Assembly: GCA_963664115.2 (NCBI GenBank)
Contig: CAXWPJ010000005.1
Coordinates: 160,001-224,000 of the forward strand
From: Terriglobia bacterium
GTDB taxonomy: Bacteria; Acidobacteriota; Terriglobia; 20CM-2-55-15
Direction of reading: 5' to 3'
Length of the DNA stretch: 64,000 nt
The position numbers and the translations under genes are program-made. Position 1 is the stretch's first letter; the number at the start of each line of letters is the position of its first letter. Shown here piece after piece: positions 1 to 64,000 of the stretch. The notes below the pieces were generated by a model. That model was not told the origin of the DNA and did not search any database. It worked only from the letters and a program-made list of their open reading frames with translations.

Positions 1-561
1 GGACGATTACTCTCGCTACATCATCGCCTGGAAGCTCTTTCAAACCATGGCCGCATCTGACGTTCAGGACACGCTGGACGTTGCACTACAGGCGACAGAT
101 GTCGGACAAGTACAAGTCCGGCACCGACCGCGATTGTTGAGCGACAACGGCCCCTGCTACGTATCGCACGAACTCAAAGACTATTTACAACGTCGTGGTA
201 TGGAACACACCCGGGGTGCGCCCTATCACCCGATGACACAGGGCAAGATCGAACGCTATCACCGTTCGATGAAGAACGTGGTCAAGTTGGAACACTACTA
301 TTATCCGTGGGAACTTGAGCAGGCGATCGCGCAATGGGTCGAACACTACAACCACCATCGGTATCACGAATCTCTGAACAACGTGACACCGGCTGACGTG
401 TTCTTCGGGAGGGATCAGCAGATCCTTGCACGTCGTGACCAGATCAAAAGAAAAACGCTGGCTCGACGCAAAATCGAGAACCTTAGGATTGGAGTGGTAT
501 AACTTCAAAACCGTCTCTTAGCTAAATGGTCTTTTTGTCCGAATTATTCTGACGACGTACA
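1..561 (+). mobile_element. IS3-like (rve integrase core) insertion sequence, right part only
   Basis: Transposase C-terminus followed by a terminal sequence ending ...TCTGACGACGTACA at 561, which directly abuts IS1380 sequence. The left end is outside the window. Confidence 0.8.
2..502 (+). CDS. IS3-family/rve DDE transposase, 5'-partial
   Basis: Open from base 2 (DDYSRYIIAW); motifs LLSDNG, HPMTQGKIER and YNHHRYHESL..TP. Confidence 0.9.
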   Translation, partial: DDYSRYIIAWKLFQTMAASDVQDTLDVALQATDVGQVQVRHRPRLLSDNGPCYVSHELKDYLQRRGMEHTRGAPYHPMTQGKIERYHRSMKNVVKLEHYYYPWELEQAIAQWVEHYNHHRYHESLNNVTPADVFFGRDQQILARRDQIKRKTLARRKIENLRIGVV

Positions 562-2301
562 CTGTTTCAGTTCAGCCTCGCTGGTGTTGGACGGTTGACA
601 GAAACCGGGACCTCGATCGCCCGGGCTCAGAGTCATGATCGGGTCAACATCGCAGAGGCTGACGCAACACATCCACCCCGCGGAACAAGACCGGCAACCA
701 CCGGTTCCAGGCCAGGATCCGGAACAGAATGCGCCGCCCGGTGCGCACGAGTTGGCACGGCACAAGCATGAAAGCGTTCAAGAAGGTTTTGAACTCCATG
801 CGCAGCACGGTTTGCTTCTCAGCCTGATATTTTTGGCCCCAACGTCCGGTTTCGGGAAGCAGCAATGCAAACCACGCTTTCAGTGTCCAGGCCAGTGACG
901 CGATCACCATGTAGGCCCAGTTGCTGGTCTGATCTCCGACCGGCATCCGCAACGCCTGAACGCCGTTCTTCAACTGCTCAATGAGATTCTCCTGATTGCA
1001 CCGTTGATTGGCACGCATCACAATCTGGTCGGCCGGATCCGAACGGTTGGTAATGTAGAAGAAGTACCGGATGTCGTCAAACAACACCTGCTCTCCTTTG
1101 GCCACCGACAGATTCTTCCGCACCACGACGACACGGTAGTCCCGATCGCAGGCTCCGGGTCGATACCGAAACTCGGCCACATCCTCACCCTGCAAGCGGA
1201 TATTGTCGAAACCGCGCTGCCGAACGATCTCTTCCTTCACGTTGTCGGGACGTTGGCGCGGTTCGGTCGCCACGTCGTATTTCGCGGGCCGTTCCAGGCG
1301 CTTCCACTGGCGCGGCTCCAGTTCATCGGCCCGGGCCTTCAGGTTCGCCATCGCGTCAATCCCGAATATGAAACCCACCTGCTGGTCGTCCCATCCGTCC
1401 AGATGCCGGGTCTGGCTGAAGTCCGTGTCCCCGCGCAGCAGGATCTGGCGAAACCCCGCATGCCGGCACAATGCGATGGCTTGGTCGAACCGGACCGCGG
1501 CTCCTTCATGCGACGGCCGGTTGCCGCTACGATTGACCAGATACAGCGGTTCGGCGGTGTTGGCCAGCGAGATCATCAGCGGGTGATATCCCCACGTCCC
1601 GTCGTAGGCCACGTCCATCCCTTGCTTGCATTCCCCCGTGGTTTCGGCCAGTGTCCCGTCCGCGTCCAACACCGCTTCTTCGAAAAACGCCGCCGGTTGC
1701 TGTCGCCAGACTCCGAGCCGGACTTGATTGGTTGCCTCCATCAGACACTCCACGTCGTCGGCCTCGAATCTCCGGCAGAAGTCTCCCGCCGTCGTCGGAT
1801 CCGGAATCCGTTGCGCTCCCAGCGCATCCAGATACACCGCATCGTTGCGCCGCAGTTCGATGTCTTCCAGGCACGTTCCTCCGCTCAAGGCGTTGTAGGC
1901 GATGTTCAGCACGTGATCCGACTCGTGATACGGCAGGTGCCGCTTCAACACATGCACGCCCTTGTCGATGGCTTCGATCAGCCCGGTCCGCCGCGCCACC
2001 AGTTGCATCGTCCCGATACCACCAACCGATGTGCCCCGCGTCCGCTCTCCCATCTCGTACTGAATGTTGCTCGCCGAAAACATCGGCTCTACCTGATCCG
2101 TCCAATGCCGGTCCCCAAGCCGACGTTCGATTCGCCGCTTGCGGTTCCTCATGTTCTTGCGCGTATAATCGTTCATCTGAAATGCCTCCTTTTCCGAAGA
2201 ATCTGTTCAAGGTTTTTTTCGCACGGAGAGGGGGCATTTCGGGTACTTCCGCTCTTATTGCACTATCATTTCCTCGTCAATCACGCTTGTTCAGGGACTA
2301 G
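562..2301 (-). mobile_element. IS1380-family element, copy 1 (right end interrupted by the IS3-like element)
   Basis: Reverse complement of 48432-50170. Left end CTAGTCCCTGAACAAGCGTGA at 2301-2281; the last ~118 bp of the full copy are missing at 562. Confidence 0.9.
644..2176 (-). CDS. IS1380-family transposase (DDE_Tnp_1_4)
   Basis: 510 aa; LDADGT, GYHPL, LLRGDTDF and RCNQENLIEQLKNG motifs; same protein as 48557-50089. Confidence 0.92.
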   Translation of the reverse strand: MNDYTRKNMRNRKRRIERRLGDRHWTDQVEPMFSASNIQYEMGERTRGTSVGGIGTMQLVARRTGLIEAIDKGVHVLKRHLPYHESDHVLNIAYNALSGGTCLEDIELRRNDAVYLDALGAQRIPDPTTAGDFCRRFEADDVECLMEATNQVRLGVWRQQPAAFFEEAVLDADGTLAETTGECKQGMDVAYDGTWGYHPLMISLANTAEPLYLVNRSGNRPSHEGAAVRFDQAIALCRHAGFRQILLRGDTDFSQTRHLDGWDDQQVGFIFGIDAMANLKARADELEPRQWKRLERPAKYDVATEPRQRPDNVKEEIVRQRGFDNIRLQGEDVAEFRYRPGACDRDYRVVVVRKNLSVAKGEQVLFDDIRYFFYITNRSDPADQIVMRANQRCNQENLIEQLKNGVQALRMPVGDQTSNWAYMVIASLAWTLKAWFALLLPETGRWGQKYQAEKQTVLRMEFKTFLNAFMLVPCQLVRTGRRILFRILAWNRWLPVLFRGVDVLRQPLRC

Positions 2302-3162
2302 GGCGCATCTTACGGATGGTTCGCTTCTTTACATCGCGGTTTCCGATTGCGTTCCTTACGTTGCGGCGCCTGCTTCGACTTCGTCTCGCCGTCCTCGTTT
2401 CTCTTCTGATGTTTCCCTCGGTGAGTCCGGCGCAGGATGTGCCTCCCCCCGTGCTCAATATCCCGCGTCTCAACAGCCCGCCGCCACTTGAAGGTTTTCT
2501 AGAAATGGAAGTTCCCGCGGATCTCGCCGGACGCATGGCACGGGTGTCGGACTTCGTTCAACGCATACCGAGAGATGGTGAACCGGCGACACAGGGGACG
2601 GACGTCTATGTCGGGTACGACGATCTCAATTTCTATGCTGTATTCCGTTGCTTTGACGACGACCCGGAAGCGGTGCGCGCCCGCATGAGTCCGCGTGGCG
2701 ACAACGGAAGTGATGACTGGGTTCACATTGTTCTGGACACGTTTCACGACAGGCGTAACGCGTATGTGTTCAGCTCCTCCGCTCTGGGCGTACAGTGGGA
2801 TGCGTTCTGGACTGAGGGCGGGCAAAACGATGCCAATTTCGACACGCTCTACTATTCTGAAGGCGCCCTGACGGAATTCGGTTACGTCGTATTGATGGCC
2901 ATACCCTTCCAGAGCCTCCGCTTTTCCTCGGAGCAGAACCAGCAGTGGGGGATCATCTTCGGACGCAACATACCCCGCCTGAATGAGCAATCCTACTGGC
3001 CGCGGTATTCCAGCCGTATCGAAGGCCGCCTGAATCAAGCCGCGACCCTGGAGGGTCTCGATGGCATTTCATCGGGTCCCAGCATCCAGCTGTTGCCGTT
3101 TGCGGGGATCCGTTCGTTTCGCACGATCGATCAGCGCGATCCTGCCCGGCCTTTTTTCTTTG

Positions 3163-4547
3163 GAGTTATAACCGAATCTGGTGTTTGAGGGATTGAATAA
3201 GAGCGGCGTATCTGGTTGATTTGTTGTGACAAAACTTCAAAGCAACCATAGGAGATACGCCACTGTGAGCAAGAGTAACGTGAATGGACCGGAAGGTCGA
3301 GAAACGATTGAGGATCCAGTAACAGAACTACTACGAGTTGGGGCACAGCAACTGATCCAACGCGCAGTGGAAGCCGAATTGGCAGAGCTGCTATCCCAGC
3401 ACGGTGGCCGGCGAACTGAGACAGGAAACGCCGGGGTGGTACGCAACGGTTATCTGCCGGAACGCGAACTGCAGACGGGATTGGGTCCGGTAACAGTCCA
3501 AATCCCGAAGGTCCGTGCCAAGACGGGCGAAGCTGTGACGTTCCGATCGGCCCTGGTACCACCGTACATTCGGAAGACGAAGTCGCTGGAAGCAGCGGTG
3601 CCGTGGTTGTATTTGAAAGGCGTTTCCAGCGGCGAGATGGGTGAGGCCCTAAAAGTTCTTGTCGGTCCCCAGGCGCAGGGTCTGTCGGCGAGCACGGTAT
3701 CGCGGTTGAAACAGGTTTGGGGCGAACAGTACCGCCTCGGATGCGAGGAGCGTTTGGATGCAGATCGCTGGGTCTATGTCTGGGCCGACGGCATCTACAG
3801 CGGACTTCGGGCGGAACAAACCAAGTTGTGTGCATTGGTCGTGATCGGCGTGAATGAACGCGGAGAGAAGCGTTTCCTGGCGATCGAAGACGGTGTACGG
3901 GAATCGACACAGAGTTGGCGCGAGGTCTTGTTGAAGCTGAAGTCCCGTGGGATGAATGTTCCGAAGTTGGCCATCGGTGACGGTGCGATGGGGTTCTGGG
4001 CCGCACTGGAGGAAATCTATCCCGAGACACGTCAACAACGTTGCTGGATGCACAAAGTCATGAACGTCCTCAACTGCCTGCCCAAGTCGGTCCAGGCGAA
4101 GGCGAAACAGGCCCTGCACTCGATCTGGCAGGCCGAGACGAAGGCAGACGCCGAGAAGGCATTCGACTTGTTCATTGAAACCTATGAACCGAAGTATCCG
4201 AAAGCCACACTCTGCCTGCAGAAAGACAGAGAGGAACTGCTGGCCTTTTACGACTTTCCGGCCAAGCACTGGCAGAGCATCAGAACGACGAATCCCATTG
4301 AGTCGACCTTTGCCACCATTCGACACCGAACGAAGCGATCCAGAGGTTGCCTGACACGGGATGGCATGCTGCACATGATGTTCAAACTGGGCCAGTGCGC
4401 TGAGAACAATTGGCGACGATTACGAGGATTCGATGATCTGAGCAAGGTAATCATCGGAGTGAAATTCAACGATGGTGTCGAAGCGACACAAGTCGATCAG
4501 GCCGCCGCTTGAATCAATCTCCTAAACACCACTTTTGACAATAACTC
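3163..4547 (+). mobile_element. IS256-family element with 9-bp target duplication TTTTCTTTG
   Basis: Imperfect terminal IRs GAGTTATAACCGAATCTGGTGTTT and (reverse complement) GAGTTATTGTCAAAAGTGGTGTTT; TTTTCTTTG at 3154-3162 and 4548-4556. Confidence 0.93.
3226..4512 (+). CDS. IS256-family transposase
   Basis: RNGYLPER, YVWADG, LAIGDGAMGFW, QQRCWMH and RTTNPIES motifs; true start may be the GTG near 3265 after AGGAGA. Confidence 0.93.
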   Translation: MTKLQSNHRRYATVSKSNVNGPEGRETIEDPVTELLRVGAQQLIQRAVEAELAELLSQHGGRRTETGNAGVVRNGYLPERELQTGLGPVTVQIPKVRAKTGEAVTFRSALVPPYIRKTKSLEAAVPWLYLKGVSSGEMGEALKVLVGPQAQGLSASTVSRLKQVWGEQYRLGCEERLDADRWVYVWADGIYSGLRAEQTKLCALVVIGVNERGEKRFLAIEDGVRESTQSWREVLLKLKSRGMNVPKLAIGDGAMGFWAALEEIYPETRQQRCWMHKVMNVLNCLPKSVQAKAKQALHSIWQAETKADAEKAFDLFIETYEPKYPKATLCLQKDREELLAFYDFPAKHWQSIRTTNPIESTFATIRHRTKRSRGCLTRDGMLHMMFKLGQCAENNWRRLRGFDDLSKVIIGVKFNDGVEATQVDQAAA

Positions 4548-6265
4548 TTTTCTTTGCCGACCGCGCTGCCACGGATGCCGGCCTGAACGCGAAGCTGGTC
4601 TTCCGAGACAGCCTGGTTACGGACATCGCGATCAATCCTGATTTCAGCCAGATTGAATCGGATGAGCCTCAGATCACCACGAATCAGTGTTTCGAGGTGT
4701 TTTTCCCGGAAAAACGACCTTTCTTCCTCGAAAACGCAAGTTTCTTTCAGACTCCGATGGATCTTGTATTCACGCGCCGAATCGCCGACCCTCAGTTTGG
4801 CGCTCGATTTACCGGCAAGGTGGGTTCTTATGCGATTGGTGCGCTCGTCGCAGATGAGCAATCCCCCGGGAAAAGAGTAGCGGAAGACGATCCCTTGTCG
4901 GGCAAGAGGGCGCGCTTCGGGATTCTTCGCATCAACCGCGATATCTTCAATCAGTCGACAGTCGGGTTTATATTCACAGACCGGAGTTTCGAAAACACAT
5001 TCAATCGTGTGGGTGGGGTGGATGCTCGACTCAAGCTGAGTGAGAACTGGAGAACGCAGTTGCAGGCTGTAACGAGCCGAACGCACTTCAGTGACGATAC
5101 ACGCCGATCCGGACCCGCCTATGACGTTCAACTCAACAGAGACGGACGGCAGTTCAATGTTGACCTGAAATATTCGGAACGTAGCGCGGGATTCGTGACG
5201 CTGACAGGGTTCAATCCCAGGCGGGACATTCGGGACATCACCGGGCAATCGAGTTATGCCTTCCGTCCTGAGGGCAGCTATTGGATTTCCATGACACCGG
5301 GCTTGACGCTCAGCCGGATCACGGACCGTGACGGGAAAGGTCTGGAAACGTTCTACAATCCGGTATTAGGCTGGGAGTTCGTCGGTCAGACATTTTTCGA
5401 CCTCGAGTACAAATCCGAACACGTGAGGCTGCGCCCGGAAGAAGCACAGGTAGCGGCCGACCGCGAATTCGATCGACACACCATCGGCGGCGTTTTCAGA
5501 ACCAGCTTCATTCCTGAAATCGAGTTTGAGGGTCGACACTTCAGGGGCAACGACGTGAACCACAGCCCCGCTGTTGGTCAGGAAGCTTCAATGCAAACCT
5601 GGTCCTCGACGGACCTTGCGCTCACAGTGCGACCGCTTACCCGGCTGAGCATCGCCAACCGCTATTTTTTTACCAGGCTTGCCGACCGGCAAACAGGCGC
5701 GACGATCTTCAATGACCACATTATCCGTTCGCGTTGGAATTGGCAGTTCACGCGTGAACTGGCGATCCGGTTCATCCTTCAATACGATTCCGTGCTGGTG
5801 AATCCCGAATTCACGAGCCTGGAAAAACGAAAGAACATCAACACCGATGTTCTCTTCTCTTACCAACTCAACGCCTGGACGGCACTCTACGTGGGCTACA
5901 ACGGCAACGCGCAGAATATCGATCTGGTCCCAACGTCGACGGGTTCGAGGATCGTCCGAACGGAACATGGATTCATTAACGATGGTCGCCAATTCTTCGC
6001 GAAGTTTTCGTATCTGGTCCGATTCTGAATGTAGACCTCATGAACGCGATTGCCGGAGCTGAGAAACGGGACTGAAAGAGGGCATCGAATGCACGATCTG
6101 CAAGAAGATGGTTATTCACCTGATCTTCTTGCCAGAAACGAATAGCCGGTGTTTTGCTGGCTGGGGGAGCACGTTGCTGAGTATCCTGATGTGGAACTGC
6201 AGTTTTGCGGTATCTGTCAGCAGTCGGTGATCTAAATGTACCGACCAAAAGATGGGGCCAATACC

Positions 6266-6391
6266 ATGACGACCGCTACAAAAGACAACGTATTGCTGGT
6301 GCTAGGACTGATTGCAATTGTCATTTTATGGTCCGGATTGGCAATAAATATCTTGACGATCCTGACTGAGTGGAGGATCGACCTGCCATAA
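6266..6391 (+). CDS. Putative 41-aa single-pass membrane peptide
   Basis: MTTATKDNVLLVLGLIAIVILWSGLAINILTILTEWRIDLP; hydrophobic core but weak RBS. Confidence 0.3.
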   Translation: MTTATKDNVLLVLGLIAIVILWSGLAINILTILTEWRIDLP

Positions 6392-6674
6392 AACGTACAT
6401 CCCCTGCTAGCTGGTTGTACGAACAGGCCGTTGGTCTGGGAGTTGAATATCTCCGGGCAACTGAAGGTCTTTTCACATGCTGGCAACACCAATACGACGT
6501 TGCGGGCGAGGCACTGTCCCACACCTTCAGTAAAAAGTAGGTAACGGCCTTTACAGTGTCAGTATCAGCTTCGCTAGACAAGCGTCTACCCAGTGCCTCC
6601 CTCAAAGCACTTCAGACACTGCGCAATCACTGACAGCAGGCCGTCCAAAGTTTGGAAATTCGCAGGAATAGCCG

Positions 6675-6765
6675 GTCTCGACTACCGACAATTTGATTTG
6701 TCAGGACTTGAGCCCTCAATCACGGCACTGGCCCCCGTCCAAGTCGTTTCAATCCGAATTGAAGC
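6675..6765 (-). repeat. Degenerate kinase 3'-end remnant (..RGPVP*) plus 38-bp IR
   Basis: Minus strand reads GTGCCGTGA-TTGAGGG-CTCAAGTCCTGACAAATCA, matching 44533-44551. Confidence 0.75.
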
Positions 6766-6807
6766 AAGGGAGGCTTTTAATAATTGGATTGTGCGTCTTC
6801 GGGATTG

Positions 6808-7215
6808 TCATGACGGGCCGGTGGCGTGACTCGAATATACGGTGATCGTCTTCTCATCGGGATCGGTGATCTCGAATATGTAATGTCCGTAGGGTCCCTC
6901 ATCAACTGGTCCGGGTTTAAGGCCCTTACCGACAAGTCGCTCTCGATAGGCTTCAAGATCATCACGAGAGGTGCCACTGACCATCAACTCGAACCCTTCC
7001 TGCGCCCCGATTCGTGAGGCTGGTAAGGCCTGCTTCGTTCCTTCATCGTCGATGAGCATTAGGTGAGTCCCTCCGAGCAATTCAAGGATCGACATGCCAG
7101 GTTCTGCCACTACTTTGCGAAGGCCCAGCTTCAGGTAGAACTTTCTACTCTTCCCGACGTCCGACACATGCATCACAACGTGGCCAATCGCCACTTGGGG
7201 TCGTTTGTTGTCCAT
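6808..7215 (-). CDS. VOC/glyoxalase family protein
   Basis: IGHVVMHVSDV..SRKFY..LGL and FEITDPD motifs. Confidence 0.88.
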   Translation of the reverse strand: MDNKRPQVAIGHVVMHVSDVGKSRKFYLKLGLRKVVAEPGMSILELLGGTHLMLIDDEGTKQALPASRIGAQEGFELMVSGTSRDDLEAYRERLVGKGLKPGPVDEGPYGHYIFEITDPDEKTITVYSSHATGPS

Positions 7216-7329
7216 GTGAACTTCCTATGACCTGCAACGGATTTGCTTGACGATCCAGTATAGCCAGAAGGGACTTGTAGGACGTCGAGAATCGAATTCA
7301 GAAGCGAACACATGGAAGACAGCCCACCG

Positions 7330-7371
7330 CTATCGCACCGGCACCCGTTCCTTCAGTTCTTCAGACCAGTG
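7330..7371 (-). repeat. Kinase 3'-end remnant HWSEELKERVPVR*
   Basis: Near-identical in DNA to 43866-43907. Confidence 0.9.
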
Positions 7372-7445
7372 CCTTTCGCGCGGGTTTGTCGGCCCCACTA
7401 CGCGTTCGCGCTTTCAGTCGGCGGCAGGCGAAAACGAACGGCTTT

Positions 7446-7495
7446 GTACTTTACTATGCAAAGTACTTGACATCAGGAAGACGCTGCTTTAGCTT
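7446..7495 (+). promoter_or_regulatory. Palindromic operator GTACTTT-N7-AAAGTAC abutting a sigma70 promoter
   Basis: Palindrome at 7446-7466; TTGACA at 7467-7472; 17-bp spacer; TAGCTT at 7490-7495; GAGG then ATG at 7503. Confidence 0.7.
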
Positions 7496-7502
7496 CGAGG
7501 TC

Positions 7503-8120
7503 ATGGAAGCATCGCATCAGGGTCCGTCCGGCGTAGAGGTGCCCGTGGGTTTGGACGTCCGCGCGGTAGCCAACCTACGCTTCATCCGGCAGACGATGGA
7601 GCGCTCCGCCGTGTTCACGTCTCTCTCCGGCCGCGGAGCTATTCTGATCGGGGTAACCGCGGTTGCTGCCTCCTGGATCGCTTCGGGTCAAGCGGAGTTC
7701 ACCGGATGGCTTGGCATATGGCTTGCTGAAGCCGCCGTGGCCATTCTGATCGCGATTGCAACAACGCTTCCCAAGGTCCGAGGGCTGGAGACACCAGCTA
7801 CTTTGCGCCCGATCCGAAATTTTGCGCTCGGAATGGCGCCGCCGTTCTTAGCCGCGGGTGTTCTCACAGCGGCGGTGGCGGGGGCCGAGCAGTTCAATTG
7901 GGTGATTCCCGGCATGTGGTTACTTCTGTACGGATGCGGCATCGCAACGGGCGGTGCGTTTTCGATCCGGATTGTGCCGATAATGGGTCTGCTCTTCATG
8001 CTCCTGGGCACGTTGGCCTTGTTCCTACCCTCGACTCTGCACGACGCCCTGCTCGCTTTCGGATTCGGCGGGTTGCACATCGTGTTCGGAGTGATCATCA
8101 CCTGGAGGTACGGTGGCTAG
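7503..8120 (+). CDS. Multi-pass membrane protein, hypothetical
   Basis: NLRFIRQTMERS followed by about 6 TM helices; ATG at 7503 with RBS. Confidence 0.8.
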   Translation: MEASHQGPSGVEVPVGLDVRAVANLRFIRQTMERSAVFTSLSGRGAILIGVTAVAASWIASGQAEFTGWLGIWLAEAAVAILIAIATTLPKVRGLETPATLRPIRNFALGMAPPFLAAGVLTAAVAGAEQFNWVIPGMWLLLYGCGIATGGAFSIRIVPIMGLLFMLLGTLALFLPSTLHDALLAFGFGGLHIVFGVIITWRYGG

Positions 8121-8505
8121 ATCGGAGGCGGTTCGAAAGCCTCGCAAAGGGGAAGCACACACCCAGGCGCATCCCCCACGGCTTGTGCGCCGATTCGATG
8201 GACGAGAAGCACTGGATCTGGACCGCCTGATTCATGAGCGGACTCGCCTGGCGATCGTCAGCGCGCTGGCCGCTACCACCCGACTTTCTTTCAGCGAACT
8301 CAAGAAGCTTCTTGATCTGACGGATGGGAATCTGAGCGTCCATTGCCGCAAGTTGGAGGAAGCGCAGTATGTCGACTGCAAGAAGGGCTTCGATCGGCGC
8401 GTACCCAAGACAACCTACAGACTGACTGCGAAAGGACGCCGCGCGCTCGAGCGCTATCTGACTCACATGGAAGCCTTGATCGCTTCCGCACGGCGGGTGG
8501 AGTAG
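8113..8505 (+). CDS. Winged-helix transcriptional regulator (HTH_34/MarR-like)
   Basis: LDRLIHERTRLAIVSAL, LTDGNLSVHCRKLEEA and TTYRLTAKGR motifs. Confidence 0.9.
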   Translation: MARSEAVRKPRKGEAHTQAHPPRLVRRFDGREALDLDRLIHERTRLAIVSALAATTRLSFSELKKLLDLTDGNLSVHCRKLEEAQYVDCKKGFDRRVPKTTYRLTAKGRRALERYLTHMEALIASARRVE

Positions 8506-8509
8506 AAAA

Positions 8510-9268
8510 TTGCCAATAGACTTTACACTACAACGTACTTTAACAAGCGTCTTCCATGCGCCTCATCTGGCCATCATCATGGACGGCAACGGCCGCTGGG
8601 CCGAACGTCGCGGCCAGCCCCGGGCAGTAGGGCATCTGGAGGGAGCCCAGGCCCTACGGCGCACCGTGGGCGGCGCGCTGGACCTTGGAATCGGAGTGCT
8701 GACTCTCTATGCCTTTTCAGCGAACAACTGGAAGCGTCCCAGGGTGGAAACCGGCCGTCTGATGGACCTGTTCCTCGATTTCCTGAACGGGGAAGCCTCC
8801 GCATGTGTGAAACACGGAATCCGCGTGAAGGTGTTTGGGAGGCGGGACCGCCTCGGTGCGTCTCTTCGAGAGGCCATTGAAGACGTGGAAAGCATTACCG
8901 CGAACTCTCGGAACCTTTGTCTCCGGCTCGCCATTGACTACTCCGCTCGAGACACCGTGGTGCGGGCCGTCCAGGCCCTCTGTGCCGACACCGCGTTCGA
9001 GGGGGGTTCGCTCAGGAGAGCCGTCAGGGAAACATCCCACGACACGATCGTTCCGCCTGTCGATTTGTTGATTCGTACGGGTGGGGAACAGAGGCTGAGT
9101 GACCTGTTCGGCCCTGAGTGCGCTGATGCCGAGATCCTGTTCACTAAAACGATGTGGCCGGACTTTGGGGAAACCGAACTGCGCGAAGCGCTGGCCGAGT
9201 TTCGCCGGCGCGAACGGAGGTTCGGCGCTCTTGCTGACCCGGTTCCCAGCGTCCTACGTCTCGTATGA
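8510..9268 (+). CDS. uppS: Polyprenyl (undecaprenyl) diphosphate synthase, cis-prenyltransferase
   Basis: HLAIIMDGNGRWA, YAFSANNWKRP and VDLLIRTGGEQRLSD motifs; start codon uncertain. Confidence 0.9.
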   Translation: MPIDFTLQRTLTSVFHAPHLAIIMDGNGRWAERRGQPRAVGHLEGAQALRRTVGGALDLGIGVLTLYAFSANNWKRPRVETGRLMDLFLDFLNGEASACVKHGIRVKVFGRRDRLGASLREAIEDVESITANSRNLCLRLAIDYSARDTVVRAVQALCADTAFEGGSLRRAVRETSHDTIVPPVDLLIRTGGEQRLSDLFGPECADAEILFTKTMWPDFGETELREALAEFRRRERRFGALADPVPSVLRLV

Positions 9269-9363
9269 GGGGCGGAGTACGCGCCGATTTCTGACGAGCG
9301 AGGGAAAGGGACGTGGTCAGCTCAGTCGGCTGAACCCGCAAGTTAAGAAAGGACTTTTCAATT

Positions 9364-9867
9364 ATGCAACAGATTTCTCCCATCGCACGCAACAGCTCGG
9401 GCACTGCGACCGACGGCTCGGGTGCGGCCAAACGGACCAACGGACGATCCAATCGACTCAGCGTCGTCACTAGCCAGAGGGTGGAGTTCCACGACCTTAC
9501 CTCGCGGGTTGAGGCCGCTGTCAAGGCCAGTGGTATCGGTTCCGGCACCGTGACGGTTCGGTCCATGCACACAACCGCGGCCGTATTCCTCAACGAGTGG
9601 CAGGAAGCTTTACTGGCGGACTGTCAGCGGCTCTTCGAGTTGCTGGTGCCGGACGGAAAGGACTGGAGGCACAACGATCCCCGATACTCCGATTGTCAGC
9701 GGGGCAACGCCGCGGCCCATCTGCGAGCGTTGCTTCTTGGTTCATCTGTATCGTTGCCTGTGCGCGACGGCCAGATCGAGCGCGGAACCTGGCAGTCGAT
9801 CATCTTCGCGGAGTTGGACGGGCCGCTAAACCGGTCTGTCGCGGTTGAAATCCGCGGACAGTTCTAA
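9364..9867 (+). CDS. yjbQ: YjbQ/UPF0047 secondary thiamine-phosphate synthase family
   Basis: HTTAAVFLNE, NAAAHLRALLLG and GTWQSIIFAELDGP motifs. Confidence 0.9.
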   Translation: MQQISPIARNSSGTATDGSGAAKRTNGRSNRLSVVTSQRVEFHDLTSRVEAAVKASGIGSGTVTVRSMHTTAAVFLNEWQEALLADCQRLFELLVPDGKDWRHNDPRYSDCQRGNAAAHLRALLLGSSVSLPVRDGQIERGTWQSIIFAELDGPLNRSVAVEIRGQF

Positions 9868-10039
9868 TGGCAGTGGCGATAGGGTTCGCCATTCCCTGCG
9901 CAAGGCGAATTACCAATCAATCGGGCAATCCATATCTGCTGTGGGCTTCGTTTCGGCGCGGAAGGTGACTCACAGGGGGTTATACCGCTCTGGAACCCCA
10001 CCATCACCCTCATCAATCATCAACAACGGAGGCAAGCTC

Positions 10040-10441
10040 ATGCGAACAGGTAGAGTCGATACCACGTACCGATCTGCCGTCGGCCTTGCGCTTGCGGGGG
10101 CATTCCTTCTCTTCTGGGTGAACGGTGCCGTAGGCATCATCGGGGATGAGGACAACGTCGCTAACTTGATGTACGGCGGGGTGCTCGCCGTGGGTCTCAT
10201 CGGTGCCATCATCGCGCACTTCCAGCCACATGGAATGACACGCGCGTTGTTCGCGACGGCGCTCGCTCAGTCCTTGGTCGCCGTGATCGCGCTGGTCGCC
10301 GGGTTGGGTCACCCGGTGACCTCGCCGGGGGAGATATTGATGCTGAACGGGTTCTTCGTCGCTCTGTGGGTCGGATCGGCCTGGCTGTTTCGGTCCGCTG
10401 CGATTAAGCGCAACAGGCCTGGGCAGGTGATCTCGAACTGA
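10040..10441 (+). CDS. Small 4-TM membrane protein, hypothetical
   Basis: GGAGG RBS before ATG 10040; WVNGAVGIIG..D..ANLMY; four hydrophobic segments. Confidence 0.8.
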   Translation: MRTGRVDTTYRSAVGLALAGAFLLFWVNGAVGIIGDEDNVANLMYGGVLAVGLIGAIIAHFQPHGMTRALFATALAQSLVAVIALVAGLGHPVTSPGEILMLNGFFVALWVGSAWLFRSAAIKRNRPGQVISN

Positions 10442-10590
10442 TTGCTGACCATAGAGGCCACAGTTCGACCGTAGCCCAGGTTATTCGGCCGGCGGCATCT
10501 GATCTAAGCGAGAGCGCATACAGGGCTATGGTAATTCCACGGGGTTTGGACCCACGTAGTCCGGAGCACGTGTCTCCGCGTTCATTGTTG

Positions 10591-11436
10591 CTACTCCAGG
10601 CTTCTGTAGATGCTGTCGAGGAAGCGCTCCCCGTTTCCGGACCAAGAGGCGTAAGCCGCGAGTACCCCTTCCTCCTGAATCTGTTCCGAGCTCCGTCCGG
10701 CGGAATGCTTTTCTCTTACCATTTCAATGGATTCTTCGAGCATGCGGTGAAAACGTCGCAGGTCGTCGACATCCGCCCTTGCCGGCCCGTGTCCCGGAAT
10801 GATTCTGGCGTCAGGAGCGACCTGGCTGAGAACGTCGCCGATATTGTCGGTGTAACCGATCGCGTTTCCGCCTCCGTCGATATCGATGAACGGAAAGGTT
10901 TCCACCCAGAAGTGATCACCCATGTGAACGACGTTGGACCCGGTAAAGAAAACGATGACGTCGCCATCCGTGTGTCCGGTCGGATAGTGCACGAGCCGGA
11001 TTTCTTCACCGTTCAGGTGCAATGACACGTCATCATCGATCGTGATCGTCGGCCACGCACCTTGAGGTTGATCCAGAAGACGCCGCCGCACATTGCTATG
11101 CGCGATAATCGGGGCCAGACTGCCGAAAAACTCATTGCCGCCTGTGTGGTCCCCATGGAAATGCGTGTTCACGACAAAGCGGAGGTTTCCTTCGCTGATA
11201 TCGGAGAGCGCGGACTCGATCCTCGGCGCAAGAGGGGCAAACTGGTCGTCCACAATAAGGATTCCATCCTCTCCTGCCGACACACCGATGTTCCCGCCAC
11301 TCCCTTCGATAACGTGGATCGGACCTGTCAAAGACGTCGTCCGGATCTCGATGTCATCGAAGTTTCGCTGAGCTACGATTCGAGCGCTGAAAGTGGCGAA
11401 CAGAGCGCAACACACAATCACCCAGATCTTCTTCAT
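10591..11436 (-). CDS. Exported MBL-fold metallo-hydrolase
   Basis: Signal peptide MKKIWVIV; NTHFHGDHTGGN, GHTDGD, HMGD and IPGHG motifs. Confidence 0.9.
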   Translation of the reverse strand: MKKIWVIVCCALFATFSARIVAQRNFDDIEIRTTSLTGPIHVIEGSGGNIGVSAGEDGILIVDDQFAPLAPRIESALSDISEGNLRFVVNTHFHGDHTGGNEFFGSLAPIIAHSNVRRRLLDQPQGAWPTITIDDDVSLHLNGEEIRLVHYPTGHTDGDVIVFFTGSNVVHMGDHFWVETFPFIDIDGGGNAIGYTDNIGDVLSQVAPDARIIPGHGPARADVDDLRRFHRMLEESIEMVREKHSAGRSSEQIQEEGVLAAYASWSGNGERFLDSIYRSLE

Positions 11437-11469
11437 ACCTTTCTCCCGAGCTGAAACATAAACGGCCTC

Positions 11470-11630
11470 AAACGAGGGCCCCACACACTCCATGCTGACC
11501 CAGTGGAAAGCGGCTGTCGCAGTGAACCCTTGGGGTGGGGAATTTCATGAATACCCGCGTGTCAGAACGAAACGTCAAAAAGCTGGAGGAAGTCTATAGA
11601 ATGGGTGGATTGGAATCAATGAAATGTCAA
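11470..11630 (-). repeat. Degenerate kinase promoter plus 5' remnant
   Basis: Minus strand resembles 40245-40390; frameshifted codons read HCDSRFPLGQHGVCG against [15 protein letters not shown]. Confidence 0.6.
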
Positions 11631-11771
11631 GGTTCCCGACGAGGACTGGGAGGCGTCGGGAATAGATTTCACAGGGTGATCGGGAGGATCGACCCCGCTA
11701 TCGCTCTATAGACCTGGCCCGATAGCGTCTCCCTCGCCGGTCAGCTCACCACTTCGAAATGGCTGCTACTG

Positions 11772-13307
11772 TCATTTTCTCTCACCCTCGAAGATCAAGT
11801 GGTCATCGACGCCCCGGGATGGGGCCGGTGAAAACGGTCCGCCCACAACACGGCGAACCGCGTCCAAATCGGCATCCGCCCCCGGCGGCGGTTCCGTCCC
11901 GAGACTCACCGCTATCGTGACGAGAAAGCCGGCCCCGAATCCGGGGATCATCTCGTACAGGTCGTAGAATCGCTCTTTGAAGATCAACACCCAGACCACG
12001 GTTGTGATGAATCCTGCGATCATGCCCCAGATGGCCCCCGCCCTGGTGGTGCGCTTCCAGAACAACGAGCAGAGAACCACGGGTGTAAATGCCGACGCCA
12101 GACCCGACCAGGCAAACAGGACAAACCAGAAGATCGTTCGACTCTCCCCGAGCGCGGTGATCAGACCGCCCAGACCGATGAGAATGGTCACCGCTTTTCC
12201 GAGCGCAGCAAGTTTAAGATCGGAAAGATCGGGTTTAAAAACCTGCTGAACGACGTCTCTGACCACCGCCGAGGAGGCCAGGATCAGCAGCGAGTCCACA
12301 GTCGACATGATGGCGGCCAGAACTACCACGAGTATGATTCCGGTCAGGACAGGCGGGAAGAGCGTCGTGGACATGACAGGCAGAACTGTTTCCGGATCCT
12401 CCAGACCCGGGAAGAGAAAACGACCGGCGATCCCCGTCAACACGGCGCCGATATCGAACACGACAATGCAAACGACGGCGATCGGACCGGCCCTGAGAAT
12501 CTGAACCCGGTCCCGGGCCGACATGAATCGCGTCAGCAACTGCGGCGCTCCCAGGAAAGCCAGACCGATTCCTGCGAAGCCGATGGCACTCGCGACTCCA
12601 GCAACGGACAATCCATAGCTACCCATTGGAGTCAGCAGCGCCGGATCTATTGCGGCGATGCCGCCCATGAGCTCGCGCCATCCGCCTGCTTGCCAGATCC
12701 CGACGATCGGAAGCAGCAGCAGGCTAGCAAACATGAGCACGCCTTGCACAAGGTCGCTGTAGGCAACCGCCTTGAACCCACCGATTGAAGTGTAGAGGAG
12801 AATCACGATGGCGCCGATGACGACACCCCCTTCGTAGCTCGTCCCCACGAAGGATGAGAAGGCTTTGCCCGACGCAGTGAGCTGGGCCGCCGTGTAGGCG
12901 CCCACCATCGTAAGGATGATGATGGCGCTGACCACACGAATCGTGTGGCTACGGTCCCCGAATCGATCGCTCAGGTAGTCGGGAACCGTGATCGCGTCAT
13001 AGCGATCCGTGAGTGTCTTAAAGGGACGGGCCACAACGGACCAGGCGAGGGCCACGCCCAACACCTCACCGAGAACGATCCACAGGGCGTGAAAGCCGAC
13101 CATGTAGCCCATCCCGGTCAGGCCCAGCAGGAGCCAGGCGCTCTCACCCGTGGTGTTGGCCGAAAAAGCGATGACCCAGGATGGAAGAGTCTTATCGGCG
13201 AGATAGTAGCCGGCGACCGACTTCGTATCCCGGCTCGCCCACCATCCGATTCCGATGAGGATCATGAAGTAGACGATGAGGACCCCGATCACCTCAGCTT
13301 CAGCCAT
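11772..13307 (-). CDS. putP: Sodium:solute (proline-type) symporter
   Basis: SAWLLLGLTG, GGFKAVAYSD and LAAIMSTVDSLL motifs; about 13 TM helices. Confidence 0.85.
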   Translation of the reverse strand: MAEAEVIGVLIVYFMILIGIGWWASRDTKSVAGYYLADKTLPSWVIAFSANTTGESAWLLLGLTGMGYMVGFHALWIVLGEVLGVALAWSVVARPFKTLTDRYDAITVPDYLSDRFGDRSHTIRVVSAIIILTMVGAYTAAQLTASGKAFSSFVGTSYEGGVVIGAIVILLYTSIGGFKAVAYSDLVQGVLMFASLLLLPIVGIWQAGGWRELMGGIAAIDPALLTPMGSYGLSVAGVASAIGFAGIGLAFLGAPQLLTRFMSARDRVQILRAGPIAVVCIVVFDIGAVLTGIAGRFLFPGLEDPETVLPVMSTTLFPPVLTGIILVVVLAAIMSTVDSLLILASSAVVRDVVQQVFKPDLSDLKLAALGKAVTILIGLGGLITALGESRTIFWFVLFAWSGLASAFTPVVLCSLFWKRTTRAGAIWGMIAGFITTVVWVLIFKERFYDLYEMIPGFGAGFLVTIAVSLGTEPPPGADADLDAVRRVVGGPFSPAPSRGVDDHLIFEGERK

Positions 13308-13449
13308 CGTCGCTCTGTCCTCGTCCGTGGCCGGTGTCGGGACCTTCGGCCCTTGAGTGGATTCTGTAATTAACCAGAACCAGGATCAGGCCCAGCAAGG
13401 TCGCCGCTGCCATCAGGATCCACGTGGGGAAGGGAAGACCTGCGATCAT
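13300..13449 (-). CDS. 49-aa membrane peptide, probable symporter small partner
   Basis: MIAGLPFPTWILMAAATLLGLILVLVNYRIHS...; its start overlaps the aminotransferase stop (ATGA) and its stop overlaps the symporter start. Confidence 0.7.
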   Translation of the reverse strand: MIAGLPFPTWILMAAATLLGLILVLVNYRIHSRAEGPDTGHGRGQSDDG

Positions 13450-14756
13450 CGTTCCGCGTTGTCCACCGCCGTGCATGCGCGGGAAAACCGCCCGAGCGCC
13501 TCGTCGATCTCGTCCTCCGAAATCAGCAACGACGGACCCAGGCGGATGACCTGCCCATAGAGGCCGCCGATGCCAACGAGGAGTCGCTCATCCTTGCTCC
13601 GGTGGAGCAAGGCTTTGGCCAGATCCGGGGCGGGCTCCTTCGTCGACGGATCTCGCACCAGCTCCAGAGCCTGCATCAGCCCCATGCCCCGGACCTCTCC
13701 GATCCAAGGGTATTCGGCTGCTATCGTTTCCAGACCCCGGCGCAGTTGATCACCTCTCTCCCGGGCACGGACCGGGACGTTCTCCGCCCGCATCACATCC
13801 AACACGGCCGCCATCGCGGCCATGCAAACAGGATTTCCACCGAAGGTGGAAATGCTTTTACCCTGCCAACTGCCGGCGACCGCATCCGTGGTTATCGTGG
13901 CCCCGACCGGCAGACCCCCGGCGACCCCTTTCGCTACGACCAGGATGTCTGGAATCACGTCCCAATGCTCGACCCCGAACCAGTGATCCCCCGTGCGGCC
14001 AAAGCCGGTCTGGACTTCGTCCGAGATGAAGAGCCCTCCGTAAGATCGGATCACTTCGGCCATTCGTTTGAAATACCCGGGCGGCGGGACTATGTAGCCA
14101 CCGACGCCCAGCAGGGTCTCGGCGATAAAAGCGGCGGGCTGTCCATTGGTCGTGGTCTCGATGACCTCGATGAGATCGTTGGCGTAGATCTCGACCAGGG
14201 CCTCATCGGACACATCGCCGAAGGCCGCACGGTAAGGGTAGGGCGCCAGGGCATGGCTGATGCCCGCCACGTTACTCGGCAATGGCCGCCACGGTGCCTG
14301 GGCCGTTAATGAAGTGGGGGTCCGGCCATGGTACCCGTGGCGCAGGGCCACGATTTCACTGCGACCCGTGTGCAATCGCGCAGCGATCAGCGCCGTCTCG
14401 ATCGCTTCGCTTCCGCTGTTGGTGAAGAAGGTACGGTTGAGGTTCCCGGGGGTGATCGCCCCGAGACGCCGCGCCGCTTCTACCTGTTTCGCTGTCACAT
14501 ACAGGGTCGAGACATGGCCCAGTCGCGACACCTGCTCCTGCACCGCCGACACCACAGCGGGATGGCAGTGCCCCAACGAGGTCGTCAGGATGCCCGCAAA
14601 GAGATCCAGGTATTCTTCGCCGTCGACGTCTTTCACCCAGCTGCCGGAACCCTCATCGAGAGCGAGAGGCTCATCATACAGAGGCTGCACGCAGTCAAAA
14701 AGATATTTCCGCTGTTGGGCGAACAATGCCGCTGCATGCGACGCGAGGGTTGCCAT
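13446..14756 (-). CDS. Class III PLP aminotransferase
   Basis: TNSGSEA, GYHG, DEVQTGFGRTG, AKGVAGG and STFGGNP motifs. Confidence 0.93.
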   Translation of the reverse strand: MATLASHAAALFAQQRKYLFDCVQPLYDEPLALDEGSGSWVKDVDGEEYLDLFAGILTTSLGHCHPAVVSAVQEQVSRLGHVSTLYVTAKQVEAARRLGAITPGNLNRTFFTNSGSEAIETALIAARLHTGRSEIVALRHGYHGRTPTSLTAQAPWRPLPSNVAGISHALAPYPYRAAFGDVSDEALVEIYANDLIEVIETTTNGQPAAFIAETLLGVGGYIVPPPGYFKRMAEVIRSYGGLFISDEVQTGFGRTGDHWFGVEHWDVIPDILVVAKGVAGGLPVGATITTDAVAGSWQGKSISTFGGNPVCMAAMAAVLDVMRAENVPVRARERGDQLRRGLETIAAEYPWIGEVRGMGLMQALELVRDPSTKEPAPDLAKALLHRSKDERLLVGIGGLYGQVIRLGPSLLISEDEIDEALGRFSRACTAVDNAER

Positions 14757-14995
14757 CAGCTGTTTCCAGGGTTCGAGTTTATTGTTGGGGCACTAATCGA
14801 CGTCATTCCATCAATTTCCTACGGACCGGGGATGAGACGATGAGACAAGGTCCGACGCCCTCACCAGTGAGAGAGCCCGATTGTAACCAGATTTTTCTAC
14901 AGTCGTGCGCAAAAAACCGCCGCAAGACACGGTTCAGAGTTAAACCGGATGCAGAGACGAGGCTTTCCGGATTGCCCCCTGGCGTGGGCCCCGGC

Positions 14996-16018
14996 CTAAT
15001 CGAAGATCGACTTCGCGATCTTCGCGTGGATGCCCTTGGTCCCGTCCACAAGCTGCGTCACGGCCAGGTCCATGGCCAGTGAACAGAGGATGTAGGCGGT
15101 CCCTCGTTCCAGTCCCTTTTCGGTAACCAGGAAATCGATCATTTCGCGCGTGGCCATCTGTGCCGCCGTATCCAGGTCCGGGTGCAATCCCATCGTGATG
15201 AAGTGGGTGGGCGTTTCCGCCCGCGGCCGCGTGAGCGAGAGGTCCTTGTGCAGAATGATACGGACCGTCCCGCGCAGGGAAGTCTCCAGGGCCGTCAGCG
15301 CGACTTCACCGTCGCCCTGTAAAGCGTGGCCGTCGCCGAACGAGATCAGGGCGCCGGGGACATGGACCGGCAGGTACAGCGTCGAGCCTGCGACGAGGTC
15401 CTTGTTGTCGAGGTTGCCCACATGGTGGCCCGGCGGGTTGGTATTGATACGGCCGAGAATCGGGTGCGGGCCGACGCCGATGGAACCAAAAAAGGGGGCG
15501 AGTTGGAGCGTGATGCCCGGAGCGAAGTCCACCGTGCCGGTTTCGGGATCGAAGCGTGTGAATTTCAACTCTGTGTAGGGGAAATCGTCCGGGAGCGTTC
15601 CCGCTCCCGGCACAAAAGCACTCACGCCGAAAGGATGGAGGAACTCGAAGCCCAGGATCTGCACCTCGAGCACATCTCCGGGCTCGGCCCCCGCAACGTA
15701 GATCGGGCCCGTCATCGGATGGGCGCCCGGACCTCGATCCTGTATGGCGTCCTCGACCACTTTCAGTGCCTCCGGTATTTCATCTTCGGGGGCGCCGGAG
15801 AGTCGAAGCCGTCCCAGCCCCCCGGCCAGAAGCGTTTCCACGCGAACGGTGTCGCCGGATGCGATCGTCAGCACCGGAGGCAGGCTGCCGTCGTAGTAGC
15901 CCCAGTGAACCCGTTCCGGAGTCACCTCCAGATCGTGGGTTTGTTGAAAAGCCTCTGCTGACGCGCTCGTCAGCCCTAAGAATGCTGTCAAAAGCACAAG
16001 CCGGGAGACATATTTCAT
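14996..16018 (-). CDS. Exported acetamidase/formamidase family protein
   Basis: Signal peptide from ATG 16018; HPMTGPIYVAGAEPGD, GNLD and GDGHALQGDGEV..TALE motifs. Confidence 0.9.
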   Translation of the reverse strand: MKYVSRLVLLTAFLGLTSASAEAFQQTHDLEVTPERVHWGYYDGSLPPVLTIASGDTVRVETLLAGGLGRLRLSGAPEDEIPEALKVVEDAIQDRGPGAHPMTGPIYVAGAEPGDVLEVQILGFEFLHPFGVSAFVPGAGTLPDDFPYTELKFTRFDPETGTVDFAPGITLQLAPFFGSIGVGPHPILGRINTNPPGHHVGNLDNKDLVAGSTLYLPVHVPGALISFGDGHALQGDGEVALTALETSLRGTVRIILHKDLSLTRPRAETPTHFITMGLHPDLDTAAQMATREMIDFLVTEKGLERGTAYILCSLAMDLAVTQLVDGTKGIHAKIAKSIFD

Positions 16019-16108
16019 TTTCAATATCCAATCGTTTGATGGTTTTGCTTTCCAGGAATCTGTCGTCAAAGTGCAGCATGCTCTGAGAAAACTGCTGGCA
16101 GAGCCTGC

Positions 16109-16159
16109 ACCCACCTCGTCCTTGCCGAGAGCAGACCGGATCGTGTAGTGGCCTGGCCG
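16109..16159 (-). repeat. Kinase 5' remnant RPGHYTIRSALGKDEVG
   Basis: Matches the LGHYEI...LGKGGMG pattern; in frame upstream of the acetamidase. Confidence 0.7.
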
Positions 16160-16194
16160 GCCATTTCTACAACGGGTCGTGTTGACAGCCAACA

Positions 16195-16506
16195 CTAACC
16201 GCCGTAAATGCTCCCGAATGCCTGGGACAACATGATCGCGATGAACAGCCCTCCGGCTCCGACCAGGAGGACGTCACGCGTCCGGCGAAGCTCAAACGCT
16301 CCAACACGGGAAATGAGCATGTATGCGACGATCAGATTGAGAGCGGCCCAGAGGACATTAACCAACGCACCCGACTCGCCCTGACCCGGTGGCGAAGCAA
16401 ACGGGGTCGGAAACGGACGGCCCGAGAGGCCGTTAATGAAGTGTGGCAGCGCGTTTACGAAAAAGGCCCCGCCAAAAAAATGTGCAACATAGACATACCA
16501 GCGCAT
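16195..16506 (-). CDS. Small membrane protein, hypothetical
   Basis: AGGAGAG RBS; NALPH..G.SGRPFPTPFASPPG; three TM segments. Confidence 0.8.
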   Translation of the reverse strand: MRWYVYVAHFFGGAFFVNALPHFINGLSGRPFPTPFASPPGQGESGALVNVLWAALNLIVAYMLISRVGAFELRRTRDVLLVGAGGLFIAIMLSQAFGSIYGG

Positions 16507-16523
16507 TGCTCTCTCCTTTATCT

Positions 16524-16592
16524 TTATGGCACCGGCACCCCTTCCTTCAGTTCTTCAAACCCGCTCAGGACAACTTTGATTCGGGGCCGGGC
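16524..16592 (-). repeat. Kinase 3'-end remnant ARPRIKVVLSGFEELKEGVPVP*
   Basis: Translation and DNA similarity to 43836-43907. Confidence 0.9.
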
Positions 16593-16639
16593 GGTTTACG
16601 AGCGGGATCGATCCCGCTCGTATTGAAACGGATCCAACT

Positions 16640-17140
16640 TTAGCTGCCGCCGACAACCGCGGTCGCCTTGACCTCCAGCAGCATGCCCGGACGCGCGAAG
16701 CCCACGACGGTAATCAACGCGCTCGACGGATAGTGTCCGGGTTCGAACTTCGTCGCTCGTATGTCGATGAACGGATCTCCATAGCGCGTATCACCGATGT
16801 AGACCGTCATTGTCACGATGTCGGCCAGCGTACCGCCAAATGTCGCCAGCCTCTCCTCGATCACTCTGAAAATCTCGTGGGTCTGCGCCTCGAAGTCTCC
16901 CATAATCGAATTCCCGTCCGCATCTTCCGTCGCCGTTACGCCCGCGAGCCAGACTGTCTTGCCCCCCTCGGTCGCAACGGCGGGAGAGAATGCCCGACCC
17001 TCCGTCCAATCCAAAGTCAGGTACTCCCGTGAAACGGCCCCCGCGTCCTGGGCATTCGCTGATCCCGGTAGCGTCAAAGTTGGAACGAGTATCGCCAGCA
17101 GCATCAAGCAGACTTTCTCTACAATGGTTTTGGCGTTCAT
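16640..17140 (-). CDS. RidA/YjgF family protein with signal peptide
   Basis: FSPAV, WLAG, FEAQT..IF and YPSSALITV.GFARPGMLLEVKATA motifs; GGAGG RBS. Confidence 0.88.
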   Translation of the reverse strand: MNAKTIVEKVCLMLLAILVPTLTLPGSANAQDAGAVSREYLTLDWTEGRAFSPAVATEGGKTVWLAGVTATEDADGNSIMGDFEAQTHEIFRVIEERLATFGGTLADIVTMTVYIGDTRYGDPFIDIRATKFEPGHYPSSALITVVGFARPGMLLEVKATAVVGGS

Positions 17141-17204
17141 GCTGAGTCTCCTCCGTATTTGTTTCTTATTTCGATGCGATCGGTGCGAGCCTGAATTTCT
17201 TTGT

Positions 17205-17372
17205 TTTCCTGTGTCCCGAAGTGAAGCGCGAAAATGTGGATAAATCTAACTACAGGAGAGGTTTATACGCAAGAAAAGTCTCGCCCCTCTTAAACGACAT
17301 CGTCGGAAGTTCAGAAAGAGTCTGAATACGGGGGTTTTTCGATTTCCGACAAGACGACTTGTCAGATTTGAG
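17205..17372. repeat. Degenerate ~100-bp palindrome with kinase-type promoter on the minus strand
   Basis: AATACGGGGGTTT is shared with 54503; CGCAAGAAAAGTCTCG is shared with 32202. Confidence 0.65.
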
Positions 17373-17577
17373 ATTCGAATATAGCTACTTTGCAATTAAA
17401 AATGTGCTGATGCAGTATGGTCCCAGAATAACTTGATCCGAGTCATCCTGGGGCGCAAGATCTATTGCGCTTCGGCAAAACCGTCAGCCATACCCGCTGA
17501 CGCCGGGCTGTTCTCGAGGATTGGTGCAGCCCAGCGTCAGATCGGAGTATTGCATGATCTTTTGCGAAGGGGTTGTA

Positions 17578-18615
17578 ATGATAAATAGAAGAGCTGTTTT
17601 GTTACTTCTTGGTCTTCTGTGCGTTCCTGGTACGAATTACGCGCACCATAGCGTTGGAGCGACTTTCGATGTCAGTCAGATCATCGAAGTGGAAGGAATC
17701 ATTACGGCGGTCCGTTGGCGCAATCCTCACGTGCTGTTCACGGTTGGAGTCAGGGAAGGTAACGGCCGAGAAGAGCTCTGGCAAATTCAATCGAACTCGG
17801 TGAGTATTTTGCGGCGTATGGACGTCTCAAGTGATGTTTTCAGGGTCGGAGAACGGGTTCGGGTGGCGGGTAATCCGGGACGACAAAGCGGAAATCAACT
17901 GTATGCCCGTAACCTGCTGTTGCCGGGCGCGGAAGAAGTCCTGATGAGCCCCGGATCGGAACCGCGCTGGGACGGCGAAACGATTGGCAGCTCTGAAACC
18001 TGGTTCGCTGACTCGGGCGACGGCTCGGATCCGGCCAGTGGTATCTTCCGTGTATGGAGTACGCCGCTTGGACCACGTCGCTCCGGACTTGGATTCTGGA
18101 ACGCGAGCTATCCCTTAACAGCTGAGTCCCGGACTGCAGTTGCGGCCTACGACCCGGTAGACGACAGCCCGATTCTCAACTGTGCCCCCAAAGGCATGCC
18201 GACCATCATGGAGCAACCCTATCCGATGGAGTTTGTCGAACAGGATCAGGCGATTCTGCTCCGGCTCGAAGAATACGACACGATTCGCACGATCCACCTG
18301 GATGCTGAACCCGAAATAGCGGAACAGCCTGCCACGCATTTGGGCCACTCAGTTGGCCACTGGGAGGACCGGACCCTGGTTGTAGCAACAAGCGGTATCA
18401 GCTGGGGCTACTTCAACGTCGTCCTCGGCATACCCCAGAGCGATGCCGCGGATCTGGTGGAGCGCTTCACTCCCAGCGCGGATGGCAGCCGCCTGGACTA
18501 CACCATGACCTTGACAGATCCGGCAACCTTCACCGAGCCGGTCGTGCTCGAAAAGTACTGGCTGTGGCTCCCGGATGTACGAGTCGAACCTTACGAATGC
18601 ACGGTGTCGGAATAG
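17578..18615 (+). CDS. Exported DUF6152-domain protein fused to a conserved C-terminal domain
   Basis: Signal peptide, then AHHS..FD and WRNPH; C-terminal GHSVGHWEDRTLVV and DPATFTEP. Confidence 0.8.
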   Translation: MINRRAVLLLLGLLCVPGTNYAHHSVGATFDVSQIIEVEGIITAVRWRNPHVLFTVGVREGNGREELWQIQSNSVSILRRMDVSSDVFRVGERVRVAGNPGRQSGNQLYARNLLLPGAEEVLMSPGSEPRWDGETIGSSETWFADSGDGSDPASGIFRVWSTPLGPRRSGLGFWNASYPLTAESRTAVAAYDPVDDSPILNCAPKGMPTIMEQPYPMEFVEQDQAILLRLEEYDTIRTIHLDAEPEIAEQPATHLGHSVGHWEDRTLVVATSGISWGYFNVVLGIPQSDAADLVERFTPSADGSRLDYTMTLTDPATFTEPVVLEKYWLWLPDVRVEPYECTVSE

Positions 18616-19085
18616 CACCGGGCGAAAGCGACCCCAAGGTGGAGCCATCAACAAAGTAAGGTGTGACTCCGCCTCACCCGCAGCCCTGACTCCAGTTGCT
18701 CACAGCAGTGGGGCATGTCGTGTCCGGTTGACAAAGGGACAGGAAAGTCAGACTATTCCTGTAACAGGCGGGCTCACTTCCTACCTTTAACCGTGAAAAT
18801 ACTTTCTATAGTATAGAGCCCGCCCGACTCGCTTGCGGGTTGCCCCTCGACGGTTTTACGCCCGATTCTGACATGTATGGGGACCCGGAGCGCGCCAAGC
18901 GCGCACGAAGGTTGTGGACTTTCTTGCAGCAAGGGTCAACACTTCCCAGTGAGGCTCATAATCCGCCCCCGACGACCCGGCGAAATGCGACAGCCATGCG
19001 AGGCAAATCTAGTATTTGCGTGATGCGCCGAACGGCCCCTTAGGGGCCTCGGCACTTGACCAGAAATAAGACGGAGGATGCACAG

Positions 19086-19457
19086 ATGAGAAATCTAATG
19101 TGGATAGCGTTACTTGCGGCTGGGATGGCATGCGGATTTGCGGCGCCGGCACTGTCGCACCATTCGCATGCAATGTTCAATTACAACCAGGAAGTGAACG
19201 TTACCGGGACGGTGACGGAGATGTCGTTCCGCAACCCGCATGTCTTTCTCTATGTCGACGTCGAGGAAGAGAATGGCGAAACGGTGAATTACTGGATCGA
19301 GATGTCAAACCTTCCGAACATGATACGCCGCGGCATCGGGATCAATACCTTCAAACCGGGTGACGTGATCACGGTGAACATGCATCCGCTGAGGGACGGA
19401 CGTCCAGGCGGCAGCTACACGACGGTAGTCGCCGCCGACGGGACGACGTACCAGTAG
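19086..19457 (+). CDS. DUF6152 family exported protein
   Basis: GGAGG RBS; SHHSHAMF, FRNPH and PGDVITV motifs. Confidence 0.85.
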   Translation: MRNLMWIALLAAGMACGFAAPALSHHSHAMFNYNQEVNVTGTVTEMSFRNPHVFLYVDVEEENGETVNYWIEMSNLPNMIRRGIGINTFKPGDVITVNMHPLRDGRPGGSYTTVVAADGTTYQ

Positions 19458-19514
19458 CACGTTTCGAGTGCGACACAAATGACGCGAACGTAAATTCAGA
19501 CGGGAGGAATAGTC

Positions 19515-20654
19515 GTGAGAGCAAGTATGACGGCGACGGTTTCATTGGCTGTGCTGCTCATCGGCCTGACTACAGGCACACCGGCGGTGGCACAGGACAT
19601 TTTTACCACCGAGGACTTTCGCCAGGACCGCGAGCATTGGACAGATCCGGCGTACTACCGAAACAATACCGTGGGTCAGCTCAGGGGCATGGCCTTGGAC
19701 CTTGACAGCCAGGGGAGCGGCTCGGGCCAGCAGGCGAGCGCCCGGTTGTACGGCTCGGAAGGTACGGGCCAGGTCGGCACTTTGGACCTGTCGAGCCCAT
19801 ATCCCTACAGGAGCGCGAGGGAGCACTATCAGGCGTGGCTCGACGAGGCGGACGGCGGCACAAAACATACGACAGCGACGATTCCCGATTGGAGCGGCCG
19901 CTGGTCTGGCGGGGGCGGCGGGTTGAGCGGCGGGCGGAATCCGGCAAGCTCGGTCGCCGCAATGCTGACGCCGCAATACCAGGAGTATTTTGTTCAGGAT
20001 GTAAAGGCCCGGTCTGAGGGGCGCATCTGGAGCGCAGGCGCCATCTGTCTTCCCGGTGGCTTTATGTCTTCGGTTACGAGTGTCGAGGAGTTCATCGTCA
20101 CGCCCGAAAGAGTGTGGACACTGGGTGCGGGGAATGGGGGGAATTACATCCGGTGGATTTACACCGACGAAAGCGGACACACCGCCGAAGATTTTCAGTA
20201 TCCCAAATGGCACGGCGAATCGATCGGCTTCTGGAACGGCGATGCACTCATCGTGCACACCAACCAGGTCAGGGGATGGAAGGGCGGTCTGTCTGAATTC
20301 ACCGACACTTTGGAGACCGTCGAGCGCTACAGGCGCGTAGGCGATATCATCGAAGGCGAGATTACGCTCTACGATTCCGAGGTCTTTGTCGGGCCCACAC
20401 ACTCGAAGCTCAATTTTGAGCTCGACCCTGAGACCCGTCCCGAGCTGAGGCCGCTCTTTAATAGTTGCACCGACACCAACGGGCCCTCGGCCAAGGTCTT
20501 CATGGACGAGCGGGGCTTCCTCAACGAGCGTCTTCCGGGCGATCCCCTCTATTGGGACGCCACGGATGCTCGCCCGTGGGGCACCTATCTGAACCAAAGC
20601 GACGAGAGATATGAGGAGTACCGCCGGTTGGGGGGAACGCCGCGCAACCGATAG
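19515..20654 (+). CDS. Exported hypothetical protein (DUF6152 partner)
   Basis: GGAGG RBS, signal peptide, PDWSGRW and GESIGFWNGDALIVHT motifs. Confidence 0.8.
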   Translation: MRASMTATVSLAVLLIGLTTGTPAVAQDIFTTEDFRQDREHWTDPAYYRNNTVGQLRGMALDLDSQGSGSGQQASARLYGSEGTGQVGTLDLSSPYPYRSAREHYQAWLDEADGGTKHTTATIPDWSGRWSGGGGGLSGGRNPASSVAAMLTPQYQEYFVQDVKARSEGRIWSAGAICLPGGFMSSVTSVEEFIVTPERVWTLGAGNGGNYIRWIYTDESGHTAEDFQYPKWHGESIGFWNGDALIVHTNQVRGWKGGLSEFTDTLETVERYRRVGDIIEGEITLYDSEVFVGPTHSKLNFELDPETRPELRPLFNSCTDTNGPSAKVFMDERGFLNERLPGDPLYWDATDARPWGTYLNQSDERYEEYRRLGGTPRNR

Positions 20655-20886
20655 GCTCCTGACGCAACTGAACAATCGGGTTCAGCCTCTTTTCGGCACT
20701 GTCAGGTTGAGGTGAATCCGACCGCTTGCGGCACGGAGTCTGCTGAAGTCGAGAACAGGAATCAACGATTTAGAAGTGGTGGCGGGATGCGAAAACGCCA
20801 CCAGACAGCTTAATCTGACAGCGCCCTTGCCAGCAGCGTGAAGGTCTGCTGACAATCGGCATTTCCAGTTTCAGGTAGGAGGTTCT

Positions 20887-22167
20887 ATGCGCCATGCAAG
20901 GTTCATTGCGGTTCTGATTGCTATCACTCTCTTTTTGGCGACGGCATGTTCCACTCCGGCTACGGTTGAGACGCCGCCCGCGGACCCGGTTACGGTGTTC
21001 GAGGGTGCACGCCTCATTGTCGGGGACGGTAGCGGCCCGATCGAGGATGCCGCATTCGTCGTTCAGAACGGTCAATTCACCGCGGTGGGTGCAAGTGGAC
21101 AGCTCAACGTTCCGGCCGGAGCCCAGAGGGTGGACCTGACCGGCAAGACCGTCATGCCGGCGATTATCGACACGCACAAGCACCTGGCGAACAATCGCGA
21201 AGACTTGGTCGATCAGCTGCAGCGGATGGCGTACTACGGCATTGGTGTGGCCATGAGTCTCGGCCATGATGTCGGCGATCTGGCGTTCCAGGTGCGGGAG
21301 GAAACGATTCCCAACGCCGCGCGATCGCTCACCGCAGGATTCGGGATTACGGCGCCGGAGCCGGGACGCACCGAGGAGGCCTACTGGGTTACGAGCGAAG
21401 ACGAGGCCCGGGCGGCCGTCCAGGAGCTGGCCGAGAGGCAGGTCGACCTGGTCAAGCTCTGGGTTGACGATAGGGGCGGCACGCACCAGAAGTTAAGCCC
21501 GGACCTCTACGGCGCCATCATCGATGAGGCTCACAGTCACAACCTTCGCACTACAGCCCATATCTTTGCGCTCGAGGATGCGAAGGGGCTGCTGCGGGCG
21601 GGTCTGGATGCCTTTGCTCACGGTGTTCGAGACCGGGACGTCGACGATGAATTCGTCGCGCTGATTCGGGAGCGCCCGAATTTCGTCCTCGTGCCGAACA
21701 TGGCCGATCGAGGCGTGGCGGTGGACATGGGCTGGTTGAGTGAAACGCTGCCCGCCGATGAGGTCGAGCGGCTTCAGGCGGGGGCTACGGACCGGCCCGA
21801 GGCCCAGGAAACATTCGGAATTCAGGCGCGCAATCTGGCACGACTCCACGCGGAGGGCGTAAAAATCGCCTTGGGAACGGACGGCAGTCCCGCCTGGAGG
21901 GCGCATGTCGAAATGGTGGACATGGTGGCGGCGGGGATGACGCCGGCAGACGTCATTGTGGCTGCGACCAGCAACGCGGCGGAGTTCCTGGAACTTACCG
22001 CCGTCGGCACCGTAGCCGCGGGCAAGAGCGCGGATTTCATCGTGCTGGACGCCAATCCTCTCGACGACATCACCAATACGCGGCTGATCAACGCGGTCTA
22101 TCTCCGCGGGGACGCAGTCGACCGTGACGGCTTGAGGGCACAGTGGACCGGCCAGACTTCGCAGTGA
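20887..22167 (+). CDS. Amidohydrolase-family lipoprotein
   Basis: Lipobox ATAC; MPAIIDTHKH, AH, HG, GTD and GKSADFIVLDANPL motifs. Confidence 0.9.
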   Translation: MRHARFIAVLIAITLFLATACSTPATVETPPADPVTVFEGARLIVGDGSGPIEDAAFVVQNGQFTAVGASGQLNVPAGAQRVDLTGKTVMPAIIDTHKHLANNREDLVDQLQRMAYYGIGVAMSLGHDVGDLAFQVREETIPNAARSLTAGFGITAPEPGRTEEAYWVTSEDEARAAVQELAERQVDLVKLWVDDRGGTHQKLSPDLYGAIIDEAHSHNLRTTAHIFALEDAKGLLRAGLDAFAHGVRDRDVDDEFVALIRERPNFVLVPNMADRGVAVDMGWLSETLPADEVERLQAGATDRPEAQETFGIQARNLARLHAEGVKIALGTDGSPAWRAHVEMVDMVAAGMTPADVIVAATSNAAEFLELTAVGTVAAGKSADFIVLDANPLDDITNTRLINAVYLRGDAVDRDGLRAQWTGQTSQ

Positions 22168-22199
22168 GAGTGCAGGTAATCTCTACTTAGGGTCTAAAG

Positions 22200-22253
22200 G
22201 TCGGAGTGGTGCCCGATCGGTGCGGGTCGATCAAGCTGAGGCGGCCGCTTGCC
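22200..22253 (+). repeat. Highly decayed kinase 3'-end remnant
   Basis: VGVVPDRCGSIKLRRPLA aligns without gaps to INVVLNWFEELKERVPVP, mostly with single-base codon changes. Confidence 0.55.
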
Positions 22254-22324
22254 GGGTCGTCAAAGAACGGGCTCCGAACGGCCGGATCGGGAATCGATTC
22301 TGACGCGTAGCGGGGGGACTCTTA

Positions 22325-23767
22325 CTAAGGGGTCTCCTCGGGCCCGGTTCCGCGTACCGCGCCGTTCTCGACGAGAAAAGCTACAACAGTTTCGTACTCG
22401 AGATTCGTCGCAGCATCCAGCGCTGTGCGGCCCTCGGTGTTGGTCGCATTGACATCCACTCCCAGCTCGACGGCCAACGTTACGGCTTCGAGTGCGGGGG
22501 CTTCTTTTTGGCTCGGCTCGGGCTGGAGCCACGCTCGGCCGCCACCCATTCCCAGCGCGGCCATCAGAACCGTCGTGACGGTGGTACTTTCCTGAAGCCG
22601 AGATCCCCTGACGTCCACCAGCATGTGTGAGCCCTGCTGCACGAACAGCGGATCGGCGCCATGGCTAAGCAGGAGACGCATGACCGCCGGGCTGCTGAAA
22701 GCCGCGGCGAGCCAGAGGGGCGACGCTCCAACCAACTCGGGGTCAAAACTGAAATCCAGCGACGCTCGCCGAGAGGGCGTCCATGTCGTCAGTGGGGCGC
22801 TCCGGTCGGCACCGTGGGCGAGCAGCTCGCTCACCATCCGTTCATCGCGATGCATTATCGCGTTATGCAGGGCCGTAAAGCCGGGCCCGGCAGCGTTCGG
22901 ATCGGCTCCGGCTTCAAGGAGGAATCCAACGAGTTCCGTGAAGCCGGAGTGCGCGGCAAGGGACACCGCGCTGACGCTCCAGGCGTCGGCATCGTTCACA
23001 TTCGCGCCCTCAGCCACAAGAGCCCTGGCGGAAGCCAGCGCTCCGCCGCGCGCGGCAAACATCAACGCGGTGTCGCCCCCGTGCGGGATATCCCGGTTGT
23101 AGTAAGTGTGGGGCACCACCGCCATGATCTGACTCCAGACCTCGGAGCGGGCATGAACGTCGGCGCCGTGCACCAGCAGCACCTCGACGACATCGGGATG
23201 CTTCTGCGCCGCCGCCCACATGAGCGCCGTTTGATCGCGTGCGGCCCGCGCGTTCACGTCCCCGCCTTCGGCAATCAGTTGTTCGACGACGACCCGATTG
23301 CCGGAACGGGAAGCGACCATGATCGGAGTCTCGCCAAGCAGAAGTGCTGCGTTCGGATCGGCTCCGGCCTCCAACAACCGTCCGACCATCGTCTCGCTTC
23401 CGTTTTGACTGGCGGCCCAGAGCGGCGTCGCGCCGAGATCGTTCCCCCGGTTCACGTCCGCGCCCGCCTGAATCAGCAGGTCGGCGCTCACCCCATCATC
23501 CCGGTAGCTGGCCCAAACAAGGGCGGTCGTACCATCTGCTTCCCCCAGGTTGGGGTCCGCTCCTTGTGCGAGTAAGGCGCGAAGCGATTCGGTGTCTCCG
23601 TTCCTGACCGCGTCGACCAGCGGCGGGCCAATCGCGGCAGCGCCTGCGGCCTCCGTAACCATAAGGCCTGCGGCCCCTGCGAAAATAGCGCCTGCGGCCC
23701 CTGCGAAAATAAGGCAGGCGGCGAGCCCGAATGGCGTGAGACGCACTAGTTTAGAAATGACCCGCAT
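22325..23767 (-). CDS. Exported ankyrin-repeat protein
   Basis: Many G.TPL..AA..G....V..LL..GAD.N repeats; 24-bp duplication (IFAGAAGA) in the signal region. Confidence 0.93.
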   Translation of the reverse strand: MRVISKLVRLTPFGLAACLIFAGAAGAIFAGAAGLMVTEAAGAAAIGPPLVDAVRNGDTESLRALLAQGADPNLGEADGTTALVWASYRDDGVSADLLIQAGADVNRGNDLGATPLWAASQNGSETMVGRLLEAGADPNAALLLGETPIMVASRSGNRVVVEQLIAEGGDVNARAARDQTALMWAAAQKHPDVVEVLLVHGADVHARSEVWSQIMAVVPHTYYNRDIPHGGDTALMFAARGGALASARALVAEGANVNDADAWSVSAVSLAAHSGFTELVGFLLEAGADPNAAGPGFTALHNAIMHRDERMVSELLAHGADRSAPLTTWTPSRRASLDFSFDPELVGASPLWLAAAFSSPAVMRLLLSHGADPLFVQQGSHMLVDVRGSRLQESTTVTTVLMAALGMGGGRAWLQPEPSQKEAPALEAVTLAVELGVDVNATNTEGRTALDAATNLEYETVVAFLVENGAVRGTGPEETP

Positions 23768-23788
23768 GGTTCGTTCAATCTCCCGTAG

Positions 23789-25129
23789 CTAAACCCCCGA
23801 GAGCGTATCCAGCGAGAGCTTGCCGGTGCTGCCGCCGACGCGCTCGACGGGCACGTCCATCTTGTCCATCAGCGAGAGGAGCAGGTTGGCTATCGTCGGA
23901 GAGTCCGACTCGGAATACTTGAGGTGCCGGCCGCCCTGGAGCCGGCCCGATCCACCGCCCATCACCAGAAGCGGCAGGTTGTTGCCCGAGTGGTCCGCGC
24001 TGTTGGAGATCCCCGAGCCATAGAGGATCATCATGTGATCGAGCAGGGAACCGTCCCCGTCAGGCGTCGCACGGAGCCTGGCCAGATAATTGGAGAACAG
24101 CTCGGTGTGATAACGGTTGATGATAGCCAGCCTGGCGATCACTTCGGGAACATCGTTGTGATGCGACAAGGGATGGTGCGCCTCCGGCACGCCGATTTGA
24201 GGATAGGGGCGCGCGTTCTGTTCTTTGCCGATCATGAATGAAATGACGCGGGTCAGGTCCGATTGAAAAGCGATGAGCTGCAGGTCCAGCATCAGCGCCA
24301 GGTGATCTTCGAAGACAGGAGGCGCGCCTTGAGGCTGCTCGAGTGTCGGCAGCTCGATGTCGCTCTGTTCCTCAGCTCTCTGAATGCGCCGTTCGACGTC
24401 CCGAACCGCATCGGTGTACTCGTTGACCTTGGTCTGGTCTCCCGGTCCGAGATCGTTCTTGAGACTCGTCAGCTTCTCGTTCACCGAATCCAATATGCTC
24501 TTGTGCTGCTCGAATCTCTCCTGGCGTGCGCTTCGTTCGGTACTGCCGGTATCGCCAAACAGGCGCTCGAACACCACACGTGGATTCCACTCCATCGGCA
24601 AGGGCTGGGTCGGGCTGCGCCACGAGAGCGTGTGCGTGTAGACGCAGCTCAGGTTGCCTGTGCACGCCCCCGCGTTGCTCGGGGCATCCATCGAAAGCTC
24701 GAGCGATCCCACCTGTGTCTCTCTGGAAAATTGCCGTGCCAACAACTGGTCGATCGACGTGTCCGCGATGATTTCGACCTCGTTTGTTCCGCCCTGTGCC
24801 GTGCCGGTCAGAAATGAGCCGGAAGCACCCGCGTGGATGTAGTTCCAGTTCGCGTTGATGCCGCTCAACACGAGCATCTGATCCCTGAACGGTGCCAGCG
24901 GCTCCAGAATGGGTGAGAGTCGGAAGTTGCGTCCCTCGCCTTCGGGTGACCAGTGGGGCATGGCCATGCCATTGGGCACATAAAACGCCTGAAACCGTTT
25001 GACCGGTTTCGCGGCCTCCTGCGCGTTGGCCGACGCGGGAACCATCGCTTCGAGAAAGGGCAGCGCGATTGTTGCGCCCATGCCGCGTAATACCGTTCGC
25101 CGGGATATCGATTTCTTAGTGATGAACAT
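23789..25129 (-). CDS. DUF1552 protein (Tat signal)
   Basis: ISRRTVLRG..LPFLEAMVP, YVPNG, NPRVVFERLFG and HHPLSHH motifs. Confidence 0.92.
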   Translation of the reverse strand: MFITKKSISRRTVLRGMGATIALPFLEAMVPASANAQEAAKPVKRFQAFYVPNGMAMPHWSPEGEGRNFRLSPILEPLAPFRDQMLVLSGINANWNYIHAGASGSFLTGTAQGGTNEVEIIADTSIDQLLARQFSRETQVGSLELSMDAPSNAGACTGNLSCVYTHTLSWRSPTQPLPMEWNPRVVFERLFGDTGSTERSARQERFEQHKSILDSVNEKLTSLKNDLGPGDQTKVNEYTDAVRDVERRIQRAEEQSDIELPTLEQPQGAPPVFEDHLALMLDLQLIAFQSDLTRVISFMIGKEQNARPYPQIGVPEAHHPLSHHNDVPEVIARLAIINRYHTELFSNYLARLRATPDGDGSLLDHMMILYGSGISNSADHSGNNLPLLVMGGGSGRLQGGRHLKYSESDSPTIANLLLSLMDKMDVPVERVGGSTGKLSLDTLSGV

Positions 25130-25161
25130 ACGAGTTGCCTCTCTTCAACAATTCTAATTGA

Positions 25162-27711
25162 TTATGGATCGATGATCATTGCTACATTAGACTCATCTGC
25201 TACGGTCCGCATCAAAAAAGCGGGACTTCGGACTATCCCCAGAATCAGTGACGACCAGCGGTAGTCACTCTCCGCCGCATCGCGAACGATTTTTCTTACT
25301 GTCGGCTGATCGTAGTACTCGAGTCTTCGGCCGAGAGCGTAGGCCATAAGTTTCTTGGTGACGGTGCGGGGAAACGCCTCGGGTTCATCGAGCAGCAGCG
25401 CCCGCAGTCCGGAGAGCCCTTCAACCTGTCGGCCGCTCACCGTCGTCGCCGTGGCATCGATCTCCTGGCCCGATTCGTCAAAGGTCCGCCAGCCCCCAAT
25501 GACATCAAAATTTTCCAGAGCGAACCCGAGCGGGTCGATGAGTGAATGGCAGGTGTTGCACGAGGGATTCTCCCGGTGTTGGGCGAGCCGCTCGCGTATC
25601 CCCGTGGGTACAACCGCGGGCGCGGAGTCCTCCAGGGCGGGGACTCCGGCAGGGGGCGGCGGCACAGGCAGGGCCAGAATGTTGTCCAACAGCCATTTGC
25701 CACGCAAAACCGGCGATGTGCGGTCCGGGTACGATGTTGTTGCCAGCAGCGCTCCCTGGGCGAGCAAACCGCCTCGCTCGTCGTGGTTGGGGAGGGTAAC
25801 GCGTCGGAAACGGCTTCCGTACACCCGCTCAATCCCGTAGTGCCGCGCGAGCCGTTCGTTAACGAAGGTATAGTCCGCGTCCAGAAGATCCCCAACGCTC
25901 CGGTCCTCTTCTATGGTGCTGGCCACAAACAGTTCCGTCTCTCGTTGGAATCCCTGCAAAAGACTCAGGTCATACTGGGGATAAACTGCCGGGTCAACCA
26001 CCACTTCCGCAACGCGGCGCAGGTTCAGCCACTGTGCAGCAAAATCGTCGACCAGCGTGTTGGTGGCACGCGGATCGGCCAGCATGCGCCGCGCTTCCTG
26101 TTCCAGGGTCAGCGGATTGCTCAGCCGTCCCTCCTCGGCCAAAGTGAGCAGGCGCTCATCCGGACTGCTGCTCCACAGGAAGAATGACAAGCGCGAGGCC
26201 AGCTCGATTCCGCTCAAGCTATACGTCTCTTGTTCCCCTGACGGTGGATCCCGATAAACACGCAGGAGAAAGTCCGGATCCACGAGCAGTCGTTCGAGCG
26301 CGAATTGAATTCCAGCGTCAAAACTCCCACCGGAATTTCTGCCCCGATCAAAGAACTCGAGCAGCGTTCCGACATCCGGATCCGTCACGGGCCGGCGATA
26401 AGCGAGCCGTGCCATTCTTGAAAGGATCGTCGTCGCGCAGGCCCGTTCTTCGGCGACATTCACCGCATTGGCGGCAGGCTCGGGCTGACACACGAAGATA
26501 GCGCGGCGGCTGGGCGTGTCCCGGGCGGGTATCGAATTCTCGTAAGCACTGCCGATCTGGACCGAGCCCACGTTGCCGTAACCCATGTATACCTGGTCGT
26601 TCCCGATAACTCTCCCTCTTTGCAATGGTTGCGGGAGACCTTCCGGTTCCCACAGCTCCCTGACGAACGACACGCCGACAACATGGGGGCCCGCTTCCAC
26701 CGGGACACGAACCTCGAGGTCAGCGTCTCCGATTGTCTGCATGTACTCTTCCCATTCGGAATCCCCGTCGTAGCCGACTTCACCGGCGCCTGCGAAACTG
26801 GCGGCGGCCGGCCTGCCCTGTGCCTGGCCTCCGACGGTGAACCGTTCGAGCAGTGCGCCATCGATACGCAGATCGAGTTGCTGCGGCCATCCCATGCCCT
26901 TCAGATAAGATTGATACTGCCGCTGGAGATTGACCTTGATCAGGTACTCGCCATCGACTGGAAAGTTGTAGCGTATCGCCATACCGCCACGAGACCCGAG
27001 AGGCAGATCTTCGCTCTCCCTGTCGTTCTGCAAAACGTGTAAAGGAATCTCGAAGGTTTCAAGTGTCGGGTTTGCTGGGGGAAGACCTGTCGCGAGCCGC
27101 GTCACCTGACGGGCCACCGACATGTATCGTTCCAGGTGGGCCGTCGAAATTGTGAGGCTGTCCGCGAAGTTGTCGAAACTGCCGTCCGCTGTCTCGTCCC
27201 CGGGCAGCAGGGGCGTGACATCGATGTCGAGCGCGAGCAGATCGCGTATCGCGTTGTTGTATTCCACGCGATTGAGACGATGGACCGCGCCGATTCTGCC
27301 CGGATTTGGCCTGGCCTCCGACGCGCGGTCGATTTCGAGCTCCAATAAGTTTGCCACCTCGCGGTACGTATCCGGATCGGGACGCGGACTCTGTGGCGGC
27401 GGCATCGAGGCGGCCCTCAGCTTGGCGATGACTTTCTCCCAAACCTCGGCGTTGGAGCCCGGGTTCGCAACATCCAGACTCTCGAGATCGAGTCCAGCCG
27501 TTTGGAGCGCCTGGCTGTGGCAGGTCAGGCAATACTGGTCGATGAGGGCCTGGGGAGTAGCTGACGACACTGCCGGAGGGCTTGCCGTCTGGGGCTGGGA
27601 GGCCGCAGTGCTGGATAGAGCCACGGCGATTGCGGCGCCGGCCATGAACGCGGACGTCCTCCGCCAAAAACGCTTCGTCTCGGTCCTCAACAACAAACAC
27701 TCCTCTGGCAT
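25162..27711 (-). CDS. Cytochrome c-containing DUF1587/1592/1588/1585/1595 (PSD/PSCyt) protein
   Basis: CLTCH and CNTCH heme motifs; RLNRVEYNNAIRDLL, ELASRLSFFLWSS.PD and TSPVLRGKW motifs. Confidence 0.92.
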   Translation of the reverse strand: MPEECLLLRTETKRFWRRTSAFMAGAAIAVALSSTAASQPQTASPPAVSSATPQALIDQYCLTCHSQALQTAGLDLESLDVANPGSNAEVWEKVIAKLRAASMPPPQSPRPDPDTYREVANLLELEIDRASEARPNPGRIGAVHRLNRVEYNNAIRDLLALDIDVTPLLPGDETADGSFDNFADSLTISTAHLERYMSVARQVTRLATGLPPANPTLETFEIPLHVLQNDRESEDLPLGSRGGMAIRYNFPVDGEYLIKVNLQRQYQSYLKGMGWPQQLDLRIDGALLERFTVGGQAQGRPAAASFAGAGEVGYDGDSEWEEYMQTIGDADLEVRVPVEAGPHVVGVSFVRELWEPEGLPQPLQRGRVIGNDQVYMGYGNVGSVQIGSAYENSIPARDTPSRRAIFVCQPEPAANAVNVAEERACATTILSRMARLAYRRPVTDPDVGTLLEFFDRGRNSGGSFDAGIQFALERLLVDPDFLLRVYRDPPSGEQETYSLSGIELASRLSFFLWSSSPDERLLTLAEEGRLSNPLTLEQEARRMLADPRATNTLVDDFAAQWLNLRRVAEVVVDPAVYPQYDLSLLQGFQRETELFVASTIEEDRSVGDLLDADYTFVNERLARHYGIERVYGSRFRRVTLPNHDERGGLLAQGALLATTSYPDRTSPVLRGKWLLDNILALPVPPPPAGVPALEDSAPAVVPTGIRERLAQHRENPSCNTCHSLIDPLGFALENFDVIGGWRTFDESGQEIDATATTVSGRQVEGLSGLRALLLDEPEAFPRTVTKKLMAYALGRRLEYYDQPTVRKIVRDAAESDYRWSSLILGIVRSPAFLMRTVADESNVAMIIDP

Positions 27712-27904
27712 TTCCGTCCCTGCCGTTATCGGCCCAGCGGTGCTATGCCTGTTTTCGGTGATTTTCTCCTATAGGTTGGCTATATGCAAAGAAATACTGG
27801 AAATTCAGAACCTGGGGCAGGGGGTGTGTCGTGAGCGCCCGGGGTGTAACCGAAGTTTCACACCGCGTCACTCAAACTCCGGCGCTTCGAGCCCTGCGGT
27901 CAAC

Positions 27905-28618
27905 TTATAGCGGTCTGTTCGGGTTGATTATCGTGCGCCACATGAAGCTGCTCGGCGAGTTGTCCCAGCCAAGGCCTTCCTTTGGCTGTTTGAAGTGGCG
28001 GCCGATGATGTCGAGAAATGGCGCGATCGTCGGATGGGCGTCCGGGTCGAAGCTGTAGTCGTCGTTCACGACGATTTGCATCGCGTGATCGTACCATCGG
28101 TGGTTCCTGGCGTGATCGTACTCGGCCTGGATATAAGGTTCCGGCACGTAGTCCGGGCCGAAGAGTTCCGTATACAGTGCGGGGTACTCATATCCGTAGT
28201 CGGGAGCCCGATAGAAGCGAAGCGACTGATGATAGCGGATGGAGAAGGCCACCCGGTCCGATACATACGGTCGATATAAGGCTTCGGCCCAGAAACCGTG
28301 GTCCGGTTTCTTCAATACCATTCCAGTGTCATGAATCAGGCACGCAAAAACTGCTTCTTCCGGTGCGCCGTTCTCAAGAGCTCGCTCAGCGCTTTGCAGG
28401 CAATGGTTGCTGGCAGCGCCGAAGCGCATCTCGAAGAAATCGCCCAGGGTCGGCTGTGCGGGCATAGCAGACGATTCCTGATTCGTGGCCGCGAGTGTTG
28501 CCACTGGAGCGAGTTGGCGCATCTTTTCTTCATCCAGCCGCTCGGCGACTTCGGACCTGCGGTCTGAGGCATTCCTTCGCTCTCGTTCCACGGGTTTACG
28601 CTTTTTTTTCTGCGCCAT
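27905..28618 (-). CDS. HD-domain-like hypothetical protein
   Basis: NHCLQSA, ACLIHD, DHG and IRYHQ motifs; start uncertain. Confidence 0.7.
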   Translation of the reverse strand: MAQKKKRKPVERERRNASDRRSEVAERLDEEKMRQLAPVATLAATNQESSAMPAQPTLGDFFEMRFGAASNHCLQSAERALENGAPEEAVFACLIHDTGMVLKKPDHGFWAEALYRPYVSDRVAFSIRYHQSLRFYRAPDYGYEYPALYTELFGPDYVPEPYIQAEYDHARNHRWYDHAMQIVVNDDYSFDPDAHPTIAPFLDIIGRHFKQPKEGLGWDNSPSSFMWRTIINPNRPL

Positions 28619-28698
28619 GCTGCTAGTTTGAGTACGCGGCCTGGAGGATGTCAAGCGATGCGGCCGGGTCCGGCGTGGCGACTGCGGTTGCCGTGTAG

Positions 28699-29193
28699 GG
28701 CGCGGAGAACGCCGCCAGAGGGCTCAACAATATCTGGCGCAACGCCAAGATCGGAGTGTTCGATCCCGAAACGAAGACCTACTCGGAGTTTCCCACGCCA
28801 ACTCCGGAATCCGGTCCCCGGCGCGGCGAGATTGACGCGCAGGACCGCCTGTGGGTCGCACTCTATTACGCGGGCCGGGTGGCCCGCTTCGATCCCAACA
28901 CGGGCGAGATCAAAGAGTTCCCGTTGATTCCCGGCACGGAGGCTTTTGCCCCGCCGCATGCGGCGCCATACTCGACCTCCGTCGACAACGAACACCAGTT
29001 CGTTTGGACAACGGATTTCTACAGCAGTCGAATCTTTCGGATCGACATGCAAACCGAGGGCGTTACGGAATATATGATGCCTGGGCCTTACGAAGTCCGT
29101 GATCTGACGGTCGAAAGCGGAACCGACCGGCCGACCTTCTGGATTCCTTCTTACCGGCCGCCATCACAGATTGTGAAAGTGCAGTTACGGTAA
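28699..29193 (+). pseudogene. C-terminal fragment of a Vgb-like beta-propeller protein
   Basis: Repeats GPRRGEIDAQDRLWV and APYSTSVD; bounded by an upstream in-frame stop with no clear RBS or start; resembles the last third of 30298-31968. Confidence 0.7.
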
Positions 29194-29216
29194 GTCGCGT
29201 CCTCGAATCGAGGTGA

Positions 29217-30224
29217 TCAGAATATCGCCAGGGGGTTCACCGGCGAACCACTCCCGCCCTCTACCGGAAGCGGGGCCCACGTGATCATGAACTCGTATCG
29301 ATTCAGTTCTCTGGCCGTCTCGACCGCGCGTTCGAGGTCGAGACACTCCAGGATGTTGATCCCCATCCAGTGCAGCACCGCTTCGTGGATCGGGCCTCCG
29401 CGAATACCCTCTGCCTCGCCCCATCCAGGTCTCGGGGCCCAGTCGATGTTGAAGTCATGCGCGATGAAGGCGGGCTCGCGCTCCCTGATCCAGGGGACAG
29501 TATCGACGTAGTACCCCGGAACCTCACCGCGCCATGCGCCCATCTGCGCCCGCCGTTTCCAACGTCCGACGTAGAGCAGGACCACGTCCCCCGGGCCCGC
29601 CCGGACACCCGACATCTCTTCCCAGGCTTCCAGATCCGCTCGCGTGATAGGCGTTGCTGGATCTATCCATTCGACTCCCTTCAGCTGCGGAATGTCGTAA
29701 AGCACCGCGCGGGTCGTGACGCCGTCCTTCCAGTTCATCACGCTGCCTTCCTTGCAGCCCTCTTCCTCGGTGATGTTGCCTGCGACAGGTATGCCGTTGT
29801 ACATTTCGCCGTCGAAGAAGCGGTGGCACCAGGTGTCCATGTGCGACACCGTGAGGCCGTGGTAGCTCACACGGTAGGTATCGCTGGTGCCGATCGGGCC
29901 GATCCGGTTGGTCGTCCGGTAGAACAGCCCGTTCTCGTTCACATCGGCTGCAGCCTCTTGCGGCACGGCGTGGGCCAGCGAGATAGCGATGCCGTTCTCC
30001 ACTAGATCCACCGCGCTCCGGACTTTCTCGGGCGTGATCAGGTTGGTCATACCCTTTTGGTCCTCCGGTCCCCACCGGCCCCAGTTTTTGAACTCCGTCT
30101 TCCAGCTGAGGAACTCCTCGGGCGTTACTGTGCCGGGGTCCTGGCCCTGGCCCTGGCCCGGGGACAACATCAAAGCACCCACAAAGGCACCCAGAAAAAC
30201 AAGACTTTGGATCCGATGCATCAT
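29217..30224 (-). CDS. Exported cyclase-family (kynurenine formamidase-like) protein
   Basis: NWGRWGPEDQKG, HGLTVSHMD, GD..LL..G and GGSGSPVNPLAIF motifs; signal peptide. Confidence 0.88.
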   Translation of the reverse strand: MMHRIQSLVFLGAFVGALMLSPGQGQGQDPGTVTPEEFLSWKTEFKNWGRWGPEDQKGMTNLITPEKVRSAVDLVENGIAISLAHAVPQEAAADVNENGLFYRTTNRIGPIGTSDTYRVSYHGLTVSHMDTWCHRFFDGEMYNGIPVAGNITEEEGCKEGSVMNWKDGVTTRAVLYDIPQLKGVEWIDPATPITRADLEAWEEMSGVRAGPGDVVLLYVGRWKRRAQMGAWRGEVPGYYVDTVPWIREREPAFIAHDFNIDWAPRPGWGEAEGIRGGPIHEAVLHWMGINILECLDLERAVETARELNRYEFMITWAPLPVEGGSGSPVNPLAIF

Positions 30225-30297
30225 TCGTTTCTCCTTTGTTTCTCCTTGATCAAGCTTCAATTATCGCGCCCGATGGGTGGTCTGCTTTCCCGTTTCT

Positions 30298-31968
30298 CTA
30301 CGGATTGCTGTCCAACAGTTCCACGTATCCGATTCTGGCGTTGAAGGCGGTGCTACTCCACCAGATACGGTTCGGATTGTTCTGATCGACTTCCACGCGT
30401 CTCACATCCGTTTCTGCCTGTGGCAGCGGCAACATCAGCCATTCTTCGGTTCTGGGATTGTAGCGCGCGATTATATCCACCGTGTGCAGGGTCACCCAGA
30501 GCAGGTTGTTCTGCTCGTCAAAGTCGATCGAGTAGGCACCGTTATACGGAATCGGGGGATCGATGACAGTCATCGCGTCCGTCTTGTAATCGATCTTCAG
30601 TATCTTTCCGGCTCCCCACAACCCGACCCAGACATTGCCTTCCGGGTCATAGTCCATCCGGCGAGGATAGCTTGTACCCTCCACCGGGATTTCAAACTCA
30701 ACGACCTCGCCGGTCTTTCCGTCGAAGCGGGCCAAGCGGTCCACCAGGTTTTCGGCGACCCAGACCCGTCCGTCGCCGGCGACCGTTATGCCGTAACCAC
30801 CGGGATTCTCCTGGGTCGCAGTCCAGGTCGGCGTGTCCCACGCGCTCCATTCACCGGTGGCGGGATCCAGCCTCCTGGCAGCGCCCGGGCCGGAGGACCA
30901 GATCGATCCGTCTGGATGCACCACCATGCTGTTCCCCTGGACCGGTCCGCGGATTTCCTCGCTCGGAAAGGGCCAGTCGGTCCATTCCTCGGCCGCGATG
31001 TCGTAGCTCAGCCAGCGCGTTTCGAAGGGATCGGCCAACCACATGATGCCGTCCTTGCTGATCTGCAGATTGCCGGGACGTGCGCGCTCGGCGGTGTACA
31101 AAGGTGGGCCGATTTCGCTGTATTCGTAGGTGACGGGATCGAAACGGCTGATCTTGCCCCCCGTACGCTGGTTGGCCCAGCCAACGCCCCAGGGGTCTAC
31201 TGCGACGTCGTGGTTTTCCACTCCTACATTCTCGACATCGTATTGCACGACGCGGTAATTTGCGGCCTCGCCCTGCATGAGAGTCCGCAGCAAGCGGCTG
31301 TTCGGATCCGGTGCCGGCATCGGCGGCAGGTTCGCGGTCAGATAATCCAGTAAGACGGCGACCTCCTCCTCGGTCATATCAGGAAGGTCGACGCCGACCA
31401 TTTCCCCGCGCATTTCGGTGATCGTGGATTCCCAGGTTTCGCGATCGACTCGCCTGGAGATCACACTTGTTTCCGAATGACAGCCGGTGCAGCGCGTCAT
31501 GATAATTTCCTTGCCGTGCCCTTCCGGGAGACTGCCCGCCGTTGCCATGTGCTCAGGTACTCTTCGTGGCCAGGCAGCTGGCAGGTCGGGTGCCCGCCCA
31601 ACGGTGAGCGCCAGATCCATCTGGGTCGCCTCTTGTCCCGATACGTCTACCGGGGCGGACCATACGCTCTCAAAGTCGTTTCCGACACCCTGCACGACAT
31701 AGCTTCCCGCAGGAAGCTGATTGGCCGTGTAACGGCCCGCGTCCTGGCTGATGAACATAAAGGTCAGGCGTCGTTCGGCGTTTTTTAGTTTCACGAAAGC
31801 TCCGGCGAGAGGTTGACCGGACGCATCCGTGACCACGCCCTGGAGAATTCCGCTGTGGCCCCCCGGACTTGCCACGACATCAGCCGATGGTTGCCCCGAG
31901 CAGCCGGCAGCCAGCAAAACAGCTACGATGAGACCGATGACACTTGGGTTCCTTTTCCTGAACATCAT
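30298..31968 (-). CDS. Lipoprotein: carboxypeptidase-regulatory-like domain, cytochrome c and Vgb-like propeller
   Basis: Lipobox AAGC; GVVTDASGQPLAGAFV; CTGCH; propeller repeats GYGITVAGDGRVW and YPRRMDYDPEGNVW. Confidence 0.85.
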   Translation of the reverse strand: MMFRKRNPSVIGLIVAVLLAAGCSGQPSADVVASPGGHSGILQGVVTDASGQPLAGAFVKLKNAERRLTFMFISQDAGRYTANQLPAGSYVVQGVGNDFESVWSAPVDVSGQEATQMDLALTVGRAPDLPAAWPRRVPEHMATAGSLPEGHGKEIIMTRCTGCHSETSVISRRVDRETWESTITEMRGEMVGVDLPDMTEEEVAVLLDYLTANLPPMPAPDPNSRLLRTLMQGEAANYRVVQYDVENVGVENHDVAVDPWGVGWANQRTGGKISRFDPVTYEYSEIGPPLYTAERARPGNLQISKDGIMWLADPFETRWLSYDIAAEEWTDWPFPSEEIRGPVQGNSMVVHPDGSIWSSGPGAARRLDPATGEWSAWDTPTWTATQENPGGYGITVAGDGRVWVAENLVDRLARFDGKTGEVVEFEIPVEGTSYPRRMDYDPEGNVWVGLWGAGKILKIDYKTDAMTVIDPPIPYNGAYSIDFDEQNNLLWVTLHTVDIIARYNPRTEEWLMLPLPQAETDVRRVEVDQNNPNRIWWSSTAFNARIGYVELLDSNP

Positions 31969-32231
31969 CTATGCTCCTTGTTGAACGAGACGAACTGAAT
32001 CCCAGGCCAATTCTCCGGGAAGCGTTTTGATCGCCGTGTCGTCCCCACGTTTCCTAACCCGCGCACGCCACAGGGCGCTCTTGCCGCCCTGAGTGAAAGG
32101 ATGGTGTCGTGACCGAGTTTGGGGCCCGACGCCATCGATCCAGTGTGTCGCTGACTGAAGCCTGAAAATCTGGCTCAATATACCTGCAGGTGGAAGTTAT
32201 TCGCAAGAAAAGTCTCGAGTCCTGGCGAACG
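31969..32231 (-). repeat. IR half, kinase promoter and frameshifted 5' remnant
   Basis: CAGGACTCGAGA...GCGACACACT..ATG (32135), then MASGPKLGHDTILSL / GGKSALWRARVRKRGDDTAIKTLPGELAWDSVRL. Confidence 0.85.
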
Positions 32232-32377
32232 AATTGTTTTAAGTCGTAAAACGGCCCGAAGACAGCAATCGAGATATCGAGACATCGCGCAAGTGGGTAC
32301 GGCAGGGCGCCATTGTTTGGGCGTGTCCTGGAATTCCCCCCACTGTTACCCAGAGCCTGACCCGGAACTCGATGGCA

Positions 32378-32405
32378 AATAAAAAGGCCGCAGGAATGCG
32401 GCCTT
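32378..32405 (-). terminator. Rho-independent terminator
   Basis: AAGGCCGCA-TTCC-TGCGGCCTTTTTATT on the minus strand. Confidence 0.8.
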
Positions 32406-32423
32406 AAGTATCTGTTCTAAAAA

Positions 32424-32464
32424 TCGGGTGGGGCGATTCGAACTCCCCGTCTCGGGCTCCCAAA
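32424..32464 (-). other. Degenerate 3' half of a tRNA (Pro-TGG-like), possible att-site scar
   Basis: TTTGGGA...GGGGAGTTCGAATCGCCCCACCCGA gives an anticodon loop, T arm and acceptor 3' strand; no D arm or 5' half. Confidence 0.55.
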
Positions 32465-32489
32465 TGGGAGTGAGTAATCTCCAGAGATT

Positions 32490-33347
32490 TTAATTGCCGC
32501 TGGTTCCGACATCAATGCCCTGGGCTTCGGGGCCGATCGCGGGTCTCAAAACCTGCTCGATATAGTCGAACGAGTCGGATGGTACGCAGAAGTACTCCCC
32601 GATTTCGGTTCCGGGGCTCCGCAGGAGGTTTCCAGCGGTCACCCACGGCTGGGTGAAGGTCTTCGGATCGGTGATCGTCAGTGTCACTTCGATCGTGTTG
32701 TAGTCCACACGTCTGTAGCGCTCCTCTGTACGCAACGCATCACTGTGCGTGTATCCGAATCGACGATCCTGTCTATTCTCGGTAAGCCAGGAACGCTCGT
32801 CAAAACCGCTGGACTGGACGACGAACGTGTCCCCCTCCCACTGGCCGACCGAGTATCCCATCCACCGTGGATCCGGATCTTCGGGGAGTTCGCGACCATC
32901 GGTCCAGATCGTCCGAAAGGTGTGGCCCCACTCAAGGAACTGGACCAGCCTGTCAGGCATCTCGGCGAACTCGAAACCGTAGTTGTACGTGAACATGCGA
33001 GGCCAGCCCATAGGATCACAGATCAGCATGCCGTCTTTCGAATTCGAAAGCGCCTGTCCGCCGGCGGTTTCGTCGGCCCTCGTGGCGTCGTACCTCGCCT
33101 GTCCGTCCGGTGTCATGGGAGGCGCATTGCGGTTGAGTTGAATTCGGTTTTGGCCCCATATCCCCGTCAGGTCACCGGGATTGAATGGCAGGTCCGCCGT
33201 CTCTGAGCGTAACTCCGTTCTATTGTCGTTCGTCTGGCAATTTGGGCAGGTCAACCACCCGGGATACAGATCCTGGGCGGTGGTGACTGCCGGTAAAACG
33301 ATGACGCCTACCAGTACAGCGATCAAACCTATGATGCAGTGTCGCAT
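32490..33347 (-). CDS. Exported hypothetical protein (DUF6152 partner)
   Basis: Signal peptide; CDPMGWPR, RTIWTDGR..P.DPDPRWMGYSVGQWEGDTFVV and DPKTFTQP motifs. Confidence 0.85.
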   Translation of the reverse strand: MRHCIIGLIAVLVGVIVLPAVTTAQDLYPGWLTCPNCQTNDNRTELRSETADLPFNPGDLTGIWGQNRIQLNRNAPPMTPDGQARYDATRADETAGGQALSNSKDGMLICDPMGWPRMFTYNYGFEFAEMPDRLVQFLEWGHTFRTIWTDGRELPEDPDPRWMGYSVGQWEGDTFVVQSSGFDERSWLTENRQDRRFGYTHSDALRTEERYRRVDYNTIEVTLTITDPKTFTQPWVTAGNLLRSPGTEIGEYFCVPSDSFDYIEQVLRPAIGPEAQGIDVGTSGN

Positions 33348-33353
33348 TTCCTT

Positions 33354-33405
33354 TACTCCGTGATGCTACTCCGTGATGCTACTCCGTGATGTTACTTCGT
33401 GATGC
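33354..33405. repeat. 13-bp tandem repeat x4 (TACTCCGTGATGC)
   Basis: Two exact units and two single-mismatch units. Confidence 0.95.
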
Positions 33406-33430
33406 TAGGGTCCATCACTAACCTTAAATG

Positions 33431-33829
33431 CTAATCCCCTGGCTCCCGATCGACCAGGACGGTGCCATCCGTCAGCACCACCTTGATCAGTTCACCTTGA
33501 GGCGTCCCCGCGGTGGCTGGGATTATCGTGAACGTACCTTCCTGTCCGGCCTGGAAGGTTCTTCTACTCAGCCCCTCGCTCATCATCGAGGTGGTGGAAG
33601 ACATTTCGCCAGTCCACCCCACGACCTTACCCTGGTCGTCGGTGACATCCCAAACGAGGTAAGTATGCGGGTTGCGCCATCTCCATTCCGAAACAACCCC
33701 GTCCATCTCAATGCGCCTGTCGGTATCGTAGATCCCCGCACGGCCATGGTGCGCTGAAGCCAGACCGCCCAAAATGACGACCGACATCAACACAAGCACC
33801 GCCGTGGCCCAAACACGCTGAATTCTCAT
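33431..33829 (-). CDS. DUF6152 family exported protein
   Basis: AGGAGG RBS; SAHHG..YD and WRNPH motifs. Confidence 0.85.
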   Translation of the reverse strand: MRIQRVWATAVLVLMSVVILGGLASAHHGRAGIYDTDRRIEMDGVVSEWRWRNPHTYLVWDVTDDQGKVVGWTGEMSSTTSMMSEGLSRRTFQAGQEGTFTIIPATAGTPQGELIKVVLTDGTVLVDREPGD

Positions 33830-34214
33830 TGACGCCTCCTAGCGCACGAATATTTACGATGAAAAACTACAGCCATTCCACACCTAAGTCTAAGCGGTTG
33901 TCAAGTGATTGTCAGCCGGCTGTCGTTGTTTGAATGTGAACCGGCTTTCACAGGCATCGCCGCTCAAACGCGAACAGGACTACCGTCAGTTGAGGGTTGA
34001 GGGATCGCTCCGACCACCACGCTATTGTCTTCTCCGAAAGCTCCCGTAAGCACTTCGGGCACATTGCAGCCTCTGACAAAATGTCGTCCGACCTCAGCCT
34101 TTCCGCCATCCGAGCTTTCCCACGCTATACTCGCGACGGAAAGTCTGATCAGTTAAGCAAGATAAAGCTCCTTCCAGGCCCGACTGTGCTTCGCTACACC
34201 CAGTTCAAGGAGGG

Positions 34215-34634
34215 ATGATGCCAGACGAAATTCGCCATCACGGCATTTGCTACGTAAAGAACCCTGGCGACAAGTACAAGTACAAGCTCACCGAGGACTA
34301 TTCCCACTCAACCGGGATTACAGGTGGGGACGGCGGCAACGTGTACCTGAAAATTGACCTCGCGGGTGATCTTGAAATCCGCGCTTCCTACGCCTGGGAC
34401 GGTCCGAGCGGCCCTTCGATCGACACCCGGAGCTTCATGCGTGGCTCGCTCGTTCACGACGCTCTCTACCAGCTCATGCGCCTTCGAGTTCTCGATCACA
34501 AGCGCGACAGGAAGGCTGCAGACAAGATCCTTCGCGGGATCTGCAAGGCCGATGGCATGAACCGCTTCCGCCGGTGGTACGTCTACTGGGTCCTGCGCGC
34601 ATTCGGGGCAGGGTCTGCGCGACCACCCGACTAA
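34215..34634 (+). CDS. DUF1353-like protein
   Basis: YAWDGPSG, GSLVHDALYQ, RKAADKIL and VLRAFG motifs; AGGAGG RBS. Confidence 0.8.
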   Translation: MMPDEIRHHGICYVKNPGDKYKYKLTEDYSHSTGITGGDGGNVYLKIDLAGDLEIRASYAWDGPSGPSIDTRSFMRGSLVHDALYQLMRLRVLDHKRDRKAADKILRGICKADGMNRFRRWYVYWVLRAFGAGSARPPD

Positions 34635-34802
34635 GCATTGCAGTGACCCCGTGCGCAGTGATGCCACCCCGGGCTGTCCTCAAGTGAGACTCTGCTTGTT
34701 TAAAAATCCTAGCTATATTTGAATAGGCAGGACGTCCATATTTCGAGAGTAAGTAATTTGAGTCCCGTTTTCTTCGGGCATACCCGACGATATGAGCAGG
34801 AG

Positions 34803-35189
34803 ATGAAGATGCGATTAAAGATCAGATTGTCCTTCATTATCGCCCTTGCGCTCGTGGCTCTGACCTCGTGCGCGGAGACAGTGGAGACGGAGTCACCCGA
34901 TGGCGCCGACCCTCGGGCCCAACGAGAAGCGATCGGTACCTGGCTCGAAGACGGTCCCGCCGGTAGCAGGATCACGATATATTGGGAAGACGGCCTCGTA
35001 TTTATGGAAGTCACGGACGGGGACGGCAGTTCCGAAACGGCCGAAATGATCGAAACCTCATTACCGCGTAACACACGATTCGACTACGAGGACGAACGTG
35101 GCGGTGGTTACTATCTGATCGCCACGAACGGAGATTTGAGAGGCTGGACTCCCGATGGCCCCTTCCTTACTGCACGACCCATAGAGTGA
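34803..35189 (+). CDS. Hypothetical lipoprotein
   Basis: Lipobox LTSC after a hydrophobic stretch; AGGAG RBS. Confidence 0.75.
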   Translation: MKMRLKIRLSFIIALALVALTSCAETVETESPDGADPRAQREAIGTWLEDGPAGSRITIYWEDGLVFMEVTDGDGSSETAEMIETSLPRNTRFDYEDERGGGYYLIATNGDLRGWTPDGPFLTARPIE

Positions 35190-35194
35190 ACACC

Positions 35195-35317
35195 ATGAGC
35201 TGGGAAACGGATGGTGGTCGATTCATATTGACCGGACTGACTGGACTCACAGGCCGCTCGGCGCCAGCCGGGAGATAGCGCCGCGTTCGCCTGATCGAAC
35301 TCGTCGGGGAACAAGCA
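35195..35317 (-). repeat. Internal TolB/PD40-repeat remnant of the kinase gene
   Basis: FPDEFDQANAALSPGWRRAACESSQSGQYESTTIRFP resembles the ..ALSPDGRWLAYES.ESGQYEVYVRPFP repeat. Confidence 0.65.
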
Positions 35318-36763
35318 TTAGAGATAGTTGATAAAAGCCACCTTGTGTTCGGTAAAAAATTCGATACCGGTTTTGCCCGACTCGGGGATCCCGTGACCCG
35401 ACGACTTCACCCCGCCAAAGGACAACTGCGGCTCGCGATAGGCCGTCATCATGTTCACGTGCGTCAAGCCCACCTCGCTCTGGTCCAGAAACTGAAACGC
35501 GCGCGATATATCTCTGGTGAAAATCGATGACGTCAGCCCAAACTCCACCTGGTTGGCTATCTCCAGTGCTTCATCAAAATTCCGCGCCGCCATCACGCTC
35601 AACACCGGCCCGAAGATCTCCTCCTGTGCGATCCGCATCTCCGATTTGACTCCGGCGAAAACCGTCGGCGCGACAAAACACCCCCGGTCCAGGCCACTGT
35701 CGGTCAGCCGCTGTCCCCCCTCGACCAGCTCGGCCCCCTCGCCCTGCCCGATGTCGATATAGCCCATAATCGTCTCCAGTTGGTCCGAACCGCACACCGG
35801 CCCCATATCGACATCCCCGCGACCGTCACCCACCCGGATCGCCCGCACCCGCTCCAGCACCTTTTTGGTAAAGACCTCCGCCACCTCCTCGATCACGATC
35901 GCCCGGCTCGTCGACGTGCACCACTGCCCGGCGCAGGCATAGGCCGCTGTGACCACTGCATCCGCCGCCTTGTCGAGGTCGGCGTCTTCTAATATCACCG
36001 CCGGATTTTTGCCGCCCATCTCCAGCTGGGTGCGGATCAGCGTCTGGGCCACGCTCTGCTGTATCCCCTTGCCGACTCCCGTCGATCCCGTAAAGGACAC
36101 CGACTGCACCAGCGGATGGGTGATCATCTCGTCCCCGACCGTACTGCCCCCGCCGCAGACGAAATTCAGCACCCCTGGCGGCAGGCCGGCTTCGACAAAT
36201 ACATCGACAAAGGCTTTGCCCGCGCCTGGTGTCAGGCTGGCGGGCTTAAAGACGATGGTATTGCCGCTGATCAGCGCGGGTGTGCACTTGCGGCCCGGCA
36301 CGTTAAACGGAAAATTCCACGGGCTGATAATCGACGCCACCCCCAAGGGCCGCCGCAGGCTATAGGCGAAGACCCCCTTCTGCGCCGAGGGCACGGTCTC
36401 GCCGCACATCGTCACTCCCTGAGCGATCTGATACTCCATCTCGCGCACCGCCGACCGCACCTCGGTCAGCGCCTCGGCCAGGGACTTGCCATTTTCCGCC
36501 GTCAGCGTCGCCGCGATTGCCTCCGTCCTGCCCTTCAGCACCGCCACCGCCCGCGACAGATACTCCGCCCTCTGGAAAACACCGATCCCGGCCCATTCGG
36601 GGAAAGCCGCGTGCGCAGACTCGATCGCCTTCCTGGCGTCATCGCGGGTGCCCTTGGGCCAGATTCCGGTCACCTGTCCGAGGTCGGCCGGATTGCGCTG
36701 CTCGAAGGTCTGCCCATCCGCTGCGGGGACCCAGGCGCCGTCGATGTAGTTCTGCTGTTCCAT
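35318..36763 (-). CDS. Aldehyde dehydrogenase
   Basis: PWNFP, FTGSTGVG, LEMGGKN, GQWCT and QEEIFGPV motifs. Confidence 0.95.
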   Translation of the reverse strand: MEQQNYIDGAWVPAADGQTFEQRNPADLGQVTGIWPKGTRDDARKAIESAHAAFPEWAGIGVFQRAEYLSRAVAVLKGRTEAIAATLTAENGKSLAEALTEVRSAVREMEYQIAQGVTMCGETVPSAQKGVFAYSLRRPLGVASIISPWNFPFNVPGRKCTPALISGNTIVFKPASLTPGAGKAFVDVFVEAGLPPGVLNFVCGGGSTVGDEMITHPLVQSVSFTGSTGVGKGIQQSVAQTLIRTQLEMGGKNPAVILEDADLDKAADAVVTAAYACAGQWCTSTSRAIVIEEVAEVFTKKVLERVRAIRVGDGRGDVDMGPVCGSDQLETIMGYIDIGQGEGAELVEGGQRLTDSGLDRGCFVAPTVFAGVKSEMRIAQEEIFGPVLSVMAARNFDEALEIANQVEFGLTSSIFTRDISRAFQFLDQSEVGLTHVNMMTAYREPQLSFGGVKSSGHGIPESGKTGIEFFTEHKVAFINYL

Positions 36764-36849
36764 CGTGTTGCTCTCCAGTGTTGTTTTCGGTCCTAGGGCG
36801 AACCCTTGACGCGGTCGCGCTCGATAGAGCGGCGGGTCACGTCGACGTC

Positions 36850-37045
36850 CCGACGCAGCTGCTGGGTCCCTCCTTTGCCCCTCCTTTGCCGCGGAGGACG
36901 AGCCCTACTTTGCCAGGGAGGACGAGGACTTCGTAGTGGCCGACTCTGGAGCCGGTTTCCATCGTTATAGCGGGTTCCTAACTGAACCGTGAAATTCTGG
37001 CAAGATATAACGACAGGTGGGATTTCGGGTCACTGAAACTCTAAT
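36850..37045 (-). repeat. Kinase promoter plus 5' remnant METGSRVGHYEVLVLPGK
   Basis: ATG at 36962; upstream TTTCACGGTTC and CCCACCT match 40268-40300. Confidence 0.85.
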
Positions 37046-37258
37046 TCGATTGCGTCCTTAGGGTGTGTGTGGCCAAACTTCAACTTCCGACACGATGGGT
37101 GATCTCAGTTTCCATCGGAAGCCGACTTCTGGGTCCCTGGATGCTTTTGACCATTTTGAACGCCAGGCGACGACTCGTTACCGGTCTGGTGCTGACATCC
37201 GTTGGTTGCGGCTTACCTGATGTCTTTCAGCGATCAGTGGCTGCGATAGCGGACACAC

Positions 37259-37642
37259 CTACTGGCTGCCGTAGAGGAGCAGTTCTCTCCCGTCGGGCGT
37301 CATGACTCTTTCCAACCTCAGAATCATGGACCCATCCGTGAAGCGAAATCCGATGCCCGTGATGACGTCTCCTGCCTTCAAGGTATCCCTGTCCCAGCCG
37401 TTCGCCGCCATCCGATTAATACTGGGACCTCCGACTTGCCAGCCCTCGACCCTGCCGTCGTCGGACTGTACGTCGAGCCCGATCATCACGTGCGGATTGC
37501 CCCACGCGTAGGCCGTCACTGTCCCCTGCACCGTGACTTCTGTCGAACGATTGACCGGCCATCGGTGATGCGCAAACAATGGGCTGGCGGCCACGAGGAT
37601 CCCGATCGCTCCAAGTGCGAACACTCCCATCTTGTTCATCAT
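37259..37642 (-). CDS. DUF6152 family exported protein
   Basis: GGAGG RBS; FAHHR, WGNPH and LKAGDVIT motifs. Confidence 0.85.
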   Translation of the reverse strand: MMNKMGVFALGAIGILVAASPLFAHHRWPVNRSTEVTVQGTVTAYAWGNPHVMIGLDVQSDDGRVEGWQVGGPSINRMAANGWDRDTLKAGDVITGIGFRFTDGSMILRLERVMTPDGRELLLYGSQ

Positions 37643-37770
37643 GTCCAACCTCCAGACCCGATTATACTGGATCGCCTGCGGGGCCGCACCGAGCATCGGG
37701 AGACCCGTCCAGGTTTAACTCGACGACCACTCCCGATAAACGTCGCAGCGTTGATCCGTTCTTCCAGACT

Positions 37771-38400
37771 CTATGTGTGGCAACGGGAAGTCATCCACTC
37801 ACGAATCTCTGGTAGTTCTCGTTCGACATCAATCGTATGTGTCTTCGTGAATTCCCGGTAATCCACGCTGAAACCCCCGGCATTGAGTTGCTGGATCTGT
37901 GCCCTCGTTCTCTCGACGGGTAGTATCTCATCTTCAATTCCGTGCGTTATGAGCCAGTCTCCTTGATTTACTTCAGGGTTGAGTTCTCGCAGCAGAGCTT
38001 CAGGATCGTAGGCGTAACCACTGATTCCGATATATTCCCCCAGTCGACGGGTGTGCCGCGCTCCAAATTCGAGAGTCATGAGACAGCCTTGCGAAAATCC
38101 AAACAGGAATGTTTGCTCGGGTGCATAGCCGTTGCGTTCGGTCTCCGACAGCACCTCGCCGAGCAGAGTTTGGGATTCAATAATCCCGGGTAGTTGATCC
38201 GGTGGCAGGTCGTACCAGCTATAGCCTATCCCGTAGGGAGTGGGTGCGGTGAGCAGGAGAAAATCTAGAGAGTCGATGGTCAGTGCCTTCTGCAACCAGA
38301 GAAAGCCTTCTGCCAAATCACCACGTCCATGGAGAACTATCACGAGTTGATTCGAGGGCAGGCGTGCCGGTTGCCATACGTGTCTGAGCGGTAGATCCAT
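37771..38400 (-). CDS. Phospholipase/carboxylesterase (alpha/beta hydrolase)
   Basis: LHGRG, GFSQG, THGIEDE and KTH motifs. Confidence 0.9.
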   Translation of the reverse strand: MDLPLRHVWQPARLPSNQLVIVLHGRGDLAEGFLWLQKALTIDSLDFLLLTAPTPYGIGYSWYDLPPDQLPGIIESQTLLGEVLSETERNGYAPEQTFLFGFSQGCLMTLEFGARHTRRLGEYIGISGYAYDPEALLRELNPEVNQGDWLITHGIEDEILPVERTRAQIQQLNAGGFSVDYREFTKTHTIDVERELPEIREWMTSRCHT

Positions 38401-38558
38401 TAAATTAACGGAGGTATCCGGTCTCCATAGGGTGGACGTTCAGGCTTTCTACACGAGCGATTAAAGTCTATAGCTTCCGGAATTTCTGCGTCTTGGAAAA
38501 GTGCCGGATGTCTCGCTTCCGATTACGATCGAGTTATGGACTAAAATTGTCAGCTCTT

Positions 38559-39053
38559 ATGGGTTTCGAGATAGTTCTGTGGTTTTTGGCTTTCGTGTTG
38601 ACGGTTGCGGGCTTTGCGGGCCTGGTGCTGCCGTTGCTGCCTGGTGCCGTCCTTCTCTTTGCCGGCCTGTTTGCCGCGGCATGGGCTGAGAATTTTGCAT
38701 ACGTCGGGTGGGGCACCTTGATCTTGCTCGGTCTGCTGGCAATGTCCACTTACCTTCTGGACTTTGCGGCGACCGCCCTCGGAACGGACCAGTTCGGCGG
38801 TTCTAAAAGAGCTATCGCTGGGGCGTCAATCGGTGCTGTCGTGGGCCTCTTCTTCGGCATTCTTGGCATACTCTTGGGGCCGTTCGTCGGTGCCGTCATT
38901 GGTGAATTAACTGCACAGCGCGATCCACTGGCGGCAGGCCGTGCGGGCGTAGGGGCGGCTCTCGGCCTTGTGGCCGGTGCCGTGGCGAAGCTCGCTGTCG
39001 CCGTTTCAATGGTGGGGATTTTTGTTCTGGTTCGGTTCCTGGGAGGAAACTGA
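38559..39053 (+). CDS. DUF456 membrane protein
   Basis: GLVLPLLPG, FGGSKRA..GA.IG and GPFVGAVIGEL motifs. Confidence 0.88.
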   Translation: MGFEIVLWFLAFVLTVAGFAGLVLPLLPGAVLLFAGLFAAAWAENFAYVGWGTLILLGLLAMSTYLLDFAATALGTDQFGGSKRAIAGASIGAVVGLFFGILGILLGPFVGAVIGELTAQRDPLAAGRAGVGAALGLVAGAVAKLAVAVSMVGIFVLVRFLGGN

Positions 39054-39306
39054 CTGAATCGAAACACCTCAGAAACTGCCATATTCCGAAACACCACCGA
39101 GAGAAGAGGACAGGCTTCTGACTGCCCCGATCTATTTGGAGCCGTCCAATTCTTTAGGGGTTTGGCTCAATATATGAGACGGCATTGATTATCTCTGGCA
39201 AGGTCTCCCCCGTGGGGCAAGCGCCGCCATCCTCGTGGGGTTTCAAGCGGCCCACAGCCTTAGACGGAAGTTCATTTGTAGACGCTAATCAGTACACATT
39301 CCTGCA

Positions 39307-39590
39307 ATGTTCTGCCCTTTGTGTCAGTCAGCATATCGTGATGGCTTTACAGCGTGCAGCGACTGCGAAGTGGGCCTCCTCGATTCGTTCAAGGACCTAG
39401 AGTTCTCCTCAGTAAGACCTTGGAAGGGAGAGCGACAAACTGTGTTCAACTTGATGCTCAGGGGATTCCGTCACACCTGAAAGAAATTCCAAATCTTGAA
39501 CCGAGAGAAGGGCGTTGGTGGATAGGGTGGCTTCCGATCTCTCCTAAGCTCGAATACGAAGTGTGGGTGCTCCGTTCCGATCTATGGGTG
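39307..39590 (+). pseudogene. Frameshifted zinc-ribbon/DUF2007-like protein
   Basis: MFCPLCQSAYRDGFTACSDCEVGLL in one frame continues as LDAQGIPSH...YEVWVLRSDL in another. Confidence 0.55.
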
Positions 39591-40210
39591 GTCGATTCCT
39601 CCTGTCGAAAGCGCCACGTCACCCTCAGGTGTGAATTCTCGCTCACAATCGGGCGAATGCCCCGCGCTACAACGACACAGCGCAAAACTTTTACGCATCA
39701 CAAGAATCGAAACCGGCAGCATACAAGACGAGACTCTCCTGGTTCTGCTGGCAAGTTTGCAGCGACTTTTGAAACCCGAGGACAGAACCTTAAAAGTCAA
39801 AAATTGAACTGCGGTAGGCGGCTTTGGCATTTCGAAAGCAATTTCTCATCTATCAAAACTTCATCGCCATTCCTGAAACGTATTTGCGAATCCGACTCAC
39901 TCAAATCAGACGTTTCGAAACTTAAATCAGCATGCCTCAAGGTTGCTCCCAGATCTTGAAAGGTGGCAACACCATTCTGAAACCGTAAAGCGTTCCCGAA
40001 ATACAACAAACCATCCGCTCACAAGCGGAAGATAAGATTTTTCACCCAGCTTCGAAGCATGAGTATCTCAATGAGACAACGGGAGGTCTAAGATGATCAT
40101 CTGGGCCCTGAAGAGCACCTTGATCGTGGTCGAATCCCTTTAAAATATACATTGCAAAAGGATTCTAGAAGCCACCAGGTGGTTAGAACGTGACTTGCGA
40201 GGCCGACTAA

Positions 40211-40326
40211 TTCTCACTGTCCGACAAGGTCGTTTCTCAGGACCTGACCTTCTGATTGCTTACAACTCCCACCTCTAGTATCGTTTGCCGAGTTTTTCAC
40301 GGTTCGTTTCGACGCACACTAAAACG
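40211..40326 (+). promoter_or_regulatory. 38-bp left IR plus conserved kinase-type promoter
   Basis: TTCTCACTGTCCGACAAGGTCGTTTCTCAGGACCTGAC is the imperfect reverse complement of 44533-44570; candidate -10 TAGTAT. Confidence 0.75.
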
Positions 40327-40482
40327 ATGGAATCAACCACACAACTCGGCCACTACGAGATCTCAACGCTCTTGGGTAAGGGTGGAATGGGAGAAGTTTG
40401 GCGTACGAGAGATACGAAGCTGGGACGTGAAGTTGCCATCAAGACGGTGTCTGAAGAGTTTGCGAGAGACGCCGACCGATGA
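40327..40482 (+). pseudogene. N-terminal 51 codons of a Ser/Thr protein kinase
   Basis: [33 protein letters not shown] (subdomains I-II), then a stop overlapping the next ATG. Confidence 0.92.
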
Positions 40483-42179
40483 AGCTTTTCAACAGCCAAT
40501 TCTCGCATGTCTTCAGCAAAGGCGAGATGCGCCGGAACCTCTTGACCTTACTCCGCTACCTCGCCTTTCTCTTCGCTATCGTTCTTACCTACGCCCTGAT
40601 CTTTCAGCTGATTATGATTGGCGTGGAGGACCAGTCACACTCCTGGATGACGGGCATCTACTGGACGCTCGTCACCATGACGACCCTCGGATTTGGTGAC
40701 ATTACATTCGCCACTGATATTGGCCGCCTTTTCAGCGTCTTCGTCTTACTGTCAGGCGTCGTCCTGCTCCTCGTTGTACTCCCCTTCACCTTCATCCGCT
40801 TCTTCTATGCGCCATGGCTCGAAGCCCAGGTGAGACTCAGAGCACCGAGGCGGCTTCGACCTTCGGTAAGAGAGCACGTGATCATCAGTCGTCACGACGA
40901 AATCGCCGCCGGTTTGATTGAGCGGCTGCGCCCCGAGGCGATTCCGTACTGCGTGATCGAGCCGGATCCAACCGTTGCGGCGCAGATGCTCAGCCAGGGT
41001 ATCTCCGTCGTCACGGGCGACATCGACAACCGGCTAACCTACGAAGGGGTCAATGTTCAGCAGGCCCGGCTGGTGCTTGCTAACCGAGAGGACACGACCA
41101 ACACGAACCTCACCCTAACTGTACGTGAGGTCACCACGGATGTCCCGGTCGTCGCGTTCGTCGAGAATCAGGACTCAATCGACATTTTGGAGCTCAGTGG
41201 TGCCACGCATGTGCTTGCTCTGAAACAGCGTCTGGGTGAATACCTCGCCAATCGCATCAGTGGCGGACAGGGCCACGCGGACGTAATCGGGGAGTTCAAG
41301 GGACTGCAGATCGCCGAGTTCCCAGCGCACAATACCCAGCTCGCCGGACGGAACGTGCGCGAGACGCGAATGCGAGAGACGATGGGCTTGAACATCGTCG
41401 GCGTCTGGCAGCGCGGCCGGCTACGACCGGCGTTTCCCGATACCCAGATCGTCGATCAGAGTGTCGTCGTCGTGGTCGGCGTGCCGGAGCAGATCGGCGA
41501 GTTGAATGGCCTCCTCCACCGCCCCGATGTGCGCGATGAGCCAGTTTTGGTCATTGGCGGTGGCAAGGTGGGACGCGCTGCGACGCGTGCCCTCAAGCGG
41601 AAAGGTGTTCCCGTGCACGTGCTCGAACGCGACGATCGGGCACACGACAAACTCGCGGGCATCTGCGATCAGCATTTCGTGGGTGACGCTGCTGATCGGG
41701 AGGCCCTGATGAGGGCGGGCCTGCAGAACGCTCCCTCAGTGCTGCTGACCACGAATGATGACGCCATGAACGTGTACCTAGCCGTGTACTGCAGGCGACT
41801 CAAGCCAGATCTACGGATCGTCAGCCGGATTACGCACGAGAGAAACCTCGAAGCGATCCATCGGGCGGGCGCAGATTTCGTGTTGAGCTACTCGACGCTG
41901 GGAGTGGAAGCTGTCTTTTCGGTGCTGCAAGGCCATGAGCTCGTCATCTTGGGGGAAGGTGTCGACCTATTTACGGTGGACCTCCCCCCTTCTCTGCAGG
42001 GCAAGATGCTTGCGGAAACTGGCATCGGCTCGCGAACTGGGCTGAGCGTGGTCGCGGTTGGCCAGAATGCGCAGCTGGTGACGAAGCTTCACTCTTCGAT
42101 GCGACTGGAGCCGGGCGCAAAGTTGATCATGCTGGGGAGCGTCAAGCAGCGGCAGGCGTTTGCCGACGCGTTTGGGTAG
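40479..42179 (+). CDS. Potassium channel protein with two TrkA-N/TrkA-C (RCK) pairs
   Basis: TMTTLGFGD selectivity filter; IGGGKVG motif. Confidence 0.92.
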
Positions 42180-42274
42180 GCCCGCGGTTTCTCGGCCAAG
42201 GTATCTGCTAACCGATCCAAAATCTCCCGCAGCCACCTTCAGTTCGGGTGGCGGAAGGGGTCATCTGCGCTTCT

Positions 42275-42380
42275 CCCGAGTGTACCGGCACGATCGACAA
42301 CCGCGATCGTAACGACAACCAGCACACCGTTACGCCTGCAAGATTCGATCACACTGTCAACAACGGCCATCGCCTGCGCC
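42275..42380 (-). pseudogene. Fragment of a GlcG/HbpS-like heme-binding protein
   Basis: AQAMAVVDSVIESCRRNG..VTIAVVDRAG; no start and no C-terminal half. Confidence 0.55.
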
Positions 42381-42383
42381 ACC

Positions 42384-42459
42384 GAACTGAAGGAACGCGT
42401 GCCGGTTCCCTGATTTGCGAGGTCAAGTCCTGATAAATCATCTTCGCGGACGTTGAGAA
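42384..42459 (+). repeat. Kinase 3'-end remnant ELKERVPVP* plus 38-bp right IR
   Basis: TCAAGTCCTGATAAATCATCTTCGCGGACGTTGAGAA follows the stop. Confidence 0.9.
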
Positions 42460-42693
42460 ATTCTGCGAACCGTTCCACATTGTTTAGCGGCACTGATATT
42501 TCGATAGCTTCCGTGTACATTAATTAATATTCTCTATGAAGCTTTTATCCGCCACGCCTGATGAGCAAACGGAGGCGTGGACGAACTTCTGTCGAGTAAG
42601 CCACGACGAGAGATCCGAGGACGCGGAGGCCTGCCTGAAGCATCGAAGCAATGGCATGCCCATACCCGCAAACACCCTATGGGGGATTTCCAG

Positions 42694-43161
42694 ATGTCCA
42701 TTTCAAGACGGTCACTTTTAAAGCGAGGTCTCGCTGTCGGAGCGCTCCTGGGTCTGCGGCTTCAGACTGCTCTGTCACAAGAACCCAAGCCGGTCATTGC
42801 CGTCTTCAAGTCGCCTAGCTGAGGTTGTTGTGGTGCGTGGGTCACGCATCTGACGAACTATGGTTTTCCAGTGCGAGTTCAGGATGTGGCAAACCTTCAA
42901 ACCATAAAGGAACGCAACGGTGTGACTCCTGTACTGGCAGGATGCCACACGGCGTTTGTTGAAGGTTATGTCATTGAAGGACATGTACCAGCCGACGTGA
43001 TCGACCGTCTACTAAGTGAGCGTCCGCAAATTGCAGGCCTTGCGGTGCCTGGCATGCCCGTGGGCTCACCCGGCATGGAAGTCCCTGGCCGACCAGCGGT
43101 GCCCTATGATGTGATCGCTTTCGATGTGAGTGGGAGGACGCGTGTCTTTGCCACTCGATAA
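42694..43161 (+). CDS. Tat-exported DUF411 metal-binding protein, probable selenoprotein (in-frame UGA at 42820)
   Basis: SRRSLLK signal; KSPS-U-GCC..W in place of CGCC; CHTA..EGY.IEGHVPA and GLAVPGMPVGSPGME in the same frame; hairpin right after the UGA. Confidence 0.8.
42823..42858 (+). promoter_or_regulatory. Candidate bacterial SECIS hairpin
   Basis: GGTGCGTG-GGT-CACGCATC upper stem; loop starts 17 nt after the UGA with GG; lower stem GTTGTTG/TGACGAAC. Confidence 0.65.
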
Positions 43162-43319
43162 CGAGGTGGTGAGCCACCCAGACACCAGGCTCGAAGCCCG
43201 ATAGGCCAGTCAGGAAACGTTGACCTGATCCAGGTTTCGATCCTGAATCGACTCGTCGCCATCTTAAGTGAACCCCTAACAGCCGGTGATCGGAAGCGGC
43301 GCCGGAGAAAGGAAATGTG

Positions 43320-43772
43320 ATGAAGCAACTATTACTGTCAGCGCTCATGCTGGGGATGCTCACAAGCATCGCGGAGTCCCGGCAGGCTGAGGGACCCTCT
43401 GCATCGGCAACCTCCTCCAATCTCATCCAACAATTTTTGATGGCCTACAACAGCCAGGACACAGCCTATTTCGACAGAACGCTGGCAAACGATGCCGTCG
43501 TTCTCGATGAGGACGGACACACGCTGACCGGCAAACCCCTGTTGATGCGCATTCTGGGCGGACGACTCTCGGCTACCCCTGCACCGCGTCTCGTTGCTTC
43601 AGACATTACAGGGTCGAATGCCGGGGACGTAGCGTGGGGCTCGCTGAACTACACTTTCGAGCAGGGTGACGAAACAAGAATGGGTTTCATGACTCTGGTC
43701 TTCCAAAGGTCCGGTAACAATTGGGAGATCGCGCACTGGCAGTTTTCCATCCATACGGTGCCTGAAGGCTAA
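43320..43772 (+). CDS. Exported NTF2-like/SnoaL (DUF4440) protein
   Basis: Signal peptide; F..AYN..D...LA.DAV; TLVFQR.G..WEIAHWQFS motif. Confidence 0.82.
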   Translation: MKQLLLSALMLGMLTSIAESRQAEGPSASATSSNLIQQFLMAYNSQDTAYFDRTLANDAVVLDEDGHTLTGKPLLMRILGGRLSATPAPRLVASDITGSNAGDVAWGSLNYTFEQGDETRMGFMTLVFQRSGNNWEIAHWQFSIHTVPEG

Positions 43773-43835
43773 GCCTCGCCGGTTACACTGATGCTCACTG
43801 GAATCCGGACGATGACTGAGGTCCGGATTAATTCG

Positions 43836-43965
43836 GCACGTCCGAACGAAACCAACATCGTCCTCAATTGGTTTGAAGAACTGAAGGAACGGGTGCCGGT
43901 TCCTTGAGGGCAAGGCTGTCGCACATTGCGAGGTCACCAAAAAGCTCGGCTAGCGCGTGCGGGGA
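43836..43965 (+). repeat. Kinase 3' remnant joined head-to-tail to a kinase 5' remnant
   Basis: ARPNETNIVLNWFEELKERVPVP* (to 43907), then GKAVAHCEVTKKLG*RVRG (43909-43965). Confidence 0.85.
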
Positions 43966-43986
43966 CGCTTCCGAGGGAGGTCTGTA

Positions 43987-44424
43987 ATGGGGTATTTGAG
44001 GCTCTGCGCGGCCATCGTCGGGATACTTCTGTTGTTGGGTTGTTCGAGTTCTGAGGAGGGTCGTTCCGTTAACCTGAACGCCGATCAATTGGCTGAAGGG
44101 GCGTTGGGAGAGATGCGATCGGAAGGCGAGGCATCGGCTGTGACTGTCCTGAGAATCCTGAATACGGCTGCAGTGACGTACTTTGTTAGGAACCGGCGCT
44201 ACCCAAGCGTCGAAGAATTAACCGAGGCGGGGTTGGTGAACATTGAGGATGCTGCAAATTCACAGGGACCGTATCGTTACCACATCTCTGAAACGGAGAC
44301 CGGATATGAGATAGTTGCCCGCCCGGAGGAGGAGTCTTGGGCCCACTTTTATTATGACGAGACGGGCCTCATCCGTTCCGAAATCGGGCGGCCTGCCAAT
44401 GCGGAGAGTGCTCCAGTGAATTAG
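43987..44424 (+). CDS. Lipoprotein with pilin-like C-terminal domain, hypothetical
   Basis: GGAGG RBS; lipobox LLGC; EASAV..LR.LNTA..TY and FYYDETGLIR motifs. Confidence 0.75.
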   Translation: MGYLRLCAAIVGILLLLGCSSSEEGRSVNLNADQLAEGALGEMRSEGEASAVTVLRILNTAAVTYFVRNRRYPSVEELTEAGLVNIEDAANSQGPYRYHISETETGYEIVARPEEESWAHFYYDETGLIRSEIGRPANAESAPVN

Positions 44425-44475
44425 TGGGTCACGGCGTAGGCGACTCGTGACATTTTTCTGCCTAATTCGCTTTAG

Positions 44476-44570
44476 AGGTTCGAGGAACTGAAAGAATGAG
44501 TGCCAGTCCCCTAAATGAGCGTGAAAATGATTCTCAAGTCCTGACAAATCATCTTCTCGGACATTGAGAA
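44476..44570 (+). repeat. Kinase 3' remnant RFEELKE*VPVP* plus 38-bp right IR
   Basis: CTCAAGTCCTGACAAATCATCTTCTCGGACATTGAGAA at 44533-44570. Confidence 0.9.
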
Positions 44571-44769
44571 TTCGTTGATTCCAACCATTGCTTCCAACCC
44601 ACTCGTTCCAAAACTAGAACTGGTTGCCAGAAGCCGCCTTCTGGGGCGTTGAATTTGGATCGGTAAACGCTACAGCGTTACTGAGGAGTAATCGTTGCGA
44701 TGATGAGGCTTGAACTGTTGGGGCCTTGGATACGATTCACATTTCCGCATACGCGATTATACGGCCAGG

Positions 44770-44972
44770 TGACTCTTCGATTGCTATTAAACCCAACATG
44801 TAGTTTGATTTACAAATGATAGAGCCGGACAGGACACCCGCACGCCACGAGATTCTTTCCATCCTCGAAAAAGGCGTCATGGGTCAGGTCTGGCGATAGC
44901 GACGCGAACATAGGACCTGAAACTGCGATCCGGACACTACCGGAAGAGCTCGTGAAAGACACCGACCGATGA
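44770..44972 (+). repeat. Decayed promoter plus kinase 5' remnant
   Basis: MIEPDRTPARHEILSILEKGVMGQVWR* / IGPETAIRTLPEELVKDTDR*. Confidence 0.8.
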
Positions 44973-45009
44973 ACGAACCGGTCCCGATATCCTACTTTCT
45001 TTCGAGGTC

Positions 45010-46080
45010 ATACGACTGTCTCTAGACGATTTCGGCTTCTCACCGTTTTTCGCAAGAGCGCTCGGAGGCTTAGCCCCTGAGCTCGAGCCGGCACGCGTTA
45101 TCGTGTCGCGCGGGGCATTTCAGCGGGTCGTTACCGAACACGGCGAATCGGATACCTCGGTCTCGGGGACGCTGCGCCACAAAGCGTCCCCTGCCGGGCT
45201 CCCAACGATTGGCGACTGGGTCGCTGTTCGGGAGGGCCGGATCGAGAACGTCCTTCCCCGTCTCACCAAGCTGTCACGCAAAGTCTCCGGTAAACGGACG
45301 CGGGAACAGGTTGTAGCGGCGAACGTCGATACGGTTATCGTCGTGATGGGACTGGACCGGGACTTCAGCAAATCGAGACTCGAACGCTATCTGTCCACTG
45401 TGCGGGCCAGCGGGGCGAAGCCGGCGGTCGTCCTCAACAAAGTGGACGTCGAACCCGGTTTCGAAGCGCGGCGAAACGAGATCGAAACCCTCATGATGGG
45501 CGGCCCTGTCGTCGCAGCGAGTTGTCTGGAAGGTTTCGGACTCGATGAAGTTCGCGCACTGCTCCGCCCCCGACACACGGCCGTTCTGGTGGGCTCGTCT
45601 GGCGTCGGCAAATCGACGCTGATCAACTTAATGCTGGGTGAAGCCCGGCAGACGACGCGCAGCGTCGGCTCACACAACGACCGGGGACAGCACACCACGA
45701 CCCATCGGGAGCTATTCCAGATTCCAGGGGGAGCATTGCTCATTGACAGCCCGGGTATACGAGAACTCCAGCTCTGGGCAAACGATGACGGGCTCAGCCA
45801 GGACTTCGACGATATTACGCGGCTGGCGATTGCTTGCCGGTATCGTGACTGCGCCCATGACGATGAACCCGGCTGTGCCGTCACCGGAGCCATTGCGGCT
45901 GGCCGGCTCGACGCCGGACGACTCGACAGTCTCCGCACGATGCGAAAAGAACTCGAAACGCTTCGCAAGCGCAAGGATGATGCGAGGGATCGGATTGAAG
46001 AACGGAAGTGGCGAAGCACTCAACGAGAGATACGCCGATCGGGCGGCATTGAGGAACCGGATGGAGAGGAACCCGATTGA
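45010..46080 (+). CDS. rsgA: Ribosome small subunit-dependent GTPase A family
   Basis: IGDWV, VAANVD, LNKVD, GSSGVGKSTLIN, GQHTTT, DSPGIRE and CRYRDCAH..EPGCAV motifs; start uncertain (frame is open upstream of GTG 45103). Confidence 0.92.
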   Translation: MRLSLDDFGFSPFFARALGGLAPELEPARVIVSRGAFQRVVTEHGESDTSVSGTLRHKASPAGLPTIGDWVAVREGRIENVLPRLTKLSRKVSGKRTREQVVAANVDTVIVVMGLDRDFSKSRLERYLSTVRASGAKPAVVLNKVDVEPGFEARRNEIETLMMGGPVVAASCLEGFGLDEVRALLRPRHTAVLVGSSGVGKSTLINLMLGEARQTTRSVGSHNDRGQHTTTHRELFQIPGGALLIDSPGIRELQLWANDDGLSQDFDDITRLAIACRYRDCAHDDEPGCAVTGAIAAGRLDAGRLDSLRTMRKELETLRKRKDDARDRIEERKWRSTQREIRRSGGIEEPDGEEPD

Positions 46081-46146
46081 CCCCGGCCCGGGATCAACGT
46101 GGTGCCGAACTGGATCGAACAATGGACAGAACGGTGTCGGCGGCCT
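46081..46146 (+). repeat. Decayed kinase 3' remnant PRPGINVVPNWIEQWTER
   Basis: Aligns to RPQINVVLNWFEELKER, immediately after the rsgA stop. Confidence 0.75.
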
Positions 46147-46585
46147 GAAGCCAACCTGTCAAACCTGGGATGATCAATCCAACTATCTGTAACGATTTTC
46201 GAATGCCTTGTCCGCAACGCACGCGGGGGAGGACGTCATCTGCGATCCAAGAATCGACTGACATGTGGCTGCCGGACGCCCAATTTCCCTGAAACTCCCA
46301 AATAGTCCGGTGCTGGGCATCTGGGTCGATTTTAAATGCTTGGTAAGTCGCCTATACGGAAAAGTGCATTCAGAATGAGGCAGCGGATTACTCCTCCCTT
46401 GTCGCCTAGCGTTTAGGAATGGGCATTAACGACCCAAAAGTCGGCTTCGGGGAAGTCGGCGGAGACAGAGATGACGGCTCAAGTCCTGTATCTGGACTCC
46501 TCTGTCAAGTAGGCGCAGCTCTCCCGTCAGCTTTCTTCGGCAAAATGCATTCAGCAGGACTGACTAGAAGTTACGAGATGAGTAG

Positions 46586-48420
46586 CTAGTCCCTGAACAA
46601 GCGTGATTGACGAGGAAATGATAGTGCAATAAGAGCGGAAGTACCCGAAATGCCCCTCTCCGTGCGAAAAAAACCTTGGACAGATTCTTCGGAAAAGGAG
46701 GCATTTCAGATGAACGATTATACGCGCAAGAACATGAGGAACCGCAAGCGGCGAATCGAACGTCGGCTTGGGGACCGGCATTGGACGGATCAGGTAGAGC
46801 CGATGTTTTCGGCGAGCAACATTCAGTACGAGATGGGAGAGCGGACGCGGGGCACATCGGTTGGTGGTATCGGGACGATGCAACTGGTGGCGCGGCGGAC
46901 CGGGCTGATCGAAGCCATCGACAAGGGCGTGCATGTGTTGAAGCGGCACCTGCCGTATCACGAGTCGGATCACGTGCTGAACATCGCCTACAACGCCTTG
47001 AGCGGAGGAACGTGCCTGGAAGACATCGAACTGCGGCGCAACGATGCGGTGTATCTGGATGCGCTGGGAGCGCAACGGATTCCGGATCCGACGACGGCGG
47101 GAGACTTCTGCCGGAGATTCGAGGCCGACGACGTGGAGTGTCTGATGGAGGCAACCAATCAAGTCCGGCTCGGAGTCTGGCGACAGCAACCGGCGGCGTT
47201 TTTCGAAGAAGCGGTGTTGGACGCGGACGGGACACTGGCCGAAACCACGGGGGAATGCAAGCAAGGGATGGACGTGGCCTACGACGGGACGTGGGGATAT
47301 CACCCGCTGATGATCTCGCTGGCCAACACCGCCGAACCGCTGTATCTGGTCAATCGTAGCGGCAACCGGCCGTCGCATGAAGGAGCCGCGGTCCGGTTCG
47401 ACCAAGCCATCGCATTGTGCCGGCATGCGGGGTTTCGCCAGATCCTGCTGCGCGGGGACACGGACTTCAGCCAGACCCGGCATCTGGACGGATGGGACGA
47501 CCAGCAGGTGGGTTTCATATTCGGGATTGACGCGATGGCGAACCTGAAGGCCCGGGCCGATGAACTGGAGCCGCGCCAGTGGAAGCGCCTGGAACGGCCC
47601 GCGAAATACGACGTGGCGACCGAACCGCGCCAACGTCCCGACAACGTGAAGGAAGAGATCGTTCGGCAGCGCGGTTTCGACAATATCCGCTTGCAGGGTG
47701 AGGATGTGGCCGAGTTTCGGTATCGACCCGGAGCCTGCGATCGGGACTACCGTGTCGTCGTGGTGCGGAAGAATCTGTCGGTGGCCAAAGGAGAGCAGGT
47801 GTTGTTTGACGAATCCGGTACTTGGCTACATTACCAACCGTTCGGATCCGGCCGATCAGATTGTGATGCGTGCCAATCAACGGTGCAATCAGGAGAACTC
47901 ATTGAGCAGTTGAAGAACGGCGTTCAGGCGTTGCGGATGCCGGTCGGAGATCAGACCAGCAACTGGGCCTACATGGTGATCGCGTCACTGGCCTGGACAC
48001 TGAAAGCGTGGTTTGCATTGCTGCTTCCCGAAACCGGACGTTGGGGCCAAAAATATCAGGCTGAGAAGCAAACCGTGCTGCGCATGGAGTTCAAAACCTT
48101 CTTGAACGCTTTCATGCTTGTGCCGTGCCAACTCGTGCGCACCGGGCGGCGCATTCTGTTCCGGATCCTGGCCTGGAACCGGTGGTTGCCGGTCTTGTTC
48201 CGCGGGGTGGATGTGTTGCGTCGCCTCTGCGATGTTGACCCGATCATGACTTGAGCCCGGGCGATCGAGGTCCCGGTTTCTGTCAACCGTCCAACACCAG
48301 CGAGGCTGAACTGAAACAGATTCAACAGAAACTCGATACCTGGAACAGGCCATCCGGGAACGGGATTCTATGCCTCGAATTCTTCGGCGAACTGGGCCTC
48401 GGCGGACTGGTTATGCGCTT
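46586..48420 (+). mobile_element. IS1380 copy 2, frameshifted and lacking the outer right IR
   Basis: Near-identical to copy 3 but with several 1-2 bp deletions (near 46652, 47812, 47896, 48223, 48251, 48384). Confidence 0.85.
46710..48254 (+). pseudogene. IS1380 transposase with indels
   Basis: Diverges from the intact copy at VLFD|ESGTW and again at the C-terminus. Confidence 0.75.
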
Positions 48421-48431
48421 GAGATGAGTAG

Positions 48432-50288
48432 CTAGTCCCTGAACAAGCGTGATTGACGAGGAAATGATAGTGCAATAAGAGCGGAAGTACCCGAAATGCC
48501 CCCTCTCCGTGCGAAAAAAACCTTGAACAGATTCTTCGGAAAAGGAGGCATTTCAGATGAACGATTATACGCGCAAGAACATGAGGAACCGCAAGCGGCG
48601 AATCGAACGTCGGCTTGGGGACCGGCATTGGACGGATCAGGTAGAGCCGATGTTTTCGGCGAGCAACATTCAGTACGAGATGGGAGAGCGGACGCGGGGC
48701 ACATCGGTTGGTGGTATCGGGACGATGCAACTGGTGGCGCGGCGGACCGGGCTGATCGAAGCCATCGACAAGGGCGTGCATGTGTTGAAGCGGCACCTGC
48801 CGTATCACGAGTCGGATCACGTGCTGAACATCGCCTACAACGCCTTGAGCGGAGGAACGTGCCTGGAAGACATCGAACTGCGGCGCAACGATGCGGTGTA
48901 TCTGGATGCGCTGGGAGCGCAACGGATTCCGGATCCGACGACGGCGGGAGACTTCTGCCGGAGATTCGAGGCCGACGACGTGGAGTGTCTGATGGAGGCA
49001 ACCAATCAAGTCCGGCTCGGAGTCTGGCGACAGCAACCGGCGGCGTTTTTCGAAGAAGCGGTGTTGGACGCGGACGGGACACTGGCCGAAACCACGGGGG
49101 AATGCAAGCAAGGGATGGACGTGGCCTACGACGGGACGTGGGGATATCACCCGCTGATGATCTCGCTGGCCAACACCGCCGAACCGCTGTATCTGGTCAA
49201 TCGTAGCGGCAACCGGCCGTCGCATGAAGGAGCCGCGGTCCGGTTCGACCAAGCCATCGCATTGTGCCGGCATGCGGGGTTTCGCCAGATCCTGCTGCGC
49301 GGGGACACGGACTTCAGCCAGACCCGGCATCTGGACGGATGGGACGACCAGCAGGTGGGTTTCATATTCGGGATTGACGCGATGGCGAACCTGAAGGCCC
49401 GGGCCGATGAACTGGAGCCGCGCCAGTGGAAGCGCCTGGAACGGCCCGCGAAATACGACGTGGCGACCGAACCGCGCCAACGTCCCGACAACGTGAAGGA
49501 AGAGATCGTTCGGCAGCGCGGTTTCGACAATATCCGCTTGCAGGGTGAGGATGTGGCCGAGTTTCGGTATCGACCCGGAGCCTGCGATCGGGACTACCGT
49601 GTCGTCGTGGTGCGGAAGAATCTGTCGGTGGCCAAAGGAGAGCAGGTGTTGTTTGACGACATCCGGTACTTCTTCTACATTACCAACCGTTCGGATCCGG
49701 CCGACCAGATTGTGATGCGTGCCAATCAACGGTGCAATCAGGAGAATCTCATTGAGCAGTTGAAGAACGGCGTTCAGGCGTTGCGGATGCCGGTCGGAGA
49801 TCAGACCAGCAACTGGGCCTACATGGTGATCGCGTCACTGGCCTGGACACTGAAAGCGTGGTTTGCATTGCTGCTTCCCGAAACCGGACGTTGGGGCCAA
49901 AAATATCAGGCTGAGAAGCAAACCGTGCTGCGCATGGAGTTCAAAACCTTCTTGAACGCTTTCATGCTTGTGCCGTGCCAACTCGTGCGCACCGGGCGGC
50001 GCATTCTGTTCCGGATCCTGGCCTGGAACCGGTGGTTGCCGGTCTTGTTCCGCGGGGTGGATGTGTTGCGTCAGCCTCTGCGATGTTGACCCGATCATGA
50101 CTCTGAGCCCGGGCGATCGAGGTCCCGGTTTCTGTCAACCGTCCAACACCAGCGAGGCTGAACTGAAACAGATTCAACAGAAACTCGATACCTGGAACAG
50201 GCCATCCGGGAACGGGATTCTATGCCTCGAATTCTATCGGCGCGAACTGGGCCTCGGCGGACTGGTTATGCGCTTGTTTTGGGACTAG
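48432..50288 (+). mobile_element. IS1380 copy 3, complete
   Basis: Ends CTAGTCCCTGAACAAGCG ... CGCTTGTTTTGGGACTAG. Confidence 0.93.
48557..50089 (+). CDS. IS1380-family transposase
   Basis: 510 aa, AGGAGG RBS; same protein as copy 1. Confidence 0.93.
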   Translation: MNDYTRKNMRNRKRRIERRLGDRHWTDQVEPMFSASNIQYEMGERTRGTSVGGIGTMQLVARRTGLIEAIDKGVHVLKRHLPYHESDHVLNIAYNALSGGTCLEDIELRRNDAVYLDALGAQRIPDPTTAGDFCRRFEADDVECLMEATNQVRLGVWRQQPAAFFEEAVLDADGTLAETTGECKQGMDVAYDGTWGYHPLMISLANTAEPLYLVNRSGNRPSHEGAAVRFDQAIALCRHAGFRQILLRGDTDFSQTRHLDGWDDQQVGFIFGIDAMANLKARADELEPRQWKRLERPAKYDVATEPRQRPDNVKEEIVRQRGFDNIRLQGEDVAEFRYRPGACDRDYRVVVVRKNLSVAKGEQVLFDDIRYFFYITNRSDPADQIVMRANQRCNQENLIEQLKNGVQALRMPVGDQTSNWAYMVIASLAWTLKAWFALLLPETGRWGQKYQAEKQTVLRMEFKTFLNAFMLVPCQLVRTGRRILFRILAWNRWLPVLFRGVDVLRQPLRC

Positions 50289-50295
50289 TATAGCT

Positions 50296-50690
50296 GTGCT
50301 TCAGGTCTCTCACAATTGGGCGCCAGACGAAAGAAGATCACGTCTGACCAATCAGTGACAGGGAGAAACGAGCTGTCCCAGCCGAACCGGTCGCGCCGGA
50401 AGGCGAAGGGAAGGGGATGCTAAACAATGCATTATCGGGTACGAAATGTCCTGCCGCAGTCCGGTTGGAGGCTAGTTTCCAGGTAAGGAACCGGGAAGCC
50501 GTCACGGACCGGCCTCAGGTCTCGGCAGATCCGGGTAAAAGCTATCGCGTGTAATCGAATGGTGAGCGATTCATTGCGATACGTGAAGAACTAGCCGAGA
50601 CGCCGGAAGGCGGCATCGAACCGCCCAGTCGCGAGGCAATAACAAATGTAGCCGAGACGCCGGAAGGCGGCATCGAACCGCCCAGTCGCG
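50296..50690 (+). ncRNA. Structured RNA-like segment, possibly a truncated group II intron domain I
   Basis: No ORF; nested helices CAGACG/CGTCTG, AACCGG/CCGGTT, GCTAGTT/AACTAGC and TATCGC/GCGATA; CGCC-GGAA-GGCG hairpins. Confidence 0.45.
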
Positions 50691-50705
50691 AGGCAATAAC
50701 AAATG
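50592..50705. repeat. Exact 57-bp tandem duplication
   Basis: TAGCCGAGACG...AATAACAAATG at 50592-50648 and 50649-50705. Confidence 0.95.
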
Positions 50706-50808
50706 TCCCATATGGACCCCGGATAGTGAACGCATGACTTTTGCTTCAAACAGAGACGGGACGTGGGGTATTTATTGGCAACGCGCAGATGGAAGCGGTG
50801 TTGGCTAA
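50692..50808 (+). repeat. Internal TolB/PD40 remnant of the kinase gene
   Basis: GNNKCPIWTPDSERMTFASNRDGTWGIYWQRADGSGVG*. Confidence 0.8.
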
Positions 50809-50935
50809 CTCCTTACGATGCTGGACGAGATGAAAACACGACGATCTCCGGGCATGAGGCGCCGACTTCCGTCAGAAATTGTGACCCAATCAGGTTAAGT
50901 TGACCCTACCTTCCGGTAGTTCCGCGAGCAAGGAA

Positions 50936-51067
50936 TCAAGGCTTTGCGCAGCACACACATGTGCAGTGGCACCGGGATGGTTCGCCCTCACATGTGCAGG
51001 AACAACCTTCCGGTCCACAGTCGCAATTTTCGCAGCATTTGCATTGGCACTGATGTTCGGTGGGCAT
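50936..51067 (-). CDS. Metallothionein-like Cys-rich peptide (43 aa, 14 Cys)
   Basis: MPTEHQCQCKCCENCDCGPEGCSCTCEGEPSRCHCTCVCCAKP; AGGAGG RBS just upstream; TATAAT at 51097-51092. Confidence 0.8.
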   Translation of the reverse strand: MPTEHQCQCKCCENCDCGPEGCSCTCEGEPSRCHCTCVCCAKP

Positions 51068-51172
51068 GTCAAACCTCCTTCTTCACTCGCAATTATAGCC
51101 GACGGACTGTCCCTTTCGCAGGGAGGCGGGGCAGCGCCACGAACGACCGGCTGATGGTCGCAGACGTCGATG

Positions 51173-51409
51173 GCGCGGGTCCCGGTGCCCTGATTTGCGA
51201 TCTCAAGTCTTGAAAAATTCCCTTCTCGGACATTGAGAATCGGGCAAATTTCTGGGGATTTTCAACGTCATCAAGAAGGTCGTTTGCCAGGACCTGAGAA
51301 TTTGATAGCGCCTAAATTACTCCTCTAGTATCTTTTACCGAGAATTTAACTGTTCATTTAGCGACACACTTCGAACATGGAATCTGGCACCAAACTCGAC
51401 CATTACGAA
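51173..51409 (+). repeat. Complete junction element: RVPVP*, ~100-bp palindrome, promoter, MESGTKLDHYE
   Basis: Palindrome arms at 51201-51241 and 51257-51299; TTGATA-18-TAGTAT; ATG at 51377. Confidence 0.9.
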
Positions 51410-51439
51410 CAATCGCTCGATTTTTTAAGGAGAGGTACT

Positions 51440-53104
51440 GTGAAACATTTGAACTGGAAAACGACAGTGGCTCTTGTTCTGTTCGCAAGTTCCGTTGCTG
51501 CATCAATGGCTCATGCACAGGATCAGGCTCCGGATCTGGTTCTGTCCAACGGAAAGGTCGTTACTGTAGATGACCGCTTCACGATCGCAGAAGCGGTGGC
51601 TATCGGGGGCGAACGTATCGTGGGAGTCGGCACGAATCAGGAAGTCGCGCGACTGGCCGGGCCCAATACCCGAACGATCGATCTCGGAGGGCGTACCGTT
51701 ATTCCCGGCCTGATCGATAACCATGCTCACATCATGGAAGAAGGTCCGATCTGGCAGTTGGAACTGCGTCTGGATGGGGTGGAATCGCGGACCGAAGCGC
51801 TCGAGATGATACGCGGGCGGGCAATCGATCTGGGTCCGGGCGAATGGGTTTTCACACTGGGCGGTTGGGCGACGGATCAATTCACAGACGACGTGAGTCA
51901 TTTCACACGCGACGAGTTGGACCGGGTTGCTCCCGACAACCCGGTACTGTTGCAGTACACACGCTCCCACACTTATCTCAACAGCCGCGCTATAGAGGCC
52001 ATCGGGTTGAATGAGATGAACGCTCCATGGATCGTGCGCGATGATGGCGGAAGACCGACAGGCGTGATCGAAGCTGAGGGCATCAACCAAGTCGGACGAG
52101 CGCGTCCCGCGCCGCCAGAAGAATTGTTCGAATCCAGCAGCCTGGCAATGATCCGCGATATGAACCGAGCGGGTCTTACCACGGCCGGCGGTCCCTGCCC
52201 CGCGAACCTCATAGACAGGTTCCGGCAATTTGCAGATGAGGGTCGGCTCAATATGCGGTTCTTCTGTTTTCTGCCGACGGGAGCGTCCGGCACCCCAGCC
52301 CAGGTGGATCGCCTTCTGCCGCAGATCGCCGAGTTGAAACCGTTCCAGGGCGACAACTGGGTGGATCTGACCGCCTACGGAGAAAGCGTATACCGCCCGC
52401 TGCACGACAGCATGCTGGCACGCACAACCAATCCAACACCCGAGCAGCTTTTCCAGTGGCGACGCGTCGCGACTGAAGTTGCCCGTGCTGGATTACCGCT
52501 GCACGTACACGCCACGATCGAGAACACGATTACCGGATTTCTCGACCAGATCGAGCTGATTAACCAAGAGTACCCCATACGGAATCTGCGCTGGGCTTTG
52601 GCTCATGTTGACCAGGTGAACGCCTCACACATCGAGCGCATGAAGGATCTCGGGATGTACCTCGCGGTACATACGCGGCCGACCGTCATGGGCCAGATCT
52701 TCAACCGTGCGCATGGCGACCGTTCCTACGATATGCCGCCGCTGGCGCTCATCGAGAACAGCGGGATCGTGTGGGGCCTGGGAAGCGACACGTTCGAGGT
52801 GAATCAGTACCGGCCGTTCACGACCCTCTGGTGGGCTGTGACCGGGAAGATGGTAGGCGGCACCGAGGTCCTCAGGCAGACAATCGGCCGCGAAGAAGCC
52901 TTGATCGCCCACACGCGCGAAAATGCCTACCTGGTGTTTCAGGAAAACAATCTGGGTTCAATCCAACCCGGCAAGCTGGCGGATCTGCTAGTTCTGGACC
53001 GCGATTACCTGACGATTCCAGCCGACGAGATCAAGGACATCCAACCCCTGATGACGATTGTAGGAGGACGCATCGTCTACGACGCCGACGCTGATCAGGA
53101 CTGA
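51440..53104 (+). CDS. Exported amidohydrolase (Amidohydro_3/YtcJ-like)
   Basis: GTG with AGGAGAGG RBS; IPGLIDNHAH, HVHA, AH, GSD and GSIQPGKLADL motifs. Confidence 0.92.
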   Translation: MKHLNWKTTVALVLFASSVAASMAHAQDQAPDLVLSNGKVVTVDDRFTIAEAVAIGGERIVGVGTNQEVARLAGPNTRTIDLGGRTVIPGLIDNHAHIMEEGPIWQLELRLDGVESRTEALEMIRGRAIDLGPGEWVFTLGGWATDQFTDDVSHFTRDELDRVAPDNPVLLQYTRSHTYLNSRAIEAIGLNEMNAPWIVRDDGGRPTGVIEAEGINQVGRARPAPPEELFESSSLAMIRDMNRAGLTTAGGPCPANLIDRFRQFADEGRLNMRFFCFLPTGASGTPAQVDRLLPQIAELKPFQGDNWVDLTAYGESVYRPLHDSMLARTTNPTPEQLFQWRRVATEVARAGLPLHVHATIENTITGFLDQIELINQEYPIRNLRWALAHVDQVNASHIERMKDLGMYLAVHTRPTVMGQIFNRAHGDRSYDMPPLALIENSGIVWGLGSDTFEVNQYRPFTTLWWAVTGKMVGGTEVLRQTIGREEALIAHTRENAYLVFQENNLGSIQPGKLADLLVLDRDYLTIPADEIKDIQPLMTIVGGRIVYDADADQD

Positions 53105-53149
53105 TCGACCCAGGACCCGCCAATTGCAGAAAGGAAGCTCGTCACATCG

Positions 53150-53245
53150 CTCCTGAACTGGTTTGAAGAACTGAAGGAAGGTGTGCCCTTTCCGTGATTT
53201 CGAGTTCAAGGTGACAACGAATCATATTGTCGGTGGTTGAACATT
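53150..53245 (+). repeat. Kinase 3' remnant LLNWFEELKEGVPFP* plus decayed right IR
   Basis: Near-identical to 43863-43907; TCAAG...AATCATATTGTCGG..GTTGAA follows. Confidence 0.9.
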
Positions 53246-53321
53246 GGATCGTTGATGGCAGAGTCAGCGGTTGATCCAGCCCTGGATCATTGTAATCAAG
53301 CAGACGACACGAGAGGTGGAG

Positions 53322-54341
53322 ATGAACATCAAGATTTGTCGCACCGCGGTTGCGCTCAACCTGCTCTGGCTGGCCACCATGGGATGTCAGGTGGAGGATC
53401 AAGCAGATGGAGCGGCTGGTTCGGATGCAGCGCGCACCACGGCCGTTCTGGCCGCAGGGCCTAACGCCGCCCTGTCACAGTTCGCTTTGCCCGACATCGA
53501 GATCCGTTCTGATCTTGAGTTGGGAACGTTGCCCGAGGGCTGGAGAACCGGCGGACCAGACTGCACCGACATGCCCCGCTGGCAGGTACACGCGTACAAC
53601 CCTGACTTCTATATCCTCCGACAGTCCGGCTGCATCCACTATGAGAAGCCCTTCCTGTACCTGATATTTGGTGAGGAGCGGGCCTTGCTTGAGGACACCG
53701 GTGCCGGTGATGCGGATACCGCGGCCCTCGTCCTGCCGCTCGTGGAGCAATGGTCTGAACGAAACGGCAAGGACAGCCCGATTCCCCTGACCGTCGTTCA
53801 CTCGCACTCTCACGGCGATCATGTGGCCGGTGATCGGGGGTTCGACAACCTTCCTGGTGTCGCAGTCGTGGCCGCTGCTGTCGGCGATATCCAAGTTGCC
53901 TTTGGAATTGAGAACTGGCCGTCGGATACGGGTCAGATTGATCTTGGCGACCGCGTGCTGGACGTGATTCCCATTCCGGGACACGACGGGGCGAGTATCG
54001 CGCTGTATGACCGGGCGACGGGGGTGCTCCTGACCGGAGACAGCCTCTACCCGGGCCGGCTCTACGTGGGCTACAACAACTTCCGCGCCTTCGTCGAGAG
54101 CAACCAGCGGCTCGTAGATTTCACCCGGGACCGACCCGTTGCCCACATCCTGGGCACGCACATCGAGCAGACTCGGACTCCTTTCGTTGACTATCCGCGG
54201 GGCACTCGATACCAGCCTGACGAACACACGCTCGAGATGTCGCGGGGATTGCTTCTCGAGTTGAACGGCGCACTCATTGACCTCAACGGAACGCCGGAAG
54301 AGGTCGCGTTGCGCGACCTCACGTTGTTCCCGATTCGGTAA
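53322..54341 (+). CDS. MBL-fold metallo-hydrolase lipoprotein
   Basis: HSHSHGDHVAGD, IPGH, TGDSLYPGRLY and LGTH motifs; lipobox TMGC. Confidence 0.9.
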   Translation: MNIKICRTAVALNLLWLATMGCQVEDQADGAAGSDAARTTAVLAAGPNAALSQFALPDIEIRSDLELGTLPEGWRTGGPDCTDMPRWQVHAYNPDFYILRQSGCIHYEKPFLYLIFGEERALLEDTGAGDADTAALVLPLVEQWSERNGKDSPIPLTVVHSHSHGDHVAGDRGFDNLPGVAVVAAAVGDIQVAFGIENWPSDTGQIDLGDRVLDVIPIPGHDGASIALYDRATGVLLTGDSLYPGRLYVGYNNFRAFVESNQRLVDFTRDRPVAHILGTHIEQTRTPFVDYPRGTRYQPDEHTLEMSRGLLLELNGALIDLNGTPEEVALRDLTLFPIR

Positions 54342-54466
54342 GAGGCCTTGACCATCGTTGGGCCGATAGGCGTACACCTCTATTCCGGCGCCATGCAGTC
54401 CTAGGGTTCAGCCACGAGCCTCTAGCTGAGCGAATCAAGAAGACCGGATCCAGAACGAAAGCCATG

Positions 54467-54625
54467 CTCAAACCCTGACAAATCTTGTTGAGAATGGCTT
54501 GAAATACGGGGGTTTCCGAGTGTCCGGTTAGATCTTTTGCCAGGACTTGAGAGTTTGGTTGCGTCTGACCCTCTCGTTTAATATCTTTTACGAAGATTTT
54601 TCACTGTTCGATACGCTACACATAG
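54467..54625 (+). repeat. Shortened palindrome plus kinase-type promoter (no kinase codons)
   Basis: CTCAAACCCTGACAAATC ... TTTGCCAGGACTTGAGA, then TAATATCTTTTAC..ACTGTTC..GCTACACA, as at 51300-51370. Confidence 0.8.
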
Positions 54626-54636
54626 AGGTGACTCCG

Positions 54637-55617
54637 ATGAAAAGAGCTATGACATATGTGACGTTGGGGGCGGTGTGCGCTCTTCTGTCCTGCAGCGCCG
54701 CCCTTCCCCAGGAAGTGATTCCGACTGGAGGTCCGATTCCCGACATACGCGGATTCAACAGCCGGGTCAACGATCCCGAGGCGGTGGCGGCGATCGAGGT
54801 AATCGTCCGCCATGTTGCCGGCCAGGTGTACGTGATTGCCGGAGCAGGTGGAAACATGACGGTCATGGCGGGCGACGATGGGATATTCATCGTCGACACG
54901 AATTTCCCCGTCTTATACGACGAGATCATGACCTTGATCCGGCGAATCTCGGATGGACCCATCCGCTTCGTGGTCAATACGCACTCTCACGTGGACCACG
55001 CCGGCAACAACGAAAACTTTGCCCGGGAGGGCGCGGTGATCGTCACCCAGCCCAACCTGCGCAGGGCACTGATCGGAGACAGCAGCGGATCGGATCTTCC
55101 GGGCGGACTGCCTGTGATCACATCGACGGAACCGATGTCGTTTCACTTCAACGGAGAGGAAATCCTCTTCGTGCCCTTATTGCCCTCGCACACGGACGGC
55201 GATGCGGCCGTTTACTTCAGCGGATCCGACGTGTGGTCCTTTGGTGACGTGTATCGGACAGACTATCCGTCCCTGAATCCCGCCGTTGGCGGGACGATCG
55301 AGAATTTCAAAGATATTTACAGCATGGCGCTCGATATGACCACCCCAGAAACTATTTTCGTTCCCGGCCACGGCCAGCTCTCGCCCAGAGAGGAACTGAG
55401 CGGAGTACTGGAGGCCATAAATACGATTCACGAGCGTTTCCGCGACATGATAGCCCGGGGCATGACGCTCGAGGAGATCACCGAGGCGCGTCCGTCAAGA
55501 GAGTTCGATGCGCGTTTCTCCAGCGAATCCAAGTCGCCCACCACGGGCAATACGGTAGAGCGCGTTTACAGCCGTTTGTACGATGACGTTTCAAGGGAGC
55601 TGGCAGAACAACAGTAG
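54637..55617 (+). CDS. Exported MBL-fold metallo-hydrolase
   Basis: GAGGN, NTHSHVDHAGNN, SHTDGD and VPGHG motifs; paralog of 10591-11436. Confidence 0.9.
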   Translation: MKRAMTYVTLGAVCALLSCSAALPQEVIPTGGPIPDIRGFNSRVNDPEAVAAIEVIVRHVAGQVYVIAGAGGNMTVMAGDDGIFIVDTNFPVLYDEIMTLIRRISDGPIRFVVNTHSHVDHAGNNENFAREGAVIVTQPNLRRALIGDSSGSDLPGGLPVITSTEPMSFHFNGEEILFVPLLPSHTDGDAAVYFSGSDVWSFGDVYRTDYPSLNPAVGGTIENFKDIYSMALDMTTPETIFVPGHGQLSPREELSGVLEAINTIHERFRDMIARGMTLEEITEARPSREFDARFSSESKSPTTGNTVERVYSRLYDDVSRELAEQQ

Positions 55618-55643
55618 AAGAACAGCAAGGGACTGCGCCCTAG

Positions 55644-57111
55644 TACTACTGTGTTATAAACGGAGTGGCCCACAGAACGGACAGCACGGGAGCTGCTGGA
55701 TGAGGAATCGTGCGATGCGAACGCGAAGTGTGGCAATCGAGCACGGATTATGTCGCTCGGGCCGGATCCGGGGCTCCGCGGGGTTTGAAGTGTCTGGGGA
55801 GTTGGGGGACGGATAGTCCAACATGCGTGACAAATGCAGAGGGGGAAAAACGGTTCCGCTCAGCGACCAGGAACCCATAAGCTGCGATGCATAAAGCGCC
55901 ATGGTGGTGAAATCCACGCCAGCCGCGACCTTCGTAATGGCCCAGTCCGAGTTCCTGCTTGAGTTCCTGATAGTCGCGTTCGATGATCCAGCGATGCTTG
56001 GCCCGATAGACCAGATTTGAAAGAGAGGTATTGGTCCCGAGACTGGAGAGCCAGTATTGAACCGGTTCGGATTCGGTCTTGGGCCATTCGATCAACAACC
56101 ATTCTTCCGGATGGGGCTCGTGGCGCTCATGATCGCGATGAGCCGTGCGAATCCGGATTGCGGCGAAGCGGGAGCGCAACGTGTCGGCCGTGCCTTCGCG
56201 CCAGGACACGTTCTTCCATTTTTGTCGAGGCAAGGAGAGAGCCAGTTGTTTGACCGAAACAGGACGATGCTTCTTGTGACGCCTCAACAGCGTCGGCGGG
56301 CGCCCCTGGCCGGTCCACGACTTCTTGGGCAGGGGTTGCCGACCGGGCTCCCAGACCGAGGTCGAGGATTGGATGCCAACCACATAAGGCAGCCCCAGTG
56401 CGGTAATCGTCGCGCGAAACTTACTGTCGTTGCCGTAGGCGGCATCGGCCAACACGGGAGCCGTCCCCACACCGTCCGCAATCGCCTGTCGGATTTGGTC
56501 CAGAGCAATCGCAATCTTGGTCTGGAATCCAACCGCGTCGGGGACACCGGTCTTCTTGCGGCGTTCGGCATCGTTCGCCCAAAGCTTCGGCAGGTACAGC
56601 CGCCATGCCACGGGCAGACTCGATTTCGCCGTCGCTACCGACAGACTGACCGCCACCCGGCAGTTCTCCTGCTTGCCGACCTGTCCACAGTATTGCCGGG
56701 CCACACCTACCGAGTGGGTCCCCTTCTTCACGAATCCGGTGTCGTCGACAATCCACGATTCAATCGGACCGTGCGCTTCCATCCCCGGCAACGTCGACTC
56801 CCGGACTTGTCGCAATATGGCCGCATCCTCCCAGGGGGCATCCGCCACCAGGTGATGCAACGACTGATGCATTCGGCGCACATTATCCGGAGCCAATCGC
56901 GCCGCCATCGGCTCCACGCTCTTGCGCTTGATTGGCAGCAGCAATCCCTTGCAGTACCACTTCAGCGGTTCATGACGGTCGGCGTGTCCGGCGGCCGACG
57001 CCAGGCGTTCCATATAGGCCGCAAAACGTTCTTCCTGAGTGCCTGGCGCCTTCGTTTTGGCGCTCATGTGCAAATGCTAACACAAGCTCGTCATTTTGTA
57101 ACACAGTAGTA
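55644..57111 (-). mobile_element. IS701-family element with CTAG target duplication
   Basis: IR TACTACTGTGTTA / TAACACAGTAGTA; CTAG at 55640-55643 and 57112-57115. Confidence 0.92.
55748..57073 (-). CDS. IS701-family transposase
   Basis: RKSVEPMA, IVDDTGFVKKGTHSVGVARQYCG, LADAAYG and RWIIERDYQELKQELGL motifs. Confidence 0.95.
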   Translation of the reverse strand: MHMSAKTKAPGTQEERFAAYMERLASAAGHADRHEPLKWYCKGLLLPIKRKSVEPMAARLAPDNVRRMHQSLHHLVADAPWEDAAILRQVRESTLPGMEAHGPIESWIVDDTGFVKKGTHSVGVARQYCGQVGKQENCRVAVSLSVATAKSSLPVAWRLYLPKLWANDAERRKKTGVPDAVGFQTKIAIALDQIRQAIADGVGTAPVLADAAYGNDSKFRATITALGLPYVVGIQSSTSVWEPGRQPLPKKSWTGQGRPPTLLRRHKKHRPVSVKQLALSLPRQKWKNVSWREGTADTLRSRFAAIRIRTAHRDHERHEPHPEEWLLIEWPKTESEPVQYWLSSLGTNTSLSNLVYRAKHRWIIERDYQELKQELGLGHYEGRGWRGFHHHGALCIAAYGFLVAERNRFSPSAFVTHVGLSVPQLPRHFKPRGAPDPARAT

Positions 57112-57157
57112 CTAGCAGCCCGTGGCAGAAGTCTCGAGGACCGAGCACGCAGCCGGC

Positions 57158-57550
57158 TCAGTAACTCGAAGTCCCTGAGAGTTCCTCCAGCCGGCTGCGA
57201 AAGCGACCCGACCGCATCGTCCTCAGTCCAAGAGACTGCAGACGGTCGCTTAATTCCCTGTCTGAAGTGACGGCAAGTACTTGTTCGGGTTCAGTCACAT
57301 CCTGTGCCAACTCGACAATGCGTTCATCCGCATCCGATCCGGGACGCGCGAAGTAAACTTTGACGCCGTCCACCTCACCCCCGTCACGGATCCCGTCCAG
57401 GGGTTTACCATCAAACACAACCGTCACGACCATGCCCTGCTGCCGGGTCATTGCAGCAAGCTCCAGAAGTAGCCGTCGCTGGGCCGCCGGTTTGTCGCGG
57501 TGCCAACCGACACGCTGGCCCATTACGTTGTTGCCGTCTACCAGGACCAT
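57158..57550 (-). CDS. NYN/YacP-like PIN-fold nuclease
   Basis: LVDGNNV, VVFDG, ADERI and VTSDREL motifs. Confidence 0.85.
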   Translation of the reverse strand: MVLVDGNNVMGQRVGWHRDKPAAQRRLLLELAAMTRQQGMVVTVVFDGKPLDGIRDGGEVDGVKVYFARPGSDADERIVELAQDVTEPEQVLAVTSDRELSDRLQSLGLRTMRSGRFRSRLEELSGTSSY

Positions 57551-57739
57551 GCGGCGATTGTACGCTGGAACAGCGTGTCCCAGGGAGTTCCGGATGACCT
57601 AACATGTTCACTGCACAGCAGAATATTATTGATCGATCCATGGATTAAAGAAGAGAGAACTCCTCGGTTGTAAGCGCTGACCTGTAAATTGAACTATCAT
57701 AATTCACGACTTCGCCTTCAGCGCTCGCATCCAAATAAA

Positions 57740-58990
57740 ATGGCAAAACTGAAAAACAGATGGCTCATCGCTGCTTCGGCAGTTGGCATTCACATATCCA
57801 TTGGTTCTGTTTACGCGTATAGCGTAATGACCAATCCCATCAACGCGCTTCTGGGCTGGGAACCGAGTGATGTGACGACCGCTTTCAGCGTGGCCATTTT
57901 ATTTTTGGGTCTGTCGGCCGCCTTTCTGGGTTTCTTAGTCGAGACCAGAGGGCCTCGATGGTCAGGACGCATGGCAGCGTGTTGCTATGGCCTGGGAATT
58001 ATAGGCACAGGTGTCGCCATCCACCTTGCATCTCTGTGGATGTTTATCTTCTCTTACGGCGCTTTAGGAGGCATTGGTCTGGGGATTGGCTATATCACTC
58101 CCGTTTCTACACTTGTGAAATGGTTTCCCTATCGCCGCGGTCTGGCTACGGGGATGGCCATCATGGGGTTCGGCTTTGCCTCGTTGATTTTTGGTCCCTT
58201 GATGGCCTATTTATTTGATCTTATCGGGCTTTCGAACACCTTCTATGTATTGGGTTGTGTGTATTTTGCAATCATGTTTTCTTCGGCGAGCTATCTCGAA
58301 GCCCCACCGGAGGATTGGGACCCCGCACCTCCTGTTGATAAGGAAAACAAAGCGGCCGCCCGACGCAATAAACCCCAGGATCTGGCGCAACTCACAGCCC
58401 GGGAAGCACTCTTTACGATTCGCTTTTACTTCATGTGGCTGATGTTATTTATCAATGTGACCTGTGGGATCGCCTTGATTTCGGTTGCCTCGCCAATGGC
58501 GCAGGACGTAGCGGGCATGACCGCCCTGGGGGCGGCTTCGATGGTCGGATTGATGGGCTTGTTCAATGGCTTAGGTCGAATCGGATGGGCATCCTTCTCG
58601 GACATCATCGGACGGCCGATTACATATTCCTTGTTCTTCGTTATTCAAATTGTCGCCTTCGTAGTCCTGGCACAAACGACCAACGCGGGCGTCTTTCAAC
58701 TTATGGTTTATGTCATTTTGCTCTGTTACGGCGGTGGTTTTGCCACGGTTCCCGCTTATCTGGGTGACATGTTTAGCGCCAAAGAATTGAGTGCCGTTCA
58801 TGGCAATACCCTGACCGCATGGGCCGCGGCCGGCCTGGCGGGTCCGATGATTGTTTCCCGTGTGCGGGAAGCGACAGGCAGCTATTCCGGCACGCTTTAT
58901 TTCTTCTCTGTCTTGTTTGCAGTCGCACTCATCGTTTCTATTCTCGCCAAAATGAACATCTCTAAACTAAGCGCCTTGAAATCGACTTGA
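57740..58990 (+). CDS. OFA-family MFS transporter (oxalate:formate antiporter-like)
   Basis: NRWLIA, GSVYAYSV, GIGYITPVSTLVKWFP.RRGLATG and FNGLGRIGW motifs. Confidence 0.9.
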   Translation: MAKLKNRWLIAASAVGIHISIGSVYAYSVMTNPINALLGWEPSDVTTAFSVAILFLGLSAAFLGFLVETRGPRWSGRMAACCYGLGIIGTGVAIHLASLWMFIFSYGALGGIGLGIGYITPVSTLVKWFPYRRGLATGMAIMGFGFASLIFGPLMAYLFDLIGLSNTFYVLGCVYFAIMFSSASYLEAPPEDWDPAPPVDKENKAAARRNKPQDLAQLTAREALFTIRFYFMWLMLFINVTCGIALISVASPMAQDVAGMTALGAASMVGLMGLFNGLGRIGWASFSDIIGRPITYSLFFVIQIVAFVVLAQTTNAGVFQLMVYVILLCYGGGFATVPAYLGDMFSAKELSAVHGNTLTAWAAAGLAGPMIVSRVREATGSYSGTLYFFSVLFAVALIVSILAKMNISKLSALKST

Positions 58991-59193
58991 GGTCAAACGA
59001 GATCAAAAGGACTGCACGCATCAAATCAGCCGGTACTGTCGACTCCGGGGCCACGGGCTGCTAGGGCCAGGCAGTTTCCGAATCGCCCTCCGTGGGTTAG
59101 AATTGGAGTTTCGCCCTGATGGGTCCCGGCCTCGCCGGGGCGGTCGGGAACGCATAACTACAACATCGTTAGAACGATAAGAAGAGGATAGTC

Positions 59194-60441
59194 ATGGGAA
59201 AAGCTCTGGAGGGTGTTCGGATCCTGGATATGACACACGTGCAGTCGGGACCGACCTGCACCCAGATTCTGGCGTGGTTCGGTGCCGACGTCATCAAGAT
59301 CGAGCGGCCGGGTGCGGGCGATGCCACGCGCGGCCAGCTGAGGGACATTCCTGACGTCGACAGCCTCTACTTCACGATGCTGAACGCCAACAAGCGCAGC
59401 GTGACGCTGAACCCCAAGACCGAAGCAGGCAACAAGATATTCGCGAAGCTGATCGAAAAATGCGACGTGATGGTGGAAAACTTCGCACCGGGAGCCATCG
59501 ATCGTATGGGCTTTCCGTGGGAGAAAATCCAGGAAATCAATCCCCGTATGATCTACGCATCCGTAAAGGGATTCGGTCCCGGGCCATTCGAGGATTGCAA
59601 GGTGTACGAAAACGTCGCCCAGTGCACGGGTGGGGCGGCGTCGACAACCGGCGAGATCGACCGTGTGCCCTTGGTCACCGGTGCACAGATCGGCGACTCG
59701 GGTACGGGCATACATCTGGTCGCGGGCATTCTGGCCGCCCTGCTGCATCGCGAGAAGAGCGGGCGCGGCCAACGCGTGGTCTGCGCCATGCAGGATGCGG
59801 TGCTGAACCTCTGCCGGGTGAAACTGCGCGACCAGCAGCGGCTGAAGCACGGACCCTTGAAGGAATACCCGCAATACCCCAACGGCACGTTCGGAGACGC
59901 GGTACCGCGCGCGGGAAACGCATCCGGTGGAGGCCACCCGGGCTGGGTCGTCAAGTGCAAGGGCTGGGAGACCGATCCGGACGCCTACACCTACGTGATC
60001 ACGCAGGCACAGGCCTTCCCGGCACTAGCCAAGGTGATCGGTCATGAGAACTGGCTGGAGGATCCGGACTTCAACACGCCTGAGGCACGCACCCCAAGAA
60101 TGGACCACGTGTTCGCGGAAATCGAAAAGTGGACCATGACCATGGATAAGATGGAGGTGATGTCCACCCTCAATGCCCTGAATGTGCCCTGTGGCCCTAT
60201 CCTTTCAATGGAAGAACTGGCCGTGGAGCCGGCCTTGCGGGCCACCGGCACGGTTGTGGAAGTGGACCATCCGGAGCGCGGCAAGTATCTCACCGTCGGC
60301 AGCCCGATCAAGCTGTCGGATTCACCCGCCGATGTCCAGCGCGCACCTTTGCTGGGCGAACACACCGACGAAGTCCTCAGGACCGTCCTGGACCTGGACG
60401 ACAAAGACATCGAAGCCGCTCGCGAGCAGGGCGCGATCTAA
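59194..60441 (+). CDS. frc: Formyl-CoA:oxalate CoA-transferase
   Basis: [45 protein letters not shown] and [10 protein letters not shown] motifs. Confidence 0.95.
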
Positions 60442-60459
60442 ACCGGGGAGACTCTAGTT

Positions 60460-61521
60460 TTGAAATACAAGGTACTTATTCTGGGCGCCTCCTACGGCTC
60501 ACTGTTCAGCACCAAGCTGTTGATGGCGGGTCACAGTGCGACCCTGGTCTGCACCAAACCCACTGCCGAGTTGATCAACAACGAAGGGACCGTAGTGCGT
60601 TTCCCTGTTCGTGGGCGGGATTCACTGGTTGAGGTTTCATCGAACGGGCTGGGGGGCACACTTTCCGCGACCCCGCCCGATGGCGTCGACCCGGGCCAAT
60701 TCGACCTGGTCGTTCTGGGGATGCAGGAAGCCCAGTATGGATCCACGGGCGTCAAGGAACTGATGGTCCGTGTGGCGGCGGCGCGCGTGCCGGCTCTGGC
60801 GATCATGAACATGCCGCCACTGCCCTATCTGGAACGGATTCCCGGACTTTCGACCGAGACACTCAAGTCATGCTACGCGGACCCCTCCGTCTGGGAAGGA
60901 TTCGAGCCCGGCCTGACCTCGCTGGCGAGTCCCGATCCCCAGGCGTTTCGCCCTCCGAACGAGCCAAAGAATGTACTCCAGGTGGGTCTGCCCACCAACT
61001 TCAAGGCCGCCCGCTTTGGGGACGAAGCACCCACCGACATTCTTCGGAACCTGGAAACCGATATCGCAGCTGCGCGCTTCGATCCGGGTGATGGCGCAAT
61101 CGAAATTCCTGTGAAGCTCAAGGTGCACGAATCCATCTTCGTGCCGCTGGCCAAGTGGCCCATGTTGGTCGCCGGCAACTACCGTTGCATCAAGGCCGAA
61201 GAAATGATCCCGATCCGGGACGCGGTGCACGGGAGCGTGGACAAGTCGAGAGAGGTTTACAGCTGGGTGTGGAAACTCTGTACCGGCTTGGGAGCCGGGG
61301 ACGGAGACCTCGTGCCTTTCGAGAAATACGCCAAGGCGGCCGAAGGCCTGGCCAGTCCGTCTTCCGCGGCACGCGCGCTGTTTGGCGGAGCGGAACACAT
61401 CGAACGCGTCGACTGCCTGGTTCGACGGATTGCCCAAGGGCAGGGACAGCAGTCGGACACGCTGGATGAGATCGTTCGGTTGGTGGACGCCCGGCTTGGA
61501 AAGAATCGCGCGGCAGGCTGA
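60460..61521 (+). CDS. Ketopantoate-reductase-like (Rossmann) hypothetical protein
   Basis: ILGASYGSL, DLVVLGMQE, IMNMPP and VPFEKY motifs; directly follows frc. Confidence 0.7.
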   Translation: MKYKVLILGASYGSLFSTKLLMAGHSATLVCTKPTAELINNEGTVVRFPVRGRDSLVEVSSNGLGGTLSATPPDGVDPGQFDLVVLGMQEAQYGSTGVKELMVRVAAARVPALAIMNMPPLPYLERIPGLSTETLKSCYADPSVWEGFEPGLTSLASPDPQAFRPPNEPKNVLQVGLPTNFKAARFGDEAPTDILRNLETDIAAARFDPGDGAIEIPVKLKVHESIFVPLAKWPMLVAGNYRCIKAEEMIPIRDAVHGSVDKSREVYSWVWKLCTGLGAGDGDLVPFEKYAKAAEGLASPSSAARALFGGAEHIERVDCLVRRIAQGQGQQSDTLDEIVRLVDARLGKNRAAG

Positions 61522-61540
61522 AGGCGCCAGCTTACCGGCC

Positions 61541-61627
61541 CTCGAACTCGAACGTGTCGGAGTAGAGACCCCGTATACGCGTGCGGTTTACGCTACGGCG
61601 AAACTACTCGTCCAACGAAGACAGTGA
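61541..61627 (+). pseudogene. C-terminal remnant of a PanE/ApbA reductase
   Basis: LELERVGVETPYTRAVYATAKLL resembles the ApbA_C terminal helix (G..GV.TP....Y...K). Confidence 0.5.
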
Positions 61628-61681
61628 ATTGGAATCTCATCCCCGGTTTCGGCAAACCATCTGTTAAAATCCGCAAAGAAA

Positions 61682-63157
61682 ATGCCCGAAAACGATCCGT
61701 TTGAAAAGCTGCCTCTCCCGAGCACATCGATCCGGGGACTATTGAAGCACTTCGGCCCCGGGATGATTCTGATGATGACCGGGATCGGAACCAGCCACCT
61801 GATCACGGCGCCGGCTGCGGGGGGCCGCTTTGGCTACGCCCTGCTCTGGTGTATTCCCGTCGCCTACATCTTTAAGTATTACGGGTTTGAAATGGCGTTC
61901 CGCTTCACACACGCGACCGGCCGCAGCATGCTGGACGCCTATTCGACGGCCTGGAAGAAATGGCCCCTCTGGTACGTTCTCCTGACGACATTGATCCAGT
62001 GCGTCATCGGCCAGGCGGGGCGACTCGTCGCAGCCGCCGCGGTGTTGTTTTACTTTTTCTCGGAATACCTGGGGCTGGTATTTCCGATTTCGGTATTCGC
62101 GTTCGGCCTTGGAATCGTGTCCATCGCTGTTCTGTTGACCGGGCGCTACCAGGCTTTAGAAATTGTGTCGAAAGTTTTCGCCGGGATGCTGGTTCTGGCC
62201 AGCGTCGGCGTATATCTGGTGGAACCGGCCCCCCTGTCGGCGATGGGGAATTTCTTTGTCGTTCAGATTCCGGGGGGTTCCTGGCTCGTCATCGCCGCGT
62301 TCCTGGGCTTGCTGCCCACCGGTATCGACGTATCTCTCCAGGCCTCGGAATGGGGCAAGGCGAAGCGTGTCGGCATGGGAGCCATCCGGGAGACTCTGGA
62401 AAAAGAAGGCAAGGTGCCCACCTTCGACCCCTTCGTTTCGTCGAAGGAGGACCTCACCGTGGACACCGGAGTGCTCTCTCCCCACGCCCTGGAATACTGT
62501 CGCCGGTGGTTTCGCATCGGCCTGTGGGACTTCCGCGCCGGGCACGTCATCTCGTTCTTCCTCGCGTGTATCTTCCTCCTGCTTGCCGCGGTGTGGCTCT
62601 ATCCCAACCCCGTGGAGGGGAACGCCGTCATCGGCGAGATCGGACGGGTCTTCAGCGACAGCGTCGGCCCATCCATGATGGTCGTGTTCATGATCGGAGC
62701 ATTCGCGGCGACCTTCTCGACTGCTCTCAACTACTTCGACGGGTGGCCGAGGGTCGTCGGGGCCTGTTGCCGCAACCTCTTCCGGTCAACGGCCGGACTC
62801 CAGGGGGTTTCAGGTGAAGCACTGGGGCCGGAGCACCGGCGGCGATGGTATTCCGAATACAACATCTATCGGATCACGATGTTCTTTTCACTGATTGCCG
62901 CGAGTTCCCTGATCGCGGGAGTGCCACGACCCGTCTGGCTTGTCCTCGTCGCTTCGGCCCTGGCGTTCTTTGTCGCGCCCGTCATTTTCTTCCTCAACCT
63001 TTATTACTGCTTCGCCGTCATACCCAAGAAAGACCGTGTTTTCTATCCATCGACTTTCGCAACCTGGTTCAGTTGGATCAGCATGGCCGTGTTCGCTGCT
63101 ATGAGCTTCATTCTCATCATGGCCCGGGTATTCGGGATAACGTTGTTCGGCGCCTGA
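61682..63157 (+). CDS. NRAMP-like (APC-fold) transporter
   Basis: GPGMILMMTGIGTSHL, GGRFGYALLW, RFTHATG.S and FAATFST motifs. Confidence 0.82.
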   Translation: MPENDPFEKLPLPSTSIRGLLKHFGPGMILMMTGIGTSHLITAPAAGGRFGYALLWCIPVAYIFKYYGFEMAFRFTHATGRSMLDAYSTAWKKWPLWYVLLTTLIQCVIGQAGRLVAAAAVLFYFFSEYLGLVFPISVFAFGLGIVSIAVLLTGRYQALEIVSKVFAGMLVLASVGVYLVEPAPLSAMGNFFVVQIPGGSWLVIAAFLGLLPTGIDVSLQASEWGKAKRVGMGAIRETLEKEGKVPTFDPFVSSKEDLTVDTGVLSPHALEYCRRWFRIGLWDFRAGHVISFFLACIFLLLAAVWLYPNPVEGNAVIGEIGRVFSDSVGPSMMVVFMIGAFAATFSTALNYFDGWPRVVGACCRNLFRSTAGLQGVSGEALGPEHRRRWYSEYNIYRITMFFSLIAASSLIAGVPRPVWLVLVASALAFFVAPVIFFLNLYYCFAVIPKKDRVFYPSTFATWFSWISMAVFAAMSFILIMARVFGITLFGA

Positions 63158-63160
63158 AAC

Positions 63161-64000
63161 CTATGAAACATCGAAGTCGAGGTTGCGCGTGATGCGCTCG
63201 CCCGTGGAGCGAAACGCGTCGATGTACATGGAGATGCGCTTCTTCGCGGTTTCGAGGTCGTGGTTGTCCAGGTTGATGTTCAGCAGGTCGACGTACCAGG
63301 GCGTCTTGATCGCATCGCTTACGTAGGTTTCCACCGTCGCCCGTGCAATCGGAAGCGTCGTGCCTTTCGAATCGTCGTGGACGTTGCGGGTGCTCGCGCC
63401 GCGCAACTTTTCGTACTCCTCATTCAAAATCCGACGGAATAGATCCTCCGTGAAGGTATCTCCCGCCTGAACACCTGTTTCGCTGTCGTCTTCAGTGAGG
63501 CGGGCCCCCTTGTGGAGCCACTCCCAGAGGATGCTGAGCCGGATTTCGCCCGTGGCCATATCTTCCATCAGGTAAAGGACGTCATCGTTCTCAAAGAAGT
63601 CGGCCGGCTTGAGTGCTGCCGCCTGAAAACCCCGGCCGAAAGCGTTGCCGTACTGCAGCCCCACACTGATCAGGTCCCGTGTCCCGCGAATGGTCCGCGG
63701 CGCCGGTTCGAGCATGAACAGGCCTTCCGCGTCCTCTTCGGTGTAAGTCAGAGGCGGAAACTGGCGGTCCGTCTGGTTCAGCTTCCCCACTTTTCCCCAT
63801 ACCGGTCTGACGATGTGGACCATCTTCCAGTGGGCGACCCACTTGCCGCTCGCCCCTTCCCTTTCTTCGCGTTCTGCACCGGCAACGGCCTTCTTCATGC
63901 TGGCTTCGACGCCCGCTTCAGTCCCGACCGGAATGTTCGGCTCCATCCCGCCCTGCCACAGGGCATGACGACCGTTGCGGTCGGGGGTGGCGACAGCGCG
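63161..64000 (-). CDS. aceB: Malate synthase, C-terminal part (5' end outside the window)
   Basis: WQGGM, EQ/ER.EGASGKWVAH and YLMEDMATGEIR..LWEWLH motifs. Confidence 0.85.
   Translation of the reverse strand, partial: RAVATPDRNGRHALWQGGMEPNIPVGTEAGVEASMKKAVAGAEREEREGASGKWVAHWKMVHIVRPVWGKVGKLNQTDRQFPPLTYTEEDAEGLFMLEPAPRTIRGTRDLISVGLQYGNAFGRGFQAAALKPADFFENDDVLYLMEDMATGEIRLSILWEWLHKGARLTEDDSETGVQAGDTFTEDLFRRILNEEYEKLRGASTRNVHDDSKGTTLPIARATVETYVSDAIKTPWYVDLLNINLDNHDLETAKKRISMYIDAFRSTGERITRNLDFDVS

Follow-up and report, generated by a model that had tools for sequence, protein, structure and literature searches.

The window, i.e. the whole 64-kb stretch of DNA analysed, lies on contig C5 of the studied genome (G000) and carries unrelated genes among short repeats of four kinds: a kinase tail (T), a kinase start (K5), a promoter-like leader (P) and a 42-bp dyad (X). 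The window was scanned with nucleotide profiles derived from copies elsewhere in the genome; 20 block-shuffled windows gave no match at E<0.1. The features are as follows.

6672-6738 (-): degenerate T with partial X (X 6685-6713), profile E 1.5e-9, behind a glyoxalase-family gene (6808-7215, -)
7335-7370 (-): T, profile E 3e-11
11542-11633 (-): P with decayed kinase start, mostly leader, E 5e-6, ahead of an MBL-fold gene (10591-11493, -)
16105-16153 (-): decayed K5, E 1.5e-5, ahead of a formamidase-family gene (14996-16018, -)
16523-16585 (-): T, profile match, behind a RidA-family gene (16640-17140, -)
17210-17308 (-): P, E 1e-13, ahead of the RidA-family gene; overlooked by the original prediction
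31995-32238 (-): P and K5, E 1e-32, ahead of a Vgb-like propeller gene (30298-31875, -)
36904-37042 (-): P and K5, profile match at 36908-37042, ~100 bp ahead of an aldehyde dehydrogenase gene (35318-36763, -)
40210-40250 (-): inverted dyad X′ (second spacer class); the 5′ piece of the K+ channel module as a whole is matched at 40218-40475 (+)
40258-40324 (+): P, a putative promoter by conservation, this copy having no sigma-70 match
40327-40482 (+): K5, stub of 51 codons with its stop overlapping the following start (ATGA)
40479-42179 (+): cargo, K+ channel with TrkA domains
42384-42465 (+): half T (42384-42413) and X (42420-42459), profile E 3e-23
43320-43772 (+): cargo, SnoaL-like gene
43848-43908 (+): T, profile E 1e-20
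44477-44578 (+): decayed T (44477-44513) and X (44531-44571), behind a lipoprotein-like gene (43987-44424)
44743-44965 (+): decayed leader with Y-type dyad, and K5, profile match, ahead of an RsgA-family gene (45103-46080)
46090-46147 (+): weak T, E 0.024, behind the RsgA-family gene
46478-46487 (+): left arm of an X truncated where an IS110-family element ends; two IS1380-type copies interrupt this element (46575-50283)
51173-51408 (+): complete junction of T end, X (51200-51240), inverted X′ (51253-51309), P (51307-51375, sigma-70-like match 9/12) and 11-codon K5 (profile matches: T 51173-51249; 5′ piece 51274-51408)
51506-53104 (+): cargo, amidohydrolase, start probably slightly further left
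53145-53250 (+): T and decayed X, profile E 2e-18
54463-54622 (+): X-type remnants and P (54522-54622, E 2e-15), ahead of an MBL-fold gene; overlooked by the original prediction

Complete frames in which K5 precedes and T follows the cargo are clear in the window for the K+ channel and the amidohydrolase, the rsgA-like gene having a weak T and the RidA gene a leader only. The aldehyde dehydrogenase, the formamidase, the Vgb-like gene and the MBL gene at 10591 have a 5′ piece only, and no 5′ piece was confirmed for the lipoprotein; the frames that had also been proposed for the aldehyde dehydrogenase and the lipoprotein are incomplete. Seven of the eight 5′ remnants originally listed were recovered with the outside-window profiles (the one at 43909 was not found), as were eight of the ten 3′ remnants in clear form, one more being the weak T at 46090-46147 and that at 22200 not being found. 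The dyad X had been overlooked altogether. The window does lack an intact kinase, as stated from the outset; a frameshifted near-complete copy (G000:C5:155791-158460) ends 1.5 kb to its left, and four intact copies, which encode Pkinase + PD40 proteins, lie elsewhere in G000.

Several modules of the window recur in four genomes of the same genus (G001-G004) with altered surroundings. The K+ channel module is 93% identical in G001, where it follows a longer stub; the SnoaL-like gene and its T (43215-43907) are 94-96% identical in G001 and G004 and have different neighbours; and G003 has the amidohydrolase with its T (51420-53240) at 94% identity, preceded by another leader. The G002 counterpart of module 6676-7159 (91% identity) terminates at an X, and module 7356-9870 has a T at the same edge in G001. 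In G002, a P-K5 occupies the place equivalent to 11542-11633, a better preserved X-P-K5 that of 16105-16153, and a T also lies behind the RidA-family gene. All four relatives have other DNA in place of the P and K5 ahead of the aldehyde dehydrogenase gene. Several junctions are spanned, with 0-3 differences, by contigs from four public runs (four studies, one run being possibly the source of the assembly), so that the junction layout is not an assembly artefact. This material comprises short assembled contigs only; differences in module depth and RNA contigs on parts of the stretch were set aside as evidence, runs with small word shares were excluded from habitat inference, and apparent excision joints, with sides of 20-48 letters, are best read as other repeat copies.

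The phenomenon is real and its extent goes far beyond the window. Counting kinases against remnants across the genome, as had been suggested, gave 155 T, 78 K5, 77 P and 228 X versus 4 intact kinases in G000. Thirty strand-coherent arrays make up 627 kb (12.8% of the genome, about 550 called genes); that is, about an eighth of the chromosome is built from small modules of genes, with hundreds of short repeats as the joints. The original prediction of a single kinase locus with a swapped interior does not agree with these counts: T outnumbers K5 about 2:1, X is commoner than either, and the next element downstream of K5 across the cargo is T in only 25 of 78 cases (X in 18). Moreover, the 318 junction units show 29 different arrangements of T, X, P and K5, and 87 junctions are X-only. 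What is repeated is not a frame with two ends but the junction linking one kinase to the next in tandem (T-X-promoter-K5), and intact kinases have it on both sides. Nor are remnants and cargo co-oriented in nearly all cases, as had been claimed: by our own gene calls, the gene before T is co-oriented in 78 of 119 scorable cases and the gene after K5 in 42 of 58, barely above the background of ordinary neighbouring genes (994/1649, 60%). The proposed descent from Acidobacteriota-type kinase-PD40 genes, on the other hand, is supported: the stubs align to the start or end of proteins with an N-terminal Pkinase domain and a C-terminal PD40 (TolB-like propeller) ending in the tail motif. The 155 tails measure ~18 codons each, with almost no kinase interior left. 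Stubs range continuously from 8 to about 300 codons (several hundred at most), and therefore the inner joins between stub and cargo are not site-specific.

X consists of two arms around a 6-bp spacer, which reads ATCATC in 153 of 184 sites of the unfiltered set (an earlier, spacer-filtered set was left aside) and belongs to a second class in 15. Its right edge is sharp, its occurrence is confined to arrays, and symmetric arm positions vary freely with no covariation. Among 81 pairs of successive X within 6 kb, 79 are direct and 2 inverted repeats, and two modules are duplicated exactly X-to-X within G000. X folds as an imperfect hairpin, weakly (z -1.3 and -2.0), and with covariation absent a hairpin under pairing selection was rejected. 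Nor was a terminator role favoured, none being called in the two junction copies scanned, one of which has a sigma-70-like match in P. Five mobile-element types have hit X, namely two IS110 types, an IS30-like element, a group II intron and an element with an integrase and a Y2 transposase. G000 is rich in IS. A match to a MITE or another family had been named as a possible objection, and none emerged: Rfam gave no match in the window, T-X matched no plasmid or phage record, the X pattern was absent from viral contigs, and the units lack the fixed ends with terminal inverted repeats of a MITE, their arrangements and stubs being variable. Anchoring of the arrays as tRNA islands was also dismissed (tRNA/tmRNA beside only 8 of the 30).

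Cargo order, a further point on which the original prediction could have failed, is not fixed in relatives: the four same-genus genomes hold G000 modules in other orders, cut at junction repeats. With array stretches of the relatives picked near known elements, gene gaps containing an element were collinear with G000 in 2 of 37 cases, versus 40 of 88 for gaps without one (Fisher p 7e-6), and in G002 the element-bearing gaps were collinear in 1 of 27 cases, versus 45 of 53 in 20 evenly spaced control stretches, which contain only one T, one K5 and one Y. Junction units with G000 homologues on both flanks were collinear in none of 20 cases (X 0/13, T-only 0/5, K5/P-only 0/2), versus 605 of 627 random points, a control that includes points inside genes and so overstates the contrast, the two former comparisons being fairer. 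In other species, modules that lie far apart in G000 abut exactly at X or T. Synteny is also broken, with no X, at T-only and K5-only junctions, and one anchored slot has different content between genomes. Furthermore, the flanks of elements in G002 have a median identity of 93.1% (37/97 at ≥95%), versus 87.2% elsewhere (18/162). G002 array gaps with no detected element also break often (20/44 collinear).

Sequence switches were located within the repeats themselves. The numbers of pairs are small. Where the upstream cassette is shared (17 independent pairs), randomisation of T amounts to 8%, 63%, 74% and 107% in its successive quarters, with a step near nt 15 and not a smooth ramp; variable positions inside X follow neither flank (12 and 16 independent pairs), and switches also fall inside K5. 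Crossovers at such varied places in T, X and K5 favour homologous recombination. We thus lean, with moderate confidence, towards regarding T, X, P and K5 as chromosome-wide junction repeats at which modules change neighbours between species by RecA-type homologous recombination. RecA is present in all five genomes. RecT-type annealing was discarded, no RecT being found in 13 genomes. Points against homologous recombination are the shortness of the shared cores (about 34-60 bp, reaching 250 bp where P-K5 is included) and the presence of MutS. The near-invariant spacer, the sharp X edge and the T step also count against it, as it requires none of them. Among uptake genes, comEC was not found in G000 and is split in G003, and dprA was not found in G002.

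The near-invariant spacer and the targeting by five mobile-element types make a site-specific recombinase possible. X, X′ and the related Y dyad could be sites of XerCD acting non-canonically, or of a tyrosine recombinase like that at G000:C5:52189-53139, in an undescribed integron-like system of which kinase stubs are the commonest cassette ends, a proposal that we consider rather doubtful. The arm and spacer layout with its freely varying arms, the direct orientation of successive sites, the X-to-X duplications and the insertions into X, as IS do at pdif and attC sites, are all consistent with it. The C5 recombinase is found 107 kb to the left of the window, flanked by a pair of X′ sites from which P-K5 points outwards; in genome G007, its orthologue (62%) adjoins a P-K5. 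However, a crossover in the spacer predicts that arm variants stay with the adjoining flank, and they do not (at position 12, 9 of 12 upstream-sharing pairs differ), synteny also breaks at T-only and K5-only junctions, and a canonical dif-like site (C2:108145), recognized by the dif motif, is unlike X. No C5 recombinase was detected in G002-G004, and six of its eight homologues lack any element within 1.5 kb; it is kept as a candidate and not as the general enzyme. Besides XerC and XerD, no tyrosine recombinase is common to G000, G002, G003 and G004 (30 of 43 loci fetched). The original prediction of an integron-like array with no integrase in view stands in that no linked one was found, but the genome does hold IntI and another tyrosine recombinase. 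IntI was rejected as the enzyme, being unlinked (no element at 705-735 kb around C9:714590-715549 in G000, nor in 20 kb around IntI of G001 and G002), not found in the X-rich G003 and G004, and unsupported by the attC tests described below. In its widest form, a gene-capture system of marine Terriglobia with a tyrosine recombinase on non-canonical sites, the kinase operon having given promoter, leader and first cassettes and some 550 genes circulating between species, the proposal can be held only tentatively.

It is unlikely that the repeats mark breakpoints and do not drive them, i.e. that an expanded kinase family merely decayed in plastic islands while gene conversion kept its ends alike. 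The continuum of stub lengths, the frequent breaks in element-free array gaps, the near-background co-orientation, the IS-rich genome and the many more intact and broken kinases of sister genera would suit such decay, but it cannot give 155 short tails devoid of interior, 87 X-only junctions, distant modules meeting exactly at X or T, or raised identity beside repeats, and the synteny and flank-identity comparisons have already weakened it. Less probable still is a REP-like hairpin role for X, in which a RAYT-type HUH nuclease would nick and disperse it and the nicks would start exchanges. RAYT-like genes are present in G000 (two copies), G002, G003 and G004 and are 61-90% alike; one lies 330 bp behind a decayed T-X and another behind a P-K5, and X does fold imperfectly. 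REP sequences carry a GT(A/G)G hairpin foot and lie on either side of the nuclease gene, whereas only 1 and 14 of 237 X sites have the foot, no RAYT-like gene has X on both sides, those of G002 and G003 lack any element within 1.5 kb, stem covariation is absent and X is confined to arrays.

Under homologous recombination between junction copies, the arrays may have arisen as follows. Sister genera retain head-to-tail intact kinase-propeller genes, and between these paralogues DNA likeness is kept only in the kinase start and tail. The same genera show the arrangement of T, stub and cargo with one X in 358 kb (33 T, 28 K5). Unrelated genes have become attached to stubs of differing length, one join via a 10-of-11 microhomology, and such illegitimate joins would be retained when a gene gains the kinase promoter and translated leader. 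The repeat-bounded modules could then change place through a double crossover involving incoming DNA, or could pop out and re-enter, and any of some 300 junctions could be a target. X may be a protein-bound site that stimulates exchange.

Gene fragments or repeats also serve as recombination handles in Rhs/polymorphic-toxin orphan modules and in Neisseria dRS3 arrays; the orphan modules rebuild the C-terminus of one protein, whereas here unrelated whole genes move and no fusion protein is rebuilt. Like integrons and CALIN, the arrays are long, with sites in direct orientation, modules of one or a few genes, varied accessory genes as cargo, insertions of IS110 and of a group II intron in the repeats, and a promoter with a short leader ORF ahead of the cargo. 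Unlike integrons, they have no single crossover point (small numbers), many modules lie on the opposite strand, and IntI is unlinked or not found. In the attC description drawn on here, R boxes read RYYYAAC ... GTTRRRY (PMC7439510); X is shorter and lacks this consensus (0 and 12 of 237 full X sites). A simple attC pattern gave no site in G000, and module starts were not complementary to the outer arm of their own site (82 modules, mean match 1.54 versus 1.58 shuffled, p 0.69). As outlined for Acinetobacter plasmids (PMC13141974), pdif modules share with X two arms around a 6-bp spacer, spacer classes, module shuffling and site-targeting IS, but pdif sites, with XerC and XerD boxes, alternate in orientation, whereas X forms direct repeats and is unlike G000's own dif. 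In minimal mobile elements of Neisseria, as summarized in PMC3787668, gene content is likewise altered by homologous recombination in conserved flanks; those flanks are specific conserved genes at fixed loci, whereas here they are hundreds of interchangeable short repeats, so that modules also change place.

The closest analogue is the modular shuffling by promoter-early stem-loops (PeSLs) in the T4-type phages RB49 and phi1 (PMC2839356). There, about 50 intergenic promoter and stem-loop motifs per genome, in hypervariable regions, are proposed as homologous-recombination sites for module insertion, deletion or replacement with no identified integrase, are likened to integrons, and are said to have no evidence yet for cellular organisms (PMC2839356). 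Both systems have a repeated intergenic motif, concentrated in hypervariable regions, that marks module exchanges. Unlike PeSLs, the present repeats lie in a bacterial chromosome and come from the coding ends of a signalling gene, translated stub included, and X does not look terminator-like in the two copies scanned; mini-circles were demonstrated for PeSLs (PMC2839356), whereas the G000 system is known from assemblies and short contigs alone. Repeat-mediated shuffling previously described for T4-type phages would thus have a cellular counterpart with cross-species exchange. No paper on this system was found in a literature search covering few subscription journals and no supplements.

These arrays form a cassette library on the scale of large chromosomal integrons that needs no attC sites and for which no linked integrase was found, and the junctions of a tandemly amplified signalling gene are its possible origin. 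The share of accessory-gene flow that passes via short repeats invisible to integron finders becomes testable. The cargo of the arrays includes many MBL-fold and other hydrolases, acetyltransferases and DUF6152 proteins, and the junction offers a ready PCR handle for harvesting it.

The junctions between cargo genes are built from four pieces, named here T (the final 60 nt of the kinase coding sequence), X (an imperfect dyad of 42 bp that follows T; type copy at 44531-44571), P (a promoter-like leader of ~70 nt upstream of the kinase start) and K5 (the kinase start itself). Across the Terriglobia bacterium genome (G000) we counted 155 T, 228 X, 77 P and 78 K5 matches at E<0.05, numbers that are raised slightly by duplications at contig ends, and no match at E<0.01 was obtained with any of these models on the reversed genome. 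Within the window, which corresponds to C5:160001-224000 of G000, profiles made from genome copies outside it recovered most of the kinase remnants that had been called from the sequence alone: seven of eight 5′ pieces, all except 43909, and eight of ten 3′ pieces, with the copy at 46090-46147 weak and that at 22200 not found. The same profiles gave no match at E<0.1 in 20 shuffled windows. Several window junctions were bridged, almost without differences, by contigs from four public runs belonging to four studies (e.g. 51058-52795 and 53017-54762), although one of these runs is possibly the source of the assembly. The proposed tie to Acidobacteriota also held, at the level of class, since in the species collection the X-bearing relatives were all Terriglobia bacterium (8 stretches from 3 genomes).

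Only four intact kinase genes remain in the genome, encoding proteins with Pkinase and PD40 domains. Five long kinase paralogues are 33-48% alike in protein and resemble one another in DNA only within the kinase domain and at the T-X end; two of the five have T-X both upstream and downstream. The pieces combine into 318 junction units, most commonly X alone (87), T-X (66) and T alone (60); T and K5 occur together in 15. Thirty arrays of at least five elements, a few of which duplicate one another at contig ends, span 627 kb (12.8% of the genome) and 554 called genes. Strand is coherent along the arrays, and successive X sites are direct repeats in 79 of 81 cases. The cargo, judged from a scan of 148 of the 168 array proteins listed, consists of mixed accessory genes: MBL-fold and other hydrolases, acetyltransferases, glyoxalases and many DUF6152 proteins. 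No cargo family is commoner than these last, small proteins that frequently have a larger unknown protein as partner (window 17689, 19173, 33431 and 37259, and many array loci). One array (C2, 253-272 kb) includes a 477-aa S1-domain protein resembling ribosomal protein S1 (L156:3973-5403). Near-identical long duplications at C2:1-14103 and C2:153232-167331, and at the array ends of C11 and C6, are possibly assembly overlaps.

The original reading, in which unrelated genes are framed by the two ends of a vanished kinase gene, held only in part. When the next same-strand element was considered, K5 led through cargo to T in only 25 of 78 cases and to X in 18, and in another 9 T followed without a called gene between. 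Co-orientation with the cargo, noted for nearly all remnants of the window, was little above background genome-wide (78/119 for T and 42/58 for K5, versus 60% for ordinary neighbouring genes). The kinase-end fragments (stubs) range from 8 to ~300 codons at the 5′ end and are mostly 10-25 codons at the 3′ end, where the distribution extends to several hundred, and the inner joins are therefore irregular. Three window joins could be read against relatives. The K+ channel has a 51-codon stub in the window versus ~150 codons in the same-genus genome G001, trimmed at a 10-of-11 microhomology such that the stub stop overlaps the channel start; the amidohydrolase has a different leader in G003, and in the window an 11-codon stub is joined directly upstream of its ribosome-binding site; the ALDH gene has no stub at the corresponding place in four relatives. 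An ATG is present in 50 stubs. Downstream of 32 of them lies a co-oriented gene, which in 15 cases starts between -10 and +25 nt from the stub stop, although at least three of these are kinase continuations or an IS. The stubs may represent capture of a putative promoter together with a translated leader.

As predicted, cargo order differs in relatives: the window modules occur in four same-genus genomes (G001-G004) at ~80-96% identity but scattered, and segments far apart in G000 adjoin in these relatives at T, X or K5. In 1.17 Mb of the relatives' array loci, none of the 20 junction units whose two flanks both had a homologue was collinear with G000. The fair controls are two comparisons of gene gaps. 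In the first, 2 of 37 element-bearing gaps were collinear versus 40 of 88 element-free gaps (p 7e-6); in the second, with G002, the figures were 1/27 and 20/44, and 45/53 in 20 evenly spaced stretches. The arrays are therefore plastic along their whole length, and at an element collinearity is almost always lost. Identity between G000 and G002 had a median of 93.1% in element flanks (37/97 at ≥95%) versus 87.2% in control flanks (18/162), a difference suggestive of recent interspecies transfer. In addition, two gene modules are duplicated from X to X within G000, and a metagenome contig (L108) consists of two segments joined at X, each 96% identical to a different G000 contig.

The system is a real, genome-scale and previously unreported variant of repeat-mediated module shuffling; no published account of it was found in the literature searched, supplements aside. 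Judging from the parts of the published accounts considered, the closest in working is the PeSL shuffling of T4-type phages (PMC2839356), and minimal mobile elements (PMC3787668) work alike. Integron arrays (PMC7439510) and pdif arrays (PMC13141974), as those parts describe them, are alike in look, whereas in G000 the tests for integron and pdif sites were negative.

Sister genera (G007, G013 and G017) suggest where the repeat came from. Intact kinases are numerous there and frequently arranged head to tail, each stop overlapping the following start, and these genera already show a tail followed by a short stub and an unrelated gene. Their loci (358 kb) contained 33 T and 28 K5 matches and a single X; in these loci T is often followed by a related dyad, Y, which is present in the genus of G000 too. 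Each of the four same-genus genomes has multiple copies of T-X, and in other genera the matches listed covered mainly T. The repeat would therefore be what joins one kinase to the next in a tandem run, and X was probably added at the level of the genus.

In 17 independent pairs having the upstream module in common, differences within T, relative to the random level, stood at 8% in nt 1-15 and at 63%, 74% and 107% in the following quarters. Variable positions of X track neither flank (position 12 differs in 9/12 upstream-sharing pairs and position 30 in 6/16 downstream-sharing pairs), with the flanks around X remaining linked, and the K5 interior also holds switches. Such a spread over T, X and K5 fits repeated exchange and conversion within conserved cores, not one fixed crossover. 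RecA was found in all five genomes; the shortness of the cores, the presence of MutS and the failure to find RecT count against homologous recombination. The uptake genes count against it too: in assemblies 95-98% complete, comEC was not found in G000 and was split in G003, and dprA was not found in G002. We consider it rather unlikely that a new site-specific system is hidden in the shuffling. X resembles a double-stranded site that is bound by a protein and whose spacer is constrained: the 6-bp spacer is ATCATC in 153 of 184 copies found by the arms alone (a second class in 15/184), while within the inner arms the third positions, which are symmetric, vary without covariation. X is also a place of insertion for two types of IS110, an IS30-like element, a group II intron and an element with integrase and Y2 transposase. 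An intact 316-aa tyrosine recombinase (C5:52189-53139; L098:4193-5140, minus strand; Phage_integrase, under every NCBIfam cut-off and of no named family) lies between two inverted dyads of the second spacer class, with P-K5 pointing outward on both sides, and its G007 orthologue adjoins P-K5; the recombinase was found in only 8 of the 35 genomes of the family, and G002-G004 are not among them. Among the recombinase loci compared (30 of 43, from three relatives), only XerC and XerD were shared.

X failed the attC tests, a canonical dif is located elsewhere in the genome, IntI exists in G000 but is unlinked to the elements, and RAYT-like genes occur across the genus but X has no REP hallmarks. 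The solitary integron integrase (C9:714590-715549) has no attC-like site that we could find, and its slot is filled in G002 by T-bounded modules, including window 32500-33930. A two-gene element (tyrosine recombinase and Y2/IS91-like transposase) at C2:196490-198552 and seven related places begins and ends at G|TT-like points; 7 of the 8 copies lie within an X site or close to one. At C10:486000-499000, small toxin-antitoxin-like genes and HTH genes form a run that includes two RAYT-like copies; next to it are a T-X in decay and a tRNA-like fragment in reversed orientation.

Further features of the window are:
562-2301 and 46575-50283, three copies (two in tandem in the latter) of an IS1380-type element (DDE_Tnp_1_4) with ~78 copies in the genome
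50290-50590, non-coding DNA of structured look that follows the IS copies and may be the remnant of a group II intron; nothing in Rfam matched it at gathering score
50592-50705, perfect tandem duplication of 57 bp, single copy in all four public runs and therefore strain-specific or an assembly slip
23639-23722, short tandem repeat of a 24-bp unit within an ankyrin gene
33354-33405, short tandem repeat of a 13-bp unit between two genes
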